Translations under genes and position numbers: made by a program
Virus record (IMG/VR): IMGVR_UViG_3300044712_001463
DNA length: 64,000 nt
From: a virus
Lineage: Duplodnaviria > Heunggongvirae > Uroviricota > Caudoviricetes
Direction: 5' to 3' (one strand)
The notes under the pieces: model-generated
Told to the model about the DNA's origin: nothing
Databases searched by the model: none
The model's input: the letters and a program-made list of their open reading frames with translations, nothing else
Shown here: piece by piece, positions 1-64,000 of the stretch
How the letters are laid out: each line of letters opens with the position of its first letter
Numbering within the stretch: the stretch's first letter is position 1

Positions 1-2
1 TC

Positions 3-950
3 TCTTATATAAGAGGAACGATTGAAGGAGTCAAATTAGTAAAGGATGCATTCAGATTTTATACAAACTATTATAGTAATGTTGAAAATGGAAGAGGTCG
101 ATTTTTTGTTAATAGATTCATAGGTGGGTATGCTGAAAATTCAAATGGCAGTAAGAAAAAAATAGAATCAGAAGTCAGTCAAAGAGATTCTGGAGAAATA
201 ACGGCTGGAAAATCTTTGGATTGGGATAAAGAAGATCTAAACCAATGCCTCGTTCAAAACAATTTCGAGAATCTTTGCTTTTCAAAGCAAATCGTAGAAT
301 CTTTTGATTTTATCAAAAGGTGGTATAACTCAAAAGAATGGTACAAAGAAAGGGGCATTCCCTGGAAGATTGGACTTCTTCTTCATGGCAAGCCTGGAAC
401 TGGCAAGTCTTCCTATGTAAGAAGCCTTGGGCAAGAGATAGATGTTCCAGTATTTGTTTTTGATATTGCAACAATGTCCAACTCTGAATTTTCAGAGTTT
501 TGGAGAGAAGCCCAATGTTTTTCTCCTTGTATCTGTTTGATTGAAGACTTTGATAGAGTCTTCGATAAGGATAAGAACACAGTAACAGCAGATCTTATGA
601 AGCAGAAGTTAACCCTAGATTGTATTCTAAATGAAATCTCTGGTGTTGAAAACGGAGATGGAATAGTTACAATCATTACGGCTAACAATGCTGATAGAAT
701 AGATGAATCATTGGGTCAAATAGGAACCGATGGCAAGGTTTCTAGACCAGGTCGTATTGATATGATTCTTGAGTTTGATATACTTGAGGAAGGTTGTAGG
801 AAAACCATTGCCGAAAGAATGCTCAAGGATAGCCCTGAACATATAGATAGGATTGTCAAAGAGGGCGATGGTGACACTGGTGCGCAGTTTGTCAATCGGT
901 GTTCTGTTTTTGCCCTTAATGATTATTGGAAGCACAAGAAACAAAAGTAA
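3..950 (+). CDS. AAA-family ATPase, 5' partial (frame open from window start; listed TTG start at 216 is an artefact)
   Basis: No stop in frame from nt 3; Walker A GKPGTGKSS, Walker B CLIEDFD, RPGRID second-region motif. Confidence 0.75.
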   Translation, partial: SYIRGTIEGVKLVKDAFRFYTNYYSNVENGRGRFFVNRFIGGYAENSNGSKKKIESEVSQRDSGEITAGKSLDWDKEDLNQCLVQNNFENLCFSKQIVESFDFIKRWYNSKEWYKERGIPWKIGLLLHGKPGTGKSSYVRSLGQEIDVPVFVFDIATMSNSEFSEFWREAQCFSPCICLIEDFDRVFDKDKNTVTADLMKQKLTLDCILNEISGVENGDGIVTIITANNADRIDESLGQIGTDGKVSRPGRIDMILEFDILEEGCRKTIAERMLKDSPEHIDRIVKEGDGDTGAQFVNRCSVFALNDYWKHKKQK

Positions 951-953
951 TAC

Positions 954-981
954 TTGACAAGTTTCGCAGAGTGGATATAAT
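954..981 (+). promoter_or_regulatory. consensus sigma70-type promoter TTGACA-16-TATAAT(A)
   Basis: acTTGACAagt...ggaTATAATAgag. Confidence 0.7.
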
Positions 982-1008
982 AGAGTTATATCCGCTCTGG
1001 AGATTACA

Positions 1009-2031
1009 ATGCAAGTGTGTGTAGCCATGAGCGGCGGCGTAGATTCTTCTACGACCGCCGCTTTGCTTAAGAGTCAAGGGCATGAAGTCTTAGGTCTTAC
1101 CATGAAGTTATTTCATGATAAGGACCAAAAGGTTTCTTGTGATAAGAAACTTTGTTGTGGTGATAAGGACCGGGGAGATGCCGTTTCTGTCGCTAGGCGC
1201 ATGGACTTCTCGCATTTCTCGGTCAATTATGAGAAAGAGTTCAAACAATTCGTCATTGATTATTTTATCGAGTCTTACAAGGTTGGAAGGACTCCAAACC
1301 CTTGTGTTCTTTGCAATGATAGGTTGAAGTTTGATTTTTTGCTCAAAAAGGCATTGGAATTGGGCAATGACAAACTTGCTACGGGTCATTATGCAAGGGT
1401 TGTTGAAAAGGATGGTAAGTTTCATCTTTATAAGGCAAAGCATCTTCCCAAGGATCAGTCTTATTTCCTTCATGGTGTAACCCAGGAGCAATTGTCAAAG
1501 ATTCTCTTTCCACTTGGCGAGTTTACCAAGGATGAAGTCAGAAAGATGGCTGAAGAATTTAATCTAGTCAACGCAAACAAGCCAGAGTCAATGGATATTT
1601 GCTTTGTTAGGGATGGAAACTACGCTAACTTGATTGGTTCTGTTGGCGACGGTTTGATTGTAGACAAGAGTGGCAAGGTTCTTGGAAAGCATAATGGTTT
1701 TTATCATTTCACCATTGGTCAGCGCAAGGGACTTGGTTTGAATGCTTTTGTTATTCAAATCATTCCAGACAAGAATATTGTAGTTGTTGGAGAAGAGTCT
1801 GACCTATATAAGAGTGAATGTTCTCTAAAAAGCATCAATTGGATTTCGGGAGAGACTCCTTCTAGTCCAGTTGAGTGTGAAGTTAAGATTAGAAGTGGAG
1901 CAGATGTTGTTCCCGCTATTGTAGATGGAATGACTGTTCGGTTCAAGAATCCAATCAAGTCAATAACACCTGGGCAGTTTGCCGTGTTCTATAATGGTGA
2001 CGAGTGTCTAGGTGGAGGGGAAATACAATGA
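1009..2031 (+). CDS. mnmA: tRNA 2-thiouridylase MnmA (s2U34 synthesis)
   Basis: PP-loop SGGVDSS near N-term; CVLCN, GHYAR and QSYFL motifs characteristic of MnmA/TrmU. Confidence 0.85.
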   Translation: MQVCVAMSGGVDSSTTAALLKSQGHEVLGLTMKLFHDKDQKVSCDKKLCCGDKDRGDAVSVARRMDFSHFSVNYEKEFKQFVIDYFIESYKVGRTPNPCVLCNDRLKFDFLLKKALELGNDKLATGHYARVVEKDGKFHLYKAKHLPKDQSYFLHGVTQEQLSKILFPLGEFTKDEVRKMAEEFNLVNANKPESMDICFVRDGNYANLIGSVGDGLIVDKSGKVLGKHNGFYHFTIGQRKGLGLNAFVIQIIPDKNIVVVGEESDLYKSECSLKSINWISGETPSSPVECEVKIRSGADVVPAIVDGMTVRFKNPIKSITPGQFAVFYNGDECLGGGEIQ

Positions 2032-2399
2032 GTCTAGAGCAATTCCTTAATGGTAAGTATGGAAAGGTTTTGGTTGAGGAACCCCATCCTCAATCAAGAG
2101 CATCTTTAGTTATGCTTAAAAAGCATCTTGCTATGCAGTTTGATCCTAAAGATGAAAAACTCCAGACTGTTAAATGGCTAGTCTTTCGAGATATAGTCTT
2201 AAAAGAGGTTCTTGCCAAGGAAGGGTCTCTTACTTGTCATTATTGCAAGCAAGAGAACCTTCTTATGGAATCTGTTGACTTAGACTTTCTTGCAACCCTT
2301 GACCATGTTGTTCCTGTGTCAAAGGGCGGAAAGGTGTATGATAGGGCGAACCTAGTTGTCGCTTGTCATAATTGCAACAATAACAAAGGAAACAAATAG
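2004..2399 (+). CDS. HNH endonuclease
   Basis: C-terminal HVVPVSKGG...ANLVVACHNCNNNKGN HNH motif; overlaps mnmA 3' end. Confidence 0.7.
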   Translation: MSRWRGNTMSLEQFLNGKYGKVLVEEPHPQSRASLVMLKKHLAMQFDPKDEKLQTVKWLVFRDIVLKEVLAKEGSLTCHYCKQENLLMESVDLDFLATLDHVVPVSKGGKVYDRANLVVACHNCNNNKGNK

Positions 2400-2402
2400 T
2401 AC

Positions 2403-2430
2403 TTGACAAGTTCTCGGACTTAGGTATAAT
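2403..2430 (+). promoter_or_regulatory. consensus promoter
   Basis: acTTGACAagt-16-TATAATgtag. Confidence 0.7.
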
Positions 2431-2503
2431 GTAGTCATGAGCCAGAGTCAACTCAACCGAAAGGAGACCAAAATGCTCGCCTGATTATTAGAACGGAGGA
2501 AAT

Positions 2504-3382
2504 ATGAGTCCTAGGAAGAAACCATCTAATAAACCACCACTATCTGGAGAATCAAAAATGGAAAAGCTCATTGGTTTCGGTATTGCACTGGCAATCGCTC
2601 TTATGCTTGCTTTCAGCACTTTCTTCACCGTTGATCCTGGTGCTGTGGGAGTCACCTTCAACCGCCTCACTGGTAAGACCGAAGTGTGTGAGCAGGGTGT
2701 TCACGGCAAGATTCCCCTTATCACGGCAGTTTGGGAGTATGATGTTCGGACTCAGAAGGACGAGCTTGAGGCTCAGAGTTCTTCCAAGGACTTGCAGAGC
2801 GTCAAGATTTCCCTCGCGGTCAACTACCACCTTCTGTATGACAAGGTGAACGAAATCCACACCAAGGTCGGTCCCGATTACGCTAACAGGGTTATTCATC
2901 CTGCCGTTTTCGAGTCCGTCAAGGCTGCTTCCGCGCTCTTCCCCGTTGAGCAGATTATCGTTCAGCGTGAGACTCTTAAGGGTCTTATCGAGAAGGCGTT
3001 GGGTGAGCGACTCACTGCTTATCACGTTGTTCTTGAGAGCGTCAACCTTGTGAATATCGAGTTCGACCCCGAGTTCTCCAAGGCTGTCGAGAGCAAGCAG
3101 ATTGAGGAGCAGAAGATTAAGACTGCCCAGTATCAGCGCCTCCAGGCAGAGGAATACAAGAAGAAGACCATTCTTGAGGCTGAGGCTGAATCGCAGAGCC
3201 AGAGGCTTCTCGCCTTGGCTACCACCAAGGACGTTATCGCCCTCAAGATGATTGAGAAGTGGGATGGTCAGATGCCGCAGATTATGACTGGTGGCGGCTC
3301 GAACATGCTGATGAACATCGGCAACCTTCCTACGAGGGCTCCGAAGCCAAAGTCGGAGTCTAAGGAAGCCGACAAGGAGTAA
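2504..3382 (+). CDS. SPFH/band-7 (prohibitin-like) protein
   Basis: N-terminal TM helix, SPFH core, coiled-coil QIEEQKIKTAQYQRLQAEE; good RBS. Confidence 0.7.
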   Translation: MSPRKKPSNKPPLSGESKMEKLIGFGIALAIALMLAFSTFFTVDPGAVGVTFNRLTGKTEVCEQGVHGKIPLITAVWEYDVRTQKDELEAQSSSKDLQSVKISLAVNYHLLYDKVNEIHTKVGPDYANRVIHPAVFESVKAASALFPVEQIIVQRETLKGLIEKALGERLTAYHVVLESVNLVNIEFDPEFSKAVESKQIEEQKIKTAQYQRLQAEEYKKKTILEAEAESQSQRLLALATTKDVIALKMIEKWDGQMPQIMTGGGSNMLMNIGNLPTRAPKPKSESKEADKE

Positions 3383-3403
3383 GTAGTTTAATTAAGCAAA
3401 TAA

Positions 3404-3433
3404 AAGCCCATGGCTAACGCTGTGGGCTTTTTT
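3404..3433 (+). terminator. rho-independent terminator
   Basis: agcccatgg...ctgtgggctttttt. Confidence 0.6.
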
Positions 3434-3435
3434 GC

Positions 3436-3463
3436 TTGACAAGTATCGCATCCTGGATATAAT
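3436..3463 (+). promoter_or_regulatory. consensus promoter
   Basis: gcTTGACAagt-16-TATAATAgag. Confidence 0.7.
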
Positions 3464-3497
3464 AGAGTCATGGAAGCAAACTCTCTAGGAGGAAGCC

Positions 3498-3788
3498 ATG
3501 ACTATCTTCTCGAAACTCCGTCAGGAAATGGAAAACACCTATCAATCAAAGCACCTTGCTCTTGTTAGGTTATACAGCCACAAGATAGTCTCAATGCAGG
3601 TGGCTGTATGGTCAATGTTGATTCTAGGAGCCCTTCTAGGGCTCTCTAGCCGCCTTGTAGAGGGCTTTAGCGGTGTTATCCTTATCGTTATCGGGTTTGC
3701 AGCCTGGATAGTAGCCTTCTTCTATCAAAGGGAGTTAGAAGAGGTCTTGGACCGGCTTATCAGGTTTAAGGAGAATTACAATCTTTAA
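3498..3788 (+). CDS. small membrane protein (2 TM helices)
   Basis: RBS aggagg; hydrophobic helices; own promoter and terminator. Confidence 0.5.
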   Translation: MTIFSKLRQEMENTYQSKHLALVRLYSHKIVSMQVAVWSMLILGALLGLSSRLVEGFSGVILIVIGFAAWIVAFFYQRELEEVLDRLIRFKENYNL

Positions 3789-3809
3789 AAACCGCATCGT
3801 GGAACCTAA

Positions 3810-3843
3810 AAAGAGAGGATAAATATCCTCTCTTTTTTTATTT
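3810..3843 (+). terminator. rho-independent terminator
   Basis: aagagaggat-aaat-atcctctcttttttttt. Confidence 0.7.
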
Positions 3844-3878
3844 AAAAATACTAAAAATTTAGTATAGTAGTAACAACC

Positions 3879-4097
3879 ATGGAGGATTTAAAAATGGCAA
3901 ATGATTTTGGTCTAAATGACATCATTTCCCCAATCTTGGAGACGGAGCATGGAAAAACCCAGTATGTTGTTTTTAAGATAGACTTGGTAAACAATGCCTT
4001 CTTCTTAAAAAACATGCATACTCAAGAAATCAAGATTGAATCCCAGGAAACAATGAACGCACAGTATTCAAAAGTATTCTCACGCTATAAGGAGTAA
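3879..4097 (+). CDS. hypothetical protein
   Basis: RBS ggagg upstream; 72 aa. Confidence 0.4.
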   Translation: MEDLKMANDFGLNDIISPILETEHGKTQYVVFKIDLVNNAFFLKNMHTQEIKIESQETMNAQYSKVFSRYKE

Positions 4098-4101
4098 TAA
4101 A

Positions 4102-4464
4102 ATGATTAAAGTAACCGTCGTTGAAAAGGAAGTTGGTAAGGAGTTCAGGATTAGCCTTGGTCTTGTTGACCAGAACACAAATGACATGGTCTGGAAGAAG
4201 GACGTTGTCGTTGTGAGGGTCGATGGAAAGGGTCCAAGGGTTTCTGGTCCCGCATTTGCCGACTTAAAGGTTGTTGAACTTGAAGGCTTCGCCGCCATCT
4301 TCCAGAAGGCTGTTCAAATCATAGAGTCGGATGGACACAACCTTTCTGGTATGCAGGTTGAAGTCGGTGGTGTTCCTAAGTCTGGAGAGGCAACTGCCCC
4401 TGCCGAAACTGCGCCCAAGAAGCGTGGTCGTCCAAAGAAGGTAGTTCTGGATGCCAAGGAGTAG
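4102..4464 (+). CDS. putative DNA-binding protein with C-terminal AT-hook (KKRGRPKK)
   Basis: GRP AT-hook core in basic tail. Confidence 0.5.
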   Translation: MIKVTVVEKEVGKEFRISLGLVDQNTNDMVWKKDVVVVRVDGKGPRVSGPAFADLKVVELEGFAAIFQKAVQIIESDGHNLSGMQVEVGGVPKSGEATAPAETAPKKRGRPKKVVLDAKE

Positions 4465-4467
4465 GAA

Positions 4468-4971
4468 ATGATAAGTTATAGGGAATCATCCTCTAATCCA
4501 ATACCATTGGATAAAAAAGTAGCACGACAACTTTCTAATGATTTATATAATTTGATTTATGAAAGAGTAAGCAAAAATAAATCAGATAAAATAGAAAGCC
4601 ATATCCAAAATGGTGAAACAATTTATACGGAAATAAACCTTAAAAATGTTAAGGGAGAGGATGTTTCCTGTAAGATAATAATCTTTTCAGAAAAAGAAGA
4701 AAGAAATGTTTTTGATGATGAGATTGTAGTTGGTTCTAATTTTTACAAAAAAGACAATGAAAACATAATAACAATAAACTTAAATACAAACAAAACTGGA
4801 AAAGAAATAGAAGACAACAAAGATGAAACAGAGAAACAGATATACTATAAATTACTTCATGAGATGACTCATTTAGTTGATGTTGATGTAAAAAATGACT
4901 ATCAAGATGATGGAAGAATAAACCCAGAGAAATACTTTAAAAATAAGTTTGAACAAAATGCATTTATTTAA
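4468..4971 (+). CDS. MISYRE-leader protein with HExxH (HEMTHLVD) zincin-like motif
   Basis: Starts MISYRE like array family but lacks NLFESLNKQ; HExxH motif. Confidence 0.5.
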   Translation: MISYRESSSNPIPLDKKVARQLSNDLYNLIYERVSKNKSDKIESHIQNGETIYTEINLKNVKGEDVSCKIIIFSEKEERNVFDDEIVVGSNFYKKDNENIITINLNTNKTGKEIEDNKDETEKQIYYKLLHEMTHLVDVDVKNDYQDDGRINPEKYFKNKFEQNAFI

Positions 4972-4989
4972 ACAATAGTTGAAGAGTTT

Positions 4990-5178
4990 TTGGATGAAAT
5001 AAAATTATCAAATGTTAAGTTTTCAGAATTGAGCCAAAATCAAAAGTATGATTTTATAAATAGAATACTATTTAACATTGAAGATTATCAGAATAATTTA
5101 AACATCCTAAATGAAGAAATAAAAAAGAGAATCATACAAGTAATATATCATCAATTGGATAAAAATGAAAAACGGTGA
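4990..5178 (+). CDS. hypothetical protein
   Basis: AT-rich small ORF. Confidence 0.35.
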   Translation: MDEIKLSNVKFSELSQNQKYDFINRILFNIEDYQNNLNILNEEIKKRIIQVIYHQLDKNEKR

Positions 5179-5455
5179 TATTTATAAATCAAAAAATAGC
5201 AATGAGTATATTAGAATAATAGGCTGTAATCCTATTGGCACAACTATTTTATCGAAAAAAACAGCCAAGAAAAACATGATAGAAAATGATGCGGATAGAT
5301 TTCTTCCTCCAAAGATATTGGCTTGTAAAGAGAATGGATCTTTAACATTGATTGGTTTTTCAAAAATGATTGAAGATTATGTTTTCTGCAATGAAAAGTT
5401 TGAAAAAGATTTTTGTTATCCTTCTATTTTTAAAAATGATAAAACTCCTCAATAA
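5165..5455 (+). CDS. hypothetical protein
   Basis: 96 aa ORF coupled to upstream. Confidence 0.4.
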   Translation: MKNGDIYKSKNSNEYIRIIGCNPIGTTILSKKTAKKNMIENDADRFLPPKILACKENGSLTLIGFSKMIEDYVFCNEKFEKDFCYPSIFKNDKTPQ

Positions 5456-5462
5456 AGACATA

Positions 5463-6029
5463 GTGATTACCGAGTTGCAGCATCAGAAATGCAGAGAGTT
5501 TGCAGAACAATCTGCCGCGACTCATTTTCAGCACTATGAAAAGAGGGGTCAGTCAGACCATAATAGGATTGTCGAGCAAATCCTTGTAGGCAAACTCGGA
5601 GAAGTTGCAGTATATAAGTTTCTGAGTCAATACAAGGATTGCTCGAAGCCTGATTTCAATATTTATCCAAGTGGTAAAACATTTGATTCAGATATAAAGT
5701 GGAGACACTATAGAGTTCATGTGAAGACTCAAGACAAAGAGTCCGCTGAACTATTTGGTTTATCTTGGACCTTTCAAAAGTCAAATGCTACTGGAAATGA
5801 CTCGCGTGGGCATAATGACCACGGAGTTTTTAAGAACTATGACAAGGATGATCTCATATTCTTTTGCAATATAAAAAACGATAGGCTTGTTAGAATTTGT
5901 GCATCAGTTGATGCAAAGACCCTCCATGAAAAACACCTGTTTGCCCTCCCAGTCAAACAATCTCTTCAAGAATCCAAACGCTGCGTCTATTATAATATGC
6001 TTGAAGAGTCCCTAAATGAAAAGCAATGA
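5463..6029 (+). CDS. putative PD-(D/E)xK (restriction-endonuclease-fold) nuclease; start uncertain (GTG 5463; alternatives TTG 5370 / ATG 5379)
   Basis: GKLGEVAV...SKPDFNIY...DSDIKW = E / PD / (D)xK spacing like Hjc-type nucleases; 3' end overlaps dam start. Confidence 0.45.
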   Translation: MITELQHQKCREFAEQSAATHFQHYEKRGQSDHNRIVEQILVGKLGEVAVYKFLSQYKDCSKPDFNIYPSGKTFDSDIKWRHYRVHVKTQDKESAELFGLSWTFQKSNATGNDSRGHNDHGVFKNYDKDDLIFFCNIKNDRLVRICASVDAKTLHEKHLFALPVKQSLQESKRCVYYNMLEESLNEKQ

Positions 6030-6825
6030 CCTCGGACATATTTTCCGCTATCCTGGCGGAAAAAAGAAACTCTTCCCTAAAATACAGCCTTTTCTATTTC
6101 CTTTAATAGAGAAGAATAAATCATTTGCCGAGCCATTTGTAGGTGGCGGTTCTGTTATGATTGAAGTTGCTAAGGCTTTCAATGATATCCCTATTTTCAT
6201 TAATGATAAAAACGAAGGAGTGTCTGCGTTTTGGGAAATGATTAATTCACCAGAAGAAGATGTTAACGCATTATTCGAATTAATAAAGAGGCGTCCGACT
6301 ATTGATATATTTAATCAGCTCAGAATAAATAGCCATAAAACGAAAATACAAAAGGCTTATAACCTATTATTCATGAACAGATGTTGTTTCAGTGGTATTG
6401 AAACTGCTGGTCCTATTGGCGGTATGGAGCAATCTAGTAAATGGAAAATTGATTGCAGATATAATGCCGATAAAATAATTGCGAGCATTAATTATCTAAG
6501 AGATTTATTAAAGGGAAGATTAATTGTCTCCAATGATGATGTAATTGATTTTATTAAAAGAAATAAACCGGCATTTTATTTAGATCCTCCCTATTATGAA
6601 AAGGGGGATTCTCTTTATCCAGTTAAAATGGACCATGATGAGCATTTGAAGTTAGCGGATTTACTTAAATCAAAAGAAGACTGGGTATTATCATATGATG
6701 AACATCCTGAAATAAGAAAGATTTATGACTTTGCAACAATAAAAGAAATTAATGCTCGATATTCAATTGACGGCAAAAAAGATAATTGGAAAAATACACA
6801 TGAATTAATTATTTATCGGGGATAA
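6016..6825 (+). CDS. dam: DNA adenine methyltransferase, Dam/D12 class
   Basis: YPGGKKKL, EPFVGGGS (SAM site), DPPY catalytic motif. Confidence 0.85.
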   Translation: MKSNDLGHIFRYPGGKKKLFPKIQPFLFPLIEKNKSFAEPFVGGGSVMIEVAKAFNDIPIFINDKNEGVSAFWEMINSPEEDVNALFELIKRRPTIDIFNQLRINSHKTKIQKAYNLLFMNRCCFSGIETAGPIGGMEQSSKWKIDCRYNADKIIASINYLRDLLKGRLIVSNDDVIDFIKRNKPAFYLDPPYYEKGDSLYPVKMDHDEHLKLADLLKSKEDWVLSYDEHPEIRKIYDFATIKEINARYSIDGKKDNWKNTHELIIYRG

Positions 6826-6827
6826 AT

Positions 6828-7403
6828 ATGAAAAAGATAATCAATGTAGGCTGTGATTTAGATGGTTGTGTATTTGATTTTTCTGATAATTTCAGGAAAA
6901 GCATGCTGAAGTATTATAGTACCGTTGCATTAAGTAGGGACCAGAAGAAATGCAGAGAATTATTAATGGCATTTATTGATGAACACACAAAAGAATGCTT
7001 TGAACTTCCTATTTATTCTGATTGTGATAAAGTATTATCCAAATTAAATAAAATGGGCAAGAAAATAACCTTTATTACGGCTAGGGGAACCCATAACAAG
7101 GGAAAGGTATTAAAAGAAATAAAACAAATTACAAAAAATAGTCTTAATAAAAAAATGAAATTCCCATATAAATTAAAATATAGCGATGAAAAATTCTTGT
7201 TTGCCAAAAATAAAAAGATTGATATAATGATTGAGGATGATATAGACAATGCAATTGCAATGAGTGAGTTTTGCCCAGTTATATTTTTTCCGAGACCGTG
7301 GAATTATGGAGAGAAAATAATAAATAAGAATATAATTCCAGTTACTAATTGGAGAGAGGTTTTATTTCTTTTAGAGAATTGGGAATTAATATATTATGAA
7401 TAG
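6828..7403 (+). CDS. HAD-family 5'(3')-deoxyribonucleotidase-like phosphatase
   Basis: N-terminal DLDGCVFDF (DxDG motif I), downstream ITFITARG and MIEDD motifs. Confidence 0.6.
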   Translation: MKKIINVGCDLDGCVFDFSDNFRKSMLKYYSTVALSRDQKKCRELLMAFIDEHTKECFELPIYSDCDKVLSKLNKMGKKITFITARGTHNKGKVLKEIKQITKNSLNKKMKFPYKLKYSDEKFLFAKNKKIDIMIEDDIDNAIAMSEFCPVIFFPRPWNYGEKIINKNIIPVTNWREVLFLLENWELIYYE

Positions 7404-7596
7404 ATACAAGTTTGTATTAAAAACAAAAAAAGAAGAAACATGTCCTTGGTGTGATGTTGAAATAAAGGACTGTAAGTGCTTTAAAAGAAAACCATTAAAC
7501 ATACCGGATTTAGATAAATACCAAATACCAGAAAATCTTAGAATTAAATTTCCACATACGGAGGAAGGTAATGATAAAGGCAAAAAAGAAGATTAA
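7396..7596 (+). CDS. small Cys-containing protein (CPWC...CKC)
   Basis: 66 aa; overlaps neighbours. Confidence 0.35.
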   Translation: MNRYKFVLKTKKEETCPWCDVEIKDCKCFKRKPLNIPDLDKYQIPENLRIKFPHTEEGNDKGKKED

Positions 7597-7942
7597 TTCT
7601 TATGGAATGAAGAATTATGAGATGATTTCCCTTGACACAATAAAAGGGACTAGCGGAATTACATTTTATTTAATGGACGATGACATTGTTCCTCCAAAGC
7701 CATATACGACCTATAGCGCCATTGAGGAGAGTTCTCAGAAGGCAATAGAGGTTCTTAGGAATAGAATGCTCCTTAATAAGGATGGTTCGGTATTTTTAAT
7801 GCCAGACCATGGTTGGCCTTTAATGGTAACGATGCCATGGCACCAAGAAGCCTGGATGGTTGGGTGTTGGCTTCATAAAGAAGAGTTCGAAAAGTGGGTT
7901 TTAGATGGTAAGATTGAAAAGAAGCAGATAGCGAAGTTTTGA
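7571..7942 (+). CDS. hypothetical protein
   Basis: 123 aa; followed by strong terminator. Confidence 0.4.
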   Translation: MIKAKKKINSYGMKNYEMISLDTIKGTSGITFYLMDDDIVPPKPYTTYSAIEESSQKAIEVLRNRMLLNKDGSVFLMPDHGWPLMVTMPWHQEAWMVGCWLHKEEFEKWVLDGKIEKKQIAKF

Positions 7943-7964
7943 TTGAAAAACAAGCAAAAACATA

Positions 7965-7998
7965 AGAGGGGATTCTTCGGAATCCCCTTATTTTTTTT
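7965..7998 (+). terminator. rho-independent terminator
   Basis: gaggggattc-ttcg-gaatccccttatttttttt. Confidence 0.75.
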
Positions 7999-8087
7999 AT
8001 AAAAAAGTAATAGTAAGAAGCCTTAAAATCTCTCAAAAAGGATTGAAATGAAACGGGAATCTTCCCTCAAGTCTTTAAAAGAGATAA

Positions 8088-8618
8088 ATGAATAAATCAT
8101 ACGAAGAAGAAGAAGTTGCAAGAAATCCAGAAACGCAAGCTTATAAACTCATCGAACTAAGCAGAAGCCTCAAGTCTCATGTTCGTGGGATTATAGCAAA
8201 AAACCCAAGCACCCCAAAGGATGTTCTTGGAAGACTTTCTAAGGACTCTGACTGGACCATTAGGGATGCTGTTGCTTGTAATGTTGAATGTCCGAGCAAG
8301 ATAATACAAGATTTGATTGAAGACGAAAATCTTAGAGTAAGACTTTCAGCTCTTAAGAATCCAAATTGCACAGCGAACATGTTATCAGAGTATGTGAATA
8401 GTGAAAATGTAAGAATAAGGTGTTCGGTCGCTTGCAACAAAAATCTTCTTCCAACTTCCTTGTTAGAACTTAGCAAGGATTCTAACTGGGAAGTCAGATT
8501 GTCGCTTGTTCACAATAAAGGACTTACAAGAGAAGCAATAGAAAATCTTACACAAGATGAATGTGAGTCTGTAAGAGAAGAAGCAAAAATAAAATTATTG
8601 GAGTTTGATAACAAATGA
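8088..8618 (+). CDS. HEAT/LRV-type alpha-helical repeat protein
   Basis: Repeated ~30 aa units (IRDAVACN, VRLSALKNPN, VRIRCSVACN, VRLSLVHN). Confidence 0.5.
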   Translation: MNKSYEEEEVARNPETQAYKLIELSRSLKSHVRGIIAKNPSTPKDVLGRLSKDSDWTIRDAVACNVECPSKIIQDLIEDENLRVRLSALKNPNCTANMLSEYVNSENVRIRCSVACNKNLLPTSLLELSKDSNWEVRLSLVHNKGLTREAIENLTQDECESVREEAKIKLLEFDNK

Positions 8619-9034
8619 TTTCTTACCGAGCAAATCTATTTGATAGTATAAAAAAGCAGATTCCATTGGAGCCTGGTGATTTGGTTATAATTCCTGGTTC
8701 AGATAGAGAATTTCAACACTATATTATTGTCGCTCCCCAAGGAGAATCAGTAGGAAAAAGACAATGTAAAAAAGATGAGATATATGCATACTATTTTAAT
8801 CTCGGATCAAAAGCAAGCGCATGGTTAGAACCGCTCGAAGTAAGAAAAATTAAAAAAGTAAATCCTATAAATATTGGCAGACCAAAATATAGAGTTAGGC
8901 AAAAGATAGGCAAAGAAATAATTCAAGCTCTAACATTTGATAAGGGATGGAAATATCTTTTTTGTACTAATAATAATGAGTCTTGCGAATGGATAAGAGA
9001 ACAGAGCCTAGAATTAGGAGCAAATCCAATATGA
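8615..9034 (+). CDS. MISYRANLF(E/D)S-leader family protein (first array member)
   Basis: N-term MISYRANLFDSIKKQ; ATGA overlap with upstream gene. Confidence 0.65.
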   Translation: MISYRANLFDSIKKQIPLEPGDLVIIPGSDREFQHYIIVAPQGESVGKRQCKKDEIYAYYFNLGSKASAWLEPLEVRKIKKVNPINIGRPKYRVRQKIGKEIIQALTFDKGWKYLFCTNNNESCEWIREQSLELGANPI

Positions 9035-9486
9035 TTTCTTACCGTAATGCAAACCTATTCGAGTCGTTGAATAAACAGCTTTCGGACCCAAAAGAAATTG
9101 GGGCAATATTTGTATTTGATGACGAAGAAGAAGGTTATATTGATTTCATTCAAACTTCTTATAAGGGAGCGAATAACTTTTATAGACTGAACTATGGGAA
9201 AAACATATTTAAGGAAAATGGATTTTATGATGAGGTAAAAACTACCACTGCTCAATTTTCCCAGCAAAACTTATGTAAGCTTTTCAAAATAAAACCATCA
9301 GATGTTGACAGAATTGAATTTGGATGGGATTCGGATACTCATGAGGAATTTTTGAGAGAAATAAGAGAAAAGAATGGAATCATAGAAAAAGCTAAGCATC
9401 TTAAGATGCTTAACAACATATCATTTTATACGAAAAAAGGAAAGAGAATTTATACTAATAAAGGGACGGTCGAAGGAAATGATTAA
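9031..9486 (+). CDS. leader family protein (MISYRNANLFESLNKQ)
   Basis: Start set at internal ATG 9031 with ATGA coupling; listed 8983 start overlaps upstream. Confidence 0.65.
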   Translation: MISYRNANLFESLNKQLSDPKEIGAIFVFDDEEEGYIDFIQTSYKGANNFYRLNYGKNIFKENGFYDEVKTTTAQFSQQNLCKLFKIKPSDVDRIEFGWDSDTHEEFLREIREKNGIIEKAKHLKMLNNISFYTKKGKRIYTNKGTVEGND

Positions 9487-9841
9487 CAAAACTATAAAAA
9501 AAATAAAAGAAACCTCTGATGCGATTGCAGCGATACTAAAAGATTTCGCTAGTATAGTTGCTAGCATAGCTGCTATAGGAACGGCGTCTATAACTGGATA
9601 CATAGAAATTAAGAAACTAACAGTTGTCGCTCTTCAAACAAGAAAAGAAACCAACAAACAAATAAAAGAAATCAGAAGTTCTAGTCCTCTAGGGCACGCA
9701 ACATCTACCACAGAAACCGCTGCGATAGTTGGGATTCCTTCTCCAATCGAAACATATAAGATGGACTACAATACTGGAATACTCGCCTTCTCTCTGCTTG
9801 TCATTCCTGTCATCTGGTTCTTCAAGAAAAAGAAGTCATGA
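9479..9841 (+). CDS. membrane protein (N-amphipathic, C-terminal TM)
   Basis: Hydrophobic C-term LAFSLLVIPVIWFF + KKKK. Confidence 0.45.
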   Translation: MINKTIKKIKETSDAIAAILKDFASIVASIAAIGTASITGYIEIKKLTVVALQTRKETNKQIKEIRSSSPLGHATSTTETAAIVGIPSPIETYKMDYNTGILAFSLLVIPVIWFFKKKKS

Positions 9842-10269
9842 ACTTAATCTCCTTCAGAAAAATTGGAAGTTCTGTTGAGTTATTTTCTTTAGGAGAAAGC
9901 AAGGATACTAGTTGGATTGGCTATGGCGTCTACTTTACAGACAATATTGATAAGATAAAAGAAAAAGGCTTGAGTGACATATTCTCAATTTATATTCCAA
10001 ATAAAGATCGTTTTTTGAACTTAGATAAATCATTAAAAGAACAAAGTGATTATATAAAAGAACTTTTGTCTAAGTTTGATTCAGAAATCTCTGGTAGCCA
10101 ATTATATGATTCGTTTCGCAGGTCTATGGGTAGCGCAGAAAATGTTTCTAAGCATTTGAATGATTTAGGAATTAACGGACTATATACAAGCAGAGATAAT
10201 TCCTTATGGTCCACAATGTTTGTGATATGGGACGATTCAATTCTTGAAAACATGAGGAGAGTAGAATGA
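9838..10269 (+). CDS. hypothetical protein
   Basis: 143 aa coupled ORF. Confidence 0.45.
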   Translation: MNLISFRKIGSSVELFSLGESKDTSWIGYGVYFTDNIDKIKEKGLSDIFSIYIPNKDRFLNLDKSLKEQSDYIKELLSKFDSEISGSQLYDSFRRSMGSAENVSKHLNDLGINGLYTSRDNSLWSTMFVIWDDSILENMRRVE

Positions 10270-11564
10270 GAATTGACCCAATTGTTTTTAAGAACAACCC
10301 ATTGGAGGTTCCTCCAATCAAAGAGATTGAATCTCCTAAGATAAAGAAAAAGAAACAGGATTCAAAAAAACAAAACTTTAAAGATGAATTTCAAGAAGCA
10401 GTTGATAAAATAAAGAAACACTCAAACAGGAAGATAAACAAATACGCTTCGTCAAACAACAAAGGAGAGAATCAAATGAAGAACCAAAGGGATGAAAGAA
10501 TTGAGGAGATGAATAGGATATTTGCGGTGAGCAATATTGAGCACTTGTTTGCTCTTGCTGCCAAGAAAAAAGATGACGACGAAGAAGAGGAAGATACATG
10601 GAGAGAGGAAAAGGATCCTACTGAACTAGAAGACGAAGATGTTGTGATAGAAGATGAAGAAGAGAATCCAGTAGACACTCTTGCTATAGACGCCGACAAA
10701 GAGACTGGAACCGCCGACCCAGTAGATGGCAAAGGAGCGTTTGATGAAGCCGATCATTTTAGCCGCATGCAAGAGAGGCTTGAGACAATAAAGCGTCTTC
10801 TGAACAAGCGCAAGAAGAAGGAAGAGGGAAAGCCAGTTGAGCATGGTCCAGAATCTTCTTTGGAAACCATTCTCAATGAGACTCCAGAAGAAACCAAAAA
10901 GCGTCTTGAAGAACAAGGGCTTACTGTAAAGCCTAAGCGCGATGAGAATGCGATTGAAGAGATGGAAAAGTGGAAGAAGGAAAGATTGGATGCATTTGAT
11001 GCCAAGGTTAAGAGAGAGAAAGAGACAGGAGTGGTAGAAGAACCAAAAGACGAGTTCGATGATAGTATTTTTGAGGAAACTGAGACAGCAGAAGATGAGG
11101 ATGTCTCAGGTAAAAAGAAAAGACAGGAAGTTAACATCCAGTCAAATCTTTTACCAATTGAAGAAGTCATAGAGTTAGCCATTGGAGAAGGAGTTCTAGA
11201 AGACGCAGACGATGCGGTTACGAATGAGTCTAAAGATAAACTAAAAGAAACCCTAGATGAGATTTATGACTTGCTCAAAGAAAACGCAAAAATTTCAAAG
11301 AGACATAAGAGTGAAGAGAGCAAGGGTAAGCACCTAGCACATCTAGATGAAGTGCTTGCCGAAGAAAAAAAGAAAATAGAAGCACAGGTTGACAAAGAAG
11401 ATGTATGTCAATATCTGTTAGCCTACTATCGTAGACAATTAAGATCTCTTAGAATGGAAGAGGACCGAGCATTGCTTATGAGCATAGATGCAGATAAAAA
11501 GACAAAGAAAACCGAAGAGGAGACGGAGCCTCCCAAAGAAGAGGAACCTAAAGAAGAGGAATAA
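10266..11564 (+). CDS. highly acidic KE-rich coiled-coil protein
   Basis: 432 aa, long E/D/K runs (EEEEDTWREEKDPTELEDED). Confidence 0.5.
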   Translation: MRIDPIVFKNNPLEVPPIKEIESPKIKKKKQDSKKQNFKDEFQEAVDKIKKHSNRKINKYASSNNKGENQMKNQRDERIEEMNRIFAVSNIEHLFALAAKKKDDDEEEEDTWREEKDPTELEDEDVVIEDEEENPVDTLAIDADKETGTADPVDGKGAFDEADHFSRMQERLETIKRLLNKRKKKEEGKPVEHGPESSLETILNETPEETKKRLEEQGLTVKPKRDENAIEEMEKWKKERLDAFDAKVKREKETGVVEEPKDEFDDSIFEETETAEDEDVSGKKKRQEVNIQSNLLPIEEVIELAIGEGVLEDADDAVTNESKDKLKETLDEIYDLLKENAKISKRHKSEESKGKHLAHLDEVLAEEKKKIEAQVDKEDVCQYLLAYYRRQLRSLRMEEDRALLMSIDADKKTKKTEEETEPPKEEEPKEEE

Positions 11565-11565
11565 T

Positions 11566-12270
11566 ATGTATTTTGAAATAAAAGACCAAATAAAGATAAT
11601 CGCAGCATTGTCCCTAGCAGATAAAAAGACTGCTAGGGACAATGGCATTTCTTATCGTGAAGCAAATTTATTTGAATCAATTAATAAAATAACCAATACG
11701 TCTAAGAGTGGTGACTATTATTTTAATCCAAAGACTAGAGCTTTTATGATACTCATGCCGCCTAGCAAGGATGCCGAAGCAGAAGATAAAAGCGGTAAGC
11801 CTAAGTGGAAATACATAGAAAGATTGCTAGGAAGAGGTGGAAGAGGTATTTCTGATAACGAGGCGCCGGCAGAGTTTGTTGCTGCTTTAAAAAAACCAGA
11901 ATACTACAAGGGAAATATTATAGAAGCTGGAACCCAAGAAATTAAAGATAAAATTATTCCAGGAAAAGAATATAAATTTAGATTTAAAGAGCCAGATGAG
12001 GAACAGGAAGAAGAAGATTCTATTATAAGAGTAATATTTGAAAGAGTTGGAATGTCAAGAGGCTGGTATAATGCTGGCTCAATATTTTCTCATATAAATG
12101 AACCTGAGAGACTCTACAGATATTTTGGACCAGAATACTATTATAAGTTTAAAACACCAGAAGATGGTATAAAATATAATGCGGTTCCTTTTTCACGGGG
12201 AAATTCATTTGATGGTGGAGTAGACTTAAATGATTACATCTTAAGAGATTATATTGAGGCAGATAAATGA
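11566..12270 (+). CDS. leader family protein with 24-aa N-terminal extension (…GISYREANLFESINK)
   Basis: Leader motif internal at aa ~25; start chosen after upstream stop. Confidence 0.5.
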   Translation: MYFEIKDQIKIIAALSLADKKTARDNGISYREANLFESINKITNTSKSGDYYFNPKTRAFMILMPPSKDAEAEDKSGKPKWKYIERLLGRGGRGISDNEAPAEFVAALKKPEYYKGNIIEAGTQEIKDKIIPGKEYKFRFKEPDEEQEEEDSIIRVIFERVGMSRGWYNAGSIFSHINEPERLYRYFGPEYYYKFKTPEDGIKYNAVPFSRGNSFDGGVDLNDYILRDYIEADK

Positions 12271-12725
12271 TTTCTTATAGAGAAAGAGTTATCAATTTAG
12301 TCAACGATCTCTTGAAAGAAAGAGGAATTAATTATTTGCGCCTTAATGACATTAAATTTGAAGAACCGCCAGCGGTTAGGCTCTCAGAATTTCTTTGGAA
12401 CAAACTTAAATGGGTAGGTAATTCAAAAACAGTCCCAGCTGAAGGCATTCTTTTTATTAAGGGCAACCATAAACTAGAGCCAGGTTGGGAAATTCATGAA
12501 AAAACACATCTTGAGAATCCCGTAGAAGAAGTCACAGACAAATATCCAATAAATGAACAAGAGATAAGACCATTTACAGAACAAATAAAGTTTTATTTAA
12601 CCAAGGGGCTTTCTAAATGGCATATTATTGATTTAATAAAGCAGGATTATGGAAATGATTGGAAAAAAGAATGGGAATCAGTTTTCTCGGATTTAATTGA
12701 TTCAATTAGAGAGGGCTCAAAATGA
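12267..12725 (+). CDS. MISYRE-variant family protein (lacks NLFESLNKQ)
   Basis: N-term MISYRERVINL; ATGA coupling. Confidence 0.6.
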   Translation: MISYRERVINLVNDLLKERGINYLRLNDIKFEEPPAVRLSEFLWNKLKWVGNSKTVPAEGILFIKGNHKLEPGWEIHEKTHLENPVEEVTDKYPINEQEIRPFTEQIKFYLTKGLSKWHIIDLIKQDYGNDWKKEWESVFSDLIDSIREGSK

Positions 12726-13174
12726 TTTCCTATAGAGCAAATCTATTTGAGTCTTTGAATAAGCAAATAGATAATAGCATAAAAATCGGAGACATTTTAT
12801 TTAATAAAGAAAAATGCTCTGTTTTATTTTATCAGGCGCCAGAAAATAGCTACTTTTATTCCTTTGCTATAATCTCTCCAAAAACAAGAAGATTTGTTCC
12901 AGAAGAGACCAATGCAAATAATTTGCTAAATGACAAATCGTATAAAAAAATAGGAAATATATTCCAAATTAAAAACGTTGACATCAATAAATGCGCAGCA
13001 GTTCAGTTCAAATCCCTTATTAATCTTGCTAGTCTTTTAACAAATATAAGTGAGGACACGGAAATAACTCCAGAAATTATAATTAATTATCTTAGACACC
13101 ACTATAAATCGGCTAATTTTATATCAAAAGACCATTTTAAAAAATTAAATGAAATATATGGAGAGAAGAAATGA
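12722..13174 (+). CDS. leader family protein
   Basis: MISYRANLFESLNKQIDNS; ATGA coupling. Confidence 0.7.
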   Translation: MISYRANLFESLNKQIDNSIKIGDILFNKEKCSVLFYQAPENSYFYSFAIISPKTRRFVPEETNANNLLNDKSYKKIGNIFQIKNVDINKCAAVQFKSLINLASLLTNISEDTEITPEIIINYLRHHYKSANFISKDHFKKLNEIYGEKK

Positions 13175-13641
13175 TTTCCCACAGAGCAAATCTATTTGAG
13201 TCTTTGAATAAACAGATTAAAGTTAATATAGGAGAGGACTGGATTGAAATAATAAATCCCTCATCCTTTATTAGTCTTGGAATACATGAGTCACTTGCTG
13301 TAAAATCGGTCCCATTTCTAGTGGGATATAAAGACTTGCGTGAAGTAAATAGCGTTGTCACTCTGATGTCGAATCAAGGGATACATGGAAATTGGAGTAA
13401 TCATCAAATAGATATAGAAGGGTTTTTGAAAATACCATTTTCTTCATATAAAAAAATAAACCCACCAATAAAATATGCTTTTAAAATCAATGAAGAGGTT
13501 ATTTACAAAACCAAGAAACAAAAAACAAAAATCATAAGCCATGTAACTGGAGCCCATGGATGGGGAAATCCAGAATATCTTTTGGATATACAAAATATTG
13601 GCGGTCCCCAGGACGAAGAAAGAATCGAGAGAGTAAAATGA
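13171..13641 (+). CDS. leader family protein, subtype A (WIEII...PIKYAFKINEEV)
   Basis: MISHRANLFESLNKQ; ATGA coupling. Confidence 0.7.
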   Translation: MISHRANLFESLNKQIKVNIGEDWIEIINPSSFISLGIHESLAVKSVPFLVGYKDLREVNSVVTLMSNQGIHGNWSNHQIDIEGFLKIPFSSYKKINPPIKYAFKINEEVIYKTKKQKTKIISHVTGAHGWGNPEYLLDIQNIGGPQDEERIERVK

Positions 13642-14135
13642 TTTCCTACAGAGCAAATCTATTTGAGTCTATAAATAAACAGATTACCATACAGCGCGGC
13701 GCTGTATATGAATGCACAGTATCGTTTTGGGCAAAAGCAGTCAACGAATTGATTACTGGAAATGCTAATAGGTCAATCAATACAAAGGTTTCAGAAAAAT
13801 ATTTATGCATTGGAGGCAAAGACGGAAAGTCATTTTTAAGAGAAAAAATGAATTATGGGCTTGTTCTTTCCGTTGATTCTGTTCAATTAAAAAATAACTT
13901 TAAAAAAATAGGACAATTTAATCTAGATAAATTTAAAAAAGGTGATGAGGTAATTTGGAGTTCTGAAAAGTTTATTTTCTTGGATTATGGATTAAATCCA
14001 GATGGCGAATTAAAAAGTTACTTAATATACAAAAAAGACTATAGAGATAACTCTGACTTATTATTTCTTTCTCCTTCTGCTAATCCAGATGTCAAATATA
14101 TTAAAAAAGAAGGAGATTCAAATGATCTCCTATAG
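13638..14135 (+). CDS. leader family protein
   Basis: Start at internal ATG 13638 (MISYRANLFESINKQ), listed start overlaps upstream. Confidence 0.7.
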   Translation: MISYRANLFESINKQITIQRGAVYECTVSFWAKAVNELITGNANRSINTKVSEKYLCIGGKDGKSFLREKMNYGLVLSVDSVQLKNNFKKIGQFNLDKFKKGDEVIWSSEKFIFLDYGLNPDGELKSYLIYKKDYRDNSDLLFLSPSANPDVKYIKKEGDSNDLL

Positions 14136-14550
14136 AGTCTCAAATCTATTTGAATCACTCAATAAGCAAATGCCGGAAAAAGCACAAGATGCTCCTGGAA
14201 GCATTTATTGGAATGGGTCCAATGGCAGTCTTTATATTAAACTGTATGGTGATGTTTGGGAGACATATCATTACGATTACGATGAACAGTCTTATAGGCA
14301 ATCTGTTAGTTTCGATGGAGTAGATTTGAACGGATTCAAATATATAGGAAATGTTTTTATTCTGAAGAAAACAAAAATCACTAAAGAAATAAAGGGCATA
14401 AATCTTACAGCCGTAGCAGTATTAGAATTAAAAACATTTTTAAATCGAAATAGAAATAAAATGGATATAGAAAATTTGAAGGAAACTATTAAAAATGCTC
14501 TTTTCACAATAGAGTATTTAGATGGAAAAATGGGGAGCTTTAAACAGTGA
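14122..14550 (+). CDS. leader family protein, subtype C (GSIYWNG)
   Basis: MISYRVSNLFESLNKQ; RBS aaggag. Confidence 0.7.
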   Translation: MISYRVSNLFESLNKQMPEKAQDAPGSIYWNGSNGSLYIKLYGDVWETYHYDYDEQSYRQSVSFDGVDLNGFKYIGNVFILKKTKITKEIKGINLTAVAVLELKTFLNRNRNKMDIENLKETIKNALFTIEYLDGKMGSFKQ

Positions 14551-15047
14551 TTTCCTATAGAACCTCAAATCTATTCGATTCTTTGAATAAACAAGTCCCA
14601 AAAATGATTTTTGGACAGACTTGGATTGAAATTATAGATTATAATCCTTTCATTAAAATGCCAGGAGTATCTAGAGTTGCAAATGGAGATATATTCCTTG
14701 TGTCTTATAGAAGAAGGCGCCATATAATAGAGAAACGTCTAGTGCTAATGGGTTTAAAAGAAGAAAATTTCATATGGGATGAGCATGAATTAAGTGTAGA
14801 AGAATTTAATTCATTGCCAAAAACTTCATATAGAATTGTGCCATCTCCGTTGAATTATAAGTTCAAGATAGGTCAAGAAGTAAGGTATGAAGCACTTATG
14901 TATGGAACAGATATAATACCTTATGGAAAAGTAATTAGTTATGCTACTGGTATTGGAAGAGTTGAAGCAAAGTGTTATTTGGTTGAAAAGTCGCCTCAAG
15001 ATGAGCCAATTTTAGAAGATGAATTAATAGCAATGGGTGAAAAATGA
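14547..15047 (+). CDS. leader family protein, subtype A (FGQTWIEIID...NYKFKIGQEV); GTG start
   Basis: GTGA overlap; MISYRTSNLFDSLNKQ. Confidence 0.65.
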   Translation: MISYRTSNLFDSLNKQVPKMIFGQTWIEIIDYNPFIKMPGVSRVANGDIFLVSYRRRRHIIEKRLVLMGLKEENFIWDEHELSVEEFNSLPKTSYRIVPSPLNYKFKIGQEVRYEALMYGTDIIPYGKVISYATGIGRVEAKCYLVEKSPQDEPILEDELIAMGEK

Positions 15048-15499
15048 TCTCCTATAGAACCTCAAATCTATTTGATTCTTTGAATAAACAAATAAGTCCC
15101 TTTAAACTAGGTGACGTATTTACTGTTAAAGAAAATAAAAATGTAACTCTAAATAGTGGTTTCACAGTTTATTCATCAGGAGAATATATTTATTCTCATA
15201 ATGCAAACGGCAAACTTGTATTTCAAATATGTAGAAATTATAAAGATTATGGACTAGTTGATTTATCAGAAGTAAATATGTTTTTTAATAAAATAGGACA
15301 TGCTGAGTTGTATGGCTTCAAGGTTGGAGACCAAATATCTGCTGGTCAAAAAACCGCTAGCATCGATGGTCTATATATAGCGAGAATAGGGTTTACTATT
15401 GATTCAGGACCCAAATTTACTGCTAGAGCATACTTATCTGATACAAAAGACTCAGAAGTCCCAGTTCATGGATGGGATCTTAAGGATGTAAAACGATGA
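15044..15499 (+). CDS. leader family protein, subtype B (LGDVF...FGFKVGD)
   Basis: MISYRTSNLFDSLNKQ. Confidence 0.7.
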   Translation: MISYRTSNLFDSLNKQISPFKLGDVFTVKENKNVTLNSGFTVYSSGEYIYSHNANGKLVFQICRNYKDYGLVDLSEVNMFFNKIGHAELYGFKVGDQISAGQKTASIDGLYIARIGFTIDSGPKFTARAYLSDTKDSEVPVHGWDLKDVKR

Positions 15500-16362
15500 T
15501 TTCCTACAGAGCAAATCTATTTGAGTCTTTGAATAAGCACCTTGGCGGATTTCGGCTTGGGGATATATTTGAAAATAGCGGAAATTCGCATCATTCGCTT
15601 TTTGTATATTCACATAATGTTTCCAATAAAGCAATTTTTATAAGACAGGACCATTCCCAAGACGTTATGGAAATAGATTTAAAAGAAATAAAAGAAGAAT
15701 CCTTAAAAAACCATAATCTTAAATTTGTTAGACATGGAGATTACCAAGGAATAAAAGTTGGTGACCAATATACTTTGAATGAATTAAATTATTTTGTTAT
15801 TGGGCTTGGATTGAATGAATCAGAAGTAGAAAAATTATATCTCAGTTTAGGCAAAATGATTAATATTACAGAAAAAAACACAGTTAGTGTTGCTAGAGAA
15901 GGAATTGAATTCGCGACTTTACCGACTAAAAAAACCGCAAACCTATTTGATTCTATAAATAAGCATCTACAAACTCAAGTGCCGAAGGAGCCACAGGCTG
16001 GCGACATTTTTTGGAATAAGCACTCAGAGAAGATTTGCATATGTTATGCTCCTAAAAATAGATTTTGGTATAGATGGGCAATAATATCGGGTAATGTTCG
16101 CGTTGACCATCAAGATTATAACTCAGACCTAGAAGGATTTACTTATTTGGGAAATATATTCAAAATTCGTCCCGAAGGTGAGAAATTTAAAAAAGAAGGA
16201 TTTGATGCGTGCGGCTTTGAGGACAGTTCCAATGAGGTGCTAGATTGGGTAAGAAGAACAGGAATTGAAAATGTAACAGGTCAAGGTATTATTCAATTTA
16301 TAAAAGATACTGACAAAATTATATGGAAAAATTCCTCAAGCGGAGACATTCAAGAGCCATGA
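15496..16362 (+). CDS. two-module leader family protein (B-like + C-like); internal motif KKTANLFDSINKHL at ~15937
   Basis: Leader core repeated internally after KK. Confidence 0.7.
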   Translation: MISYRANLFESLNKHLGGFRLGDIFENSGNSHHSLFVYSHNVSNKAIFIRQDHSQDVMEIDLKEIKEESLKNHNLKFVRHGDYQGIKVGDQYTLNELNYFVIGLGLNESEVEKLYLSLGKMINITEKNTVSVAREGIEFATLPTKKTANLFDSINKHLQTQVPKEPQAGDIFWNKHSEKICICYAPKNRFWYRWAIISGNVRVDHQDYNSDLEGFTYLGNIFKIRPEGEKFKKEGFDACGFEDSSNEVLDWVRRTGIENVTGQGIIQFIKDTDKIIWKNSSSGDIQEP

Positions 16363-17222
16363 TCTCCTACAGAGCAAACCTATTTGAATCCTTGAATAAG
16401 TTAAATGTTCCACAACTCGGAGACATAGTTGAGACTATTACACCGAATGGAATAAAAATAGCTGGAATAGTTGCGACTGAGGATGGGGCGGACATTGATA
16501 AATCATATGAAGGGAAAAAAGGATATATCTATGTTTATCAGTTTCATTTCTATGATAAGAGTGGATCAGGATTATTTAGAGTTCCAATAAATAGTTTAAA
16601 AAAAATACCAGGAAAACAATTACCAACAAGACCTAAATATTCACCCGGACAGGAAATTGGTCGTGCAAAAATATTAGCAGTAAATTATTCAACAACTGAT
16701 TATCACTATCTTTGTGATGACAGAGGAAATAACAGGATTTGGGTGTATGAAAGTGATTTTGATAAAATCAAATTAAACAAAAAAGCCAATCTATTTGATT
16801 CCTTAAATAAACAAATAAATCCATTTAAGCCAGGCGATGTCTTCGTTCTCAAAAGCTCGAACTTTTTAAATGGAAAAGAATATCCATCTAATTCAATGTG
16901 GATTTATTCTCACAATAATAAATCCACGGGCTTGGCAGTTATGCAAATGAAGCATAGTGAAGAAGATGTTATTGAGATTAGTACTTCAAAAATAGGCTCC
17001 TTATTTAAATTTGTAAGACACTGCGATTTAATGGGATTCGAAATTGGGGATAAGGTAAGGTCTCCGCATGGTGAAGAATATTATATAAAATCCTTTGGCA
17101 TGAACGAAGTCGGAGATGGACAAGCCAAGGCTTATTGTTATAATTCTTTTCGTGGAATTAATCAAAAAGGATATGCGGATTGTGATGCCCAGTTATCCGA
17201 GTTAAAGAAGGTAAAAGAATGA
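16359..17222 (+). CDS. two-module leader family protein (D + B); internal KKANLFDSLNKQI at ~16785
   Basis: Start at ATG 16359; leader repeated internally. Confidence 0.7.
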   Translation: MISYRANLFESLNKLNVPQLGDIVETITPNGIKIAGIVATEDGADIDKSYEGKKGYIYVYQFHFYDKSGSGLFRVPINSLKKIPGKQLPTRPKYSPGQEIGRAKILAVNYSTTDYHYLCDDRGNNRIWVYESDFDKIKLNKKANLFDSLNKQINPFKPGDVFVLKSSNFLNGKEYPSNSMWIYSHNNKSTGLAVMQMKHSEEDVIEISTSKIGSLFKFVRHCDLMGFEIGDKVRSPHGEEYYIKSFGMNEVGDGQAKAYCYNSFRGINQKGYADCDAQLSELKKVKE

Positions 17223-17581
17223 TCTCCTACAGAGCAAATCTATTTGAGTCTCTTCAGAAACAAGTGCCTGTAAAATTTACTACAGGGGATATTATTTATA
17301 TTCCAAACAAAGAAATAGGTGTTTATTATAATGAAAATAGGATGTTTGTTCTTGATAGTGTCTTTGACAATAGAAGACATTCAATTCAAAACTTATTACC
17401 AGGCACTATTGATTCTAGAATAAATTGTCCTAAAGTAGCTTCAAATATAAATCAAAACTATGGCTTTCACTTTACTAACCTTGTTGTGAAATATAATCTA
17501 CATGGAAAAAACGTAGACACAAATATACAAAGATTAAAAGAAATGGCCAAAGACTTTGAAAATGAAAATTTCGAGGCATAA
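17219..17581 (+). CDS. leader family protein (MISYRANLFESLQKQ)
   Basis: ATGA coupling. Confidence 0.7.
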   Translation: MISYRANLFESLQKQVPVKFTTGDIIYIPNKEIGVYYNENRMFVLDSVFDNRRHSIQNLLPGTIDSRINCPKVASNINQNYGFHFTNLVVKYNLHGKNVDTNIQRLKEMAKDFENENFEA

Positions 17582-17583
17582 GA

Positions 17584-18558
17584 ATGATCTCCCATAGAGC
17601 AAATTTATTTGAGTCTATAAATAAACAAATGCCAAAAGTTGTTTTTGGACAAACTTGGATTGAGATAATTGACCCTAAGCCTTTCAATGAAATTTCTGAT
17701 TCTGATAACTACAAATCCAAACAAGTTTATTTACTTGGGTATGCTGGAATCGAATATATTGATGCACATAGAATTCAATTAATGGGAATAACCGATGAGA
17801 CACAACTTTGGGCAGAACATGAGATGGAAGAGGATAATTTTAATAAAATACCAAAAACAGCTTATAGAATAATATCATCACCATTACAATACAAATATAA
17901 AATAGGACAGCTAGTTTATAGTGATAGACAAGGGAACATATGGGAGATAGTAGGTTTTGTAACTGGAGAGCATTCTCCTGAATCAAAGGAATATTTGTGC
18001 AAAGATGTTGTAAGAGATGGTTTAGATACTGTTGTGCGAGAACAAGTAATATATGATCAATTAAAAAAATTAGGTCCAGCCAAAAAAGAGATTCGCAATG
18101 CAAATCTATTTGAATCTCTTAACAAGCATACAAATGCTTATCAGCCTGGGGATGTATTTGAAGCCAAAGGAACAAAGATAGTTAATGGGCTTTGGCATAT
18201 CTCAACAAAATATAGATATGTTTTTTCTCATAAAACTCTCCTAGGTAATATCATAATGCAAAGAGGCGGACACTCAAATGATTGGTCTGTCTTAAGCCTA
18301 GACCAAATAAAAGAATATTTTATTAAAGTTGGTCATGTAGAACTTTATGGATTCAAAGTAGGTGACTTTATACCGAAAGAACCTAATGCCTCCGAATCAG
18401 TATTGAGAAGAGAAATTATTGAAAAGTATCTTATAAGAATAGGTCTTGATTCAAATGACCTTAATTTAGCTAGAGGTTATTTCTCTCCTGAAAAAAATTC
18501 TGATGTGGCTACAGATGGCGTTGCTTTATTATTTATAAAGGACATAAAAAAACAATGA
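17584..18558 (+). CDS. two-module leader family protein (A + B); internal RNANLFESLNKH at ~18100
   Basis: MISHRANLFESINKQ; FGQTWIEIID. Confidence 0.7.
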   Translation: MISHRANLFESINKQMPKVVFGQTWIEIIDPKPFNEISDSDNYKSKQVYLLGYAGIEYIDAHRIQLMGITDETQLWAEHEMEEDNFNKIPKTAYRIISSPLQYKYKIGQLVYSDRQGNIWEIVGFVTGEHSPESKEYLCKDVVRDGLDTVVREQVIYDQLKKLGPAKKEIRNANLFESLNKHTNAYQPGDVFEAKGTKIVNGLWHISTKYRYVFSHKTLLGNIIMQRGGHSNDWSVLSLDQIKEYFIKVGHVELYGFKVGDFIPKEPNASESVLRREIIEKYLIRIGLDSNDLNLARGYFSPEKNSDVATDGVALLFIKDIKKQ

Positions 18559-19034
18559 TCTCCTACAGAGCAAATCTATTTGAGTCACTTCAGAAGCATA
18601 TAAATCTTTATACACCTGGAGATTTATTTGAATCTATTGTTGAATATAAGGAATTCCCACATCAAGGCGATATCGCTGGTAATATTAGAAAGGAAAAAGG
18701 CTACGCTTACCTTTTTTCACATATGAGCGTTGGTAAAATGATTTTAGTTCAAAGAAATCATGGGGCGAATATTATTGACCTAGACCCAAAAGATGTAAAA
18801 AAATATTTAAAGATTATAAGTCATATTGATTTTCTAGGATTCAAGGTTGGTGATGAAATTGTTCAAACTAATTATGAATTAACTGGCAGGCATTATAAAA
18901 TAACCTGCCTAGGACTAAGGTCTGATAATACACCTAAAGCCTATTGTCATGATGCAAGAGATAATGTTTTATATAGATGGGATCCTACTAGAAGTTGCAC
19001 TGAAATAGATCTTTCATTATATAAGAAGGTATAA
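18555..19034 (+). CDS. leader family protein, subtype B
   Basis: MISYRANLFESLQKH; GFKVGDEI. Confidence 0.7.
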   Translation: MISYRANLFESLQKHINLYTPGDLFESIVEYKEFPHQGDIAGNIRKEKGYAYLFSHMSVGKMILVQRNHGANIIDLDPKDVKKYLKIISHIDFLGFKVGDEIVQTNYELTGRHYKITCLGLRSDNTPKAYCHDARDNVLYRWDPTRSCTEIDLSLYKKV

Positions 19035-19038
19035 TCAA

Positions 19039-19491
19039 ATGATTTCTTACAGAACCTCAAATCTATTTGACTCCATTAAGAAACAAATGAATCCATTTAA
19101 GCCTGGAGATGTATTCACGGCTAAAGAAAAATTTCGTTTCCGTGATAGATTTGTTATAGAGCCAGGAATTAATTATATTTTTTCGCATATGAAAGATGAT
19201 AAAATTGTAATGCAAGAACAGGCAGAATGGAGAAGTTGGGGAGAGATTTCTCCTCAAGAAGTCATGAAGTATTTTAATAAAGTAGGAGAAGCAAACTTAT
19301 TTGGCTTTAAGGTAGGAGATAAAGTTGATATTCCTAGTGGAAGTGTAGTAAATCCACGTATAAATGGTTTATATATCATAAGAATAGGGCTTGCTGGTGG
19401 AGAGCCGTTTTCTGCAAGAGGATATTTTAATAGAGGAAAAGAATCAGAAACTCCAGATTATGGATATGATCTTAAGGACATAAAAAAATGA
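19039..19491 (+). CDS. leader family protein, subtype B
   Basis: MISYRTSNLFDSIKKQ; FGFKVGDKV. Confidence 0.7.
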   Translation: MISYRTSNLFDSIKKQMNPFKPGDVFTAKEKFRFRDRFVIEPGINYIFSHMKDDKIVMQEQAEWRSWGEISPQEVMKYFNKVGEANLFGFKVGDKVDIPSGSVVNPRINGLYIIRIGLAGGEPFSARGYFNRGKESETPDYGYDLKDIKK

Positions 19492-19934
19492 TTTCTTACA
19501 GAGCAAATTTATTTGAATCACTTAATAAGCAATTAAATCTCGGTCTTCAAGATGGAGACTTTATAGAATTTAGGGGAAGAACCTATGTTGTCATGCAAAA
19601 TTATATATGGCAACAAGGGAAAGAATTGTTTTTAGAATGTATGGACGATACTGGTAAAAATATTGCGATTAAAAAAGAAGACCTTGAAAAGGAAAAATAT
19701 AAAAAAATAAATCCGCCAATAAAGCCTGCACACAAAGTAGGAGACATGATTGATGGTTGGAAGATAATATCAATTCTATATTCAATTGGTTCTAAAAAAT
19801 TTCAATATGCCGCTATAAATGATGAATTAAAAGAAGCCGTAGAGTTTTATGATTTTGAAGATTTGAAAAGAAAGAAAAGGTCTAATTATAGTAGCCATTA
19901 TTACACAACTTATAAAGAATGGACTTCAAGATGA
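19488..19934 (+). CDS. leader family protein
   Basis: MISYRANLFESLNKQ; PPIKPAHKVGDMI. Confidence 0.7.
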   Translation: MISYRANLFESLNKQLNLGLQDGDFIEFRGRTYVVMQNYIWQQGKELFLECMDDTGKNIAIKKEDLEKEKYKKINPPIKPAHKVGDMIDGWKIISILYSIGSKKFQYAAINDELKEAVEFYDFEDLKRKKRSNYSSHYYTTYKEWTSR

Positions 19935-20374
19935 TTTCCTATAGAGCAAACCTATTTGATTCGATTAGAAAACAAACGTTCTTTAATGGAGAGCCTAAGA
20001 TAGGTGATATATTCTGGGACGGTAAAAATATACATATTTATTTGTGTGAATTGAATGATCATAATTGGACATGGGTTCATTATCTTTATTCAAAAGATCT
20101 TAAAAACTATAGTTATCTTAGCAACGATGAAAAACCACAAAATCTTAAAAATTACAGATTAATAGGAAATGTATATAAGTTAAAAAATATAGAAAGCAGA
20201 AGGGATTCCACCTTCGGCTTAGCGTCATTTCCAGGATTTTCAGATTTTATCGCATGGTTAAATCTAAATGAAGATAAAAATCTAAAAGAACAAGATATAT
20301 TAAACAAAATAAAAGAACTTCCATTTATGATTTGGGCAGCAAAAACACCAAATCGTTATGAGGAAATTAAATGA
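19931..20374 (+). CDS. leader family protein, subtype C (GDIFWDGKN)
   Basis: Start at ATG 19931. Confidence 0.7.
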   Translation: MISYRANLFDSIRKQTFFNGEPKIGDIFWDGKNIHIYLCELNDHNWTWVHYLYSKDLKNYSYLSNDEKPQNLKNYRLIGNVYKLKNIESRRDSTFGLASFPGFSDFIAWLNLNEDKNLKEQDILNKIKELPFMIWAAKTPNRYEEIK

Positions 20375-20874
20375 TTTCTTACAGAGCAAATTTATTTGAG
20401 TCTTTGAATAAACAAATACCAAAGGTCATCTTTGGGCAAACCTGGATTAAGATAATTAATCCTGAATTATTCAATAAATATTCAAATGCCTTGTCTAGTC
20501 TCCAGACTTATAAAGCTGGCGAAGTTTATCTTATCAGTTCTACTGCAAGGCTAAAGAAATCTGGTAAGATAATACTCATGGGTATTGTAAGTACAATGTG
20601 GGCTTCGCATATTTTAAAGGAAGAAGACTTTAATAAAATACCCAAACAAGATTATTTAATAGTACCATCTCCATTAGACTATAAATACAAAATAGGACAA
20701 AAGGTTAGATTCGGTGCCGTAAGAATAGAATATAAGATTATCTATTTCGCCACGGGCAATAAGCGCCCAGGCTCTAAGGATTATGCTATACAATCTGCCG
20801 AGGAAGAGCGTAATAATGATTTTTCTATAACCTCTGAGGAGACTTTAACTCCTTGGGAGGAGAGCGCACAATGA
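20371..20874 (+). CDS. leader family protein, subtype A
   Basis: MISYRANLFESLNKQIPKVIFGQTWIKII. Confidence 0.7.
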   Translation: MISYRANLFESLNKQIPKVIFGQTWIKIINPELFNKYSNALSSLQTYKAGEVYLISSTARLKKSGKIILMGIVSTMWASHILKEEDFNKIPKQDYLIVPSPLDYKYKIGQKVRFGAVRIEYKIIYFATGNKRPGSKDYAIQSAEEERNNDFSITSEETLTPWEESAQ

Positions 20875-21356
20875 TTTCTTACAGAGCCAACCTATTTGAG
20901 TCCCTTAATAAACAAATACCAAGAGTTGTCTTTGGACAAACGTGGATTGAGGTAATTGATCCAAAATCATTTGAACCATTTATCTCAGAGCGATACGCCA
21001 ACAAAGGCGTGCCATTTTTAGTGGGAGCACCATATATAGGTGATTTCCAAAGAAAAAGAATAACACTAATGGCGGCTAGTGGTTCTGCGGCTGATTGGAG
21101 TAATCGTAGTTTATCATTTGAAGATTTCCAAAAAATACCAAAGCAAGCCTACAAAATAGTGCCCTCTCCAATACCATATAAATTTAAAATTGGCGACGAG
21201 GTCATGTCAAATGTAGTTGGCAATAAAGGAAAAGTTGTTGCTTATTATTGTAATGGACAGAAAAGTGAAAACAAGCAAGCATATTGGATACAATTAAATG
21301 ATGGGACTAAGATGCAGAAATATGAAGAACATATTACAGGAGTATCTAATTCATGA
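20871..21356 (+). CDS. leader family protein, subtype A
   Basis: Start at ATG 20871; FGQTWIEVID...PYKFKIGDEV. Confidence 0.7.
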   Translation: MISYRANLFESLNKQIPRVVFGQTWIEVIDPKSFEPFISERYANKGVPFLVGAPYIGDFQRKRITLMAASGSAADWSNRSLSFEDFQKIPKQAYKIVPSPIPYKFKIGDEVMSNVVGNKGKVVAYYCNGQKSENKQAYWIQLNDGTKMQKYEEHITGVSNS

Positions 21357-21817
21357 TTTCCTACAGAGCAAATTTATTTGATTCCTTGAATAAACAAATA
21401 AATCCCTATAAGTCAGGAGATTTATTTAAGGCTATTGATTTTTTTAATATTAATGGCATGATAGATAAAAGAGGTAGAAATGTTAATAAAAATGATATAT
21501 TTATTCTGTCACACAAAATAGGAAATAAGTGTGTAATGCAAAGACAAGACTGTGAAGGTTGTGTTGTTTTATTTGACAAGAAGCAAATAGATGAACATTT
21601 TAAGTTATATAAACATGAGGATTTTGGACAATTTTCCATAGGGCAGAAGGTTTGCCCAAGAGATTTGTCAGATCGTCGCGCAGGAGAAGCAAGATATATC
21701 ATTAGATTTGGATTAACAGGAGAATTAGAACCTAAAGCCTATTTAGCATGGAGTCCTAGCGAAAATACTGCGGATGCTGGAGACTATAAACTTATAGATT
21801 TGAGGATTATAGAATGA
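21353..21817 (+). CDS. leader family protein, subtype B
   Basis: MISYRANLFDSLNKQ. Confidence 0.7.
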   Translation: MISYRANLFDSLNKQINPYKSGDLFKAIDFFNINGMIDKRGRNVNKNDIFILSHKIGNKCVMQRQDCEGCVVLFDKKQIDEHFKLYKHEDFGQFSIGQKVCPRDLSDRRAGEARYIIRFGLTGELEPKAYLAWSPSENTADAGDYKLIDLRIIE

Positions 21818-22479
21818 TTTCCTACAGACATTCAAACCTATTTGAATCCATTAAGAAGCAAATGCCCGCGAATCCAAAAATCGGGGATATTTATTATTGT
21901 CCTACAAGAAAATCCTTTGCTATTTTAAGATCGATAAGGGATATGTCCTGGGCCATCGTATATCGGGTAAGGGATAATAGATATACTACATGGAATAATA
22001 AGTCTTTAAACATCCCGGGTAGTATGTCCAAAATAGGAAATATGTTCGAATTAAAAAATTTGGAAATCCCTGAGCCGCCATATATAATATCATCTTTATC
22101 TTTATCATCTATGGTAAGAAAAATACGACAAGGCCAAGACCCTACAAAAGAATGGGTTCTTGATGAATTTAAAAACCTAACAAGCGCAGAAATCGCAAAA
22201 GAGGTCTTAGGCCAAGAGCATTATGAAAGAGAAGATAAAAAGACAGTAGCCAACCTATTTGAATCTCTTAATAAACATATAAATCATAAATATGTTATTA
22301 TAGGTCGGTATAATCCTAAGTCTCCTGATATATATTACTTTGGAAAAGAAAGAGGAACAAAGACATATACCTACGACATACAACTAGCAAAGGTATTCAA
22401 TAGTAGGGCAGAGGCCGAGAAAATTTTGAACAGTATATCGGATAAAAGATATTACAGAATCATAGAGGTCAATTCATGA
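21814..22479 (+). CDS. two-module leader family protein; internal KKTVANLFESLNKHI at ~22249
   Basis: MISYRHSNLFESIKKQ. Confidence 0.7.
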   Translation: MISYRHSNLFESIKKQMPANPKIGDIYYCPTRKSFAILRSIRDMSWAIVYRVRDNRYTTWNNKSLNIPGSMSKIGNMFELKNLEIPEPPYIISSLSLSSMVRKIRQGQDPTKEWVLDEFKNLTSAEIAKEVLGQEHYEREDKKTVANLFESLNKHINHKYVIIGRYNPKSPDIYYFGKERGTKTYTYDIQLAKVFNSRAEAEKILNSISDKRYYRIIEVNS

Positions 22480-23387
22480 TTTCTTACAGAGCAAACCTAT
22501 TTGAGTCCCTTCAGAAGCAAATGCCTGTCAATCTAGGAGATATAGTTGAAACTACTGCTACTGGTGGATATAGAATAGTTGGAATAGTTGCCACTAGAGA
22601 AGGGCAAGATATAAGTGACAAAAACAAAGGTGAAAAGGGATATGTATATATTTATGGATTTAATACAAAACTCAAGGAAGGTAATGGATTATTTCTAGTG
22701 CCAATAAGTAGTTTGAAAAAAATACCAGGTGAGCAATTGCCAACAAGACCCAAATACTCCCCAGGCCAAACGATTGGGAACAACATAAAAATCATTGCGG
22801 TTAATTATGCAAAAGATGATTATAGTTATCTTTGTGATAGTAGTGAAGATGGTCGGCGTTGGGGTCGGTGTTGGTATGATGAAAAAGAAATCGATCAAAT
22901 GCAATTATCCAAGAAGGCCAACCTATTTGAATCTATTAAGAAACAAATACCTAATGTTATCTTTGGAGAGACTTGGATTGAGATAATCGATCCAAAGCCA
23001 TTTAATTCGGCTAACATGCATAATTCATTTAATAATGGAGATGTATATTTAGTATCTTATCATGATAGAGAAAATATAGAAAGAGGATTGCTTTATTTAA
23101 TGGGAATAACTAGCAGGACATTCTCATGGGGTGAACACGAACTTACAAAAGAGCAATTTAATAAAATTCCTAAATCAGCTTATAAAGTAATACCATCGCC
23201 ATTAGAATATAAATATAAGATAGGCCAAGAGTTTAATGATTATGAACTAACTTTTAAAATAATCGCCCTCGTAACTGGATACAATGGAATAGAGCATCAA
23301 GATTATCTATGCGAGCAAGTAGGCTCTAGGGAAACTAGAATTTACAAACAAGAGGTTATTGATGGGCTTATGGGAGAGAACCAATGA
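22476..23387 (+). CDS. two-module leader family protein (D + A); internal KKANLFESIKKQI at ~22917
   Basis: MISYRANLFESLQKQ; FGETWIEIID. Confidence 0.7.
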   Translation: MISYRANLFESLQKQMPVNLGDIVETTATGGYRIVGIVATREGQDISDKNKGEKGYVYIYGFNTKLKEGNGLFLVPISSLKKIPGEQLPTRPKYSPGQTIGNNIKIIAVNYAKDDYSYLCDSSEDGRRWGRCWYDEKEIDQMQLSKKANLFESIKKQIPNVIFGETWIEIIDPKPFNSANMHNSFNNGDVYLVSYHDRENIERGLLYLMGITSRTFSWGEHELTKEQFNKIPKSAYKVIPSPLEYKYKIGQEFNDYELTFKIIALVTGYNGIEHQDYLCEQVGSRETRIYKQEVIDGLMGENQ

Positions 23388-23848
23388 TATCCTACAGGGC
23401 AAATCTATTCGAATCACTTAATAAGCAAAATCCAGTAATCTTTGGACAGACCTGGATTAAAATAATCGACTCTAAGCCTTTCCTTGAAATTCCAAATGTA
23501 AAGGATATTAGTGATGGAGATATTTTTCTTGTTTCTTATAAAAGTAAAGTTGATATGAGGGATGGTATTATATCACTTATGGGACTGAAGGTCGAAAACC
23601 TTATATGGGATAATCATAGTTTAAGAATAGATAGATTTAAATCTATATCTAGATCCGCATATAGAATCGTGCCATGCCCATTGAATTATAAATACAAAAT
23701 AGGGCAGACGGTTTATACTGGTCGCCCTGACAAGGTAATATCCCTTGCAACTGGCATCGGAGAACCAGAAACAAAATGTTATTTATTAGAACATAGTGCC
23801 CCTTATCCTATCCAAGAAAGTCAATTATCGGAAAGGGCTAGGAAATGA
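23384..23848 (+). CDS. leader family protein, subtype A
   Basis: MISYRANLFESLNKQNPVIFGQTWIKII. Confidence 0.7.
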   Translation: MISYRANLFESLNKQNPVIFGQTWIKIIDSKPFLEIPNVKDISDGDIFLVSYKSKVDMRDGIISLMGLKVENLIWDNHSLRIDRFKSISRSAYRIVPCPLNYKYKIGQTVYTGRPDKVISLATGIGEPETKCYLLEHSAPYPIQESQLSERARK

Positions 23849-24336
23849 TCTCTTACCGAGCAAATCTATTTGAGTCTCTTAATAAGCAAATAAATACCCT
23901 TAGGCCAGGGGACATACTTGAGCCTAAGTCTAATATTATGGAGGCTATTATTTCCAAAAAAGGGATAAGATGGGTTTTAGCTCCTAATGATATGTACAAC
24001 ATATCGCATATAAAAGGGAATTATTCAGTATTCGTAATAAACGGCAGTAGACAGACTTGGATTGAATTAACGCCAGAAGAAATACATAAATACTATAACA
24101 AAATAGGTGAGGCCAACCTATATGGATTTAAGGCAGGGGATAAGATTCCAATTTCTTGTGTTGAGAGAATGACAAATGTTCGGACACCTACAAATGAACT
24201 ATTTTTATATGAAATAATGGTTGTTGGAAAAGAAAGCCCACTATCAATTGGATTATTAGGAGCGGAAAATAGATTAGACCAAGCTTTTGCAACCTATCTT
24301 CCCCTAGAAGATCTAGCAAAGAGGTGTGGTAAATGA
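23845..24336 (+). CDS. leader family protein, subtype B
   Basis: MISYRANLFESLNKQ; YGFKAGDKI. Confidence 0.7.
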   Translation: MISYRANLFESLNKQINTLRPGDILEPKSNIMEAIISKKGIRWVLAPNDMYNISHIKGNYSVFVINGSRQTWIELTPEEIHKYYNKIGEANLYGFKAGDKIPISCVERMTNVRTPTNELFLYEIMVVGKESPLSIGLLGAENRLDQAFATYLPLEDLAKRCGK

Positions 24337-24794
24337 TCTCCTATAGAAATTCAAACCTATTTGAATCTATTAAGAAACAAATACTTCCTACTCCTGGGAT
24401 TATTTATCAGCCTATTGAAGATAAGCCTTGGCCTAACCCCTATTTAAATGTTAGTTTTTCAAAACAATGTTTTTATTTGTTCTCGCATATTAGGGATGGT
24501 AAGATGGTTCTTATTAGGAGAATGGCAGGAGATTGGGTTTTCGAAGTAAGTCATGATGAGATAAATAGTATTTTAAAGCCCGTAGGCCAAGCCGATTTAA
24601 AGGGTTTCAAAGTCGGGGATAAGATTCGCCGTAAAGGATTAAGTGAAATATTTATAATAGTAGGATTCGGCTTGACTGGCGATAATACCCCGAAAGCCTA
24701 TTGTATTCAAGAAGGAGCAGATATTGAACCTATCTGGGACTTCCATTTTACTAGTGCAATTTCATTAATGGTAATGGAAAAGGTATCCCAATGA
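24333..24794 (+). CDS. leader family protein, subtype B (PWPNP)
   Basis: MISYRNSNLFESIKKQ; KGFKVGDKI. Confidence 0.7.
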   Translation: MISYRNSNLFESIKKQILPTPGIIYQPIEDKPWPNPYLNVSFSKQCFYLFSHIRDGKMVLIRRMAGDWVFEVSHDEINSILKPVGQADLKGFKVGDKIRRKGLSEIFIIVGFGLTGDNTPKAYCIQEGADIEPIWDFHFTSAISLMVMEKVSQ

Positions 24795-25267
24795 TCTCCT
24801 ACCGGACCTCAAACCTATTCGATTCTATTAAGAAACAAATACCCTTTAGGTCAGGGGACATACTCAAACCTATTTCACCTACCAAAATGGATTGGAACGG
24901 ATGGGAGATAAATCCCGATAGGCCATACAATGTTTCGCATATAACGGAGAATGGATTAGTAGTCGTTCAAAATGGATTCTTATCTAGTGATTTCGCCAAA
25001 CTAACACTAGAAGATGCAAAATTGCTATTTGAAAAAATAGGTGAGTCCAACCTCTATGGTTTCAAGGTAGGGGATATGGTCTGTCCTGAATATGTTCGCG
25101 GGGTAAGGCAAACTGAAAAGACTTGTTATTACCTAAATAAAATACTTGTCAACGCAGCAGGTAAAGCATTTGGATTCTTTACTAAAGATAATAATAATGA
25201 TGCTAAGAAATTTGATTCATATTGTGAATTATCTAAATTGCAAAAACAAGGCGGTTCTGTCCAGTAA
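24791..25267 (+). CDS. leader family protein, subtype B
   Basis: MISYRTSNLFDSIKKQ; YGFKVGDMV. Confidence 0.7.
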   Translation: MISYRTSNLFDSIKKQIPFRSGDILKPISPTKMDWNGWEINPDRPYNVSHITENGLVVVQNGFLSSDFAKLTLEDAKLLFEKIGESNLYGFKVGDMVCPEYVRGVRQTEKTCYYLNKILVNAAGKAFGFFTKDNNNDAKKFDSYCELSKLQKQGGSVQ

Positions 25268-25584
25268 TCGGGTTTTACCCCGTAGGCCAAAGCATTAATT
25301 TTGTCCGGCGATTGGAAACATTGTAAAACTTTATAAGAAACTAGTAGTGTGTGGTAAAGTAATAAAAGCCCATAGGCCAAAGGATAAATTGAGTAATTGT
25401 TGCAAATGGTCTATTGTGGTTTATTGTGGGTAGGAATAGGATAGATTGGATAAGAGGGGAGGTGTAGTGTCATTCACCTCTCTTAATAAGATCTACAAAT
25501 CACCACCCTACCCTGGTTTGTTAAGTCATATTAAGTTTTGTCTATCGTTAATTAATAAATCTTAATAAGAAGGATTTATACAAC

Positions 25585-26118
25585 ATGATAAGTTATAGGA
25601 ATGCAAATATATTTGAATCATTAAAGAAGCAGATGTATCCTCTTGTTGGAGGCATATATATTTGTTTAGAGGATAAGCCCTGGCCTAACCCACGGAACAG
25701 GCATTTGGCTATTATAGAAGGTGAGAGATATATCTTTTCACATGTAAGAGATGGCAAGATGGTTCTAGTGCAAAAGATGCAGGGTGGGAATGTTTTCGAG
25801 GTAGGTCCAGGGGATATAAAAAAATACTTTAGTTTTCTTGACCAGGGTGATTTAAGAGGTTTCAAAGTAGGAGACATGGTTGTAAGGGGAGACGTTGAGG
25901 TTCTTGAAGTTCCAGGTAGAATGCATGAGGCCGGCAGGTCAATTCCTAGATATAAAATAATGGCATTCGGATTAGGAATAAGACTAGCACCCAAGGCATA
26001 TTGTTTAAGAGAGGGCTCTGGAACTGAAGAGGGAATTGGACTAGAATATTTGAAATGGAGTTTCGCCCATTGCGACTCAGAACTTCTTTTAGAACAGATA
26101 AAGAAGGCTGACAAATGA
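25585..26118 (+). CDS. leader family protein, subtype B (PWPNP); first gene after internal non-coding gap
   Basis: MISYRNANIFESLKKQ. Confidence 0.7.
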   Translation: MISYRNANIFESLKKQMYPLVGGIYICLEDKPWPNPRNRHLAIIEGERYIFSHVRDGKMVLVQKMQGGNVFEVGPGDIKKYFSFLDQGDLRGFKVGDMVVRGDVEVLEVPGRMHEAGRSIPRYKIMAFGLGIRLAPKAYCLREGSGTEEGIGLEYLKWSFAHCDSELLLEQIKKADK

Positions 26119-26591
26119 TCTCTTACAGAGCAAATCTATTCGAATCTATTAATAAGATAAATGCGCCTAGGCCCGGGGTTGTTTATGAAGGTATTGTGAA
26201 TAAGGATTGGCCTAACCCGAGGCACAATGATATTGGGATTACAGAAGGGGAGCAATATATTTTCTCTCATATGAGAAATGGCAAGATGGTTCTTGTTAGA
26301 AAAATGGCTGGTTCTTGGATTTTTGAAGTAAGTCCTAACGAGATAAATAAATACTTTAAACCCATAGGCCAAGCAAACTTACAGGGGTATGAAATAGGAG
26401 ATAAGATATATAGTGAAATGTATGGCAATGGAACCATAACAGGGTTCGGCCTAGCGGATATTGAAAGAATAAAAGCATATATAATTAGAGAAGGGATTGT
26501 TGAGGATGAGGATGACAAATGGGATTTTATATCTGGTAACGGTCACGATGATCCTTTATTGAGCAGAGTAGAAAAAGGATGGAAGAAATGA
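26115..26591 (+). CDS. leader family protein, subtype B
   Basis: MISYRANLFESINKI; KPIGQANLQGYEIGDKI. Confidence 0.7.
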   Translation: MISYRANLFESINKINAPRPGVVYEGIVNKDWPNPRHNDIGITEGEQYIFSHMRNGKMVLVRKMAGSWIFEVSPNEINKYFKPIGQANLQGYEIGDKIYSEMYGNGTITGFGLADIERIKAYIIREGIVEDEDDKWDFISGNGHDDPLLSRVEKGWKK

Positions 26592-27073
26592 TTTCTTATC
26601 GTAAGTCCAACTTATTTGAATCCTTAAACAAAATGAACATCTGTAGTCCAGGTGATATTTTTGAAGGCATTGCAAATATGCCCTGGCCTCATAGCGAAAA
26701 GCAGGTATGGATATGGAAGGGAACTCGTTATATATTTTCACATATGTATAATGGTAAGATGGTTCTCATACAGAAGAACGAAGGTAGCAGGATTTTCTTT
26801 GTATCACCTAGCGAATTAAATAAATATTTTAAGCGCATAGGCCATGCTGATTTTCAAGGACTTAAAGTAGGGGATTATGTTTATACTGAGAGCAGGGAGA
26901 CTGGGACTTTCAGGCATTATATAATAACTGCCCTGGGCCTATACGATGATGACAGTCCGATGCCCTGGTGTAGGTGGATACATGATTCAGTTCCATTTAA
27001 TCCAGAGAGGCCAACAAACAGAGCAGAAAGATTTTACTTAAAAGAGATTATTAAGAATCCACATCAGGGGTAG
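26588..27073 (+). CDS. leader family protein, subtype B
   Basis: Start at ATG 26588; MISYRKSNLFESLNKM. Confidence 0.7.
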   Translation: MISYRKSNLFESLNKMNICSPGDIFEGIANMPWPHSEKQVWIWKGTRYIFSHMYNGKMVLIQKNEGSRIFFVSPSELNKYFKRIGHADFQGLKVGDYVYTESRETGTFRHYIITALGLYDDDSPMPWCRWIHDSVPFNPERPTNRAERFYLKEIIKNPHQG

Positions 27074-27078
27074 GCCAA

Positions 27079-27618
27079 ATGATTTCTTATCGTGCAAATT
27101 TATTTGAATCCTTGAACAAGGTTGTCAAAAAGATTACTGAGTCTGGGCAATACTGCGTAGGCCCAGACGGAATTGTTTATTTTGTTAATGCTGGCGAAAA
27201 CATAGGGGACTTTTATTTAATGTCCGAAAAGGGTAATGTTACTAAGACCACGAACCTTGATGAGATTAATAAGAATTATCAATATACGACACCTAGGCCA
27301 GGGTGGGTAACTAAGAAAGTCAAAGACGGAACTCGATATGCTCATTATCCTCATAGGGCTGGGGATAAATATGAGGCAAGAGGTGCTGACGGAAGCTATA
27401 GGCTTATATGGATTTCATGCGGTTGCTATATAACTTCATTTAAGAATTTTTCTAAGATGATGTTAAGTTATAGAGCTGCAACTATGCCAAATCCGGAAGC
27501 AAGGAAGCCAGAAAGAAAACCTAGTTCGATAACGCACGAAGATGTTCTCATCAAAGATATATTGGATGATAATAATCAATGGGTTAATAATGATACAAGA
27601 GGCCCAGGGGGATACTGA
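27079..27618 (+). CDS. leader family protein
   Basis: MISYRANLFESLNKV; internal MMLSYRAA echo. Confidence 0.65.
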   Translation: MISYRANLFESLNKVVKKITESGQYCVGPDGIVYFVNAGENIGDFYLMSEKGNVTKTTNLDEINKNYQYTTPRPGWVTKKVKDGTRYAHYPHRAGDKYEARGADGSYRLIWISCGCYITSFKNFSKMMLSYRAATMPNPEARKPERKPSSITHEDVLIKDILDDNNQWVNNDTRGPGGY

Positions 27619-27621
27619 TAA

Positions 27622-28059
27622 ATGATTTCTTATCGTGCAAATTTATTTGAATCCTTAAAGAAGCAAATCAACCCTGGGCCTCCTAGGGTTGGTGATTTCT
27701 TTTGGGATAGCGAGAACCAGGTATTTATTCTCAAGACATGTGACCAGAACAATTCAAAATATGTTTTCGGACAGGCTTATAAAGATAGGGAAGATGGTGA
27801 GTTCCTATATAAATTCAGAGATAATGCTACTATCACTGGCAGACGTTTGGGCAATGTTCTAGATATGAATCCTAAAGCGGCTGAGGCTTTTAAAAGGAAT
27901 GAGATAAATTGCATAGAAACATTCAAGTTCATACAAAACCTTTGTGAATGGCTTGACAAGGCAAATATAACCGAGCGTGGTATCATAGAATATGTAAGAG
28001 CCTATAAGTTCGGCTGGATTAAAATAACTGCTGGTGGTGAAGCAGGAGTAGAACTATGA
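27622..28059 (+). CDS. leader family protein, subtype C (GDFFWDSEN)
   Basis: MISYRANLFESLKKQ. Confidence 0.7.
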   Translation: MISYRANLFESLKKQINPGPPRVGDFFWDSENQVFILKTCDQNNSKYVFGQAYKDREDGEFLYKFRDNATITGRRLGNVLDMNPKAAEAFKRNEINCIETFKFIQNLCEWLDKANITERGIIEYVRAYKFGWIKITAGGEAGVEL

Positions 28060-28502
28060 TTTCTTACCGGGCAAACTTATTTGAATCCTTGAACAGGGTG
28101 GTGGCTAAACAGTATCAGCCTGGGGATGTATTTAAGGAAAGTGGTATTGCTGATAGTTTTTCCATCTTAATGATTGAACGGGTAGGTAGAGAAAGAGGTG
28201 GACAAACTCTTTATTGGCTTCATAGAAAAGGTCTTCCCGATCAGAACATAAAGCTTACCCAGAAACAATTAGATGACAAGGCTAGTTTTAATTATATTAG
28301 GCACTTGGACTTGGGTGACTGGAAGGTAGGAGACTTTTGTAAATTAAACGAATCCTTCCAGGGAGATCAAGAAACATATAAAATAGAAACAATATTCCTA
28401 GATAACTTCGATATGGTCAGGGTAGGCTTAAATAAAAACTGGAGTTATCATAATGTTGCTGAAAAAACCGTGCTGCTTGTCCATATAAAAAAGCCTTCCT
28501 AG
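28056..28502 (+). CDS. leader family protein (last array member)
   Basis: MISYRANLFESLNRV; ATGA coupling. Confidence 0.7.
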   Translation: MISYRANLFESLNRVVAKQYQPGDVFKESGIADSFSILMIERVGRERGGQTLYWLHRKGLPDQNIKLTQKQLDDKASFNYIRHLDLGDWKVGDFCKLNESFQGDQETYKIETIFLDNFDMVRVGLNKNWSYHNVAEKTVLLVHIKKPS

Positions 28503-28646
28503 TTCTTGGTAAGATTTTTTAGCACAGGCTAAAGGCTTTTTCGGACTAGAACCTGACATAATACATATAATATGCACACAAAGAAGACTGCTCTGTAACA
28601 GCAGTCTTTTTCTTTGTCTGGGGATCTTCTGGGGATCATATTAGAA

Positions 28647-28666
28647 CCTACTTAAATATAAGTAGA
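28647..28666. repeat. inter-cassette palindrome CCTACTTA-AATA-TAAGTAGa (imperfect right arm)
   Basis: Member of 14-copy family. Confidence 0.7.
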
Positions 28667-28691
28667 ATGCGGATAGCCTAGGCTAGGTGTC

Positions 28692-28719
28692 TTGACATGT
28701 GTCCTAGGGCGAGTATAAT
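28692..28719 (+). promoter_or_regulatory. promoter (TTGACAtgt variant)
   Basis: -35/-10 consensus. Confidence 0.6.
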
Positions 28720-28889
28720 CAGGGTATGAATCAACCACTTCTCAGGAGGCTCTCATGGCGACTTTTAGGAAAGTTCATAAGAAGGGGACTTGGCGATAAA
28801 AGGTGTTTATTTATTACTCCTTTTTTGATATAATTTGATCCAGGAGGTAGTTCTCCATTTCGGAGGACGGATCAAAAAGGGGCAATCAA

Positions 28890-29141
28890 ATGAGAAACCT
28901 ATATCGCTGGGTTCTAGAAAAGGAGATAAAGAGGATAGGCTTGCATGAGGGCTCGGTCTGCATTGTTCCTTTGGGCAAGGATGTCTATCTAGTTGGGGAC
29001 GGCAACAGATTCATTGAAGCCAAGGGGCATAAGATTCTTAGAATCCTTAAGAAGGTGCCTAATAAGGCTGGATACGATTTTCTGTGGCAGTCATTGAAGC
29101 CACTGCGGAAGCCAAAGAAAGTAGCTGACAAAACAAGATAA
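28890..29141 (+). CDS. hypothetical small basic protein (first GC-rich cassette)
   Basis: Promoter 28692; terminator downstream. Confidence 0.5.
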   Translation: MRNLYRWVLEKEIKRIGLHEGSVCIVPLGKDVYLVGDGNRFIEAKGHKILRILKKVPNKAGYDFLWQSLKPLRKPKKVADKTR

Positions 29142-29152
29142 TTGAGTATAAT

Positions 29153-29192
29153 AAGGGGTGAGGCTATTCGGCTTTCACCCCTTCTTATTTTA
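29153..29192 (+). terminator. rho-independent terminator
   Basis: aaggggtgaggc...gctttcaccccttcttatttt. Confidence 0.6.
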
Positions 29193-29203
29193 GGAGTACA
29201 TAT

Positions 29204-29512
29204 ATGGGAACCGCAACTGAGACTTTGAGGAACATCATCTACAGGTGGAGGATCTCCCGGGATGAGGCTGATGCCATCAACCTGGTAGACAAGGGCGACG
29301 AGTTTGGGGCTCCTCAGACCACCTACATTCTGATGACCGACGAAGAGAATGGCGCTGCTGTTTGGATCGGAACTGAGAGGGGCGAGATCAGACGCTTCCT
29401 CAGGTTCTATGATGACAAGACACGAGCCATACGTTGGGCTGTCCGCGAAGCCGAGAAGTATGTTAGAGAGCGGAACATCCCTGAAGCCTCACCAGATGCA
29501 ACGAACGACTAA
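29204..29512 (+). CDS. hypothetical protein
   Basis: RBS taggag; terminator downstream. Confidence 0.5.
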   Translation: MGTATETLRNIIYRWRISRDEADAINLVDKGDEFGAPQTTYILMTDEENGAAVWIGTERGEIRRFLRFYDDKTRAIRWAVREAEKYVRERNIPEASPDATND

Positions 29513-29537
29513 GATTCACACAGGGAATTAGGAATTA

Positions 29538-29573
29538 AAGAGCCGCTCTCTTTACGGGAGTGGCTCTTTTTTC
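29538..29573 (+). terminator. rho-independent terminator
   Basis: agagccgctctc...gagtggctctttttt. Confidence 0.6.
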
Positions 29574-29602
29574 TTGACAAGATGGGTAGGCTTATGCATA
29601 AT
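29574..29602 (+). promoter_or_regulatory. cassette promoter (-10 CATAAT)
   Basis: ctTGACAaga...tgCATAATg. Confidence 0.6.
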
Positions 29603-29621
29603 GTAGGCAAGGAGGTGTGAT

Positions 29622-29846
29622 ATGAGACGCAAGCGTTGTCCTGTATGTGGAGACCTTCCCGAGTATTGTTGCAGTGGAGATAAGATCGGTTTCTATGGTC
29701 ACTTCTTGGAGTGCCCTAGACATAGGTGTAGGCTCAGGACCCAGTATTATGATCATCCAGACAAAGCATTGCAAGCCTGGAACGAACGACTCGCACTCTG
29801 TTATGCAGGAAAGTTAGCTGACCTGAAGCCTAAGAGGAAGTCATGA
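29622..29846 (+). CDS. Cys-rich zinc-finger-like protein (CPVCG...CPRHRC)
   Basis: Promoter 29574, RBS aaggagg; ATGA coupled to tilS. Confidence 0.55.
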   Translation: MRRKRCPVCGDLPEYCCSGDKIGFYGHFLECPRHRCRLRTQYYDHPDKALQAWNERLALCYAGKLADLKPKRKS

Positions 29847-30475
29847 TCCGTTTTGAAAAGCGACTAGTGGATAAGAGCAAGCATGTGCACGTAGCGTGCT
29901 CAGGTGGAGTTGACTCCATGGCAGTGTGTGACTTCCTGAAGAGGGGTGGCTTCAATGTCCGCCCCGTCTTCTTCAACCATGGCACTGAGACGAGTCGTGC
30001 GGCGGAGATCTTCCTGGAGAACTATTTCACTGTAGGCTTCACCAAAGGCAAGTTGTATGGCGAGAAGCCTAAGGATAAGTCCTGGGAGGAATACTGGCGC
30101 GATGAGCGCTATAAGTTCTTCAACAGCCTAGGCTTGGAGACAATTGTCACTGCGCATCACCTAGATGACTGTGTCGAATCTTACGTCTTCAGTGCACTGC
30201 ATGGGAATGCCAAACTTCCCATGGTTCACCGTAGGCTCGGGCGCAGTATCGTCGTCCGCCCCTTCATGATGACCTCGAAGAGCGACCTAGTCGCCTGGGC
30301 TAAGCAGCATAATGTGCCCTGGATGGAAGATGCTAGCAACTTCGATGTCTCAGTGGGAACCCGGAACTACGTGCGGCATGCGTTGATGCCTGGCATCCTT
30401 CGAGTCAACCCTGGTATTTCCAAGGTGGTGGCTAAGAAGGTTAGAGAATTATACTTGACAAGTTTGGCGAAGTGA
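29843..30475 (+). CDS. tilS: tRNA(Ile)-lysidine synthetase TilS-like (N-terminal catalytic domain only, 210 aa)
   Basis: PP-loop ACSGGVDSMAV; FNHGT; TAHHLDDCVESYVFSALHG; RPFMM..K.DLVAWAK.H..PWMEDASN. Confidence 0.75.
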   Translation: MIRFEKRLVDKSKHVHVACSGGVDSMAVCDFLKRGGFNVRPVFFNHGTETSRAAEIFLENYFTVGFTKGKLYGEKPKDKSWEEYWRDERYKFFNSLGLETIVTAHHLDDCVESYVFSALHGNAKLPMVHRRLGRSIVVRPFMMTSKSDLVAWAKQHNVPWMEDASNFDVSVGTRNYVRHALMPGILRVNPGISKVVAKKVRELYLTSLAK

Positions 30476-30482
30476 GTATAAT
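30455..30482 (+). promoter_or_regulatory. cassette promoter driving tRNA(CAT)
   Basis: Overlaps tilS 3' end. Confidence 0.7.
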
Positions 30483-30493
30483 AGTAAGTGTTC

Positions 30494-30570
30494 GGGAACC
30501 TAGCTCAATTGGTTAGAGCAAGCGACTCATAATCGCTAGGTTCAGGGTTCAAGTCCCTGGGTTCCCACCA
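30494..30570 (+). tRNA. tRNA with CAT anticodon (Met elongator or Ile2/lysidine substrate)
   Basis: Cloverleaf, acceptor GGGAACC/GGTTCCC, loop CTCATAA, CCA encoded; directly downstream of tilS and promoter 30455. Confidence 0.8.
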
Positions 30571-30595
30571 CCTTTTCTTCTTCTAGGAGTCCGCA

Positions 30596-30739
30596 ATGCG
30601 CAAGTATTCTGCAAACAAGGGTCGGGAAGCCGCACTGAAGGCGTGGAAGACCATCCGCCGCAAGAAGGCTGCTGAAGCCAAGAAGTGGCGTGAGGCTGGG
30701 CTCAAGGCATGGAAGACCCGCAAGCGCAACGGCAACTAA
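30596..30739 (+). CDS. small basic protein (47 aa) with AALKAWKT / AGLKAWKT internal repeat
   Basis: RBS taggagt; not in ORF track (<60 aa); terminator follows. Confidence 0.45.
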   Translation: MRKYSANKGREAALKAWKTIRRKKAAEAKKWREAGLKAWKTRKRNGN

Positions 30740-30758
30740 AGAAGGCAAATCAAGGCAG

Positions 30759-30797
30759 AAAAGACCAGGGGCTAGCAACCTCTGGTCTTTTTGTTTG
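30759..30797 (+). terminator. rho-independent terminator
   Basis: aagaccagg...cctctggtctttttgtttg. Confidence 0.65.
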
Positions 30798-30800
30798 GGC

Positions 30801-30828
30801 TTGACAAGTGGTCTGGGAAGTGTATAAT
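30801..30828 (+). promoter_or_regulatory. cassette promoter
   Basis: consensus. Confidence 0.7.
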
Positions 30829-30856
30829 AGAGCCATACCTACTTTAGGAGGAAGTC

Positions 30857-31063
30857 ATGGACAACAAGATGAATAAGTTGCTTGAAAGGGTCAAGAAGGA
30901 ACTGAAGGAAGAGAAGGTGAAATACGCTGACAGGACCAAGCAACGCGAAGAGGACCCTGAGTTGGACTGCGACCACGAATTCATGGACTCCTACATCGCT
31001 CAAGAGGGCTACATCGTCGCCCTCGAAGAGATGATCAAGTGGATTCGCTACTACGGGAGGTAG
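30857..31063 (+). CDS. hypothetical protein
   Basis: Promoter 30801; RBS taggagg. Confidence 0.5.
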   Translation: MDNKMNKLLERVKKELKEEKVKYADRTKQREEDPELDCDHEFMDSYIAQEGYIVALEEMIKWIRYYGR

Positions 31064-31065
31064 TC

Positions 31066-31266
31066 ATGGCTGGTAAATACGGCAACTATACCTTCACCAT
31101 TACCATCGGAGCATATGGCAATGGACCTGACGACGCCTTCAACAGCGCCGTCCAGATGCTCTGCGAGGACCCTGGAGCCACCCCTGAGGACTACGAGTTT
31201 GAGGAAGATGAAGAGAGTGACGAGGACGACGAGGAGACCGAAGACGGGGAGGACGACCATGACTAA
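31066..31266 (+). CDS. small protein with poly-acidic C-terminus
   Basis: Start at ATG 31066 (ggagg upstream). Confidence 0.5.
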   Translation: MAGKYGNYTFTITIGAYGNGPDDAFNSAVQMLCEDPGATPEDYEFEEDEESDEDDEETEDGEDDHD

Positions 31267-31576
31267 GCCCTATAAGCCTAAGATGTTTTTCCGATACAGA
31301 ATCGTTGGGATGTCTAATTCCCCTTGGTTTGCCACTCTCGTTCAAAAGATTGAGCGGCAATGGGGAAAGTTTGATTCAAAGAGTAAAGAAAAGCGCTATG
31401 GGCAGTGGCTAGCGGATGAAGAGGGACACAATATCGAATGGCAGTTTACCAATAAACTCCCAAAGAAAGAATGGGAGCAACTTAAGGACCAACTTAAAGA
31501 TAGAATGGAAGATGCCAAGTCTGACTATAACGCAATCATGGACCACAAACTTTATGGAAAGGTGGTGAAGTCATGA
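31259..31576 (+). CDS. hypothetical protein
   Basis: Start at ATG 31259 overlapping upstream stop. Confidence 0.45.
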   Translation: MTKPYKPKMFFRYRIVGMSNSPWFATLVQKIERQWGKFDSKSKEKRYGQWLADEEGHNIEWQFTNKLPKKEWEQLKDQLKDRMEDAKSDYNAIMDHKLYGKVVKS

Positions 31577-32007
31577 CTAGGGATGAAGCCAAGAAGGTTT
31601 ACGACGAGGCTGAGGCACTCCTGACTGCCCTTGCTGCAAAGCATGGGTTTCAACTAGACCGTGGTGTTGGTGGCACGTTCGGCATCGATGAACTGAACCT
31701 GCGTGCCAGGTTTACTTCTGCGGTCAGTCCTGAACAGAAGGAAGAGAAGCGCAAGAGGGACTTCGAATTCAACTGCTTCCATTATGGGGTTGACAAGAAG
31801 CATTACCGTGCGACTCTGCTGTATGGTGGAAAGAGGTATCTCCTGGTGGGATTCAATACTCGGAAGCCGAAGTATTGCGTCATGGCTGAGGATGTTGCGA
31901 CAGGCAAGGTCTGGGGTCTTCCCGAGTTAGCGCTCGGCAAACTTCAGAAGAAGGGTTTCCGTGACCTCGATGACGAGGCTTGGAAGGCAGAGGGAAAGGC
32001 ATCTTAG
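31573..32007 (+). CDS. hypothetical protein
   Basis: ATGA coupling; 144 aa. Confidence 0.5.
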   Translation: MTRDEAKKVYDEAEALLTALAAKHGFQLDRGVGGTFGIDELNLRARFTSAVSPEQKEEKRKRDFEFNCFHYGVDKKHYRATLLYGGKRYLLVGFNTRKPKYCVMAEDVATGKVWGLPELALGKLQKKGFRDLDDEAWKAEGKAS

Positions 32008-32010
32008 CCC

Positions 32011-32038
32011 TTGACAAGTTTTACGAATCGGATATAAT
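32011..32038 (+). promoter_or_regulatory. cassette promoter
   Basis: consensus. Confidence 0.7.
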
Positions 32039-32073
32039 AGGTCTATCAGACTTCTCTCTTTAAGAGGTGTGTC

Positions 32074-32340
32074 ATGGCGAAGACCAAGGTCAACATCGAC
32101 ATCTACTACACACTGAATTCGGGCTCCTTGGCTGATTCACGCGCCAAGAAGATCTTGAAGGAGTTCCTGTTCTTCAAGGGTCTGGGAAAGCCCAGGCTCC
32201 TGGAGCAGGGCTCTGGCTTCTGCTTCCTGAACAAGGAGCGGGACATCTCGTTCTGCACCACGGTCAACAAGTCCCTCCCTCGGAACATCGTCGGCAAGAC
32301 CTACAAGAACCTGCGCATCTACATAAGGAAGGCGGTCTAG
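32074..32340 (+). CDS. hypothetical protein
   Basis: Promoter 32011; leader ctctttaagaggtgtgtcATG. Confidence 0.5.
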   Translation: MAKTKVNIDIYYTLNSGSLADSRAKKILKEFLFFKGLGKPRLLEQGSGFCFLNKERDISFCTTVNKSLPRNIVGKTYKNLRIYIRKAV

Positions 32341-32342
32341 CC

Positions 32343-32519
32343 ATGATGCGCAAAGCGAAAGTCGGAGATGTTGTCCAGGTCTCTGGCTATGTAGATACTG
32401 CTACTGTCGTTGATGTCCTCAAGGATGTTCCTGGCGGGGTTCGTCTCGACAAGTACATCGGTGATTTCAGGTATTGGAACATCGATGAACTTACTCTTGT
32501 GTGGAGGAAGAGGTCATGA
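32343..32519 (+). CDS. small protein (58 aa)
   Basis: ATG follows upstream stop; not in ORF track. Confidence 0.4.
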   Translation: MMRKAKVGDVVQVSGYVDTATVVDVLKDVPGGVRLDKYIGDFRYWNIDELTLVWRKRS

Positions 32520-32746
32520 TGAAACAGGAACTCTACGATGTTTGCTTTGGCTCTGGTGTCATGGCGGTCGCCGTCATCAACATAAACGATGATAAGCCCT
32601 TTGATTGGGGAGCCTATATCGGAGTCCAGGCTACTGGGGACCAGATGCTCGACAGGGAGCACATTGCGAAACACGGAGTCAAGCTGACCAAGAAGGTGGC
32701 TGAGGCTATCTTTCCTTTCGGCGGAATCGTGAAATACCGCGATTAG
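32516..32746 (+). CDS. hypothetical protein
   Basis: ATGA overlap. Confidence 0.45.
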   Translation: MMKQELYDVCFGSGVMAVAVININDDKPFDWGAYIGVQATGDQMLDREHIAKHGVKLTKKVAEAIFPFGGIVKYRD

Positions 32747-32749
32747 CTC

Positions 32750-32777
32750 TTGACAAGTTTCCCAAAAGGCATATAAT
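32750..32777 (+). promoter_or_regulatory. cassette promoter
   Basis: consensus. Confidence 0.7.
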
Positions 32778-32815
32778 ATACCTTGACAGACAAAACTCTC
32801 TCTAAGAGGTCGGTC

Positions 32816-33073
32816 ATGGCGAAGAAAAAGGTCGAGAAGGTCAAGAAGTATGTCCCAGGTCGCCACATCAAGAGGGGCTTCTCGGTCCTGAAGCAGGCTG
32901 AGGGCGGTCCCTGCCTGACCAACGCTGACCTCAAGTGCTTCGCTCGCATCACCAAGGGCATCGTGTCCATCAAGCGGGTTTACTCCTGCTACGTCGGGCA
33001 CACGGGTATCGAGGTCTGCGGGACCCCCAAGGCTGTCAACAAGTGGGCTCTCGACTACCTCGGCTTCAACTAA
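32816..33073 (+). CDS. hypothetical basic protein
   Basis: Promoter 32750; leader ctctctaagaggtcggtcATG. Confidence 0.5.
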   Translation: MAKKKVEKVKKYVPGRHIKRGFSVLKQAEGGPCLTNADLKCFARITKGIVSIKRVYSCYVGHTGIEVCGTPKAVNKWALDYLGFN

Positions 33074-33080
33074 CATCTTC

Positions 33081-33157
33081 GTCCCTGTAGCTCAGTTGGA
33101 TAGAGTACTGGTTTCCTAAACCGGGGGTCGCGTGTTCGAATCACGCCGGGGACACCA
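33081..33157 (+). tRNA. tRNA-Arg (anticodon CCT)
   Basis: Cloverleaf; acceptor GTCCCTG/CGGGGAC; TTCGAAT T-loop; CCA encoded. Confidence 0.75.
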
Positions 33158-33175
33158 TCTTCTAAGAGGTCTCAG

Positions 33176-33436
33176 ATGAAGGATGTCAAGTGGGTCATCG
33201 AGAACGTCATCAACCAGGGCAAACACGCCTGCTACGATGGTGAGGACATCAAGGGCGGCTTCCACAGCGCTCTTGAGGCTGAACTCAGGCGCCAAGGCTG
33301 GACGTATCACGAGACGGGATCGTATTGCACCAAGGCTTCGGGCGAGACGCATCTTCAGAAGGATGGGTTGGCTGTCGAGATTATCTCAGCCAGTTTCCTG
33401 GGCTCCTTCACTCAGATTCATACGGTGCGTATCTAG
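33176..33436 (+). CDS. hypothetical protein
   Basis: RBS aagagg; abuts next tRNA. Confidence 0.5.
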   Translation: MKDVKWVIENVINQGKHACYDGEDIKGGFHSALEAELRRQGWTYHETGSYCTKASGETHLQKDGLAVEIISASFLGSFTQIHTVRI

Positions 33437-33511
33437 GCTCTTGTAGGCTAATGGATAAACCTGGGGGCTCCGAACCTCCGATTCCAAGTTCGATTCTTGG
33501 CAAGAGCACCA
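33437..33511 (+). tRNA. tRNA-Arg (anticodon CCG), somewhat non-canonical D-arm
   Basis: Acceptor GCTCTTG/CAAGAGC, T-arm CCAAG-TTCGATT-CTTGG, CCA. Confidence 0.6.
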
Positions 33512-33519
33512 AATAAAGC

Positions 33520-33547
33520 TTGACAAGTTCCTGAAAGTAAGTATAAT
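33520..33547 (+). promoter_or_regulatory. cassette promoter
   Basis: consensus. Confidence 0.7.
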
Positions 33548-33615
33548 GAAGACAAAGGGTAAGGCTTTCCCCTTCTAACGAAAGCCAACAAAGAACATCT
33601 CTCTACGAGGCAGTC

Positions 33616-33852
33616 ATGTCGAACGAGACCCCCCGCAAGGCAGGTCGTCCCGCTGAGTGGACGGAGACCGAGGTCAACGCGGTTCTCACGCTCAGCACCG
33701 ATCGCAACATCTCCTGCAAGAAGGCTTGCGCGATGGCGCACAAGTCCTACCCCTCCTTCGTCTCCGCTGCGCATCGGCTGAACATCGCCCTCCCCAAGCG
33801 CGGTCGGCGTCCGGTGGTCAAGGCTGAGAAGACCCCCGAGGTCGCAGCCTGA
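33616..33852 (+). CDS. small putative DNA-binding protein, paralog of 40785
   Basis: Shared GRP...RNISC(K/Q)KACAM.HKSY...SAAHR...LP.RGRR with 40785..41027. Confidence 0.55.
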   Translation: MSNETPRKAGRPAEWTETEVNAVLTLSTDRNISCKKACAMAHKSYPSFVSAAHRLNIALPKRGRRPVVKAEKTPEVAA

Positions 33853-33882
33853 AGATCCAACACAACTGAATATAGACAAGTT

Positions 33883-33920
33883 CAAGCCCTTGGAGAAATC
33901 CGAGGGCTTTCTTGTTTTTG
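33883..33920 (+). terminator. rho-independent terminator (duplicate of 44802)
   Basis: aagcccttggagaaatccgagggctttcttgtttttg. Confidence 0.6.
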
Positions 33921-33974
33921 CTATGCATCTCCAGGAGGATCAATACGATCGATCATATGTCCCTGGGTATATAA

Positions 33975-33998
33975 AACCTACTTAAATATAAGTAGGTT
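33975..33998. repeat. inter-cassette palindrome AACCTACTTA-AATA-TAAGTAGGTT
   Basis: 10 bp perfect arms. Confidence 0.8.
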
Positions 33999-34040
33999 CT
34001 GAAGAGGCGCCGCTGTAACTTCAACATCTTAAAATAGTAG

Positions 34041-34068
34041 CTGACAAGCACAAGAATCTGCGTATAAT
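34041..34068 (+). promoter_or_regulatory. degenerate cassette promoter (CTGACA -35)
   Basis: gctgacaagc-16-TATAATA. Confidence 0.45.
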
Positions 34069-34112
34069 ATAAGGGAATCGATGATGACGAAACTCCACAT
34101 ATGAGGTGTAAC

Positions 34113-34349
34113 ATGCACATCCTTCAGGCACTAGAACTTAAGAAGAGTTACGACGCAGGAAAGCCATCACCAGAGGTGTGGTATCTTGGGCAGCCAGGGG
34201 AGATTACCGATGCTGACCAGGACGGAAATACCGTATCCTTCTGGTGGGTATCCAAGAATGGGCTCAAATTCGGTCAATATTCATATAAAGAACTCACTTT
34301 GTATGACGAAAATAGTCCTAGGAAACAACCTAAACCAGTAATTGACTAG
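34113..34349 (+). CDS. hypothetical protein
   Basis: Start ATG 34113 with GAGGTG SD. Confidence 0.45.
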   Translation: MHILQALELKKSYDAGKPSPEVWYLGQPGEITDADQDGNTVSFWWVSKNGLKFGQYSYKELTLYDENSPRKQPKPVID

Positions 34350-34380
34350 GAATAAAACCCCATACATTGAGGAGAATACA

Positions 34381-34491
34381 ATGGCAAAGGCTAATACAAC
34401 TAAGAACATTTACGTGTATGTGAACATTCGACCAGGTTACAACAAGACTTCCAAACGCAAACCCATCACGGAACTTGAAAACAAGAAATAA
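34381..34491 (+). CDS. small protein (36 aa)
   Basis: RBS gaggag; not in ORF track. Confidence 0.35.
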   Translation: MAKANTTKNIYVYVNIRPGYNKTSKRKPITELENKK

Positions 34492-34494
34492 ATC

Positions 34495-34522
34495 TTGACA
34501 AGTTCCCTAATGTGAGTATAAT
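34495..34522 (+). promoter_or_regulatory. cassette promoter driving tRNA cluster
   Basis: consensus; 14 nt upstream of tRNA-Lys. Confidence 0.7.
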
Positions 34523-34535
34523 AAAGCTCACAGAT

Positions 34536-34611
34536 GGGTGTGTAGCTCAGTTGGTAGAGTAGCGGACTTTTAATCCGTTTGTCGTGAGTTCGATCCTCAC
34601 CGCACCCACCA
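34536..34611 (+). tRNA. tRNA-Lys (anticodon TTT)
   Basis: Cloverleaf, loop CTTTTAA, CCA; own promoter 34495. Confidence 0.8.
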
Positions 34612-34937
34612 TATCTTTGAACCAGGGAATCCCTCCTGGTAATCAGTCCTAGGGGAGACCATCGAGTTCGTCGTCGTAAGAGGTGCGGTGGGAGACCAAA
34701 TAAGCCTTTCAAGCTCTGGGTATGAGAAGTGATATCCCTCATATCATAGCCTTGATAGCATGTGTCCTCCCACCCACAGCCCATGGTGTAATACTCTCCA
34801 AGAGTAGCAAGTAAAACGCGGCGTCGGTACACGCCGACCCTAGGACAGGGTGAATAGATTTACCCAGGACTCGGTTCTTTAAGGCAGCGAGTTGGTGCCT
34901 ACGAGGAATCGGTGCTTCTGAGTCTTGGGCGTATTTT

Positions 34938-35012
34938 GCAGGCTTAATTCAGTGGTAGAATGTCTCGTTGCCAACGAGAATGTCACCGGTTCGAGCCCGG
35001 TAGCCTGCTCCA
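34938..35012 (+). tRNA. tRNA-Gly (anticodon GCC)
   Basis: Acceptor GCAGGCT/AGCCTGC, loop TTGCCAA, CCA. Confidence 0.75.
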
Positions 35013-35020
35013 ATAGTTTC

Positions 35021-35096
35021 GCCGCGATAGCTCAGTTGGTAGAGCACCTGCCTGAAGAGCAGGGTGTCGGGGGTTCGACTCCCTCTTGCGGCACCA
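35021..35096 (+). tRNA. tRNA-Phe (anticodon GAA)
   Basis: Acceptor GCCGCGA/TTGCGGC, loop CTGAAGA, CCA. Confidence 0.75.
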
Positions 35097-35106
35097 AAAG
35101 TTATGA

Positions 35107-35183
35107 TGCGGGATAGAGCAGCCCGGTAGCTCGTCAGGTTCATACCCTGAAGGTCGCTGGTTCAAATCCAGCTCCCGCACCCA
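35107..35183 (+). tRNA. tRNA with CAT anticodon (Met or Ile2), U1-A72
   Basis: Acceptor TGCGGGA/TCCCGCA, loop TTCATAC, T-loop TTCAAAT, CCA. Confidence 0.65.
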
Positions 35184-35477
35184 ATATTCCAAGAAGTAAA
35201 ACACATACTCGTTTTCATAGGTGCTCACATGGGATGCATGCCACATTTTAATTAGTAAGGTGCCCTTAGAGTTCTCTTCCAGAGCCTGGGGACCAAAGTC
35301 AGCGACCGCCCCTGAAGCGACGGTATCGGGACAGAGGTTCTAGTCAGGGACAGTGAAGAGAGTGTCAACGGTGTCGAGCCGGGGTAAAATCCGTAGAGAC
35401 GCAACCGCTTTGAGAGGGAGTCCTGCCCCAATAGGTATAGTATCAAAAATTAGGTCTAGGAAGACTTTCTTAGACGA

Positions 35478-35556
35478 GACTCCCTGGTAGTTTAGTGGCA
35501 AAACGCCCGCATTATAAGCGGGAAACGTCCGGCATCGAAGCCGAACCCTAGGAGTA
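35478..35556 (+). pseudogene. tRNA-like remnant with TAT anticodon loop (possible degenerate tRNA-Ile UAU)
   Basis: Good D-arm (GTTT/AAAC) and anticodon arm (CCCGC-ATTATAA-GCGGG) but defective T-arm and acceptor; embedded in long hairpin. Confidence 0.3.
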
Positions 35557-35671
35557 GTCTTAGAAAGCACAACACCTAGAAGCCTTATGGCTCTTCGAGT
35601 CGTTGAGAGACGGAGAGAAGTCCTAAGTTTTGATACTCAATTATGTTTATATATAATACTATGGAAGACAA

Positions 35672-35712
35672 TAAGCCCTCGGACGCATTAGCGACTGTGG
35701 GCTTTTATTTTG
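35672..35712 (+). terminator. rho-independent terminator ending tRNA-cluster transcript
   Basis: aagccctcgg...ctgtgggcttttatttt. Confidence 0.55.
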
Positions 35713-35715
35713 CCC

Positions 35716-35743
35716 TTGACAAGTAGGCTAGGATATGTATAAT
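35716..35743 (+). promoter_or_regulatory. cassette promoter
   Basis: consensus. Confidence 0.7.
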
Positions 35744-35768
35744 AGAGCCATCACTCAAGGAGGCTGCG

Positions 35769-36095
35769 ATGTCAGACCGTCGAATCATCGAGTATGAAGA
35801 CTTGCTTCACCCTGGCACTCTTGTTCGGCTCTATTACAAGGGTTCGGTTCTTCAGAACATGACCGAGATGGTGAAACTCGATGCGCCTGGCACCGATTGG
35901 GTGGTTCGCAGGACGAACTCCAATTCCTACCAGCGGCGCAGGGTTGCAGACAATGCTCGCAGGAAGCATGAGGCTGAGGTCTACGGGGATCAGACGCCCC
36001 CGAAGAAGAAGGAGATGCCATTGGATGCGGCTGAGATCATGAAGGCTTTTGAGGCGGCGGGTTCGCCTCCTCCAACCCCAGAGGTTGCGGCATAA
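35769..36095 (+). CDS. hypothetical protein
   Basis: Promoter 35716; RBS aaggagg. Confidence 0.5.
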   Translation: MSDRRIIEYEDLLHPGTLVRLYYKGSVLQNMTEMVKLDAPGTDWVVRRTNSNSYQRRRVADNARRKHEAEVYGDQTPPKKKEMPLDAAEIMKAFEAAGSPPPTPEVAA

Positions 36096-36116
36096 AAGGG
36101 GGTAGAAAGGTAAGTC

Positions 36117-36482
36117 GTGAAAAACTTCATTGACTACAAAATGGATCCCTACGTTGAGTATGACTACTCCCATAATTTCTTTAAGACAGATGGGATGGAT
36201 AGTTTTTTGAAAAGTATCCCAACTAGGGAGGCTAAGATGAACAGGAAATCGGGCAAGGCTGTCAGGGCTACGGTTAGCGGCACGGTTCCGCTGACCTTGA
36301 CCGAGAGCATCAACAAGATCACCAAGTCGGTGGGAAAGAAACATCCCAACGTCAAGGTCCAGGTGGTTCTTGAGGGAATCGTCACCGTGACCTACAAGGT
36401 TATCGGGACGAGCCTTGACAAGGCAGAGGTCGAAGCCTTTACCCAGGACTTGGTTGGCAAAATTAAGTCAGCCATCGCCTAA
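36117..36482 (+). CDS. hypothetical protein (start uncertain: GTG 36117, ATG 36141 or ATG 36237 with AGGGAGG SD)
   Basis: 121 aa frame. Confidence 0.4.
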   Translation: MKNFIDYKMDPYVEYDYSHNFFKTDGMDSFLKSIPTREAKMNRKSGKAVRATVSGTVPLTLTESINKITKSVGKKHPNVKVQVVLEGIVTVTYKVIGTSLDKAEVEAFTQDLVGKIKSAIA

Positions 36483-36489
36483 AAAAGAC

Positions 36490-36517
36490 TTGACAAGTTC
36501 CGAGAAACAGGTATAAT
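36490..36517 (+). promoter_or_regulatory. cassette promoter
   Basis: consensus. Confidence 0.7.
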
Positions 36518-36536
36518 AGTATCATCACCTTCATTC

Positions 36537-36782
36537 ATGGAGAACATCGTGGCAGATGTGTTGGCTACTCCGGCTACGGAGCAGAAGAAAGAACCGAAGC
36601 AGTCGTGGAACGCCCCCAAGGTGGCTGTCTATCCAGGCTACCGCAACACCAAGTTCGACAAGATCTTGATCGGAGCCAAGGGCGACAAGAACCGCAAGGG
36701 CTGGTATCGCCTGATGAACCAGGGTTGGGGTGAGGCTATCCCTGCCCGCAGGCGTGGTCCGGGTCAGCGCAGGACTGTGTAA
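36537..36782 (+). CDS. hypothetical basic protein
   Basis: Promoter 36490; weak SD. Confidence 0.45.
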   Translation: MENIVADVLATPATEQKKEPKQSWNAPKVAVYPGYRNTKFDKILIGAKGDKNRKGWYRLMNQGWGEAIPARRRGPGQRRTV

Positions 36783-36986
36783 GTTGGGAGTAGACCAGAT
36801 AGGATGTCCGAGACCGGGCACCTGAGCGCGAATGCTGGCTACCGTGCGCTACATTCTGAAAGCGCCACATCTTCGAGTCCTCGTAGGGAAACGGTCCAAC
36901 CCTGTTAAGAGCAGGTATCGAAAAATGCGGAAGCCCTCCGTTCCCTTCGGGGCGATAATAGAGGAAACCACTACGAGAGATAGGGA

Positions 36987-37016
36987 GAGGAGCCATTAGA
37001 GGCTCCTCTTCTTTGT
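36987..37016 (+). terminator. rho-independent terminator
   Basis: agaggagccattagaggctcctcttctttg. Confidence 0.6.
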
Positions 37017-37018
37017 AC

Positions 37019-37046
37019 TTGACAAGTTAGCGAGTCCGTGCATAAT
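37019..37046 (+). promoter_or_regulatory. cassette promoter (-10 CATAAT) driving ORF-less RNA
   Basis: acTTGACAagt...tgCATAATg. Confidence 0.6.
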
Positions 37047-37290
37047 GGAGTTGTAAGCACACAGGCTCCCTCGGGCTCAACTAGGCGAATCGCTGAGGGC
37101 ATTGAAGGGAGCCATTCGATACTGAGGCTCGTCATGAGCATAATTCGGAAAGCCAAAGGAGTCAAAGTCAAGGTGCGGTCTGGCGGACGCCCTTTACTTA
37201 TCTCCAAGTAAAGTCTTCGAGGGGCTACCTTCGGAGTGGTGCGCGAGGCGCTAGAGCCCTGGGAAATACTCCTGGGGCTCTATGCTTTTG
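37047..37290 (+). ncRNA. candidate small structured RNA (promoter + terminator unit with no ORF)
   Basis: Promoter 37019, terminator 37253-37290, no +-strand ORF >=60 aa, multiple UUCG-loop hairpins. Confidence 0.4.
37253..37290 (+). terminator. rho-independent terminator of ORF-less RNA unit
   Basis: agagccctgggaaatactcctggggctctatgcttttg. Confidence 0.6.
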
Positions 37291-37292
37291 TC

Positions 37293-37320
37293 TTGACAAG
37301 TAGCCCTAGATATGTATAAT
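37293..37320 (+). promoter_or_regulatory. cassette promoter
   Basis: consensus. Confidence 0.7.
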
Positions 37321-37349
37321 AGAGTCATCCTTCTTCTAAGAGGCTAGCC

Positions 37350-37811
37350 ATGTTCTTCAAGGACCTGCCAGGCGATGTCAAAGCCATCGTGGGTATCGCC
37401 AAGACCAACCTTGAAAGCGACGGTGAGTTGGTTCCTGTTGTCTTCTTGGGATGTAGGGGCTCCGTCAAGATTGTCCCTCTTGACATGTTCAATGATGAAA
37501 CCAAGTCTCTGATGGTCAGGACGGTCAGCATGCTCTACAAGGAGTCCAAGCCTGAGTGGGCTCTGCACATCTCTGAGTGCTGGATGAAGAAGTTCGAGAA
37601 GGATGAGGCTGTCCCTGAAAATGGTCGGGTCAGGGATGTCCCTGGTCGCATCGAGGCTGTCCTGTTTCATCTGAAGGTGAAAGACAAGTGCTACTTGGCT
37701 ACGGCTCCTATCATCGAAAACGCTGGCGAAAAGACCTTCACCATCGATGACATCGAGTTCATCGATGCCGATGGAATGGGTGGCAACTTTGCCGACATGT
37801 TTAAGGAGTAG
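37350..37811 (+). CDS. hypothetical protein
   Basis: Promoter 37293; leader ttcttctaagaggctagccATG. Confidence 0.55.
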   Translation: MFFKDLPGDVKAIVGIAKTNLESDGELVPVVFLGCRGSVKIVPLDMFNDETKSLMVRTVSMLYKESKPEWALHISECWMKKFEKDEAVPENGRVRDVPGRIEAVLFHLKVKDKCYLATAPIIENAGEKTFTIDDIEFIDADGMGGNFADMFKE

Positions 37812-37814
37812 GTC

Positions 37815-38006
37815 ATGACCAAACAGGAGATGGAGAAGGAACTTCAGGAACAAGCAAGGCTCCTCGGCATCAGCGGGAGTCGGGAAGCGGCTTTGATGGC
37901 AAAGAACGACGAACTCAGAAAGGCTCTTAGGCAGATTGCCAAATTGGATGCGAAGGTTCACCCGACATCCGTGGCAATCCTCATTGCTGAAGAGGCGCTT
38001 AAGTAG
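37815..38006 (+). CDS. small coiled-coil protein
   Basis: RBS aaggag; terminator follows. Confidence 0.5.
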   Translation: MTKQEMEKELQEQARLLGISGSREAALMAKNDELRKALRQIAKLDAKVHPTSVAILIAEEALK

Positions 38007-38027
38007 AATACTTCCCTCCCTGTGAAC

Positions 38028-38069
38028 AAAGAGAGCCCTGGGCGTAATAGCCTGGGGCTCTTTTGTTTG
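38028..38069 (+). terminator. rho-independent terminator
   Basis: agagccctgggcgtaatagcctggggctcttttgtttg. Confidence 0.65.
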
Positions 38070-38113
38070 TACTGGCGGAGGTCAGGACATTCTGCTGTGG
38101 CGCCTTCAATAGA

Positions 38114-38133
38114 ACTACTTATATATAAGTAGG
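38114..38133. repeat. inter-cassette palindrome aCTACTTA-TATA-TAAGTAGG
   Basis: Flank agaactactt identical to copy at 53464. Confidence 0.75.
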
Positions 38134-38166
38134 ATTAAGATCCTAGCTCTCCGGGAAGCTTTCTTC

Positions 38167-38194
38167 TTGACAAGCCAGGCTATTTGTGTATAAT
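38167..38194 (+). promoter_or_regulatory. cassette promoter
   Basis: consensus. Confidence 0.7.
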
Positions 38195-38212
38195 ATACCT
38201 AGGAGGTTAGCC

Positions 38213-38968
38213 ATGGAACTCAACATCTTCCATACATCGGACAATCACGGCAAGATGAAGAAGGGTGTGTCTTCCAAGTGGGAGGCTAAGCCCATTGACC
38301 TTGCTCTCCTTTCCGGGGATCACTGTCCGAACTATGTCCGGAACTTCTCCTTTGACCAGCACTACCTGCGCCATGTGAATCGCGATGAGGAGAAGATCCT
38401 TCAGCGCTCCTGGAACAAGAAGGTTCTGAAGTCATGGTTAGCCAGGAAGGGATGGCTTGATAAGACGGTCATCTGTCCGGGAAATCATGACTTCGCTGCC
38501 TTCCATGAGTTCCCAAACACTGTTGCTACTGGATCCAAGACCATCACCCTGGATATCAAAGGCGTGCAGGTGAAGATTGGCATCCTGGTGGGGACTAACA
38601 TCATCCCCACAGGAGGCATAGCCGGTGGCTGGTATGAGGAAGTTGATGAGTCGGAGTTCGAGCGTCGGATCTACGCGCTTGATTCCGATATCGATATCCT
38701 GCTGAGTCATCGCCCTCCATATGGCATCCTGGATATGGGATACGGCGAGCACATCGGTAGCCAACATCTGACTCGTGCCATCTTCGGCGGTGTCTTTGGA
38801 TCTACAGCACCGCACTTCAGCAAGTTGAAGTTGCACTGTTTTGGGCACGCACATGAATCCGGTGCCCAGAGGTTGCATCACAGCTTTGCCGGAGATGACC
38901 GGAGAAAGGGATCCATACTCTTCAGTAACGCTGCGTGCAGTTATGAGTTCCTGAGCATCGAAGTGTAG
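38213..38968 (+). CDS. calcineurin-like metallophosphoesterase
   Basis: FHTSDNHG, GDHCPNY, GNHDFAAF, GHAHE motifs; start ATG 38213 with aggagg SD. Confidence 0.7.
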   Translation: MELNIFHTSDNHGKMKKGVSSKWEAKPIDLALLSGDHCPNYVRNFSFDQHYLRHVNRDEEKILQRSWNKKVLKSWLARKGWLDKTVICPGNHDFAAFHEFPNTVATGSKTITLDIKGVQVKIGILVGTNIIPTGGIAGGWYEEVDESEFERRIYALDSDIDILLSHRPPYGILDMGYGEHIGSQHLTRAIFGGVFGSTAPHFSKLKLHCFGHAHESGAQRLHHSFAGDDRRKGSILFSNAACSYEFLSIEV

Positions 38969-38990
38969 TTCAATAAAATCAAGGCAATCC

Positions 38991-39027
38991 AAGAAGACCA
39001 TCTCCTAACCGAGGTGGTCTTCTTACG
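38991..39027 (+). terminator. terminator-like hairpin (weak U-tract)
   Basis: aagaagaccatctcctaaccgaggtggtcttctt. Confidence 0.4.
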
Positions 39028-39057
39028 TACGTGAACGATCATTTATGGGTCCTAATT

Positions 39058-39083
39058 AAACCTACTTAAATATAAGTAGGTTT
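39058..39083. repeat. inter-cassette palindrome AAACCTACTTA-AATA-TAAGTAGGTTT
   Basis: 11 bp perfect arms. Confidence 0.8.
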
Positions 39084-39135
39084 GATGTCCGGGCAGCCCA
39101 GTAACCCAGAACTTCTGGGGAGATGAGAGTTCTCC

Positions 39136-39163
39136 TTGACAAGTTCCAGAGAATATGTATAAT
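39136..39163 (+). promoter_or_regulatory. cassette promoter
   Basis: consensus. Confidence 0.7.
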
Positions 39164-39191
39164 AGGGTTACACTCACTCAAGAGGTTTATC

Positions 39192-39746
39192 ATGAAGGCT
39201 AGAGTTATGGTTACTCTTAACTGCAATCGGAAGTGTGATGGATGTTGCAATAAAGGTCCAGTCTTTAATTTACACCAAGTTGCCGAGAATCTTGATGAGA
39301 TTCTGAAGGCAGATGAAATTATGATTACTGGTGGTGAACCCATGCTTTTACCGATTAAGGTTTTTGAATTCATCAAGATGTTGCGCTATCATAGGCAATA
39401 CAAGGGAAAGATTTATCTCTACTCTGCCTACTATCCTTCAACGGATAGAGAAAAAGAACACTTCTGGTATTGTGCAGACCTTTGCGATGGTGTGCATTTT
39501 ACCTTGCACGCTGAGGCTACGGACAGGGATGTGGCGGACCTTAAAAGGCTGTCAGAAGATTTAGGGGAGTGGGATAAAAAGCACCGCTCTTTCCGTCTTG
39601 CCATTGACAAGCGCCTCTATGAAAAGTTTGATTTCTCCAACATTGATTTCACCTTTTGGGATGTGGTCAGAAAGTTAGTTTGGATGACTGACTGCCCTCT
39701 GCCTAAAGATGAGAAACTATTCCTTTATGACTTGACAAGTCTTTAA
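39192..39746 (+). CDS. small radical-SAM domain protein (NrdG- or QueE-like)
   Basis: CNRKCDGC = CxxxCxxC; ITGGEPML glycine-rich SAM motif; start ATG 39192. Confidence 0.6.
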   Translation: MKARVMVTLNCNRKCDGCCNKGPVFNLHQVAENLDEILKADEIMITGGEPMLLPIKVFEFIKMLRYHRQYKGKIYLYSAYYPSTDREKEHFWYCADLCDGVHFTLHAEATDRDVADLKRLSEDLGEWDKKHRSFRLAIDKRLYEKFDFSNIDFTFWDVVRKLVWMTDCPLPKDEKLFLYDLTSL

Positions 39747-39759
39747 GAATATGTATAAT
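39732..39759 (+). promoter_or_regulatory. cassette promoter (unit near-identical to 54441)
   Basis: consensus; overlaps upstream stop. Confidence 0.7.
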
Positions 39760-39788
39760 AAAGTTACACTCAAACAAAGGAGGCTGTC

Positions 39789-40160
39789 ATGCGCGGTGCG
39801 GTCGTAGTCACCATCAAGCAGGAAGGCATGGTTGCAGAGAACGAGGTCTTCCTAGTCGGTCATCGCGGTCGTGGCTCGAAGGCGACCTGGAACAAGGCTA
39901 TGGGATACTTCATCCACAGCATCGAGTTCGCCTTCAAGAACGCTGACGACCTTTCTGGTCTTCGGGAGTTTCGGAAGCAGTTGAAGGCGAAGACCGAAAT
40001 GACTTCCGAGTTCGAGGAGTCAGAGGACGGTGGATGGCACAAGGTCGTCAAGCCTCTCTACGCTAGCGAGGATGAGTGGTTCGAGGACATCTTTGGGGAT
40101 GGCTTGTATGAACTCCCCAACGGTGAGGAAATCACCATCGCTTGGGCTAGCGTCAAGTAA
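39789..40160 (+). CDS. hypothetical protein
   Basis: Promoter 39732; RBS aaggagg. Confidence 0.5.
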   Translation: MRGAVVVTIKQEGMVAENEVFLVGHRGRGSKATWNKAMGYFIHSIEFAFKNADDLSGLREFRKQLKAKTEMTSEFEESEDGGWHKVVKPLYASEDEWFEDIFGDGLYELPNGEEITIAWASVK

Positions 40161-40179
40161 CCCTATTCAGGAGTCTGTC

Positions 40180-40689
40180 ATGGGCTGGATCAAGATGGGT
40201 GAGTTTGAGGTTGCTTCCAAGCGAGTCATGATCAGTGACCCCTGCTATGAGTCAGGGCAATCCCTCACGGCACTCAACGGAACCTACGATGCCTACATCT
40301 TCAAGAACAAGGAAGGTCGGGTCATGAAGTTGAAGGCGGTCAGGAAGGGATCCAAGGTCGTGGGTGGAATGCAGGAGGCTAGGATTGCAGGCGTGGACTC
40401 AGGTCAGATGAGCATCACGGACTACCTGCAATACCGCGAGAGCAACCCCAATGACCTGCGCCTGGTCACTTCGCTCTGGCAGGACACGCTCAAGGATCCT
40501 GATGGTGGTCAGTTCTACGCCGTGTGTTGCTCCCTGACCTGTGGCGATGACAACGGTCAGACCCAGCAGGGAGGCGTCTTCGCTAGTGGGTGCGTTTCGC
40601 AGTCAGGCTATGGGGATGGGGGATATCCCATTTTCTATGGTGAGGATGAGAACGGCGATTCGGTGGCTTTTGAGGTCAGGTTCAAATAA
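40180..40689 (+). CDS. hypothetical Gly/Cys-rich protein
   Basis: Start ATG 40180 with caggag SD. Confidence 0.45.
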   Translation: MGWIKMGEFEVASKRVMISDPCYESGQSLTALNGTYDAYIFKNKEGRVMKLKAVRKGSKVVGGMQEARIAGVDSGQMSITDYLQYRESNPNDLRLVTSLWQDTLKDPDGGQFYAVCCSLTCGDDNGQTQQGGVFASGCVSQSGYGDGGYPIFYGEDENGDSVAFEVRFK

Positions 40690-40692
40690 AGC

Positions 40693-40720
40693 TTGACAAG
40701 TTTCCAAAAGTAAGTATAAT
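40693..40720 (+). promoter_or_regulatory. cassette promoter
   Basis: consensus. Confidence 0.7.
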
Positions 40721-40784
40721 CATACTTACAAGAGGCAAGGGTTCCCCTCTCCACAAGTGAATCCACTCTCTCTAGGAGGTCGTC

Positions 40785-41027
40785 ATGTCCGAGAACACCC
40801 CGCAGGTCGAGCAGGCTCCCCGCAAGGTCGGTCGTCCCGTCACCATGACCAAGGAGGAGGTCGAGAAGATCCTCTCCCTGGGCGCCGAGCGCAACATCTC
40901 GTGTCAGAAGGCGTGCGCCATGGTCCACAAGAGCTACAGCACCTTCATCAGCGCGGCTCACCGCTACGGCGTGGCTCTCCCCGCCCGTGGTCGCCGGTCG
41001 AGCAAGAAGGATGAGGTCGCCGCCTAA
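40785..41027 (+). CDS. small putative DNA-binding protein, paralog of 33616
   Basis: Promoter 40693; shared motifs with 33616. Confidence 0.55.
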   Translation: MSENTPQVEQAPRKVGRPVTMTKEEVEKILSLGAERNISCQKACAMVHKSYSTFISAAHRYGVALPARGRRSSKKDEVAA

Positions 41028-41054
41028 CAACCGGTCACAGCCGAGAAACACCCA

Positions 41055-41090
41055 AAGGGAGGCAGAGAAATCTGCCTCTCTTTATTTTAT
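41055..41090 (+). terminator. rho-independent terminator
   Basis: gggaggcagagaaatctgcctctctttatttt. Confidence 0.6.
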
Positions 41091-41111
41091 AAATAAGTAA
41101 TTAAATAGGGC

Positions 41112-41139
41112 TTGACAAGTCCTAGGGAATAGATATAAT
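41112..41139 (+). promoter_or_regulatory. cassette promoter
   Basis: consensus. Confidence 0.7.
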
Positions 41140-41157
41140 AGAATCAGGAGGAAAGTC

Positions 41158-41982
41158 ATGAGTCTTTTTGACGCGCTCAACAAACATCTGAAACCCACGT
41201 TCGAGGTCGGAACCTTCTTTGTCTGGGAGGGCTCCGTATTCTTTATTTGCGGCAAACAGAATACGCAGTATTTGATTGAGTTGGTTGACAAGGGAGAAAA
41301 CAGAAGGGTTCATATCTGCAATTGTGAATCTTCGAATGGATTTGCCTGGTATATCAACGAAGGCACACATGAAAGCATAGACATTGTAAAGAAAGACGGA
41401 ACCGAGATTCGTAAAACTATTAAAGAGATAAAAGCAGATAACACCAAGACATATCCGCATTCCCTTCCAGCATTTAAGATTGGCGAAAAAGCAATGCGTG
41501 GTCGTGCAGGAAAGAAAACTATTGTAATAGTAAAATACAATCCTGCTGATGACTCTTTCTATTATGGTGATGGAGTTGAGAGCACTTTCGGCAGTCATAA
41601 CGACAGATTTAATTATGGGCGTAACGAATACAAGGAATCTGAATACTCGAAGATAGAGGAACCAAAGCCCGAGGCTCCAGCCGCCGTAACTCCAATGCGT
41701 GTAATATCTCCCATGGCTGTGACCCCCATTTCGCATAGGGAAACTCCTGACCATGGTGCAGGAGCAGGTTACAGGCGTGACGCCATATCAGGACTTGGTC
41801 GTTACGAAATGACTGAGAATGGTCATAACAAGTTCTGGTCTATCCGCCAACTTCCTTCAGGAAACTACGAAGCCACCTGGGGAAGGATTGGAACGGCTGG
41901 TCAGTCTATTATTTATTCAGCCGTAGAAGCAGCAAAGAAAATCAGAGAGAAAATAGCCAAAGGCTATGTTTTCGTGGAGTAA
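41158..41982 (+). CDS. MSLFDALNKH-leader protein with C-terminal WGR domain
   Basis: Leader variant; PAFKIGEKA; C-term FWSIRQL...YEATWGRIGTAGQ...AKKIREKIAKGY = WGR. Confidence 0.6.
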   Translation: MSLFDALNKHLKPTFEVGTFFVWEGSVFFICGKQNTQYLIELVDKGENRRVHICNCESSNGFAWYINEGTHESIDIVKKDGTEIRKTIKEIKADNTKTYPHSLPAFKIGEKAMRGRAGKKTIVIVKYNPADDSFYYGDGVESTFGSHNDRFNYGRNEYKESEYSKIEEPKPEAPAAVTPMRVISPMAVTPISHRETPDHGAGAGYRRDAISGLGRYEMTENGHNKFWSIRQLPSGNYEATWGRIGTAGQSIIYSAVEAAKKIREKIAKGYVFVE

Positions 41983-42478
41983 TGCCGTGAGCCTATTTGA
42001 TGCTATTAACAAACAACTTAAGCCTGTCATTGAAGCAGGGAACATGTTTTCCATAGATGGAAACGTGTTTCTTATTTGCTATATGCCAGAAAACGATACC
42101 GTTTTATTGCAGATAGTCGAAAGGAAAAGTCAAGACCTTGCTATGTATAGGCACAATCCTAATCCTGGAGACGCATGGTATAGCGGCGATTGTTCGAATA
42201 GAATGTATTGGTTTAGGATTGATGGCAAACAGTATTTCTATAAGGACGTAAAGCAACAGGCAAAACCAGTCTTTAATTATCCGAAATCCCCTTTCAAGAT
42301 TGGGGAAAGGGTAAGGGTTAAAAATCCTAAAAAGGTTAACAGCAATCGTGAGGAATTTGTTATTGTATCCTGCCACTTCGAAAATGGTAAATACTACTAT
42401 TCAGCGGGCGACTTTAACACCCATGTCGCCAACTATCCCCATCACTATAATTCCCAAGATGAGTTAGAAAAGGCTTGA
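41966..42478 (+). CDS. MSLFDAINKQ-leader protein (GC-rich family homologue); probable GTG start at 41987
   Basis: VSLFDAINKQLKP; PFKIGERVRV SH3-like motif. Confidence 0.5.
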   Translation: MFSWSNAVSLFDAINKQLKPVIEAGNMFSIDGNVFLICYMPENDTVLLQIVERKSQDLAMYRHNPNPGDAWYSGDCSNRMYWFRIDGKQYFYKDVKQQAKPVFNYPKSPFKIGERVRVKNPKKVNSNREEFVIVSCHFENGKYYYSAGDFNTHVANYPHHYNSQDELEKA

Positions 42479-42502
42479 CAAGTTCCAGTTATTCGGTATA
42501 AT
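42475..42502 (+). promoter_or_regulatory. cassette promoter
   Basis: consensus; -35 overlaps upstream TGA. Confidence 0.7.
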
Positions 42503-42544
42503 AGGATACATGAGAAGTTTCAAACCCATTCTTATGAGGCGGTC

Positions 42545-42934
42545 ATGGACGAGAAGGAGATGGTGAAGTTCCTGGATCAGCGCATCGTGGAGATCAAGGC
42601 GCTCACGGACGACAGCCCCCAGGGTGTCAACAAGTTCCTTGAGTTGGCTCAGGCGGTCGGCACGGAGCACATCCTGCGGGCAACCTTCTTCAAGGACAAG
42701 GAAGTGGTCATGAAGGCGGCGGAGTATCTCTGCGAGGTCGCTGACATGATGAACCGCTTCGAACTCGATGCTCGGATGCAGCAGGTCGGTCCGGGCGTCC
42801 TCGCCCTCGCGGTTGGCAAGAAGGGTGCCTTCGATGCCCAGCCCAAGGAGCCCGTCAAGGCAACGGACGAGGCGCTCAGGGCTCTCCTCGCCCAGGCGCT
42901 CAAGGAGAACGAGAAGCCCGACACGGCTGCTTAA
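42545..42934 (+). CDS. hypothetical protein
   Basis: Promoter 42475; leader cttatgaggcggtcATG. Confidence 0.5.
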   Translation: MDEKEMVKFLDQRIVEIKALTDDSPQGVNKFLELAQAVGTEHILRATFFKDKEVVMKAAEYLCEVADMMNRFELDARMQQVGPGVLALAVGKKGAFDAQPKEPVKATDEALRALLAQALKENEKPDTAA

Positions 42935-42956
42935 GAACCAAATCCCAAGCGAGAAC

Positions 42957-42997
42957 GAGAAGACCCAGGTGCAACTAGCCTGGGTCTTTTTGTTTGT
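42957..42997 (+). terminator. rho-independent terminator
   Basis: agacccaggtgcaactagcctgggtctttttgtttg. Confidence 0.65.
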
Positions 42998-43036
42998 CAC
43001 GACGGAGGACTTCTGACTCAGTCGGGTACCTACTCG

Positions 43037-43056
43037 CCTACTTAAAAATAAGTAGG
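43037..43056. repeat. inter-cassette palindrome CCTACTTA-AAAA-TAAGTAGG
   Basis: Lies inside a shadow ORF; partial extra half-site upstream (acctactcg). Confidence 0.75.
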
Positions 43057-43090
43057 TCTGAAGTACCCCAGCCCTGTAGATCAAAAGAGC

Positions 43091-43118
43091 TTGACAAGTA
43101 TCCAGGTTTATATATAAT
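43091..43118 (+). promoter_or_regulatory. cassette promoter
   Basis: consensus. Confidence 0.7.
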
Positions 43119-43137
43119 AGAGTCATGGAGGAAAGCC

Positions 43138-43659
43138 ATGAGTCTCTTTGATGCCATAGCCAAACATACCAAGAAAGAGGTTGATTGGAATAAGGCTGGC
43201 GAGTTTTTCGAACTCGATGGCGTTATCTTTTCAATCAATCATATTTCTGACATTGGCAGTCACAACCAATCTGCGTATGTAGGCGTTCATTCCAATCCCC
43301 TTAAGAAAAAGGTCATGGTTGGGAGGTTCAGGTCTGGAGATTTTTCAGGACAACATGATTTGACTAGGATTACGGCAGGCGAAGGTAATTGCCATATGTA
43401 TAAAAGCGCATCGGATGGACCCAACGCCATTCAGGTTGATGGGAAAGTCTTTGTTATTGGCAGAGACATGTTCACTTCCTGCACTAAAAGGTTCCCTCTG
43501 TTTGGGCTCTTCGGCAAGACAATGAGGATCAAGGGAGGCGGCTACGGCGACTTTAAGGTTCAGACTGCCTGGTTGATGCCTGATGGCACTTGGCTGTGTT
43601 CAGCGGGACAGCATCCTAGGCGCTCACATAAAGTCAGCGATCTTGAAGTTATAGATTGA
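43138..43659 (+). CDS. MSLFDAIAKH-leader protein
   Basis: Promoter 43091; SD ggagga; start at ATG 43138. Confidence 0.55.
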   Translation: MSLFDAIAKHTKKEVDWNKAGEFFELDGVIFSINHISDIGSHNQSAYVGVHSNPLKKKVMVGRFRSGDFSGQHDLTRITAGEGNCHMYKSASDGPNAIQVDGKVFVIGRDMFTSCTKRFPLFGLFGKTMRIKGGGYGDFKVQTAWLMPDGTWLCSAGQHPRRSHKVSDLEVID

Positions 43660-43683
43660 CAAGTAAAGGGATTTAGATATAAT
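43656..43683 (+). promoter_or_regulatory. cassette promoter (ATTGACA)
   Basis: -35 overlaps upstream stop. Confidence 0.65.
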
Positions 43684-43701
43684 AGAGTCATGGAGGAAGT
43701 C

Positions 43702-44211
43702 ATGAGTCTTTTTGATGCACTCGCCAAACAACTTGTTTTGCCCTTCTCTACGAAAGAGAGTGAAGGGCGTATTCTGACCATCCCTGGAACGAAAATCAAG
43801 TTCCTTTTTCGTGTTTATGACCATAGCGATAACACCTGCTATCTTCAAATTTACAAGATGCCCGAAGATGTGAAATATATTCATGGCTTTATTAAGGGTA
43901 GTGATGACAATGTGGTTTGCAAGTGGGATGAAGAAGGGGAATGCCAATGGGTTAATCTTGCTCAAACAGACCTTGCTATTGTTTACAAGAACAAGAAGGT
44001 TAAAAAACTCTCGATTCAGGATGGCAGAGAAGGGTTTATTGTTGACCTGCAAGACCCGAAACCCAAGTTTTGGCACCAGAAGGTCAAGTTTGTCAATTCA
44101 AAGAAGCGGGCTTTTAAGATTGAAGAATATCGGATTAATGACGGAGTGTTTGAATACAGGGACTTCGATGGAAACTGGCAACAGGAAGAAAACCTCAAGG
44201 CGGCGGAGTAG
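43702..44211 (+). CDS. MSLFDALAKQ-leader protein
   Basis: Promoter 43656; SD ggaggaag; start ATG 43702. Confidence 0.55.
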   Translation: MSLFDALAKQLVLPFSTKESEGRILTIPGTKIKFLFRVYDHSDNTCYLQIYKMPEDVKYIHGFIKGSDDNVVCKWDEEGECQWVNLAQTDLAIVYKNKKVKKLSIQDGREGFIVDLQDPKPKFWHQKVKFVNSKKRAFKIEEYRINDGVFEYRDFDGNWQQEENLKAAE

Positions 44212-44214
44212 GTC

Positions 44215-44490
44215 ATGGGTAAGTTAAAGGTTGGCAAGCCCATCATCATTCAGCGTCCCATCTACGCAATCCTGCCGCCTAATGCCACACCTGAACAGTC
44301 TAGGCGATACCAGGAGGCTCTTGCCGCCCTTCGCAAGAGATACCCGAAGCCCTTTGAACCTAGCCTGAATCAAAAGTATCATCCTGATGCCATCGAAAAT
44401 ACACATGATACATTCGAGGAATATGTAAGCGCCTTAACTAAAGCCGCAATCAAAGAAGGAAAGATTCTATTCCCGTATCTTTGCTCTTGA
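44215..44490 (+). CDS. hypothetical protein
   Basis: SD ggagtagg; 91 aa. Confidence 0.45.
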   Translation: MGKLKVGKPIIIQRPIYAILPPNATPEQSRRYQEALAALRKRYPKPFEPSLNQKYHPDAIENTHDTFEEYVSALTKAAIKEGKILFPYLCS

Positions 44491-44514
44491 CAAGTTTCCT
44501 GAAATAGATATAAT
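44487..44514 (+). promoter_or_regulatory. cassette promoter
   Basis: consensus. Confidence 0.7.
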
Positions 44515-44545
44515 AACATCATCACCCATTCATAGGAGGTCGGTC

Positions 44546-44773
44546 ATGAAGCATTTGACACCGCCAGAGATGGTGGCGCGGAAGATGGTGCTGGACCAGA
44601 TCAAGGAGTTGACCGCCACGGTCGCCTCCAAGCCCGAGAACGAGAAGTTCATGATCGCCCTGCACTACGCCGCCTTCATCGGGTTCGTCCGCGAACAGCA
44701 GGACAAGGAAGCGGAGCAGGTCGGCATCGCCCTCTACAAGGAACTCGGCGTCGAGATCCCCGCCGAACTCTGA
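44546..44773 (+). CDS. hypothetical protein
   Basis: Promoter 44487; leader cataggaggtcggtcATG. Confidence 0.5.
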   Translation: MKHLTPPEMVARKMVLDQIKELTATVASKPENEKFMIALHYAAFIGFVREQQDKEAEQVGIALYKELGVEIPAEL

Positions 44774-44801
44774 GATCCTCCACAACTCATGAAAGACCCT
44801 T

Positions 44802-44835
44802 GAAGCCCTCGGAGAAATCCGGGGGCTTTCTGTTG
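44802..44835 (+). terminator. rho-independent terminator (duplicate of 33883)
   Basis: gaagccctcggagaaatccgggggctttctgttg. Confidence 0.55.
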
Positions 44836-44880
44836 TACTCTTCAGAACTCTCCGGCAACTACTTGCGGCGCCTGGATAGT

Positions 44881-44900
44881 TCTACTTATATATAAGTAGG
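44881..44900. repeat. inter-cassette palindrome tCTACTTA-TATA-TAAGTAGG
   Basis: family member. Confidence 0.75.
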
Positions 44901-44944
44901 TCTTAATATGATCGTACGATGAGTGCATCTCCGGCAAAACACTG

Positions 44945-44973
44945 CTTTAAAAACCCCTATATTTTGGTATAAT
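44945..44973 (+). promoter_or_regulatory. weaker promoter (TATAAT -10 at 44968, poor -35)
   Basis: ggTATAATAaaatag. Confidence 0.35.
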
Positions 44974-45004
44974 AAAATAGACCATAAACTCAAAGGAGCC
45001 CCAT

Positions 45005-45544
45005 ATGTTTAGAGATATCGCATTCTTCACGAGCATGTCATCGCACGATAAGAACATCCAGAAGGTAATCGATGACAGCTTCATAAACTACCTTACGAAG
45101 AGAGTTGTTGATGTGAAGAACTCGAAGGAGATCTTCCTCATCTTGTCCATGATTGAGATGCAGAACAAATACACGCGTGCGATGGAGTTGCTCAGGTCTA
45201 TCGAACTCGCAGTGCCGATGCTAGCAACTGTTCTCATCATGGCAGCAGGTGGCAAAAGTCTTCCGTTCTGGTTGTTCTTGCCTCTAGTGCTTGCCATCTT
45301 CTGGTCGTTCGATTTCTTTATCATGCGCCCAATCAAAATCCAGGTCATCCAGGGCTACCAGTTCAGGTTGATGTGCGATCTCACGCAGCAAGAAGACGCA
45401 GTCATCTGCCGGGAAGACTCAACTGATGACAGCAAGATTATAGTCAATAAAGACCCTGAGAAATCAGTGTATCTCCAGGAGTTCATTTCCAATGGTGAGA
45501 AGCTCCTCGAACAGTTCCGGCAAGACCTACTTAAAGGTAAGTAG
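45005..45544 (+). CDS. membrane protein (2 TM)
   Basis: RBS aaaggagcc; weaker promoter (-10 at 44968). Confidence 0.5.
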   Translation: MFRDIAFFTSMSSHDKNIQKVIDDSFINYLTKRVVDVKNSKEIFLILSMIEMQNKYTRAMELLRSIELAVPMLATVLIMAAGGKSLPFWLFLPLVLAIFWSFDFFIMRPIKIQVIQGYQFRLMCDLTQQEDAVICREDSTDDSKIIVNKDPEKSVYLQEFISNGEKLLEQFRQDLLKGK

Positions 45545-45653
45545 GCAGTCAATCTGCATTCACGGGCGCACACTGAGCAATGTCTGCAAAGCTTGCTTTG
45601 ACTCAGTGTGGCGTTCGGGGGAAGTTGCTGGATTCAAATATGATTTCACCAAG

Positions 45654-45830
45654 ATGGGCATCCCCAAAACATTCATGTGGGGTATGCGGTTGGTGTACGA
45701 AGAGAGTTCGGGTATAACCTGGACGATTAATACTGAGCGTTTGGATTCAGCCCCGGCGGATGTCGGGACTAATCATTTAGATGTCATCCTGGAAATCATT
45801 AAACTCTACTTGACAAGTTTGCGAGAATAG
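45654..45830 (+). CDS. possible small ORF (start unclear; GTG 45606 alternative)
   Basis: No SD; low support. Confidence 0.25.
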   Translation: MGIPKTFMWGMRLVYEESSGITWTINTERLDSAPADVGTNHLDVILEIIKLYLTSLRE

Positions 45831-45837
45831 ATATAAT
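45810..45837 (+). promoter_or_regulatory. cassette promoter
   Basis: consensus. Confidence 0.7.
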
Positions 45838-45860
45838 AGGAACTGTGAGATGCAGCAGGT

Positions 45861-45954
45861 GGTAGGGAGAAACGCTAGCGGTTATCACGGTCGAAGAACA
45901 TTCTCCGCCGACGGGAGACAAGGATAACCAAGACCTAGATTCCCTACCACCATC
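45861..45954 (+). promoter_or_regulatory. structured 5' leader: 11 bp inverted repeat GGTGGTAGGGA ... TCCCTACCACC enclosing ~72 nt, upstream of Cys-rich protein gene
   Basis: Between promoter 45810 and ATG 45974; no ORF. Confidence 0.4.
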
Positions 45955-45973
45955 CAAAACATTGAGGTTTCAA

Positions 45974-46261
45974 ATGTATAACTGTTGCAAGTGTGGGCGC
46001 AAGGGCATCACCTACGATGAAGATGTTCTTCGTGAAAACTGTCATGACTGTGGGGCAAAGGTCGGTCGGTGCCATAAGGCGGGATGCGATGTTGAGCGTT
46101 GTTCGGTCTGCAAGGGTCAGCGCCTCGGATGCGACTGTAAGGGTCATTCCCGCAAAGCCTCCAAGTGGACAGGTTTTTGGCCAGGAACCAAGGAAGCCGC
46201 CGCCAAGAAAATCTGTCTGAACTGCCTGACCATTGATGAAATGACAGGAGCCCAATCATGA
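45974..46261 (+). CDS. Cys-rich putative zinc-binding protein
   Basis: 14 Cys in CxxC-like pairs; structured 5' leader. Confidence 0.5.
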   Translation: MYNCCKCGRKGITYDEDVLRENCHDCGAKVGRCHKAGCDVERCSVCKGQRLGCDCKGHSRKASKWTGFWPGTKEAAAKKICLNCLTIDEMTGAQS

Positions 46262-46626
46262 AATCCCTTCGCATCGGTCTGACCATCCTGAATTGGCTCA
46301 TCATCATTGGCATTGTCGCCCTGCACAGGCATTACAATGTCCCTGCTAGCATTGGCTTTTTTAGCATCATGGCTGGCATGGCTATTCTTGGTTTAGGGAT
46401 GGTCATTGATGATTGTAAAAAGCAGGAGAGGAATGACAAGAAACAGTTATACATTAACGCCTACCATGCGGCAAAGGAACGGGTTCAGAAGGAAATGGCT
46501 GAATTTCCGAGACCTACTACTCCAGAAAAGTGTGAATGGGCGCAGGTTTCACATATTCATGATACTAATCTTGTCACACTCCTTCACAAGAAGGCGTGTG
46601 AACTTCAAGACAAGAAGGAGGATTAG
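46258..46626 (+). CDS. membrane protein
   Basis: ATGA coupling; 2 TM helices. Confidence 0.5.
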   Translation: MKSLRIGLTILNWLIIIGIVALHRHYNVPASIGFFSIMAGMAILGLGMVIDDCKKQERNDKKQLYINAYHAAKERVQKEMAEFPRPTTPEKCEWAQVSHIHDTNLVTLLHKKACELQDKKED

Positions 46627-46628
46627 CC

Positions 46629-47015
46629 ATGCTGGTCCAGCGTATCATCGCCCTTTCCTTTCTTGGTCTTATCATCTGGTTCTTTGTTTGGGTCTTCAAG
46701 AGCGCGGCAAAAGATAGGAGTAAGGCGATTGCCGACTTCAACCTTCAGGTTGCAGAATTCGCCGCTGAAGCAAGGATTATTCTTGCCAAGGCAAACATCA
46801 GTCTTTACGAAGTCTCTGAACCGAGCAAGATTCTTGGCGATGCCCCCATCGATTACTTCAAGGTTAACATTACTCCGAAAACCAGCCGCATGTTTCGGAA
46901 GGACAGGATAGGGCTCTTTTCTTTCAAGGCGTATGTATATGGCGTGGCTGATGCCCTGCAAACCCAAGAGCAACGCGATGATTTGGAAGAGCAAAAGAAG
47001 TCTCTTGACAAGTAA
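46629..47015 (+). CDS. membrane-anchored protein
   Basis: N-terminal TM; RBS aggagg. Confidence 0.5.
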   Translation: MLVQRIIALSFLGLIIWFFVWVFKSAAKDRSKAIADFNLQVAEFAAEARIILAKANISLYEVSEPSKILGDAPIDYFKVNITPKTSRMFRKDRIGLFSFKAYVYGVADALQTQEQRDDLEEQKKSLDK

Positions 47016-47032
47016 ACGGATATAGATATAAT
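47005..47032 (+). promoter_or_regulatory. cassette promoter
   Basis: consensus. Confidence 0.7.
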
Positions 47033-47060
47033 AGAGCCATACCCCAACTTAGAGGGCGTC

Positions 47061-47225
47061 ATGGTTGCCTTTCTCTCACTCGTAGTCGGTCTGCTCGTTG
47101 GCGCTGGGAGCACTTTCATCTTCGTTCTCCGTCCGCCTCGCCATCAGGTCAAGGCGACAGCCCCCATCGGTTTCGTGCCTGTGGCGGCAACGACAGCCTC
47201 CCGCAAGTCTACCATCGGTTTCTGA
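47061..47225 (+). CDS. small hydrophobic peptide (54 aa)
   Basis: Promoter 47005; leader cttagagggcgtcATG; not in ORF track. Confidence 0.4.
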   Translation: MVAFLSLVVGLLVGAGSTFIFVLRPPRHQVKATAPIGFVPVAATTASRKSTIGF

Positions 47226-47268
47226 GGTAGCCATGACCCGTCCATTCTATGATGGTGAGAGGTAATTC

Positions 47269-47769
47269 ATGAAAAAGATCCGTCCCATGACCATGAAGCA
47301 ATACAAGAAGATGGAAGCCTCTTCCATGCGGGTTCACGAAACCTTCCATGGGCTCTATGCCTATTTGAAGCGTTTCCCTGAATACTGCGATCTGCAACAT
47401 GGCACGCTTTGCAAGACGGTCTTCACCAAGAATCCCATTCCCACCAAGCGGCAATACCGAGTCCTGAACCCTGCCAAGATTCACGGCTACAGGGCAATGC
47501 TCCGTGTCAAGCGCTACGCCCAGAAGCACCCGAAGGAAGTCATCGAATGCCATGTGGATGATGCCTTTCATGCAGGTTCGAGCGTCTTTCTCATCGCTCA
47601 TCGGGACAGGAAGTCTAGGAAGGGTCATTGGATGGGCGTCACTGCTCTTTACATCCCGCAGTGCACTACCCAACAGAATGAGTTCTTCCTCTACCCTGGT
47701 GATCTTCAGGGGCTCATTGCTGGTCTTCAGCAGATGCAGAAGTTGCAAGGCAAGGATGAAGATGTCTAG
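47269..47769 (+). CDS. hypothetical protein
   Basis: SD gagagg; 166 aa. Confidence 0.5.
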   Translation: MKKIRPMTMKQYKKMEASSMRVHETFHGLYAYLKRFPEYCDLQHGTLCKTVFTKNPIPTKRQYRVLNPAKIHGYRAMLRVKRYAQKHPKEVIECHVDDAFHAGSSVFLIAHRDRKSRKGHWMGVTALYIPQCTTQQNEFFLYPGDLQGLIAGLQQMQKLQGKDEDV

Positions 47770-47806
47770 AATCCGAATCAAATCAAAGAGAAAAATGCGC
47801 TAGCCC

Positions 47807-47846
47807 AAAGGAGCCACCTCTAACCCAGGTGGCTCTTCTGTTTTCC
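47807..47846 (+). terminator. rho-independent terminator
   Basis: ggagccacctctaacccaggtggctcttctgttttcc. Confidence 0.6.
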
Positions 47847-47877
47847 GGCGACCGCCAGTCGGGTACCCGATGTCTAG

Positions 47878-47897
47878 CCTACTTACTTTTAAGTAGG
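47878..47897. repeat. inter-cassette palindrome CCTACTTA-CTTT-TAAGTAGG
   Basis: family member. Confidence 0.75.
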
Positions 47898-47942
47898 TGG
47901 TCACAGATCGTTACCGGCTAGCCAGGCGCCTTGAGTTCACTC

Positions 47943-47970
47943 TTGACAAGTCGCTCGCTTTGGATATAAT
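47943..47970 (+). promoter_or_regulatory. cassette promoter
   Basis: consensus. Confidence 0.7.
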
Positions 47971-47994
47971 AGAGATACACTCAAGGAGGCGGTC

Positions 47995-48159
47995 ATGGAA
48001 AAGTTATGGGTTTGGATTTCGCTTTACGGCTGCACTTTTTGCGGAATACTCATCGGGTTGGGCGTAGCCAAGTCCAATCCCAGGTTGGTTTTGTGCGGTA
48101 TCTTCATGGCGCTGATTTACTCTTTGATTGCTTTATTCAACCTGAACAAACTCAAGTAA
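47995..48159 (+). CDS. small TM peptide (54 aa)
   Basis: Promoter 47943; RBS aaggagg. Confidence 0.4.
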   Translation: MEKLWVWISLYGCTFCGILIGLGVAKSNPRLVLCGIFMALIYSLIALFNLNKLK

Positions 48160-48170
48160 GGAGAGTCGTC

Positions 48171-48365
48171 ATGCACCTCATCTGCCCCAAGAACAAGAAA
48201 CACAAGTTGTTCAGTGTCACGGCGCACGAAGTTCACGACTGGACCGTGGATGAAGATGGCGAGTTCGTTGCCGACATGGGCTGTTCCGAGATGGCTCACC
48301 GCCCTGATGCCAACGACTCCTACCATTGCCTCAAATGTGGGGCGGTGGCTAAAGTTCGCTCTTGA
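48171..48365 (+). CDS. small zinc-ribbon-like protein (CPKNKKH...CLKCG)
   Basis: RBS aaggag. Confidence 0.45.
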   Translation: MHLICPKNKKHKLFSVTAHEVHDWTVDEDGEFVADMGCSEMAHRPDANDSYHCLKCGAVAKVRS

Positions 48366-48389
48366 CAAGTTCTCCCGAATAGATATAAT
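48362..48389 (+). promoter_or_regulatory. cassette promoter
   Basis: consensus. Confidence 0.7.
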
Positions 48390-48421
48390 AAAGTCATAAC
48401 CCTTCACTCAAGAGGTCGGTC

Positions 48422-48613
48422 ATGGCTCGGAACAAGAAGATCCGCATCTCGGAACAGGACTTCAAGCGGTATGTGCGGGTTCAGATGAGCGGCGTCACCA
48501 ACATGTTCGCCATCGACACCGTGCGGCGTCTGACGGGTCTGACCGAGCAGAAGATCAAGTCCATCATGGACAACTACGACTCCCTCTGCGATGCCTACCC
48601 TTCGGTCGGGTAA
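48422..48613 (+). CDS. hypothetical protein
   Basis: Promoter 48362; leader ctcaagaggtcggtcATG. Confidence 0.5.
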   Translation: MARNKKIRISEQDFKRYVRVQMSGVTNMFAIDTVRRLTGLTEQKIKSIMDNYDSLCDAYPSVG

Positions 48614-48656
48614 GTCAGCACCTCGTTCTAGTTCCGAGGATACCAAGCAACTAGCA

Positions 48657-48697
48657 AGAAAGACCTCTCTTAACCGAGAGGTCTTTTTGTTTGTCTT
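48657..48697 (+). terminator. rho-independent terminator
   Basis: agacctctcttaaccgagaggtctttttgtttg. Confidence 0.65.
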
Positions 48698-48753
48698 CAG
48701 TTATCTGGAATTTCCGGATACCTGCCACCTCCGTCGTAACCCCGGTCTCATCT

Positions 48754-48776
48754 AACCTACTTATTTTTAAGTAGGT
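48754..48776. repeat. inter-cassette palindrome ACCTACTTA-TTTT-TAAGTAGGT
   Basis: family member. Confidence 0.8.
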
Positions 48777-48828
48777 GCCTGCTAGCGACGCGCTCTTCAG
48801 AATTCTGGAGCAATTGTTGTATAAACCC

Positions 48829-48856
48829 TTGACAGGTTTTCATATCTATGTATAAT
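48829..48856 (+). promoter_or_regulatory. cassette promoter (TTGACAggt)
   Basis: consensus hexamers. Confidence 0.65.
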
Positions 48857-48900
48857 ACAACTATCAGCCCTGAATCACTTCTCTCTAAAGAGGCATCGTC

Positions 48901-49749
48901 ATGGCAAAGGACAGGTTCAACAGCGGGGACGAAGGAAAGAAGATGGACTGGCGGGCTCTTGAGTTGATTCAGGTCGAGAAGGTTCTCGGTTCCATTCCCA
49001 AGGGTCAGGTGTATGTGAGCCTCACCCACAAGTTCATGAAGCACGGCAAGATTGACCCCAAGTCGGAAGTCGGCATGGGGATTCGCCTTGGCATCTTCAG
49101 CCCCAAGCAGGTTGTGAGCGTGGATATGAATCCCTCTATCTGCGTTCTCAATCACCTTGGCAACCGTCAGGGAGTCAGCATCAAGCAGGGCGACCTCGCT
49201 CATGTGGTCAAGCGTCTTGTCGCGCAGGGCGTCAAGATTGCTTGGGTGTCGGCAGACCTCATGGCAATGCCCAAGAAGGTTGCTCCGTGGATTGCTTCCA
49301 TCATGGAGAGCCTGAACACCAAGGGACAGCCCGAAAAGGCAGGGCTGTTCGTCAACGCGGTGTCGCAGTCCCATGCCTACGATGTTCGGCACACCACCAT
49401 CCACAAGGTCATGGTGGCAGAGAGCGAAGAATTCAGGGCGGCATACCGCAAGTCGTCCTGCAAGCCCTCGGAGTGGCAGGAAGAAGATTGTCTGCTCTCC
49501 CACATCAACCACAGGACGGCAAAGGAGTGGATGCAGTCAGCCCTCTACATCAAGACACCCAACAAGGGATACAATCCCAACAAGAAGGTCGAACCCCCCA
49601 AGGCATCCGTTTACGCCATGCTCAAGAACGGGCAAAAGAAGCGCTACACGCGCATCGTCAACGAAATCGAGTGCCTCCGTTCTTCGGGCAAGAAAGCCGC
49701 CCGCCGCAGGTATCTCAACAGCCTCGTTGCAGGTTGGCTCGGCAAGTAA
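48901..49749 (+). CDS. hypothetical protein (282 aa, largest cassette gene)
   Basis: Promoter 48829; leader ctctctaaagaggcatcgtcATG; terminator. Confidence 0.55.
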   Translation: MAKDRFNSGDEGKKMDWRALELIQVEKVLGSIPKGQVYVSLTHKFMKHGKIDPKSEVGMGIRLGIFSPKQVVSVDMNPSICVLNHLGNRQGVSIKQGDLAHVVKRLVAQGVKIAWVSADLMAMPKKVAPWIASIMESLNTKGQPEKAGLFVNAVSQSHAYDVRHTTIHKVMVAESEEFRAAYRKSSCKPSEWQEEDCLLSHINHRTAKEWMQSALYIKTPNKGYNPNKKVEPPKASVYAMLKNGQKKRYTRIVNEIECLRSSGKKAARRRYLNSLVAGWLGK

Positions 49750-49769
49750 GCCCCAAACATCCTGAAGCA

Positions 49770-49810
49770 AACCAAGACCTTCCTAAATCGGGAAGGTCTT
49801 TTTCTTTCCC
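49770..49810 (+). terminator. rho-independent terminator
   Basis: agaccttcctaaatcgggaaggtctttttctttcc. Confidence 0.65.
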
Positions 49811-49847
49811 GGTCATCGCTGCGACTGGAGTGGCGCCTGGTCTCATC

Positions 49848-49872
49848 TGACCTACTTAAATATAAGTAGGTC
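49848..49872. repeat. inter-cassette palindrome GACCTACTTA-AATA-TAAGTAGGTC
   Basis: family member. Confidence 0.8.
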
Positions 49873-50038
49873 TTATCCGGGCAGCCCGCTGCAACTGATG
49901 TCCCAGGTGAGTAGTACTTTATTCTGAGGGCTCCCCTAATCTAGGTTCAAAACCTACTATAGATAGTTAGGGAATAATGTCCTACCCCTGCCCTTTATAT
50001 ATCAGGAAGACAAAACAACCCATTCTCTGAGGTGAGTC

Positions 50039-50353
50039 ATGTGGCACTACTCCATCAAGCAGTTCAACTACCAGACGGGGCAGTTCGAGTTTTACTCCCA
50101 CGGAGTCTCGACAGAGCACGAGGGGTGGGAGGTCGTCTTTGCCAATGCCGAGCAGTTCAGGTTGGTGGAGGCACCCCGGAAGTTCGGGCAGGTGCGACAC
50201 GGTATGCGTGCCACACTGACGGATAGGGCAACGCGGGAGGTAGTCTTTGTCGCACGGGTCTTTGAGGACGGAAACCCTGAGCAGCACGAACCCCTTCCTG
50301 GCGAGCCGCTCGAATACGAAGACCTCGCATCTCCCCTGGATTCTGAAGACTAG
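50039..50353 (+). CDS. hypothetical protein
   Basis: SD gaggtgag; no consensus promoter upstream. Confidence 0.45.
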   Translation: MWHYSIKQFNYQTGQFEFYSHGVSTEHEGWEVVFANAEQFRLVEAPRKFGQVRHGMRATLTDRATREVVFVARVFEDGNPEQHEPLPGEPLEYEDLASPLDSED

Positions 50354-50362
50354 TAGTCAAGT

Positions 50363-50397
50363 AAAAGAAGCCCCTAGAAATAGGGGCTTTTCTTTTG
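50363..50397 (+). terminator. rho-independent terminator
   Basis: gaagcccctagaaataggggcttttcttttg. Confidence 0.65.
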
Positions 50398-50444
50398 CGC
50401 AAACAACCAGGCGTCAGTTTGCCGGAGCTCCTGGGGACTCATAT

Positions 50445-50466
50445 ACCTACTTATATATAAGTAGGT
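50445..50466. repeat. inter-cassette palindrome ACCTACTTA-TATA-TAAGTAGGT
   Basis: family member. Confidence 0.8.
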
Positions 50467-50520
50467 CAGATGTCTCCTCCGCCAGCTAGCCGGGATCGAT
50501 CTGACTGGCGTCATCTCTTC

Positions 50521-50548
50521 TTGACAAGTTCTCATATTCATGTATAAT
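50521..50548 (+). promoter_or_regulatory. cassette promoter
   Basis: consensus. Confidence 0.7.
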
Positions 50549-50577
50549 AGACTTACACCCAAACCAAGGAGTAAGTC

Positions 50578-50751
50578 ATGGGATGCGATAACTGCAAATA
50601 CCTTAAGAGGCAGATATACGGTCTTCGCATGGATGGAACTGTTGATACTATCGGTTCCTGTATGTTCCTCGTCAATGGCATCAAGATTCGTGGCGCTAAG
50701 AAAGAAACCGACACCTGCGCCGACTTCGAAGAAACCCCAACCAAGGAGTAA
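50578..50751 (+). CDS. small Cys-containing protein (57 aa)
   Basis: Promoter 50521; SD aaggagtaag. Confidence 0.4.
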   Translation: MGCDNCKYLKRQIYGLRMDGTVDTIGSCMFLVNGIKIRGAKKETDTCADFEETPTKE

Positions 50752-50754
50752 GTC

Positions 50755-50991
50755 ATGAACAATCAAGAGCGCCAAGCCCTCATCAACGAACTGAACGCCA
50801 ACCTCAAGTCCATCCACAAGTGCTCCCGCCACACCCGCCGTGAACGGGCAGTCAGCGCAATGAAGGTCTGCCTTGCGCTCGGCAAGGACACGGACAACCG
50901 TGAGGATGGCGTCATCGACCTCTGCAAGAGCATCGTCAAGGCATCGGGGTATGCCTACGAGCGAATCGTCAACCTCGCCTTCATCCTCTGA
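50755..50991 (+). CDS. hypothetical protein
   Basis: SD aaggagtaag. Confidence 0.5.
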   Translation: MNNQERQALINELNANLKSIHKCSRHTRRERAVSAMKVCLALGKDTDNREDGVIDLCKSIVKASGYAYERIVNLAFIL

Positions 50992-50998
50992 GCAGGTC

Positions 50999-51175
50999 AT
51001 GGAAATCGTCATCCTCGAAAAATACACAGGCGGCAACCTCGTCAAGAAAGAACTTGCCGCCTTGAAGCAGGGGAAGAATCCGTGGAAGGGAGTAAGCGGA
51101 TTGAGCCCCTTGGTTAAGAAGATACAAAAGAGGAATGAAAAACTTCAGAACTTCAAAAAGCAATTCTCTTACTAG
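50999..51175 (+). CDS. small protein (58 aa)
   Basis: ATG after upstream stop. Confidence 0.35.
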   Translation: MEIVILEKYTGGNLVKKELAALKQGKNPWKGVSGLSPLVKKIQKRNEKLQNFKKQFSY

Positions 51176-51185
51176 GAGCGCCATC

Positions 51186-51425
51186 ATGCAAATCCACCTG
51201 TTGGTCATGGAAGAGATGAAACCCATCCCCAAGAACATCAAGGTTCTGTTTGACTGGGATGAAGTGGGCATCGTCACGGACAAGAAAACCACCGTCTCGG
51301 GGACGCACATGATGGTGGAAGGCACCGAGGAAGCGCTCAAGGCATGGCTGTCGCCGTTCGATGCTGTCTGGGTGGGCAAGGGAGCGCCCCAACTTCAGAA
51401 CTTCCAAGTCATGCACATCGCCTAG
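51186..51425 (+). CDS. hypothetical protein
   Basis: SD taggag. Confidence 0.45.
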   Translation: MQIHLLVMEEMKPIPKNIKVLFDWDEVGIVTDKKTTVSGTHMMVEGTEEALKAWLSPFDAVWVGKGAPQLQNFQVMHIA

Positions 51426-51436
51426 GGAGCCCTGTC

Positions 51437-51712
51437 ATGGAAATTACCAACATCGAGCAGTTGTATGACACCATGAGGGATTGCGGCATCTGCACCCCTG
51501 GTGAACGTTGGGCAGGTGGTCTTTCCCATCATCCCAAGTCCATCGCACTGTTCAATGCGCTTTCCGTCATCGATATGGTGACGAACAAGGGCGAAGGGGA
51601 TTGGACCTCTGGTGGTGACGGAGACAACGGAGAGCAGTTGATGTATCTTTTCGACATCATTTTCGAACTCGAAGGACTCGGATATACCGTCAGCAAAGAT
51701 GCGTGGATGTAG
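51437..51712 (+). CDS. hypothetical acidic protein
   Basis: SD tagggag. Confidence 0.45.
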   Translation: MEITNIEQLYDTMRDCGICTPGERWAGGLSHHPKSIALFNALSVIDMVTNKGEGDWTSGGDGDNGEQLMYLFDIIFELEGLGYTVSKDAWM

Positions 51713-51759
51713 TCATGGCACATATCCGACTTAGGTCAACCCGAAAAATGCGCTGAACT

Positions 51760-51800
51760 AAAAGAGGGCTCTCTTAACTGGGAGCCCTCTTCAGTTTTCC
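51760..51800 (+). terminator. rho-independent terminator
   Basis: agagggctctcttaactgggagccctcttcagttttcc. Confidence 0.6.
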
Positions 51801-51831
51801 GGTCATCTCCTCCCGGGGATCACCGGTAATA

Positions 51832-51854
51832 GACCTACTTACTTTTAAGTAGGT
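51832..51854. repeat. inter-cassette palindrome GACCTACTTA-CTTT-TAAGTAGGT
   Basis: family member. Confidence 0.8.
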
Positions 51855-51896
51855 ATAGCCTACCTAGCCAGGGAACCCGACCTGGTCATCTCGAGC

Positions 51897-51924
51897 TTGA
51901 CAAGTTCAAAGATTTCGGTATAAT
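51897..51924 (+). promoter_or_regulatory. cassette promoter
   Basis: consensus. Confidence 0.7.
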
Positions 51925-51944
51925 AGAATCAAGGAGATAGCCCA

Positions 51945-52352
51945 ATGCAAATCCACCAAACAATCGGCAAGGTGCGTAGCGCTCTAGAGATTTATGCTAG
52001 CCGCCATCATCTGCTCGGAGCAGACGAAAGTCTGACCTGCTGGTGTGCCATTGGGTCATCCGTTCTCAAGCGCATCCTGAAGGAAAAGCACAATCTCAAT
52101 CCCAAGTTTGTCCGAGGTGCGTGTCTCAATGGCAATCACTGCTGGATTGAATTAGAGGAATACGCGATTGATATAACCGCGTCGCAGTTCTTCAATCAGA
52201 AGGTAAAGATATTCAAGACCAAGAAATACAACAAGGATGAATACGACCCTATCGAAGTCCTAGAGAACGAATACAAACTTGATTGGGGAGACCAAGCACC
52301 CAAACCCAAGCACCTCAAGGCAGTAAAGGCAATCCTCAAAACCCTCTCTTAA
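51945..52352 (+). CDS. hypothetical protein
   Basis: Promoter 51897; SD aaggag. Confidence 0.5.
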   Translation: MQIHQTIGKVRSALEIYASRHHLLGADESLTCWCAIGSSVLKRILKEKHNLNPKFVRGACLNGNHCWIELEEYAIDITASQFFNQKVKIFKTKKYNKDEYDPIEVLENEYKLDWGDQAPKPKHLKAVKAILKTLS

Positions 52353-52375
52353 TCGGAGAGGGTTTTCTCTTTCCC
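52339..52375 (+). terminator. rho-independent terminator
   Basis: aaccctctcttaatcggagagggttttctctttcc. Confidence 0.65.
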
Positions 52376-52411
52376 GGCGATCTCTTCCGGTACGCGTGCA
52401 GCACTGCCAAA

Positions 52412-52433
52412 ACCTACTTATCTTTAAGTAGGT
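52412..52433. repeat. inter-cassette palindrome ACCTACTTA-TCTT-TAAGTAGGT
   Basis: family member. Confidence 0.8.
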
Positions 52434-52476
52434 GCCTGCCACCACCAGGATGTCCTCCCAGCGGGCGACTTTCTCC

Positions 52477-52504
52477 TTGACAAGTTCGCCTATTTATGTA
52501 TAAT
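52477..52504 (+). promoter_or_regulatory. cassette promoter (unit near-identical to 53528)
   Basis: consensus. Confidence 0.7.
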
Positions 52505-52534
52505 ATAATCATACCCAAACAAAGAGGTGCTCAA

Positions 52535-52756
52535 ATGAATCCGTGGGTTTCCTCAATCATCTTCCTCTCCTTCATCCTCATCTGCGCCAAGGACAAGATT
52601 CTTGCTCTGTTCTGTATCCTGCTCTTCATCGCAGAGAACACCTACTTCGGGTGGAACCTGCATCCTTCCTGCACAGGGGAAGAGGTCTGCGACTTGTTCG
52701 TTCTCATCGTTGGCATCTTTGCCCTCTTCCACGAACCCAAGACAAAGGAGAATTAA
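52535..52756 (+). CDS. small membrane protein
   Basis: Promoter 52477; start ATG 52535. Confidence 0.5.
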   Translation: MNPWVSSIIFLSFILICAKDKILALFCILLFIAENTYFGWNLHPSCTGEEVCDLFVLIVGIFALFHEPKTKEN

Positions 52757-52758
52757 CC

Positions 52759-53169
52759 ATGTCCATCCTCAAGCAAGCGCTCGACCTGTCAGGCGTCATC
52801 GACAAGAACGAAACAGCGAAGCAGGTGAATGAAGTCATCGACACCCTCGACCTTCACAGCAAGGAAGGAACCGCTGTCGGCAAGAACCTCGGTGTCCTGC
52901 TCTCGGCAACCAAGTTCGCTCATCACCTCGGAACCTTCAAGGCACTCTTCATCGTCATCCTCAACCTCGCTCTCTACAACAACATCCCTAATCACCTGCT
53001 CGCCATCTCTCTCGCCGTCCTCATCGACTTCCTCTTTCTCAGGTCTATGAAGTCCGTCCAAGAACGGTTCATGGTGGTCTGCATGGCATGGACTACCGAC
53101 TTCACCCTCGGCAGGTTCGACATGGAAGGCAATTCAGTCAAGACCTACACGAAGTTGATTCGGAAGTAG
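52759..53169 (+). CDS. membrane protein
   Basis: SD aaggag; start ATG 52759. Confidence 0.5.
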   Translation: MSILKQALDLSGVIDKNETAKQVNEVIDTLDLHSKEGTAVGKNLGVLLSATKFAHHLGTFKALFIVILNLALYNNIPNHLLAISLAVLIDFLFLRSMKSVQERFMVVCMAWTTDFTLGRFDMEGNSVKTYTKLIRK

Positions 53170-53382
53170 GACCATCGCAGTTCAGGTGTCCCTTCACAGG
53201 GTAAGACGACAAAAGGGTTCGCGTTTCATGGTAACGTCGAAGGATGTGGGTTCCTATTAGGAATTGCTAGGGACCAAGGTTAGAACCCCATTACCTACTT
53301 CACATCCGCAAGGGTAAGATAATCCCTGCATCTGACAAGCGTAATCTCATTCCCGTTCTGAGAAAACCAAGCAACGGGCAAT

Positions 53383-53420
53383 AATGAAACCCTCTCCTGC
53401 AAGAGAGGGTTTTTTGTTTG
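53383..53420 (+). terminator. rho-independent terminator
   Basis: aaaccctctcctgcaagagagggttttttgtttg. Confidence 0.7.
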
Positions 53421-53463
53421 TCAGCAGTCCCCACTGGTACCGGACATCTCCGACGGCAATAGA

Positions 53464-53483
53464 ACTACTTATATATAAGTAGG
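53464..53483. repeat. inter-cassette palindrome aCTACTTA-TATA-TAAGTAGG
   Basis: family member. Confidence 0.75.
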
Positions 53484-53527
53484 TAGGACATCCCAAGAAG
53501 TTCTCCTCCCAGGGGACTACTTCGCCC

Positions 53528-53555
53528 TTGACAAGTATTCGAATTTATGTATAAT
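53528..53555 (+). promoter_or_regulatory. cassette promoter
   Basis: consensus. Confidence 0.7.
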
Positions 53556-53585
53556 ATAATCATACCCACCAAACAGGAGACTTCC

Positions 53586-53825
53586 ATGACCAAGAACATC
53601 TTCAATGCAATCGTCATCACCTACATGCTCATCGCCATCGCTGTCTCCTGCTACTGCAATATCATCAAGGGGTTCCGAATCTTCGACCTGCCCATGCAGT
53701 TTCGGGAAGAGGTCTACACCGCTTCAGGTCTGCTGTGGAACCACATCACCACCGATTTCGCCCTGCTCTGCCTGATTCCCACCCTGCTTGTTGGGGTCTA
53801 CATCATCTTCTTTGTGAAGGACTAG
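53586..53825 (+). CDS. small membrane protein
   Basis: Promoter 53528 with leader near-identical to 52477 unit; start ATG 53586. Confidence 0.5.
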   Translation: MTKNIFNAIVITYMLIAIAVSCYCNIIKGFRIFDLPMQFREEVYTASGLLWNHITTDFALLCLIPTLLVGVYIIFFVKD

Positions 53826-53827
53826 TC

Positions 53828-54046
53828 ATGTTGACCTTCAAGGAAAACGTCAAGAAGTTCGGCAAACCCATTCAGGGCAAGGTCTATGACTGCAAACTCC
53901 AAAGTTTCACCTCGGGCAAGATTGTCGAGGAAAAGTTAGTCGCGGTCTTCAAGGATGACTGTGCGTGGAGAACGGCAGATGACTTCTCGGAAATCAACGA
54001 GATGAATTGGAACGTCATCGAATGGCATCTTGCCAAGGAGAAGTAG
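53828..54046 (+). CDS. hypothetical protein
   Basis: SD gaagga. Confidence 0.4.
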   Translation: MLTFKENVKKFGKPIQGKVYDCKLQSFTSGKIVEEKLVAVFKDDCAWRTADDFSEINEMNWNVIEWHLAKEK

Positions 54047-54048
54047 TC

Positions 54049-54294
54049 ATGAGCAATCCTCTGCGACAGGACAGACTTCCCAAGGACAAGAAGACCAAGC
54101 GGTGCCCTGCTTACATCCGTGAGAAGTATGGACTTGACAGGAGGGGCAAGGGGAAGAACGGGGAACTCTCCCTGCTTCAGGCATCCCACATCCTCGCTCA
54201 CCGCCCTGAACCTACCCTGCGTGAACACATCGAAACCTTCATCGCCAAGGTTTTCGGATATGAAGGCAACCTTCCTTGGAATGAGAGGATGTAA
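54049..54294 (+). CDS. hypothetical basic protein
   Basis: SD aaggag. Confidence 0.45.
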   Translation: MSNPLRQDRLPKDKKTKRCPAYIREKYGLDRRGKGKNGELSLLQASHILAHRPEPTLREHIETFIAKVFGYEGNLPWNERM

Positions 54295-54437
54295 TGACTA
54301 CCTTCGTTCTTATCCTCATAGTGTTTGCTTCCCTTACCTTCCTCTTTGGCATGATTGGTCTTGCCTTGTGGGGAATGGGGTTCATCAAGGGAACCATGCC
54401 CCTAACCAAAGCAAACACTGTTGGTCTTCGCCTTTAA
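54294..54437 (+). CDS. small TM peptide (47 aa)
   Basis: TAATG overlap; hydrophobic. Confidence 0.3.
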   Translation: MTTFVLILIVFASLTFLFGMIGLALWGMGFIKGTMPLTKANTVGLRL

Positions 54438-54440
54438 TCC

Positions 54441-54468
54441 TTGACAAGTCTTTAAGAATAGATATAAT
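54441..54468 (+). promoter_or_regulatory. cassette promoter
   Basis: consensus. Confidence 0.7.
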
Positions 54469-54498
54469 AAAGATACACCCCAACAAAGGAAGTCAGTC

Positions 54499-54744
54499 AT
54501 GAAACTCACGTGGACAGTCTCTAAGGTTCCTGGGTGCTCCTCCAAACACTACATCTCCAATCCGCACCCCATGGTCAAGTTCGTCATCACCACTGCCTGT
54601 GGTTCATCCAAGGAAGGAAGGGTCTACATGTTCGGGGGTTGCATTCCCCACATCGGGTTCGGCAGTCTAGACAACTGCAAGAAAGCATGCGAAGATTTCT
54701 ACAACGGTCTCCTCGCTCTCTCTTCCCCTCCCTCAGGAGTCTAA
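54499..54744 (+). CDS. Cys-containing hypothetical protein
   Basis: Promoter 54441 (near-identical to 39732 unit); SD aaggaag. Confidence 0.5.
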   Translation: MKLTWTVSKVPGCSSKHYISNPHPMVKFVITTACGSSKEGRVYMFGGCIPHIGFGSLDNCKKACEDFYNGLLALSSPPSGV

Positions 54745-54815
54745 CATGTCCGTCGTCCGAGTCACTTCCCATCGCAAGATGCACTAGAATCCTGGAAAAC
54801 CCTTGTAACTCAAGC

Positions 54816-54846
54816 ACAAAGCCCCAGAAATGGGGCTTTTTTGCGT
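54816..54846 (+). terminator. rho-independent terminator
   Basis: aaagccccagaaatggggcttttttgcg. Confidence 0.65.
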
Positions 54847-54912
54847 GCCATAGACTGCCATAAGGCGCCTTATGACCTGTACCGGCTAGAAATGCGGGCA
54901 AAATACTTCATT

Positions 54913-54932
54913 TCTACTTAAATATAAGTAGT
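54913..54932. repeat. inter-cassette palindrome tCTACTTA-AATA-TAAGTAGt (last copy, at GC-rich/AT-rich boundary)
   Basis: family member. Confidence 0.7.
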
Positions 54933-55028
54933 TTTAACTGGAGAAAAAGGGCTTGATCTGGATAAGAAATTCGAGTTTTCTGAGGAAAGCGAGCCAGGTC
55001 CCCATATCCACGCTTTATAACTTTTCGT

Positions 55029-55158
55029 CAAAAGTTTTGTCCAATGCAAATCAATAAATGTACTTGGCTATTTAAAAAATTTTGCCATTAGAAATCAAAA
55101 CCTTTTGTCCAAAAAGTAGTTCGCTATTTTTTTATTGGGAAAATTTCGCGCCAAAACC
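55029..55158. repeat. four iteron-like direct repeats aaa(N)TTTTG(T/C)CCAa in AT-rich non-coding DNA
   Basis: caaaagttttgtccaa; aaaaaattttgccatt; aaaaccttttgtccaaaaa; gaaaatttcgcgccaaaacc. Confidence 0.5.
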
Positions 55159-55209
55159 CTTTTATAATAGCACCTAGTCCAAACCCCGTCCTTATCAGTT
55201 CTTGGCAAA

Positions 55210-55253
55210 GTGTGACACCAGTACTGTTATGGGTAGTATGTATGGTGTCACAC
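55210..55253. repeat. 10 bp perfect inverted repeat GTGTGACACC-N24-GGTGTCACAC
   Basis: Read directly; at boundary between cassette array and AT-rich operon. Confidence 0.7.
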
Positions 55254-55329
55254 TAATTAAAAATCTTTTAAAAGGTAAGAAAATTGAGTATAGTAGAAAG
55301 CGAGAACTTCTAACTTTCGGGGGCTACAG

Positions 55330-55650
55330 ATGGTTATTGCATTTGCATATGTATTGTTTTTAATAGTGATGTCCATTATAACCAAGGTATGGTATAAATG
55401 GTATAAAATGAAGTTGGATAGTTCGAATTCATTTTATATGGACATGCCTAGGATACATAGGCAGATTTATTCTGTGCTTGAGGATATAGCAGATGACATG
55501 TTCATTATATATGTTTTGCTTATGCCTATTTTTTTAATAGGCTTTTTGGTTATTGGTATCTTTGTATTATTCGTTTATGTAATAGATTTATTATCAGAAA
55601 AGATTTTTATTATAGCGACATCTAAAAATAAATTAAATAAGAAGGGGTAG
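55330..55650 (+). CDS. small membrane protein
   Basis: 2 TM helices. Confidence 0.45.
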   Translation: MVIAFAYVLFLIVMSIITKVWYKWYKMKLDSSNSFYMDMPRIHRQIYSVLEDIADDMFIIYVLLMPIFLIGFLVIGIFVLFVYVIDLLSEKIFIIATSKNKLNKKG

Positions 55651-55652
55651 AC

Positions 55653-55901
55653 ATGCATTTGCCGTATAAGGGCAAAATCCTAGCCTTCGATTCTGACGGG
55701 TTTGTTTATAGGACCGACCAAGAGGGCGAGTTTAGTATAATAAAGGGTTTAAAGGGCAACTGGATGCCAAATAGCGTGTATGTGGAAGGGGATTGGACGG
55801 TCTATTTATCAGAAGGAATAACAATAAATCAAGTAACAGAATGGCAGGGGACTTGGATACTTGAAAACTTAAGAAATCCACCTGGGACTAGCAATGGCTA
55901 A
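55653..55901 (+). CDS. hypothetical protein
   Basis: Coupled ORF. Confidence 0.45.
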   Translation: MHLPYKGKILAFDSDGFVYRTDQEGEFSIIKGLKGNWMPNSVYVEGDWTVYLSEGITINQVTEWQGTWILENLRNPPGTSNG

Positions 55902-56106
55902 GCGTGTATATCGAAAGGTTATTGGCAAGACATTTGTTATCAAGAAAAAGCATCGTAGTAAAATCATTGATTTTACTACTGGGGATGTTATTAATAGAAT
56001 AAAGATTATAGGTTTTCTAGACAATGGTTATGAAGGGTTTTTTAAAAGAAACCTTATTTACAAGATGACCTACTATCAATTGAAAAAGTATTATAAAGAG
56101 GTCTAG
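55894..56106 (+). CDS. hypothetical protein
   Basis: Overlap coupling. Confidence 0.4.
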   Translation: MAKRVYRKVIGKTFVIKKKHRSKIIDFTTGDVINRIKIIGFLDNGYEGFFKRNLIYKMTYYQLKKYYKEV

Positions 56107-56109
56107 ACC

Positions 56110-56349
56110 ATGCGCATACTTGGCGAGATGTTTAAATGCAGGATGAATGTAGATGAATTATCTGATTGTATGCCTAAGTATGTTCTTGTCATGCGTCGAG
56201 AGACCCATGCATCTAGAGGCAAGGCATATCATATTCTTTTTGCCGATGACAAGCAAACGCTTTTAAAGCGAACCCATCGTCGGGATTTTCTTTACGCTCG
56301 GATATCGCCATATATCCTAAAGACTTACTATGATAGGGTCAAAAGGTGA
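56110..56349 (+). CDS. hypothetical protein
   Basis: Coupled ORF. Confidence 0.4.
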   Translation: MRILGEMFKCRMNVDELSDCMPKYVLVMRRETHASRGKAYHILFADDKQTLLKRTHRRDFLYARISPYILKTYYDRVKR

Positions 56350-56367
56350 GAAAATTTTTAATTTTTT

Positions 56368-56604
56368 GTGTTTCGGATGAATTTGTATATACCCCGACCC
56401 TCGGATGATATAACAATGGCTTCCAAGAGACACATTAGAAGAAAGATGTGCAACGGCAAGACCGCATACAAAGAGCAGCAATTTGCTGTGCTAGCGCTTA
56501 TTAATATGAAACGTAATGACGATTGCGAAAATATGTGCTCCTATAAATGTTCATTTTGCAAACAATGGCACATTGGACATTTTGATCCAAAGAGAAGGCA
56601 ATGA
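56368..56604 (+). CDS. small Cys4 zinc-ribbon-like protein
   Basis: CENMCSYKCSFCKQWH. Confidence 0.4.
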   Translation: MFRMNLYIPRPSDDITMASKRHIRRKMCNGKTAYKEQQFAVLALINMKRNDDCENMCSYKCSFCKQWHIGHFDPKRRQ

Positions 56605-56834
56605 AGATAATCGGAAAAGTATTCAAAAGAGTCGGTGGCTCCCATAGATGGAAGTATATGAAGGTTCAATCAAGAACCTTCTATGGAGGTTTGGGAGCCG
56701 CTGCCGGATACAGTGCAGGGAAATACAGCTATAATGTTCGTTGCTCTGATAAGATCAGTGAACTTAATGAAGTCGATGGCTCATGGGATTTTCTTTCATA
56801 TTACGAACTAAAAAGAGATTACATACCAGTATAG
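56601..56834 (+). CDS. hypothetical protein
   Basis: ATGA coupling. Confidence 0.4.
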   Translation: MKIIGKVFKRVGGSHRWKYMKVQSRTFYGGLGAAAGYSAGKYSYNVRCSDKISELNEVDGSWDFLSYYELKRDYIPV

Positions 56835-56933
56835 GAGAATTGAAAATGATAAGAGAATTCCTGGAAGCAATCGGCAAAACCAAAGAACAGCATTATCAAG
56901 AATGCTTTGATAATTTTCACTTAGAGGTCTCGT

Positions 56934-57155
56934 GTGAATAAGCTAATGTTAGCATTTGCTTTGGTTCTGATGCTGAGAGTGACCTGGACCGACAGTCCTC
57001 CCATCGGGAAAAATTCAGACATGGATGGCGTGGTTGTTGGGTCGCTTGCCATTGCAAATGTGCCTCATTTTCTAGTCAGAACTGATGATGGCAAGATTCA
57101 TCAGGTTGTTGTTGATTATATTTATAGTAGCAAATGGGCGGAGGTAAAGCAATGA
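56934..57155 (+). CDS. secreted small protein (signal peptide), paralog of 61360
   Basis: LMLRVTWT signal segment; shared motifs with 61360. Confidence 0.45.
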   Translation: MNKLMLAFALVLMLRVTWTDSPPIGKNSDMDGVVVGSLAIANVPHFLVRTDDGKIHQVVVDYIYSSKWAEVKQ

Positions 57156-57367
57156 AGAAACTATTGAAGAAGTTTGATGGCGACTTATGGATATATAACG
57201 ATGACTTTGTTAATAAGAACTTCAATGAGGCCGACAAGCGGGATATTATCTTTTGGCGCTGGGAGATTAGAGTTCTCAAACTTATATTTTTTGTTACTAT
57301 GACTGCATCTGTATTAGGAATGATCTATTGCCTTTACAAACTTTTCAAGGGGATGATTCATGGATAA
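57134..57367 (+). CDS. membrane protein
   Basis: TM helix. Confidence 0.4.
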   Translation: MGGGKAMKKLLKKFDGDLWIYNDDFVNKNFNEADKRDIIFWRWEIRVLKLIFFVTMTASVLGMIYCLYKLFKGMIHG

Positions 57368-57629
57368 TAAAGAAATTCAAGAGTTGTCAAGAATCTTCGC
57401 ATTCGAAATTATTAATAAAATGAATGAACGAAGCAGATGGGGATGGGATTATCTAAACTTTGAAATTGGACCCCTTATTCCAGAAGAAGCCATCAAGGGC
57501 GTTGTTGCTTTCTTAAATGACCCTGGAAGATGCGAACACCTAGCAACAGGAAAAGAAATCGCCTATCGTGGCGTTCACTATACCAATGGTGAAACAAAGA
57601 ATTGGCTGATAAGTATTTCCTGGGCTTAA
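57360..57629 (+). CDS. hypothetical protein
   Basis: Coupled ORF. Confidence 0.4.
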   Translation: MDNKEIQELSRIFAFEIINKMNERSRWGWDYLNFEIGPLIPEEAIKGVVAFLNDPGRCEHLATGKEIAYRGVHYTNGETKNWLISISWA

Positions 57630-57646
57630 CCTAAAGGAGAAATTAA

Positions 57647-57946
57647 ATGAATATGTGCGCCGTTAAAAAGACTGCAAGGGATTTTGGTGTTTTTTTTGGA
57701 ATAACTGCTGGGATTTTTTTATTTGGCGGGCTATTAGTTTCCTGGGTCAATTTTTGCGTCGAACATAAATGGGGTCCATTTATTGGGCTTATTCCCATGT
57801 ATCCAATTTGTGCTTTTCTTTGTTTTATGGTTATTAAAGCTGAATATAATCACAATGTTATGTTATGCGAATGTGCCGCTGAACGAGAAAAGCAATATGC
57901 AGAACGAGAGAAGAAGGCAAACAAAAAGAAGAGGAGTAAGCGATGA
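57647..57946 (+). CDS. membrane protein
   Basis: RBS aaggag; 2 TM. Confidence 0.45.
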   Translation: MNMCAVKKTARDFGVFFGITAGIFLFGGLLVSWVNFCVEHKWGPFIGLIPMYPICAFLCFMVIKAEYNHNVMLCECAAEREKQYAEREKKANKKKRSKR

Positions 57947-58425
57947 AGAATTTTAAAGTTTTAGGTATATCTATATTGGCTATTTTTTTAATTTTATTAT
58001 CTGTAATATTGTTTAATAAAACTCACAAGAAAATGTTTGATGTAAAACTTATCGACAGTCCTTTTGTAGACGAAGCCATGGATGCCCAAAAGCATAAACT
58101 GACTTACACCGAACGGCTTGGCGATATCTATGGTGGAAAAATTATTGGAAAGTATTACGACAGAGGAGACCAGGACTCATGTATGATGGTAACTGATAGG
58201 CGTTGGGGAATAGTGGCTAGTGATAAGAACTTCTTGATTGATACCAATGTTGGCGATAAGGTCTGGTTTCACTATGACTACAGCAGAAACATCTGGTATA
58301 CCAAAACAGAGAAAAGTGCAATCGAATACAAACATCCAATTATGAATGGAATTGATGGCGGAGCTGGGATATCCGAAATTACAAAAGAACAATTCAATAA
58401 GATTAAAGCAAAAACGGAGAAATAA
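57943..58425 (+). CDS. signal-anchored protein
   Basis: N-terminal TM; ATGA coupling. Confidence 0.45.
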   Translation: MKNFKVLGISILAIFLILLSVILFNKTHKKMFDVKLIDSPFVDEAMDAQKHKLTYTERLGDIYGGKIIGKYYDRGDQDSCMMVTDRRWGIVASDKNFLIDTNVGDKVWFHYDYSRNIWYTKTEKSAIEYKHPIMNGIDGGAGISEITKEQFNKIKAKTEK

Positions 58426-58426
58426 G

Positions 58427-58651
58427 ATGAATAAGACTATTAAAACCAGCATCAGTGGACCTCGCTGGGCAAATATTACTAACTTCCTTTTTCAAGCCAG
58501 TGTTGCTTATGGTTTTGATTTAGAGATACTTTATCGTGACAAAGGCTGGTTTAGGGAAGAAGTATTTTTTAAGATGAGTGGAGAGAGGAATATGGTAGAA
58601 GGTGCTTATAATGAAATAGTCAGACAACTTGAGGAGCATAACAAATCATGA
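58427..58651 (+). CDS. hypothetical protein
   Basis: Start ATG 58427. Confidence 0.4.
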   Translation: MNKTIKTSISGPRWANITNFLFQASVAYGFDLEILYRDKGWFREEVFFKMSGERNMVEGAYNEIVRQLEEHNKS

Positions 58652-58869
58652 GTAAACTAGATGCGCTTATATCAGAAATAGAGAAAAAAGGTTTTGATTG
58701 GAAATATGATTCCTTACATGGATGTGCTGAAATATGTAAATATAATAAAACTAGTTGTACATATTATGATGGTGAAGGCAAGAGTTGTTTAGAAGCCCTA
58801 GAAGATGCTTATAAAAAGTATAAGCAAAAAAAGGGAATCAAATCAGGTCCAGGAGATTGGGCGTTATAA
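58648..58869 (+). CDS. small Cys-containing protein
   Basis: ATGA coupling. Confidence 0.4.
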   Translation: MSKLDALISEIEKKGFDWKYDSLHGCAEICKYNKTSCTYYDGEGKSCLEALEDAYKKYKQKKGIKSGPGDWAL

Positions 58870-58882
58870 AAGGAAAATCAAA

Positions 58883-59074
58883 ATGAAAACCATCCTATTA
58901 GTATTGTCTTTAGTTCTGCTTTCTGGCTGTGTTACAGTGAAGCCAGTCCAGCCAATTACTAGACAACAACTGGTTTCCAATATGGTTGCTGAGATGATTT
59001 ATTGTTGGGACCGTGGATATCTAGATCAATGTCAGTGTTATAAAAACCTATTGAACAAACCATGCTCGGAGTAG
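58883..59074 (+). CDS. putative lipoprotein (lipobox LLSGC)
   Basis: Signal peptide + Cys lipobox. Confidence 0.45.
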   Translation: MKTILLVLSLVLLSGCVTVKPVQPITRQQLVSNMVAEMIYCWDRGYLDQCQCYKNLLNKPCSE

Positions 59075-59078
59075 TAAA

Positions 59079-59297
59079 ATGAAAGCCATCATTTGTAAGT
59101 GCGGACATGAGGAATGGAAACACGATGATGGTTTTATAGATCAAGAATGTGGGGTTATTTATCAGGAAAAAGGTTGTAGGGAGTGTGATTGCAAAGAAGG
59201 TTATGAACAACTTATTATCGAGCGCCTTGAATCACTTGAAACCGAAAACGAAGAACTCAAGACTAAATTAAATACAAAGCAAGGAGTAGCAAAATGA
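59079..59297 (+). CDS. zinc-ribbon + coiled-coil protein, paralog of 60838
   Basis: MKAIICKCGHEEWKHDD...GCRECDCKEG. Confidence 0.5.
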   Translation: MKAIICKCGHEEWKHDDGFIDQECGVIYQEKGCRECDCKEGYEQLIIERLESLETENEELKTKLNTKQGVAK

Positions 59298-59536
59298 AAA
59301 TTATCCTACTAGCACTCCTATTATCACTTGGCATTGGTCTAGCCGCTCAAGATGTTAAAGTAGTTTGTTCCACTGGATCATTTTTTGGGCTAGAGGATGA
59401 ATTAAATAACAAATTAGTTAAGCTTATTAAATCTGGATATAAAGCGCAGGGAGGCGTTTCGGTTTCAGTATGCAATCTTGATCTAGGTGGTGGTTTTAGA
59501 TATATAATCTGCCAAACAATGGTAAAGGAGAAATAA
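59294..59536 (+). CDS. secreted small protein
   Basis: Signal peptide. Confidence 0.45.
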   Translation: MKIILLALLLSLGIGLAAQDVKVVCSTGSFFGLEDELNNKLVKLIKSGYKAQGGVSVSVCNLDLGGGFRYIICQTMVKEK

Positions 59537-59537
59537 A

Positions 59538-59876
59538 ATGGGATTCCTATCAAAACTATTCCCTCCAGATCCGCCACATGTTCCGAAGTGGTATGCTATG
59601 TCAAGGAAGCGATATGAAGAATATGATAAAAGGCATTTGGAGGAATGCGGGAGTGTCATTAAAAAGAATATATATACAATTTCTAGAAATCAATCATTCG
59701 TAATATATTTCAATGGAAGTAAGGAGATTGATCGTGGATATATTACAGACATAAGTAATATGGACTTTGAAGAAGTAACTGACAAAGAGGCTATAAAGAG
59801 ACTAGATAAGATTTATGCTGATTTTAAAAAGAAGACAGAGCAGGAATATAGAAAACACATGCTTGCGGAGGATTGA
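59538..59876 (+). CDS. hypothetical protein
   Basis: Coupled ORF. Confidence 0.4.
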   Translation: MGFLSKLFPPDPPHVPKWYAMSRKRYEEYDKRHLEECGSVIKKNIYTISRNQSFVIYFNGSKEIDRGYITDISNMDFEEVTDKEAIKRLDKIYADFKKKTEQEYRKHMLAED

Positions 59877-60245
59877 GTGACGCCAAAATTTACAGCAACT
59901 ATAGGTAATATACGTTTTGGACAGACTCCTATGGGAACCGGTCCACATGGAGGTCATGCCGGAGATCAATGGATGGGTGACGTTTTTATAAGGAAAGATA
60001 AAAAAACAGTTAAGGTAATTAAAAATGTAGTCATTGATTATAATAGCGACGAGACTATTGCGCCTTCGGAAAGCAAGTTAAAAAGCAGGTGCGCCGACAA
60101 ACTACATGATTACATTCGAAACATTGAGTCTGAAAAACTAGAAGAACAATTTGAAGTCGATTATAAACGAAAGAAGAGGATGGCAAAACAGAAGGCTAAT
60201 GATATCGCAAAAACAGTAAAAGTTGAAATCGGAGGATTAAAATGA
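59877..60245 (+). CDS. hypothetical protein (GTG start)
   Basis: TGAGTG junction. Confidence 0.35.
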   Translation: MTPKFTATIGNIRFGQTPMGTGPHGGHAGDQWMGDVFIRKDKKTVKVIKNVVIDYNSDETIAPSESKLKSRCADKLHDYIRNIESEKLEEQFEVDYKRKKRMAKQKANDIAKTVKVEIGGLK

Positions 60246-60652
60246 ATAATAAATATGTACTAATTTTGATTTTTATTACTGTCGCTATTTTAGCCATCGG
60301 TTTAAATTATTATAAGAATCATCCAAAAGTTCAAACCATATCAATCATGAAAGACGAAAACTCCACACCATTGCCAAACCTAGAAGCCCTTAAGTGGTAT
60401 TGTGTAGGGCTCAATCAAGCCGCATGTTATGTTGTAGACGATAAAAAGAAGTATAAGGACTTGTCAATTATATTCATCAATGATGGTCCTGGATTTAACT
60501 TTGATAGAAAAGAAATACAGGAAATCATTGAGTTAGGTCGTTATGATATCTCAAGAACAGTTGAGGCTCCAGTAAAGCTTAACGACTACACCGTAAATGC
60601 GACTGGATACTTTCTTAAGGAGAAAAAAAATGAACATAGAAACCGTCGTTAG
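60242..60652 (+). CDS. signal-anchored protein
   Basis: N-terminal TM. Confidence 0.45.
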   Translation: MNNKYVLILIFITVAILAIGLNYYKNHPKVQTISIMKDENSTPLPNLEALKWYCVGLNQAACYVVDDKKKYKDLSIIFINDGPGFNFDRKEIQEIIELGRYDISRTVEAPVKLNDYTVNATGYFLKEKKNEHRNRR

Positions 60653-60836
60653 TGTAAGCAACAAGGATTTGAAAGATTCTGCAAAAGATAAGCAAGTTGG
60701 AGATGTTTCATTTTTTGACTTTACAGTTCCAATTGAACTTTTTGAAAAAGCAGACAGGGTAATATATGAAGGAGATAATTTTAGAAAGATTATAAAGGAT
60801 AGACGCAATTCAGTTGGTGTTATTTTTAGGAGTTGA
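60630..60836 (+). CDS. hypothetical protein
   Basis: SD aaggag; start ATG 60630. Confidence 0.4.
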   Translation: MNIETVVSVSNKDLKDSAKDKQVGDVSFFDFTVPIELFEKADRVIYEGDNFRKIIKDRRNSVGVIFRS

Positions 60837-60837
60837 A

Positions 60838-61194
60838 ATGAAACCGATTATCTGTAAGTGCGGGCATGATTGGTGGCGACATGATGAAGCCAACTCTGAT
60901 CTTGAGCAGAAAAAAGGTTGCAGAAAATGTGATTGTAAAAAAGGAGACGATGAACTTATCTTTGAAAGAATAGAGTCTCTAGAAAATAGAGTAAGGGCTT
61001 ATAGAAAGGCTTGGGCTGACAAACGGTTACATTGGAAAATTGCCGATAACTGTGCAAAACAATTCGTTAAATCAAATATGAACCTTATTGATAAAAATAG
61101 TAAATTAGAAGCAAAGTTAAATCCTAAATGCACTTGTCAAAAGTGTTCGGGTCTACCAGAAGAACTTAGTGATGCCAATCTTTACAAGGAGTAG
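60838..61194 (+). CDS. zinc-ribbon + coiled-coil protein, paralog of 59079
   Basis: MKPIICKCGHDWWRHDE...GCRKCDCKKG. Confidence 0.5.
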   Translation: MKPIICKCGHDWWRHDEANSDLEQKKGCRKCDCKKGDDELIFERIESLENRVRAYRKAWADKRLHWKIADNCAKQFVKSNMNLIDKNSKLEAKLNPKCTCQKCSGLPEELSDANLYKE

Positions 61195-61198
61195 TAAG

Positions 61199-61360
61199 GT
61201 GAAATATATTTATATTGTCAAAAATAAACATAATCCCTTGGCTTATTTTACTACAAAAGAATTAGCTGAAGAATTCATCGAAATGAATGACTGGGCTTGC
61301 AATATGTGGATTACCAAAGAAGAAATTGATGCACCAATTGAAAAAATGGAGTTGGCGTAA
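61199..61360 (+). CDS. hypothetical protein (GTG start)
   Basis: SD aaggag. Confidence 0.35.
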   Translation: MKYIYIVKNKHNPLAYFTTKELAEEFIEMNDWACNMWITKEEIDAPIEKMELA

Positions 61361-61584
61361 TGAAAACTCTGCTTTCAGTTCTCTTACTGACTGTTATGCT
61401 TCGTGTTTGGTGGACAGAGCACGACCACTTAGGAATGCATTACAAAGCTGGTAGTGGTATTTTGATAAATGTAGGAGGCTATGGTCTTCTTTATGTGGTA
61501 AATGATAGTGGTGGTCTTATAACAATAAAATCAAAGGTTATTAATAAAATGAAATGGGTTGAAGTTAATGCTGAGAAGTCATAA
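61360..61584 (+). CDS. secreted small protein, paralog of 56934
   Basis: VMLRVWWT signal segment. Confidence 0.45.
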   Translation: MKTLLSVLLLTVMLRVWWTEHDHLGMHYKAGSGILINVGGYGLLYVVNDSGGLITIKSKVINKMKWVEVNAEKS

Positions 61585-61867
61585 AGTTTTGAAAAGGAGT
61601 AGTTATGCATTTTGGACACTTTAGTTTTACGCACTTCTTTGAGTTCCTGGCGGCTATCATTGCTTCGAGGATTGTCTGGCATTATATCAGAAAGTATCTA
61701 CCATAGGAGAATAAAATGTACGTATTCGTTGTTATAGGAAAGCCATGGGAAGAGCCAGTCGTATTTGCCGAAAGGGAAAAGGCTGAAATGTATTGCGAAG
61801 ATGCAAATGGATATGAAGAATTGAATGATGGTTTCGAATATAAAGTCTTTCCTTGTGAGGTGATAAA

Positions 61868-62152
61868 ATGAAATGGTCATACGAGGCTCCGCAGCAAGCA
61901 AATCCAAAATACTTTCCAGGTTGCCATTGGTTTAGCGTGGAAGACAAGAAGTTTCATATCTCCTTTCTAGTAGAAGTCCTTGTGTTTCCCAAAGAGGTCT
62001 ATAAAGCAAATGTTGGTTTTAAATCTCCAGAACATATTGAAAGTATTTATCAAAAGCAGTTTAAAGATTTGAACGCCGCAAAGAAATGGTGTGAAAGCAA
62101 AGTTCGTAGCACTATTGCCAATATGTTAAAACAGGTCCCGAAGACATTATGA
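61868..62152 (+). CDS. hypothetical protein
   Basis: 94 aa. Confidence 0.4.
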   Translation: MKWSYEAPQQANPKYFPGCHWFSVEDKKFHISFLVEVLVFPKEVYKANVGFKSPEHIESIYQKQFKDLNAAKKWCESKVRSTIANMLKQVPKTL

Positions 62153-62391
62153 TTAAGTCGATAAGACAATTCTTTTCAGGATGTCTTACTCCGATTTTAT
62201 TTTCGGCAGTATTTGTTATTGTATTTAACATTGGCGATATAGCAAAAAACCCCATGGTTTTCTTTAAAAGGTTTATAGAGCTTTGGGTAATCATAATAAC
62301 GGTTCTTTGGAAGTTCGTTTCTTTCTATTCAGTTTGGATTGTAACACATTTAGATGATATTCAAAATTGGTTAAGGAGCGCATTCCTATGA
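62149..62391 (+). CDS. membrane protein
   Basis: 2 TM. Confidence 0.4.
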   Translation: MIKSIRQFFSGCLTPILFSAVFVIVFNIGDIAKNPMVFFKRFIELWVIIITVLWKFVSFYSVWIVTHLDDIQNWLRSAFL

Positions 62392-62648
62392 ACAGGTTCG
62401 CAATGCTAAATAAAACAAAAGAAAGTGAATTAATAATTGCCCTAAAGACAAGAGTTGCTGAATTGGAAAAAGAAATACTGATTTTAAAAAATGAAAAAAG
62501 AGAATTAGAAGTAGCAAGGATAATAAATAGAGCTAGCACCAATAGGGCAACTTATGAATACAAACAAAGTGACGCCATGTCATCAAGGGATGATATGTCA
62601 AATCCTTTCAGTAATTTTAATGGAGGTCAAAATGAAGACGGTAGATGA
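62388..62648 (+). CDS. coiled-coil protein
   Basis: Start ATG 62388 (ATGA). Confidence 0.4.
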   Translation: MNRFAMLNKTKESELIIALKTRVAELEKEILILKNEKRELEVARIINRASTNRATYEYKQSDAMSSRDDMSNPFSNFNGGQNEDGR

Positions 62649-62898
62649 ACTCTGGAAGTCTTTTGAGAAGGCAATTATACCAGAAGGTGCGCCTGATTTA
62701 CAAAGGCGTGAAATGAAGAAGGCTTTCTATGGTGGTGCCTGGAGCATGATGCATACTTTTCTTGCAATGACTGAGATTGCGGAGAAGCTTGAAAAAGAAA
62801 ATAAGGGACAAGAAGCAAAGGAACAAGCAATGAATCAATTGGATGCAATAATGAAAGAGATGGAAGAATACATTTCATCTGAATCAAAGGGAGCATAG
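62632..62898 (+). CDS. hypothetical protein
   Basis: SD ggaggt; start ATG 62632. Confidence 0.4.
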   Translation: MKTVDELWKSFEKAIIPEGAPDLQRREMKKAFYGGAWSMMHTFLAMTEIAEKLEKENKGQEAKEQAMNQLDAIMKEMEEYISSESKGA

Positions 62899-62899
62899 A

Positions 62900-63133
62900 A
62901 TGATAACAAAAGATGATATCGTTCCAGGCGCAAGACTATATCTAGAGACAGATGAGATTAAGACCATCATATCTGTTAGCGAAATAACAGATGATGGTAA
63001 GGTTAATGGTGGAGTCATAACAAACTATAAGACTGGCAGATATGCTGGGGCTCATAGAATGTCTATGCTCGGTGCTGAAAACACCGTTGAGGAATGCGCT
63101 GAAATTTGGAAGGATTTCTCAAAGGGTGATTGA
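62900..63133 (+). CDS. hypothetical protein
   Basis: 77 aa. Confidence 0.4.
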   Translation: MITKDDIVPGARLYLETDEIKTIISVSEITDDGKVNGGVITNYKTGRYAGAHRMSMLGAENTVEECAEIWKDFSKGD

Positions 63134-63744
63134 TGCAAGCCAATAGAATTTACGATGTTTTTAATCGAGATTATGTCAAGAGGCTTTTTACAAAGAAAAA
63201 GTCTAGACAATTTTTATTGCCGCAAGGCTGTGTTTCTCCAAACGATGTAAAGGTGTATTCTCGTACATTTTCTATTACAGTAGCACGATTTATGCCCATG
63301 TCAGATTGGCAATTCAAAAGATGGTTTTATAAAAAAGTAAATAAACTTATAGATGCCGTTCATAGCGATAAGAATGCTGACACCTTTTATCATCGCGGTC
63401 TTTTAAATATTGAAACTAGGAATAATGTAAAATCCTTTAAGATACACTTTCAAATATATATAATTGGAGAATGGGCTCCAAAAGGATTCATTAAGAGAAA
63501 TAATAGGAAAATTAAGAACCAAGTTTTTACAGATGTTAATGGAAAGGTAATCAAGATTGTTGGCTACGATAATGGTTATTACATTACAGAACAAAAAGAG
63601 ATGATAAGCAGAAAAGACTTTAAACATTACCATAACATAACTCCTATTGTCAACGCACTTAAGAAACCATTGATGCGAGAAGTTTTATATCCCTCCGTCT
63701 CTAGGATTTTAAATGAAAATCATATCAAACAAAGTAAATCATAG
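63130..63744 (+). CDS. hypothetical protein
   Basis: 204 aa. Confidence 0.45.
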   Translation: MMQANRIYDVFNRDYVKRLFTKKKSRQFLLPQGCVSPNDVKVYSRTFSITVARFMPMSDWQFKRWFYKKVNKLIDAVHSDKNADTFYHRGLLNIETRNNVKSFKIHFQIYIIGEWAPKGFIKRNNRKIKNQVFTDVNGKVIKIVGYDNGYYITEQKEMISRKDFKHYHNITPIVNALKKPLMREVLYPSVSRILNENHIKQSKS

Positions 63745-64000
63745 TTTCAGGCGTGATGAGATTGTATGTCCTTATTGTCATAGTAAAAAGCATACCTATT
63801 CTCAATCTCATACACAAACTTTAGTTGGCGGAACTCCAGATCCAAATCATCACACTTTGATTTGCTTTTGTTCTTTTTGTGCCAAAAAGTTTGTAATGGA
63901 ATACAAGCATGCTAATGTTTGGTATTCAGAGCAGATGCCTGGTAGCAAGGATTTAAAACTACTTGCTGGTATCCCAAACTGTTTCGAAGATTGGGTTTAT
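63713..64000 (+). CDS. zinc-ribbon-like protein, 3' partial (runs off window)
   Basis: CPYCH...CFCSFC. Confidence 0.35.
   Translation, partial: MKIISNKVNHSFRRDEIVCPYCHSKKHTYSQSHTQTLVGGTPDPNHHTLICFCSFCAKKFVMEYKHANVWYSEQMPGSKDLKLLAGIPNCFEDWVY

Follow-up and report, generated by a model that had tools for sequence, protein, structure and literature searches.

A short palindrome with the core CTACTTA-N4-TAAGTAG occurs 15 times in the 64,000-nucleotide stretch of viral DNA analysed here (the window), nearly always in the spacer between an intrinsic terminator and the next promoter, and its distances from that promoter repeat with a period of ~10 bp. We give roughly an even chance to the explanation that this element, A-CCTACTTA-WWTW-TAAGTAGG-T, is an operator, that is, a double-stranded site for a sequence-specific dimeric protein. 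The core of the observation made in the original prediction is confirmed, the observation as a whole is partly confirmed and its interpretation as a whole is partly supported; the phasing with the promoter is a new result that goes beyond it.

The family is far above chance. The exact form with 8-bp arms, CCTACTTA-N4-TAAGTAGG, was found 10 times against 0.00 expected (shuffled sequences gave none), and allowing up to two mismatches gave 15 matches against 0.03 expected, one more than the 14 copies first reported. No other palindrome family is repeated in the 64-kb window, where we saw neither orphan CTACTTA half-sites anywhere nor degenerate copies elsewhere. All 15 copies are confined to 28.6 to 54.9 kb, within a GC-rich (~50%) early-gene block (positions 28503 to 55000, + strand) of a phage-like contig with 33% GC. 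This block holds ~60 small genes, all on the + strand, together with 8 tRNAs, 33 consensus sigma70-type promoters and ~19 intrinsic terminators, and the units flanked by palindromes comprise 1 to 15 genes each, nearly all of them ORFans.

Although only 25.8% of the block is non-genic DNA, 14 of the copies lie there (binomial P = 7e-8). A strong intrinsic terminator stands ahead of each of these 14 (35 to 73 nt from stem end to palindrome), and a perfect sigma70-type promoter, TTGACAAGT-N13-TATAAT, follows 11 at a gap of 25 to 55 nt. The first copy (28647-28666; CCTACTTAAATATAAGTAGA, one outer mismatch) is located 35 nt downstream of the terminator at 28581-28611 and 25 nt upstream of the promoter at 28692-28719. 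Copy 2 (33977-33996; exact, 10-bp arms) lies 60 nt after a terminator ending at 33916 and 44 nt before the promoter at 34041-34068; copy 3 (38114-38133; ACTACTTATATATAAGTAGG) lies 49 nt after the terminator at 38029-38064 and 33 nt before the promoter at 38167-38194; copy 4 (39061-39080; exact, 11-bp arms) lies 40 nt after a terminator ending at 39020 and 55 nt before the promoter at 39136-39163; and copy 5 (43037-43056; exact) lies 44 nt after a terminator ending at 42992 and 34 nt before the promoter at 43091-43118. Copy 6 (44881-44900; TCTACTTATATATAAGTAGG) is 51 nt from a terminator ending at 44829 and is followed, 45 nt downstream, only by a weaker promoter (TTTAAA-16-TATAAT, 44946-44973), the gap being in phase with the others. 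For the exact copies 8 (47878-47897) and 9 (48756-48775), the terminators at 47809-47837 and 48657-48688 end 40 and 67 nt upstream, and the promoters at 47943-47970 and 48829-48856 begin 45 and 53 nt downstream. Copy 10 (49851-49870; exact) follows the terminator at 49774-49800 by 50 nt, and no consensus promoter was found between it and the next gene start at 50039. Copy 11 (50446-50465; exact, a full 22-bp palindrome) has a terminator ending at 50390, 55 nt upstream, and a promoter at 50521-50548, 55 nt downstream. The corresponding values are 39 nt (terminator end 51794) and 43 nt (promoter 51897-51924) for copy 12 (51834-51853; exact), 46 nt (terminator end 52366) and 44 nt (promoter 52477-52504) for copy 13 (52413-52432; exact), and 50 nt (terminator 53386-53413) and 44 nt (promoter 53528-53555) for copy 14 (53464-53483; ACTACTTATATATAAGTAGG). 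The last copy (54913-54932; TCTACTTAAATATAAGTAGT, two outer mismatches), at the right edge of the block, lies 73 nt after a terminator ending at 54839, and no consensus promoter was found after it.

Copy 7 (45526-45545), which has exact arms and an AAGG centre found in no other copy, is alone in lacking both a terminator and a nearby promoter. It lies within the overlap of two gene calls (45005-45544 and 45492-45830), and the TAG in its right arm is the stop codon of the former. It had been stated that the element always lies 20 to 60 bp after a terminator and 30 to 80 bp before a promoter, and never inside a real gene except at 43037. The arrangement stands for 14 copies with respect to the terminator and for 12 with respect to the promoter (11 perfect, one weaker; copies 45526, 49851 and 54913 are without one), at distances that differ from both stated ranges. 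The named exception was the wrong one: since the true gene begins at 43138, after the promoter, the reading frame covering copy 43037 is spurious and this copy is ordinary, while copy 45526 is the one within gene calls. The ACTT/AAGT half-site said to be common to the element and the promoter palindrome is a mere 4-mer and carries no weight.

The palindrome does not accompany every terminator or promoter. Five terminators (ending at 29569, 30790, ~37012, 37282 and 41083) abut a promoter without it, and ~21 internal promoters of the block also lack it. Where present, it keeps at least 25 bp from the -35 hexamer and at least 35 nt from the terminator stem, outside the expected polymerase footprints. 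Its presence only where a terminator precedes a long (100 to 150 bp) spacer, its absence from internal promoters and abutting junctions, its roughly mid-spacer position clear of both footprints and an A/T-rich centre that favours cruciform extrusion would all suit a passive insulator that has no communication with the promoter: either a protein roadblock or a cruciform (gyrase-type) topological barrier, stopping read-through polymerases or absorbing supercoiling between tandem, highly transcribed units. Stoperators are dispersed intergenic sites bound by a repressor, and they provide a phage precedent. (Phage stoperator sites are mentioned in PMC12266134.) We nevertheless consider an insulator rather unlikely. 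A roadblock or sink needs no register with the -35 hexamer, yet the register is strong, and there is none with the terminator; a structural cruciform would accept compensatory changes in the arms, of which none was seen; and the single-stranded DNA hairpins are weak (-6.5 to -9.5 kcal/mol).

This register is evident from the gaps between the palindrome end and the -35 hexamer, which are 25, 33, 34, 43, 44, 44, 44, 45, 53, 55 and 55 bp (45 bp for the weak promoter) and fall into classes of 25, 33-34, 43-45 and 53-55 bp, a period of ~10 bp. The Rayleigh R is 0.88 at a period of 10.0 to 10.25, the best in a scan from 5 to 20, with P about 2.5e-5 against uniform and jitter nulls alike, a value that comes from 11 to 12 distances and from a pattern spotted before its test. 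The distances from terminator to palindrome (35 to 73 nt), taken from the same spacers as a control, are aperiodic (R about 0.23 to 0.28, p about 0.4). A MAFFT alignment of the 14 intergenic regions that hold the copies other than 45526 has a mean column identity of 46%, with no invariant positions apart from those of the palindrome core and the promoter; the spacers are thus non-homologous, so the gap-length classes are not inherited copies.

The element is conserved in its sequence, beyond what structure alone would require. The 7+7 core is invariant in all copies (15 x 14 positions, no substitution), perfect arms span 7 to 11 bp and the whole site 20 to 22 bp. The original description gave arms of 8 to 11 bp around a 4-nt AT-rich loop. 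Eleven of the 15 copies have nothing but A/T in the centre, and A/T accounts for 55 of all 60 centre bases, in surroundings of ~50% GC. Positions A10/T11 are dyad-symmetric, and a TATA centre makes four copies uninterrupted palindromes. The outer pair carries six substitutions in five copies, all non-compensatory (four copies lose the pairing and one gives G-T), and no covarying pairs were seen in the arms of the 15 copies. The terminator hairpins of the same spacers all differ in stem sequence.

These data bear on two readings that place the signal in RNA or in a hairpin. In the first, a sequence-specific endoribonuclease would recognise the 8 to 11 bp hairpin as a signal for processing or stability between cistrons, comparable to T7 RNase III sites and Cas6-type hairpin recognition, which presupposes antitermination or natural read-through past the terminators. 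Folding is well above shuffled controls on either strand (RNA hairpin -9 to -14 kcal/mol, z -2.6 to -5.9), the position is intercistronic with all genes on one strand, and copy 45526 would be transcribed. However, 14 of 15 copies follow strong terminators and precede the next start, in the least transcribed DNA of the block; there are no covarying pairs and the outer-pair changes break pairing; no Rfam match was found; the stem is below RNase III length, being too short for that enzyme; and the phasing with the -35 hexamer is left unexplained. We therefore regard an RNA element as improbable. In the second reading, a phage-encoded RNA polymerase or sigma-like factor would use the hairpin as a promoter, or a phage polymerase would use it as a terminator, which would provide the early units with another way of being expressed or with a stop later in infection. 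The element is invariant in sequence and placed just upstream of each unit, and the N4 virion RNA polymerase is known to use hairpin promoters. Yet a perfect palindrome is directionless although the genes all point the same way, its centre (the loop) varies whereas the loops of hairpin promoters are defined, the stem is not followed by a T-run, and the window yielded no gene for an RNA polymerase or sigma factor; we think this very unlikely.

The original prediction likened the placement to integron attC and other cassette-boundary recombination sites. Identical 20-bp repeats might serve as crossover points for excising, inserting or swapping terminator-bounded units, whether site-specifically as at integron attC, or by mini-circle exchange of the PeSL type known from T4-type phages, short homology or cruciform cutting. 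Identical copies of 20 to 22 bp do flank units of 1 to 15 mostly ORFan genes, copy 45526 within gene calls could be a scar, and PeSLs, conserved terminator/promoter composites in hyperplastic regions of T4-type phages, flank indels between sister phages (PMC4122927). In contrast to integron attC, the palindrome is perfect and strand-symmetric at 20 to 22 bp, has no bulged bases and folds identically on both strands, so that the proposed top- and bottom-strand comparison gave no strand specificity. The suggested search for a cognate recombinase or HNH protein gave no integrase, recombinase or transposase (Pfam for the 128 window proteins; PHROGs and NCBIfam for the 59 island proteins); the sole nuclease found in the window is an HNH reading frame at 2004-2399, far from the block. 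Each unit has its own promoters and terminators, and the one recognisable internal duplication (a gene with its promoter, at 33.5 kb and 40.7 kb) begins ~10 nt upstream of the -35 hexamer, away from the palindromes. These features speak against an attC-like cassette-boundary site, and that comparison is not supported. As for homology, the 28-bp consensus promoters, being both longer and more frequent as repeats than the palindrome, would be a better substrate, and a crossover site has no reason to hold helical phase with a promoter. Recombination in any of these forms seems doubtful to us.

Least probable, and by our reckoning only a slim prospect, is a selfish REP- or MITE-like repeat, functionless for the phage and accumulated in the only dispensable DNA. 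The palindrome is short, extragenic and multi-copy, one copy (45526) sits in a coding context, and its arms contain GTAG/CTAC, which we take to be reminiscent of REP heads. Against this, the window yielded neither a RAYT nor an IS200-type transposase, the flanks are unalignable and beyond 22 bp show neither conserved ends of an element nor target duplications, and random insertion into spacers would neither yield 10-bp phasing nor spare all short terminator-promoter junctions and the other non-coding DNA of the window.

The operator explanation accommodates the invariant half-sites, the A/T-rich centre and the helical-phase lock to the promoter, with which the protein-binding site or insulator that the original prediction also allowed agrees. 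From this pattern we infer protein binding, a dimeric state, a phage-encoded binder and an effect on transcription, including its sign. Most likely, the two monomers would recognise one invariant 7-bp half-site each; as 11 bp, one helical turn, separate the centres of the half-sites, both monomers would lie on one face of the DNA, and the A/T-rich centre may be a deformable spacer free of protein contact. The site stands at the head of terminator-bounded early transcription units, upstream of the -35 hexamer by a whole number of helical turns; its centres fall near -70, -78, -88 and -98 (assuming a start 7 nt after the -10 hexamer), so that the bound protein would always face promoter-bound RNA polymerase from the same side. 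Contact with the polymerase, e.g. with its alpha C-terminal domain, or bending of the upstream DNA onto the enzyme might then co-regulate the palindrome-headed units. However, the consensus promoters need no activator, and at copies 45526, 49851 and 54913 there is no consensus promoter for the protein to act on. As the promoters are already perfect, timed repression (shut-off) or fine modulation would be likelier than simple activation, and as only 11 to 12 of the 33 block promoters carry the site, it cannot be a general switch for the block.

The binder would probably be encoded by the phage itself. None of 185,579 species genomes carries the motif in multiple copies, so there is no sign of a host regulon. 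No relatives were found in any collection searched. The same protein searches (Pfam, 128 window proteins; PHROGs and NCBIfam, 59 island proteins) turned up no member of an HTH, ParB or repressor family. A candidate DNA-binding protein, offered only as a lead, is a 78-aa protein (33616-33852, + strand) with a paralog at 40785-41027; its model is a bundle of three helices flanked by basic, GRP-rich tails and has no significant fold match.

The proposed operator has known precedents. The early/late promoter region of phi29 contains inverted repeats to which protein p4 binds; two of the p4 sites overlap -35 elements, and the protein represses early promoters while activating late ones (PMC3100819). 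Likewise, KorB of RK2 acts at palindromic OB operators present in multiple copies (PMC11790492).

The exact palindrome, CCTACTTA-N4-TAAGTAGG, occurs ten times in the window and in none of 100 shuffles. When up to two mismatches were allowed, 15 copies were found against 0.03 expected, one more than the 14 of the original prediction. The mismatches are confined to the outermost pair, and the core, CTACTTA-N4-TAAGTAG, shows no variation across the 15 copies. This is the sole repeated palindrome family of the window: neither an orphan CTACTTA half-site nor another loop length was found in the 64 kb, and the only degenerate match with four mismatches allowed lies in coding DNA at 2042. The arms are perfect over 7-11 bp, and a position table of the 15 copies gave the consensus A-CCTACTTA-(A/T)ATA-TAAGTAGG-T, with ACCTACTTAAATATAAGTAGGT as the 22-bp duplex form of the site. 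The centre is variable (A/T in 55 of 60 positions), and the flanks carry information at one base per side and none further. A longer element was considered and rejected, as the alignment and the flank statistics revealed neither conservation nor dyad symmetry beyond A(-1) and T(+1); therefore, the site has no MITE-like body.

The 210 core positions contain zero substitutions, and the six outer-pair substitutions, present in five copies, abolish pairing in four of them and leave a G-T pair in one. The terminators located in the same spacers have kept their hairpins while their stem sequences are all different, whereas the palindrome does the opposite. Its hairpin is of modest stability (-9 to -14 kcal/mol for RNA, -6.5 to -9.5 kcal/mol for DNA). 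The palindrome does not look like a terminator: the stem is A/T-rich (A-T in 5 of 8 pairs), the 3' flank carries no conserved T-run beyond one T, and the terminator scan called none of the palindromes. The 7-bp half-sites, invariant in 15/15 copies, have their centres 11 bp apart. An operator would be expected to display such dyad symmetry, with conserved half-sites separated by about one turn of the helix and a centre that tolerates change.

Placement was assessed against the genes called on the source contig (Logan SRR26046407_41771) and, for 28-35 kb, against our own calls. Fourteen of the 15 copies are non-genic, although non-genic DNA makes up just 25.8% of the block (P = 7e-8), and an intrinsic terminator (-13.7 to -26.4 kcal/mol) precedes each of these 14, with 35-73 nt between the end of its stem and the palindrome. 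A perfect consensus promoter is present 25-55 nt downstream of 11 copies. The palindrome had been described as sitting only between a terminator and the next promoter and never inside a real gene. The terminator side of this description held for 14 copies and the consensus-promoter side for 11, but copy 44881 precedes a weaker TTTAAA-16-TATAAT promoter (45 nt downstream), and copies 49851 and 54913, the latter at the right edge of the block, precede no recognisable promoter. The remaining copy, 45526, had been missed as an exception: it has neither a terminator nor a promoter, carries the unique centre AAGG, and lies in the overlap of the called genes 45005-45544 and 45492-45830.

The first of these two genes stops at the TAG of the right arm of copy 45526, its overlap with the next gene being 53 nt, and the second gene crosses the palindrome in the sole frame left open. 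A simple insertion of this copy into a gene was not supported, since excising 20 bp does not fuse the overlapping ORFs. The overlap within 45005-45830 could reflect a wrongly called start, a junction that has decayed or a site of recoding.

One third of the block promoters bear a palindrome. Five terminators that abut a promoter have none, and the same is true of all of the approximately 21 internal promoters that directly follow a stop codon. Because such abutting pairs and internal promoters lack it, the palindrome marks junctions consisting of a terminator, a long spacer (100-150 bp) and a promoter, and it sits at about mid-spacer. The sites are found in the least transcribed DNA of the block, past one terminator and ahead of the following start site.

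Measured from the palindrome end to the first -35 base, the distances are 25, 33, 34, 43, 44, 44, 44, 45, 53, 55 and 55 bp, i.e., four classes approximately 10 bp apart (25, 33-34, 43-45 and 53-55). In a scan of periods from 5 to 20 bp, the Rayleigh R was highest, 0.88, at 10.0-10.25 bp, and only about 2.5e-5 of the trials reached this R in null simulations with either uniform gaps or the observed gaps jittered by +/-5 bp (periods 10-11 scanned). R stays at 0.88 when the weak promoter of copy 44881 (45 bp) is added. The terminator-to-palindrome gaps (35-73 nt), used as a control, showed no periodicity (R 0.22-0.28, p about 0.4). When 14 intergenic regions (copy 45526 excluded) were aligned with MAFFT, the invariant positions were those of the palindrome core and the promoter only; the mean column identity is 46% and gaps are many. 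As the spacers are not mutual copies, the length classes are maintained on unrelated sequence. The simplest reading is that the palindrome has been selected to stay on one helix face relative to the promoter, and such a fixed helical phase is again a property expected of operators. If the start is assumed to be 7 nt after the -10 hexamer, the site centres are near -69.5, -78, -88.5 and -98.5. Class I CRP sites are centred at about -61.5, -71.5, -82.5 and -92.5, a ladder that ours resembles in having the same 10-11 bp steps.

Several other explanations would account for where the palindromes lie: a passive roadblock or topological insulator, an RNA processing hairpin, a signal for a phage polymerase, or a selfish repeat. 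However, none of these covers the invariant sequence and the phasing together. Regarding a selfish repeat of the REP/BIME type, no Y1 (IS200/IS605-type) transposase family was detected among the window proteins. REP/BIME elements are imperfect palindromes of transcribed 3' regions, often in clusters, whereas the copies here are single, perfect and downstream of terminators.

The original prediction favored a cassette-boundary recombination site resembling attC. True attC sites are 57-141 bp long, with R''/L''-L'/R' cores and extrahelical bases, and it is the folded bottom strand that recombines; they need IntI, a tyrosine recombinase encoded beside the array together with attI and Pc, and flank promoterless cassettes that share one promoter. 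The palindrome shares with them an inverted repeat at gene-unit boundaries, but the other attC features do not hold. It is a perfect palindrome of 20-22 bp, and when both strands were folded, top and bottom gave the same bulge-free hairpin instead of a strand-specific structure. The units have their own consensus promoters and intrinsic terminators. The cognate recombinase that had been proposed for inspection was sought, and no integrase, recombinase or transposase was found among the window proteins; specifically, no IntI-type integrase was present among the 59 block proteins (Pfam, PHROGs, NCBIfam) and 69 other proteins (Pfam) of the 64-kb window, which is part of a contig of at least 94.9 kb. 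The attC-like reading is not supported.

A less likely possibility is that the identical 20-bp sites recombine through short homology, in the manner of the PeSLs (promoter-early stem-loops) of T4-type phages. The duplicated unit at 33500-33916 and 40673-41083 consists of a promoter, a 78/80-aa gene and a terminator loop, and its proteins are 61% identical, with GRP-rich tails and a modelled three-helix core. The duplication begins approximately 10 nt upstream of the -35 element, and this only traceable duplication is not bounded by palindromes. Moreover, a crossover site needs no helical register with a promoter.

Best supported is the prediction that the palindrome is a double-stranded protein-binding site, because the half-site centres are 11 bp apart, the centre is variable and A/T-rich, and the site is in phase with the promoter. 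The 434 and P22 repressors, which are dimeric helix-turn-helix proteins, likewise recognize half-sites with centres 11 bp apart and a variable A/T-rich centre. A dimeric protein, probably phage-encoded, would bind the site and, from a fixed face of the helix, could contact the promoter-bound RNA polymerase or wrap the upstream DNA onto it. The head promoters of the terminator-bounded units would thereby be co-regulated. As these promoters are already consensus, timed repression or modulation, of the kind exerted by phi29 p4, is favored as the probable effect. Weak points of the operator reading are that only a third of the block promoters bear the site and that three copies lack a consensus promoter on which a bound protein could act.

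As the protein searches yielded no binder and the site sequence is not known to match any operator, we do not assign the site to any named family. No HTH, ParB or recombinase family was found among the 59 block proteins (Pfam, PHROGs, NCBIfam) or the 69 other window proteins (Pfam). A weak lead for the binder is a 78-aa protein with GRP-rich tails, together with its paralog, modelled as a three-helix bundle (pLDDT 72). This model gave no significant fold match (best Foldseek E-value, 2.8), and on the basis of this fold search the protein was rejected as evidence for the binder and kept as a lead.

The block that carries the palindromes is a sharp island of about 50% GC (28.5-55.0 kb), against 32-38% across most of the window, and it coincides with the zone of TTGACAAGT-N13-TATAAT consensus promoters. 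The + strand is the coding strand for every gene in the window. Eight tRNA genes and about 60 small genes, mostly ORFan, are present in the block together with about 19 strong intrinsic terminators and 33 sigma70-type promoters (at most one mismatch to the consensus), nearly all of which are TTGACAAGT-N13-TATAAT with the spacer fixed at 16 nt. Three further consensus promoters of this form are located at 954, 2403 and 3436, in a smaller patch of 39-45% GC (1-4 kb). The block promoters (28692-54468) fall into two sub-types. One, of the form ...TGTATAAT, is commonest at post-terminator unit heads (6 of the 11 palindrome-associated promoters, plus 30801 and 37293). The other, of the form ...TAGATATAAT, is almost entirely restricted to internal promoters after a stop codon (7/22), and the broader GATATAAT form is seen at 8/22 internal promoters vs 1/11 heads. 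At about 3832 and 55267, the long AT-rich operons begin with a weaker promoter type, TTTAAA-N16-TATAGT. Two promoters in the AT-rich region carry the motif TATAGTAG, whose likeness to the palindrome was examined and rejected, as both are simply weaker TTTAAA-N16-TATAGT promoters with no relation to the palindrome.

The few recognisable proteins of the window (MnmA, a TilS-like PP-loop protein, a radical SAM HxsC-like protein, a Lar-like anti-restriction protein, a Dam-like methylase, an HNH nuclease and an AAA ATPase) match the phage records only distantly by tblastn (36-43% identity). A tRNA gene with a CAU anticodon comes immediately after the gene for the TilS-like lysidine synthetase (29843-30570), mnmA lies beside a free-standing HNH endonuclease ORF (1009-2399), and the Dam-like D12 adenine methyltransferase is encoded at 6016-6825. 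Upstream of the block, 32 tandem paralogous genes (8615-28502) encode proteins of about 120-325 aa, most of them about 150 aa; nearly all start with MISYR(A/S)NLFESLNKQ and diverge afterwards, and their database matches were the phage's own proteins only. A family of four in the block (41158, 41987, 43138 and 43702) starts with MSLFDA(L/I)xK, an N-terminus that resembles the leader of the tandem paralogs. The shared leader with its L-F-E motif is reminiscent of the capsid-targeting or prohead-protease signals of T4 internal proteins.

Three ORF-free GC-rich stretches of about 215-235 nt (36783-37018, 37019-37282 and 53170-53385) are candidate small RNAs. One of them comes with a consensus promoter (37019) and a terminator (37252-37282) of its own, and none had an Rfam match at the gathering threshold. 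A 14-codon ORF (MATFRKVHKKGTWR) with a strong SD sequence, located at 28755-28799 after the first promoter of the block (28692), is possibly a leader peptide, as the next gene does not follow until about 90 nt later.

Restriction-site-like sequences are unevenly distributed. GGCC occurs once within 28600-54950, where about 99 are expected, and 32 times outside (34.5 expected). Since GGCC is nearly absent inside the block and normal outside it, this suggests, speculatively, a restriction pressure on the block only, as for a first-entering DNA segment. GTAC, ACGT and AGCT are depleted 3-8-fold throughout the window. The spacers within about 70 nt of the palindromes are about 52% GC and otherwise unconserved; they account for 8.9% of the block length, yet contain 45% of its CCGG, 65% of its GTAC and 8 of its 9 AGGCGCC sequences. 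Short palindromes of this kind, mainly CCGG, GGCGCC and GTAC, occur in the spacers at about 2-3.5 times the block coding density, only modestly above spacer shuffles, and were not used in our argument.

Relatives were sought in several ways. Two pieces of 8 kb had no megablast match among 50,697 phage records, and exact-motif scans returned single chance matches only, both in IMG/VR and, among the matches listed, in the metagenome collection. The 9-N4-9 form gave 16 single matches in the GTDB genomes. Two of these, from one MAG, are probably one locus at overlapping contig ends, because each is located at the end of its contig and the loop of one is the reverse complement of the other. No GTDB species genome contains the motif in multiple copies, which gives no indication of a host regulon. 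Three protein searches recovered the phage's own proteins only, protein-guided scans of IMG/VR with two paralog families recovered nothing, and contig look-ups returned only Logan contigs of run SRR26046407, all inside the window. As every one of these searches failed to find a relative, the genome is a database singleton.

Two unrelated metagenome contigs, L050 (405-640) and L098 (199-420), carry tandem units of about 215 nt upstream of a gene. In each unit, a promoter is followed by an RNA of about 100 nt and by a terminator; the terminator stem, (T)CCTACTTA-N4-TAAGTAGG(A), coincides with the palindrome by chance. These units look like small-RNA genes in repeated copies. Scanning IMG/VR for the promoter pattern revealed many unrelated phages with consensus promoters, none with the palindrome. 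One of them, the uncultured phage L219 (IMGVR_UViG_3300044846_001093), has 10 perfect consensus promoters in 15 kb (687-11219), mostly in a near-identical cassette of about 45 nt, GAGTACTTTTACTGTAC-TTGACAATTACC...TGGTATAAT-AGAG, that comes right after a stop codon; this array is PeSL-like but lacks the palindrome.

If one protein docks at these sites, the phage would possess a compact master control of about a dozen independent early (host-takeover-type) operons, in a lineage without sequenced relatives. The junction of terminator, phased operator and consensus promoter would be a natural template for insulated, co-regulated expression units. A more ambitious proposal, which we regard as unlikely, is: that a new phage architectural regulator docks at the sites; that each early unit thus consists of a terminator, a phased protein site and a consensus promoter; that this arrangement is a natural genome-wide insulator-plus-switch for the host-takeover block; and that the same sites may serve as exchange points, making them a protein-marked analogue of PeSLs. 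If the palindrome is merely the shared operator of an ordinary repressor, it represents tidy, unsurprising phage regulation. The repeat and its 10-bp ladder are clean, and a shared operator before early promoters is unlikely to astonish a specialist.

With respect to known systems, the block architecture resembles both the SPO1 host-takeover region and the PeSL-rich hyperplastic regions of T4-type phages (PMC6873191; PMC4122927). The SPO1 module is made up of many short operons of small early genes, equipped with strong host-type promoters and ribosome-binding sites (PMC6873191); the text consulted describes no palindrome-like element, whereas one is present here. Also unlike SPO1, our block is about 26 kb long, has 50% GC in a 33% GC genome, and carries tRNAs and tRNA-modification genes. 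PeSLs consist of a repeated intergenic stem-loop/terminator, a near-consensus sigma70 early promoter and an SD sequence, and they sit among small ORFan genes of plastic early (hyperplastic) regions (PMC4122927). The terminator-promoter-SD modules of the block agree with this description, and nothing was found to show that the phage is T4-like. However, the PeSL stem-loop is a terminator-like hairpin of variable sequence immediately upstream of the promoter, while the palindrome is a third element, sequence-invariant, distinct from the actual terminator and located 25-55 bp from the -35 element and in phase with it.

Stoperators are also many copies of one short site, but they are 13 bp long, asymmetric and orientation-dependent, and they block elongation in temperate phage. 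In cluster A mycobacteriophages (L5, D29), these repressor sites are dispersed in short intergenic regions (PMC12266134). Our sites, in contrast, are perfect palindromes that follow terminators and are promoter-phased. A precedent exists in RK2, where one element-encoded regulator, KorB, uses a dozen or so identical OB palindromes, mostly near promoters, to govern many operons (PMC11790492). As with KorB-OB and ParB-parS, many identical short palindromes are scattered over a mobile genome here. However, OB is 13 bp with a different sequence, and no ParB-family CTPase was matched among the proteins of the 64-kb window. KorB slides and acts from variable distances, so helical phasing would not be expected.

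Overall, the palindrome works most like the upstream operator of a global regulator. As in class-I-type operators and those of phi29 p4, it is dyad-symmetric, has half-sites one turn apart, lies upstream of the -35 element and is face-dependent. Protein p4 binds inverted repeats in the early/late promoter region, repressing the strong early promoters and activating the weak late one (PMC3100819). The p4 sites are CTTTTT-N15-AAAATG and are clustered in one control region, whereas here 15 identical sites are spread over 26 kb, most copies are paired with a terminator, and most of the promoters are perfect consensus.

Follow-up and report, generated by a model that had tools for sequence, protein, structure and literature searches.

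The locus encodes a Lar-like anti-restriction protein, an HNH protein, MnmA- and TilS-like tRNA enzymes, tRNAs and many ORFans, a gene content that fits an early or host-takeover region. We scanned the window (the whole stretch of 64,000 nucleotides analysed here) for TTGACA-N(15-18)-TATAAT, which returned 32 exact sites where 0.08 would be expected by chance. All 32 were on the + strand with a spacer of 16 bp; 29 lay between positions 28,692 and 54,468 and the remaining three at 954, 2403 and 3436, and one further exact copy was found immediately beyond the window edge. Five copies with one mismatch (29125, 29574 with N17 and CATAAT, 34041, 35630 and 37019) brought the array to 34 copies and the total to 37 (Table 1). 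All but one of 38 copies had a spacer of 16 bp; no copy carried an extended −10 TG, and all shared the orientation of all genes. Likewise, CTTGACAAG occurred 33 times, exclusively on the + strand (0.6 expected), and was found outside a promoter context only at 27953 and 36415, both times as CTTGACAAGG within ORFs.

Table 1. Predicted promoters, palindromes and terminators in the window.
Feature	Position	Strand	Remark
promoter, CTTGACAAGT-N13-TATAATA	953..982	+	drives MnmA-like gene 1009-2031
promoter	2402..2431	+	drives SPFH gene 2504-3382
promoter	3435..3464	+	6 nt past terminator 3403-3430
promoter, TTGACATGT variant	28691..28720	+	
near copy CTGACA-16-TATAAT	29124..29153	+	
near copy TTGACA-17-CATAAT	29573..29603	+	5 nt past terminator 29537-29569
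promoter	30454..30483	+	predicted start 5 nt ahead of tRNA(CAU) 30494-30570
promoter	30800..30829	+	11 nt past terminator 30760-30790
promoter	32010..32039	+	preceding ORF's stop at -6..-4
promoter	32749..32778	+	preceding ORF's stop at -6..-4
promoter	33519..33548	+	leader 62 nt
near copy CTGACA-16-TATAAT	34040..34069	+	
promoter	34494..34523	+	predicted start 7 nt ahead of tRNA-Lys 34536-34611
near copy TTGATA-16-TATAAT	35629..35658	+	
promoter	35715..35744	+	12 nt past terminator 35673-35704
promoter	36489..36518	+	
near copy TTGACA-16-CATAAT	37018..37047	+	no SD-led ORF ahead of terminator 37247-37286; unit possibly a small RNA
promoter	37292..37321	+	7 nt past terminator
promoter, AGC variant	38166..38195	+	drives metallophosphatase gene
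promoter	39135..39164	+	
promoter	39731..39760	+	
promoter	40692..40721	+	preceding stop at -6..-4; leader 58 nt
promoter	41111..41140	+	29 nt past terminator 41054-41083
promoter	42474..42503	+	preceding ORF's TGA stop within TTGACA
promoter	43090..43119	+	
promoter, A at -1	43655..43684	+	
promoter	44486..44515	+	preceding stop within TTGACA
promoter	45809..45838	+	leader 130 nt
promoter	47004..47033	+	
promoter	47942..47971	+	
promoter	48361..48390	+	preceding stop within TTGACA
promoter, TTGACAGGT variant	48828..48857	+	
promoter	50520..50549	+	
promoter	51896..51925	+	
promoter	52476..52505	+	
promoter	53527..53556	+	
promoter	54440..54469	+	window's last
palindrome CCTACTTA-N4-TAAGTAGG	28647..28666	.	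44 nt before -35
palindrome	33977..33996	.	63 nt before -35 at 34041
palindrome	38114..38133	.	52 nt before -35
palindrome	39061..39080	.	74 nt before -35
palindrome	43037..43056	.	53 nt before -35
palindrome	44881..44900	.	64 nt before weak promoter TTTAAA-16-TATAAT at 44946
palindrome	45526..45545	.	no promoter within 280 nt; inside/at end of ORF
palindrome	47878..47897	.	64 nt before -35
palindrome	48756..48775	.	72 nt before -35
palindrome	49851..49870	.	past terminator 49774-49800; no consensus promoter after
palindrome	50446..50465	.	74 nt before -35
palindrome	51834..51853	.	62 nt before -35
palindrome	52413..52432	.	63 nt before -35
palindrome	53464..53483	.	63 nt before -35
palindrome	54913..54932	.	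GC-rich/AT-rich boundary; no promoter after
terminator-like hairpin and T tract, intrinsic	3403..3430	+	adjoins promoter
terminator	28581..28611	+	composite spacer (order: terminator, palindrome, promoter)
terminator	29537..29569	+	adjoins promoter
terminator	30760..30790	+	adjoins promoter
terminator	33875..33916	+	composite spacer
terminator	35673..35704	+	adjoins promoter
terminator	36983..37012	+	adjoins promoter
terminator	37247..37286	+	adjoins promoter
terminator	38029..38064	+	composite spacer
terminator	41054..41083	+	
terminator	42959..42989	+	composite spacer
terminator	47810..47836	+	composite spacer
terminator	48660..48685	+	composite spacer
terminator	49774..49800	+	
terminator	50367..50390	+	composite spacer
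terminator	51753..51794	+	composite spacer
terminator	52339..52365	+	composite spacer
terminator	53386..53413	+	composite spacer

Typically, 12–38 nt separate a copy from a downstream ORF led by a Shine–Dalgarno (SD) sequence, the distance reaching about 160 nt in a few cases. The predicted start is an A in a CAT/TAC context 7 nt after TATAAT (A in 26 of the 32 exact sites); an SD-led ORF begins 12–67 nt past it in 33 of 37 copies and a tRNA 5–7 nt past it in two. About 20 of the 37 copies are preceded by a terminator hairpin at a distance of no more than 150 nt, and seven of these hairpins are only 3–12 nt upstream of the promoter. The promoter-bearing cassettes have a GC3 of 0.62, as compared with 0.28–0.33 elsewhere.

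Among the 32 exact sites, conservation extended beyond the hexamers at particular positions: C(−1) in 31, A(+6) in 30, G(+7) in all 32 and T(+8) in 31 around the −35 box, and A (28/32), G (18/32), A (23/32) and G (17/32) following TATAAT. Most spacer positions and positions −2 to −5 carried about 0 bits. Pairwise identity between copies was 0.37 in the spacer, 0.31 in the leader and 0.25 in the downstream coding sequence, the last being equal to background. Such position-specific conservation indicates that the copies are held by selection and were not recently duplicated. An earlier note had read the repeats as promoters, and co-orientation, the spacing to SD-led ORFs and tRNAs, the A at 7 nt and the upstream terminators all argue for this reading. 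Its 16-bp spacer, its −35 box mostly of the form cTTGACAagt, its −10 box usually followed as in TATAATAgag, and its additional copies at 954, 2403 and 3436 were recovered as well, and the count of motif and strand bias that it had proposed came out in its favour. The array it described is real, but its figure of more than 33 perfect copies was a slight overstatement, 29 of the 34 being perfect.

Lytic phages usually rely on consensus promoters of this kind to engage the host RNA polymerase in the early phase of infection. Judged from sequence, the repeats very probably serve a large lytic phage, one not sampled before, as its early promoters, read by host RNA polymerase carrying the primary (σ70-type) sigma factor. 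Each promoter (C-TTGACA-AGT, 13 variable bp, TATAAT-A, ∼6 nt and the A start in CAT/TAC) would head a short transcription unit of 0.35–1.7 kb, carrying either a tRNA or between one and four small genes, most of them ORFans. The predicted leaders are short, G-poor and C/A-rich with a strong SD, and each unit would either be set off from its neighbours by intrinsic terminators or directly abut the preceding gene's stop codon. Because the −35 box is perfect and the extended −10 TG is missing, these promoters should depend on the contact of sigma region 4 with the −35 box; were this contact blocked, e.g. by an anti-sigma factor of the AsiA type, by modification of RNA polymerase or because the host polymerase is lost, all of them would be turned off together. 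The terminator/promoter/SD modules may also double as homology patches for cassette shuffling. The motif with its statistics, its orientation, where it stands with respect to genes and tRNAs, the terminators and the conservation at particular positions are visible in the DNA itself; which polymerase reads the promoters, when and how strongly they fire, and that they shut off jointly, we infer. Several observations count against this explanation: the 16-bp spacer differs from the E. coli optimum of 17 bp, ∼15 copies have no upstream terminator, and the invariant G(+7) and T(+8) are unaccounted for by a generic σ70 consensus.

A separate 8-N4-8 palindrome, CCTACTTA-N4-TAAGTAGG, occurred 15 times; its 8-bp arms are invariant, and the 4 bp at its centre vary. 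Twelve or 13 of these copies lie 44–74 nt upstream of a −35 box and downstream of a terminator, and thus probably in untranscribed DNA. Their distances to the −35 box cluster at 44, 52–53, 62–64 and 72–74 nt, a ladder of ∼10 bp; the resultant length of 0.88 at a period of 10–10.5 bp was reached by none of 20,000 random distance sets. Since the intervening DNA is mostly not alignable, this spacing is not simply inherited. The palindrome is, as far as the sequence goes, a better candidate regulator site than the symmetry of the −35 box. We tentatively consider that it could be the real regulator site, bound by a dimer on a fixed face of the helix to activate or repress about one-third of the promoters, or else a recombination mark at cassette boundaries, though this is the less probable outcome. 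The palindrome accompanies only about a third of the promoters, its distances are not fully independent as some cassettes are related (52477 and 53528), and the invariant arms offer no covariation, so that a hairpin (−5 to −12.5 kcal/mol, as RNA or DNA) and a protein site look alike. A candidate for the binding protein was not found, and the palindrome had no match in a literature search and no multi-copy occurrence in IMG/VR.

The −35 box itself had been proposed to lie in an 11-bp palindrome, ACTTG-A-CAAGT, serving as the operator of a dimeric regulator that controls the whole regulon. However, only 6 of the 32 copies have the A(−2) that would pair with T(+8), which limits the symmetry to a 9-bp core, CTTG-A-CAAG. 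Two of its four arm pairs (G2–C4 and T1–A5) come from TTGACA itself, while the others (T0–A6 and C(−1)–G7) rest on conserved flank bases, both pairs being complementary by chance with a probability that we estimate at ∼1/16. A phage or host dimer that sits on this core and either occludes RNA polymerase or recruits it, in concert at every copy, is unlikely. The near-invariant partners C(−1) and G(+7), and the pairing of A(+6) with T(0), are what such a site would show. Moreover, in a comparison set of 74 perfect-hexamer promoters from other uncultivated (environmental) phages, G(+7) occurs in only 18%, which suggests that something lineage-specific selects it here; it persists in degenerate copies such as that at 34041, and selection acts on T(+8) as well as on G(+7). 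In contrast, C(−1) (65%) and A(+6) (66%) are generic in that set, the next pair outwards is asymmetric, arms of 4 bp fall short of those that dimeric operators typically have, and the 9-mer stands away from a promoter only twice. No HTH or other DNA-binding regulator family was recognised among the about 110 ORFs scanned, and the idea of a regulon-wide operator at the −35 box is not supported. The 9-bp symmetry of CTTGACAAG, which we do not take as a dimer operator, more probably follows from the semi-palindromic nature of TTGACA, together with an extended −35 element that is asymmetric and specific to the lineage (C(−1) and AGT at +6 to +8); the palindromic 'operator' would then be largely a by-product of the TTGACA box.

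The unusually strict C-TTGACA-AGT, N16 and TATAAT-A could alternatively be read by a phage-encoded sigma factor or RNA polymerase that mimics and extends the σ70 consensus, which would explain why 10 bp around the −35 box are invariant and why the spacer is fixed at 16 bp. We regard this as quite improbable: the hexamers match the primary-sigma consensus exactly and the CAT start context agrees with it, equally strict arrays exist on other phage contigs, tRNA and anti-restriction genes are expected to be on immediately at entry, and the ORF scan detected no sigma or RNA polymerase gene within the window. Least credible of all is the view that a mobile element or recent duplication dispersed the copies as a repeat whose likeness to promoters is functionless, since, despite some very similar spacer pairs (39732/54441, 85%; 33520/40693, 92% over 38 nt), only positions contacted by RNA polymerase are conserved while spacer and flanks are randomised, similar promoters precede unrelated genes, and co-orientation and geometry relative to SD/ATG and tRNAs are strictly kept.

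Our searches found no related genomes of this phage. On many unrelated contigs of uncultivated phages, however, perfect TTGACA-N16/17-TATAAT is densely arrayed, with a flanking consensus particular to each contig, and N16 occurs more often (53%) than any other spacing in the comparison set. Among known systems, the PeSLs of T4-like phages come closest: there, strong σ70-like promoters are coupled to stem-loops of terminators, to SD and to ATG in regions rich in ORFans, and RB49 and phi1 have near-perfect TTGACA-N17-TATAAT (PMC2839356, PMC4122927). The terminator/promoter/SD modules are alike in both, whereas the AT-rich tract described upstream of the −35 box in PeSLs is absent here (AT content of 0.57, against about 0.51 for the region).

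The earlier note had described a recurring perfect promoter core, and we could reproduce it: 29 exact copies of TTGACA-N16-TATAAT lie in the array at 28.5-55 kb and three more to its left. With the spacer left free between 15 and 18 bp, the search returned 32 sites against 0.08 expected, all 32 on the plus strand and with a 16-bp spacer. The genome-wide count and strand check proposed in the same note, run on the 64-kb window, gave 33 occurrences of CTTGACAAG (0.6 expected), again always on the plus strand. Allowing one mismatch added five array copies, bringing the window to 37 promoters, and a further exact copy lies on a Logan contig that extends beyond the right end. The 16-bp spacer, at the short end of the 17 ± 1 range, is found in 37/38 of the copies that have no more than one mismatch. 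Likewise, TATAAT occurs 38 times on the plus strand of the 28.5-55 kb region and three times on the minus strand.

To describe the flanks, we tabulated the 32 exact sites, numbering positions relative to the TTGACA box. Conservation extends to C(-1) in 31/32 sites, A(+6) in 30/32, G(+7) in 32/32 and T(+8) in 31/32; A directly follows TATAAT in 28/32, and the seventh base past it is A in 26/32, mostly in a CAT or TAC context. Information content is close to nil at -2 to -5 and at most spacer positions. T is found at -6 in 24/32 sites, largely because of the adjoining upstream sequence, i.e. ORF stop codons and the ends of terminator T-tracts: the stop codon of the preceding ORF occupies -6 to -4 in seven copies, and in four further copies the TGA stop of the upstream ORF lies inside TTGACA itself. 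An extended -10 TG is absent from every copy. The AT content at -25 to -2 averages 0.57 as against ∼0.51 regionally, and no conserved A/T tract was found there. The copies carry the sequence features expected of a sigma70-type promoter, namely both hexamers, the spacer, co-orientation and a purine start ∼7 nt past the -10.

We consider it highly probable that these copies are early promoters read by the primary sigma factor of the host, strongly dependent on the -35 element, and that they head insulated mini-operons. Every predicted gene of the window is on the plus strand. Downstream of 33/37 copies there is an ORF with a ribosome-binding site of the AGGAGG/AAGAGG type, 12-67 nt (typically 12-38 nt) past the predicted start, and two copies start 5 and 7 nt ahead of tRNA genes; in all, a Shine-Dalgarno (SD)-led ORF or a tRNA follows within 5-67 nt in 35/37 copies. 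The leaders are G-poor and C/A-rich, the start codon frequently stands in a GTCATG context, and the units are 0.35-1.7 kb long. Promoter 37019 has no SD-led ORF ahead of its terminator, and its product may be a small RNA of ∼200 nt. A terminator-like hairpin with a T tract lies within 150 nt upstream of ∼20/37 copies, at 3-12 nt from the -35 in seven and at 100-145 nt in eleven, while ∼15 copies are without one. Several terminators have the same tail, TTTT(T)GTTTGTC, and their loops are often of the TAAC/AAAT type; the terminators of the composite spacers are a loosely conserved family too.

The identifiable products of the units are MnmA-like and PP-loop (TilS-like) tRNA enzymes, an SPFH protein, a metallophosphatase, and radical-SAM-like, HNH and Lar-like restriction-alleviation proteins; the remainder are mostly ORFans. 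The recognizable products are typical of an early or accessory region. The PP-loop gene is followed by its own promoter copy and then by a tRNA with anticodon CAU, plausibly paired as lysidine synthetase and tRNA-Ile2 to read AUA. A second tRNA(CAU) and the MnmA-like tRNA 2-thiouridylase are listed in the table, together with a weak eighth tRNA-like match that scored just over the Rfam threshold and was not called by ARAGORN. Two promoters have near-identical spacers and unusually long, GC-rich leaders, and the leader of promoter 45810 is longer still. Rfam gave no match to these three leaders or to the putative small-RNA region, and at a permissive threshold across the array it returned tRNAs only.

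Positions of the features
Feature	Position	Remark
Exact promoter copies in the array	28,692-54,468	29 copies
Exact promoter copies left of the array	954; 2403; 3436	
Exact promoter copy on Logan contig	∼65,117	beyond right end of window
One-mismatch promoter copies	29125; 29574; 34041; 35630; 37019	29574: N17, CATAAT
Promoters with near-identical spacers	33520; 40693	
Leader of promoter 33520	33555-33615	∼60 nt
Leader of promoter 40693	40728-40784	∼60 nt
Leader of promoter 45810	45844-45973	130 nt
Putative small-RNA region after promoter 37019	37053-37286	
Terminator after promoter 37019	37247-37286	
Terminators sharing a tail	28611; 38064; 42989; 48685; 53413	
Upstream palindromes	28647-54932	15 copies
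Promoter-bearing blocks	1-4466; 28510-54900	overall GC 0.45-0.52
Promoter-poor blocks	4467-28500; 54900-64000	overall GC 0.32-0.38
Tandem paralogues	8615-28502	32 genes
Cassette genes with related N-terminus	41158-41982; 41987-42478; 43138-43659; 43702-44211	41158-41982: also weak WGR-domain match
MnmA-like gene	1009-2031	
PP-loop gene, promoter copy and tRNA	29843-30570	
First tRNA(CAU)	30494-30570	
Second tRNA(CAU)	35107-35183	
Weak tRNA-like match	35481-35554	32 bits

A repeat search revealed a second element of the array, the palindrome aCCTACTTA-N4-TAAGTAGGt, whose 8-bp arms are invariant and whose 4-bp centre is variable. In 12-13 of its 15 copies it is located 44-74 nt 5′ of a -35 box and 3′ of a terminator, which gives the order terminator, palindrome, promoter in eleven or twelve spacers. 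The palindrome-promoter distances group at 44, 52-53, 62-64 and 72-74 nt, a ladder of ∼10 bp. For a period of 10-10.5 bp, their mean resultant length is 0.88, a value reached by 0/20,000 random distance sets. The distances are not fully independent, as some cassettes are of common ancestry; the DNA between the two elements is, however, mostly not alignable. The hairpin that the palindrome could form is modest (-5 to -12.5 kcal/mol) and has no T tract. As a site that a dimeric protein might bind, the palindrome is a better candidate than the -35 box. A protein site at the palindrome, with coupling to the promoter, is a possibility we entertain without expecting it, and one that would be compatible with host-sigma promoters; the phasing points that way, and the palindrome is tied to only about a third of the promoters. 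The pattern (CCTACTTA-N4-TAAGTAGG) was found in IMG/VR as single copies only, never in multiple copies, and literature searches on the palindrome and promoter motifs, and on the sequencing run SRR26046407 (see below), yielded nothing relevant. The AAGT that follows the -35 resembles the palindrome arm TAAGTAGG; in most copies the similarity does not extend further.

The promoter-bearing blocks also stand apart in base composition. Their GC3 is 0.62 (28.5-54.9 kb) and 0.46 (1-4.5 kb), as against 0.28-0.33 in the promoter-poor blocks, with sharp boundaries at ∼4.47, 28.5 and 54.9 kb. Independent Logan contigs, which are fragmentary, come from run SRR26046407 and were found by exact-protein look-up, cross two of these boundaries (one at ∼4.47 kb, another at ∼54.9 kb), so the window is not an assembly chimera. 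We also considered whether the 28.5-55 kb region might be an integron-like or PeSL-like (see below) cassette-acquisition system of an AT-rich giant phage, with a dedicated protein serving the palindrome; on balance we think this unlikely. Each cassette boundary would then consist of an intrinsic terminator, the invariant palindrome and an extended promoter in helical phase with it; the palindrome would be bound either by a regulator in contact with RNA polymerase or by a recombinase capturing and shuffling cassettes; the invariant promoter would act as expression signal and recombination linker at once; and the cassettes would be foreign in composition, as their GC3 might indicate. T4 late (TATAAATA) and MotA-box signals were sought in the AT-rich blocks and were not enriched.

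One of these AT-rich blocks is filled by tandem paralogous genes of ∼150 aa each, several of which are fused doublets of ∼290-320 aa. Their start is almost invariant, M-I-S-Y-R-(A)-N-L-F-E/D-S-L/I-N/K-K-Q-I, after which they diverge (mean column identity 24%). This common N-terminus has the look of a tag, either for targeting or as a propeptide: its 'LFE|S' would fit the L/I-x-E rule of T4-type prohead proteases and the logic of the capsid-targeting sequences of T4 internal proteins. The family had no Pfam/PHROG match, and searches of 5.8 billion proteins and of IMG/VR and JGI contigs gave no homologue. Four GC-rich cassette genes begin with M-S-L-F-D-A-L/I-N/A-K or carry LFDAINKQ, which resembles the tag of the paralogues, so that the tag family reaches into the promoter array.

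The earlier note had placed the -35 box inside an 11-bp palindrome, ACTTG-A-CAAGT, and suggested that it could be the operator of a dimeric phage regulator. The palindrome did not hold at that length, as the required A(-2) is present in only 6/32 exact sites, against 31/32 for T(+8); the symmetric core is 9 bp, CTTG-A-CAAG. Two of its four arm pairs are inherent in TTGACA, the other two (T0-A6 and C(-1)-G7) come from the conserved flanks, and we estimate a chance of about 1 in 16 that these are complementary by coincidence. Because T(+8) is conserved without a symmetric partner, conservation is asymmetric, and the equal dyad arms of a dimeric operator are not seen. Nor did we find a helix-turn-helix or other DNA-binding Pfam/PHROG family in the ∼110 ORFs, mostly ORFans, of this 64-kb part of a contig of at least 95 kb. 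Lambda OR/OL-type switches offer a likeness, in that a promoter element is overlapped by symmetric sequence, but their operators are at least 17 bp long, both half-sites are conserved and the gene of the cognate repressor lies close by. Given the short symmetry and its asymmetric conservation, we think it quite improbable that the -35 box itself is a dimer operator. A divergent promoter arising from the symmetric -35 was also considered; a minus-strand -10-like partner occurs in only 1/32 copies.

For these sites, built on sigma70 hexamers, recognition by a phage-specific sigma factor or RNA polymerase is very unlikely. The least probable reading is that of a dispersed repeat without function: when copies are compared in pairs, identity is 0.37 over the 13 variable spacer bases, 0.31 over the leader and no higher than background (0.25-0.27) upstream and in coding sequence, and the downstream genes are mutually unrelated in an all-against-all protein comparison, which together argue that selection holds the invariant positions and that they are not remnants of recent duplication.

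Relatives of the phage were sought widely, and no related genome was found in INPHARED, IMG/VR, JGI metagenomes or 5.8 billion proteins. Specifically, megablast against INPHARED gave no match for two segments of the window or for two comparator loci, nor did tblastn of a 432-aa ORF; a profile of the paralogue family found no relatives in IMG/VR or JGI metagenomes; and two window proteins matched only themselves among the 5.8 billion. MnmA has matches only at 37-43% identity, and T4 core genes are absent from the window. A search with the promoter pattern returned 93 viral and 67 metagenome loci, none of which showed protein homology to the window. Uncultured Leptospirales MAGs hold the closest genomic relatives of the SPFH protein (53% identity), on contigs of ordinary chromosomal context without such promoters; this relationship is too weak to name Leptospirales as the host and gives a weak hint only.

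As host-sigma early promoters, the copies chart early transcription, unit by unit, in a phage without sequenced relatives; ∼37 starts are predicted, among them those of tRNAs and possible small RNAs. Copies this uniform would be silenced together by any factor that blocks the contact between sigma region 4 and the -35, and the uniform, maximal-consensus, -35-dependent set suggests a simple all-or-none switch from early to middle expression. Less ordinary are the invariant AGT past the -35, the fixed 16-bp spacer, the phased palindrome and the sharp GC3 split, observations that would be relevant to the acquisition and expression of accessory genes by large phages. The phased palindrome and the compositional split between cassettes and genome are somewhat more noteworthy than the promoters themselves.

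Dense arrays of perfect promoters seem to be widespread in environmental phages. We found co-oriented TTGACA-N16/17-TATAAT arrays in many unrelated uncultivated phage contigs, at 8-11 copies per 8-15 kb (IMG/VR and metagenome loci L018, L034, L051, L060, L081, L085, L088, L116, and L132 and L138, both metagenome). The conserved spacer and flanks are particular to each contig, e.g. CTTGACAATTACC...CCTGGTATAATAGA in L018/L051/L081. As in the window, cTTGACAa and TATAATAG(A/T) are common in these arrays and N16 is frequent; unlike the window, they lack the upstream palindrome, and their proteins show no homology to those described here. At 74 perfect-hexamer sites outside the selection by the search pattern, C(-1) was present in 65%, A(+6) in 66%, G(+7) in 18%, T(+8) in 45% and the N16 spacer in 53%. 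The cTTGACAa motif and the 16-bp spacer are thus generic to this class of phage promoters, and G(+7), the base needed to complete the 9-bp symmetry, is peculiar to this phage and one other contig, L060.

Among described systems, the PeSLs (promoter-early stem-loops) of T4-like phages (RB49/phi1, T4/PST and KVP40/nt-1) come closest. Each combines a terminator stem-loop with an AT-rich tract, a strong sigma70-like early promoter and SD/ATG (Arbiol et al., 2010, PMC2839356; Comeau et al., 2014, PMC4122927). PeSLs recur among ORFans in hyperplastic regions and have been implicated in cassette shuffling and mini-circle formation; RB49/phi1 carry near-perfect TTGACA-N17-TATAAT, with a separate consensus in other lineages (PMC2839356, PMC4122927). 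The array shares with them many composite cassettes interspersed among small ORFans, the strong near-consensus sigma70 promoter, the SD and the ATG. It differs in its spacer (16 bp versus 17) and in having no AT-rich tract 5′ of the -35; its terminator is upstream of only about half of the copies and, in the eleven where it lies 100-145 nt away, a third element, the 8-N4-8 palindrome, stands between terminator and promoter. That similar promoters front unrelated genes is an indirect hint only of recombination between copies. By analogy the array would work in a similar way, as a counterpart of PeSLs rather than a demonstrated member.

Sets of sigma70-type promoters with a lineage-specific extended consensus are routine in phage genome papers, e.g. 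for pf16 and phiPMW (PMC5587285). The early promoters of coliphages (T5 PN25/P25/P26, T7 A1, lambda PL and T4) likewise have consensus or near-consensus hexamers, with a short purine-rich discriminator after them and a CAT start; they are clustered in the early region, as the array is predicted to be, and outcompete host promoters. T5 PN25 reads TATAATAGATTCAT and starts at the A of CAT, which is nearly the consensus found here, TATAATAGAGTCAT. As sets, the coliphage promoters are smaller in number and vary more. Those of T5 and T4 also have AT-rich upstream regions and a non-consensus -35 (TTGCTT; TTTACW), whereas the array has a perfect -35 with C(-1) and AGT as its extension.
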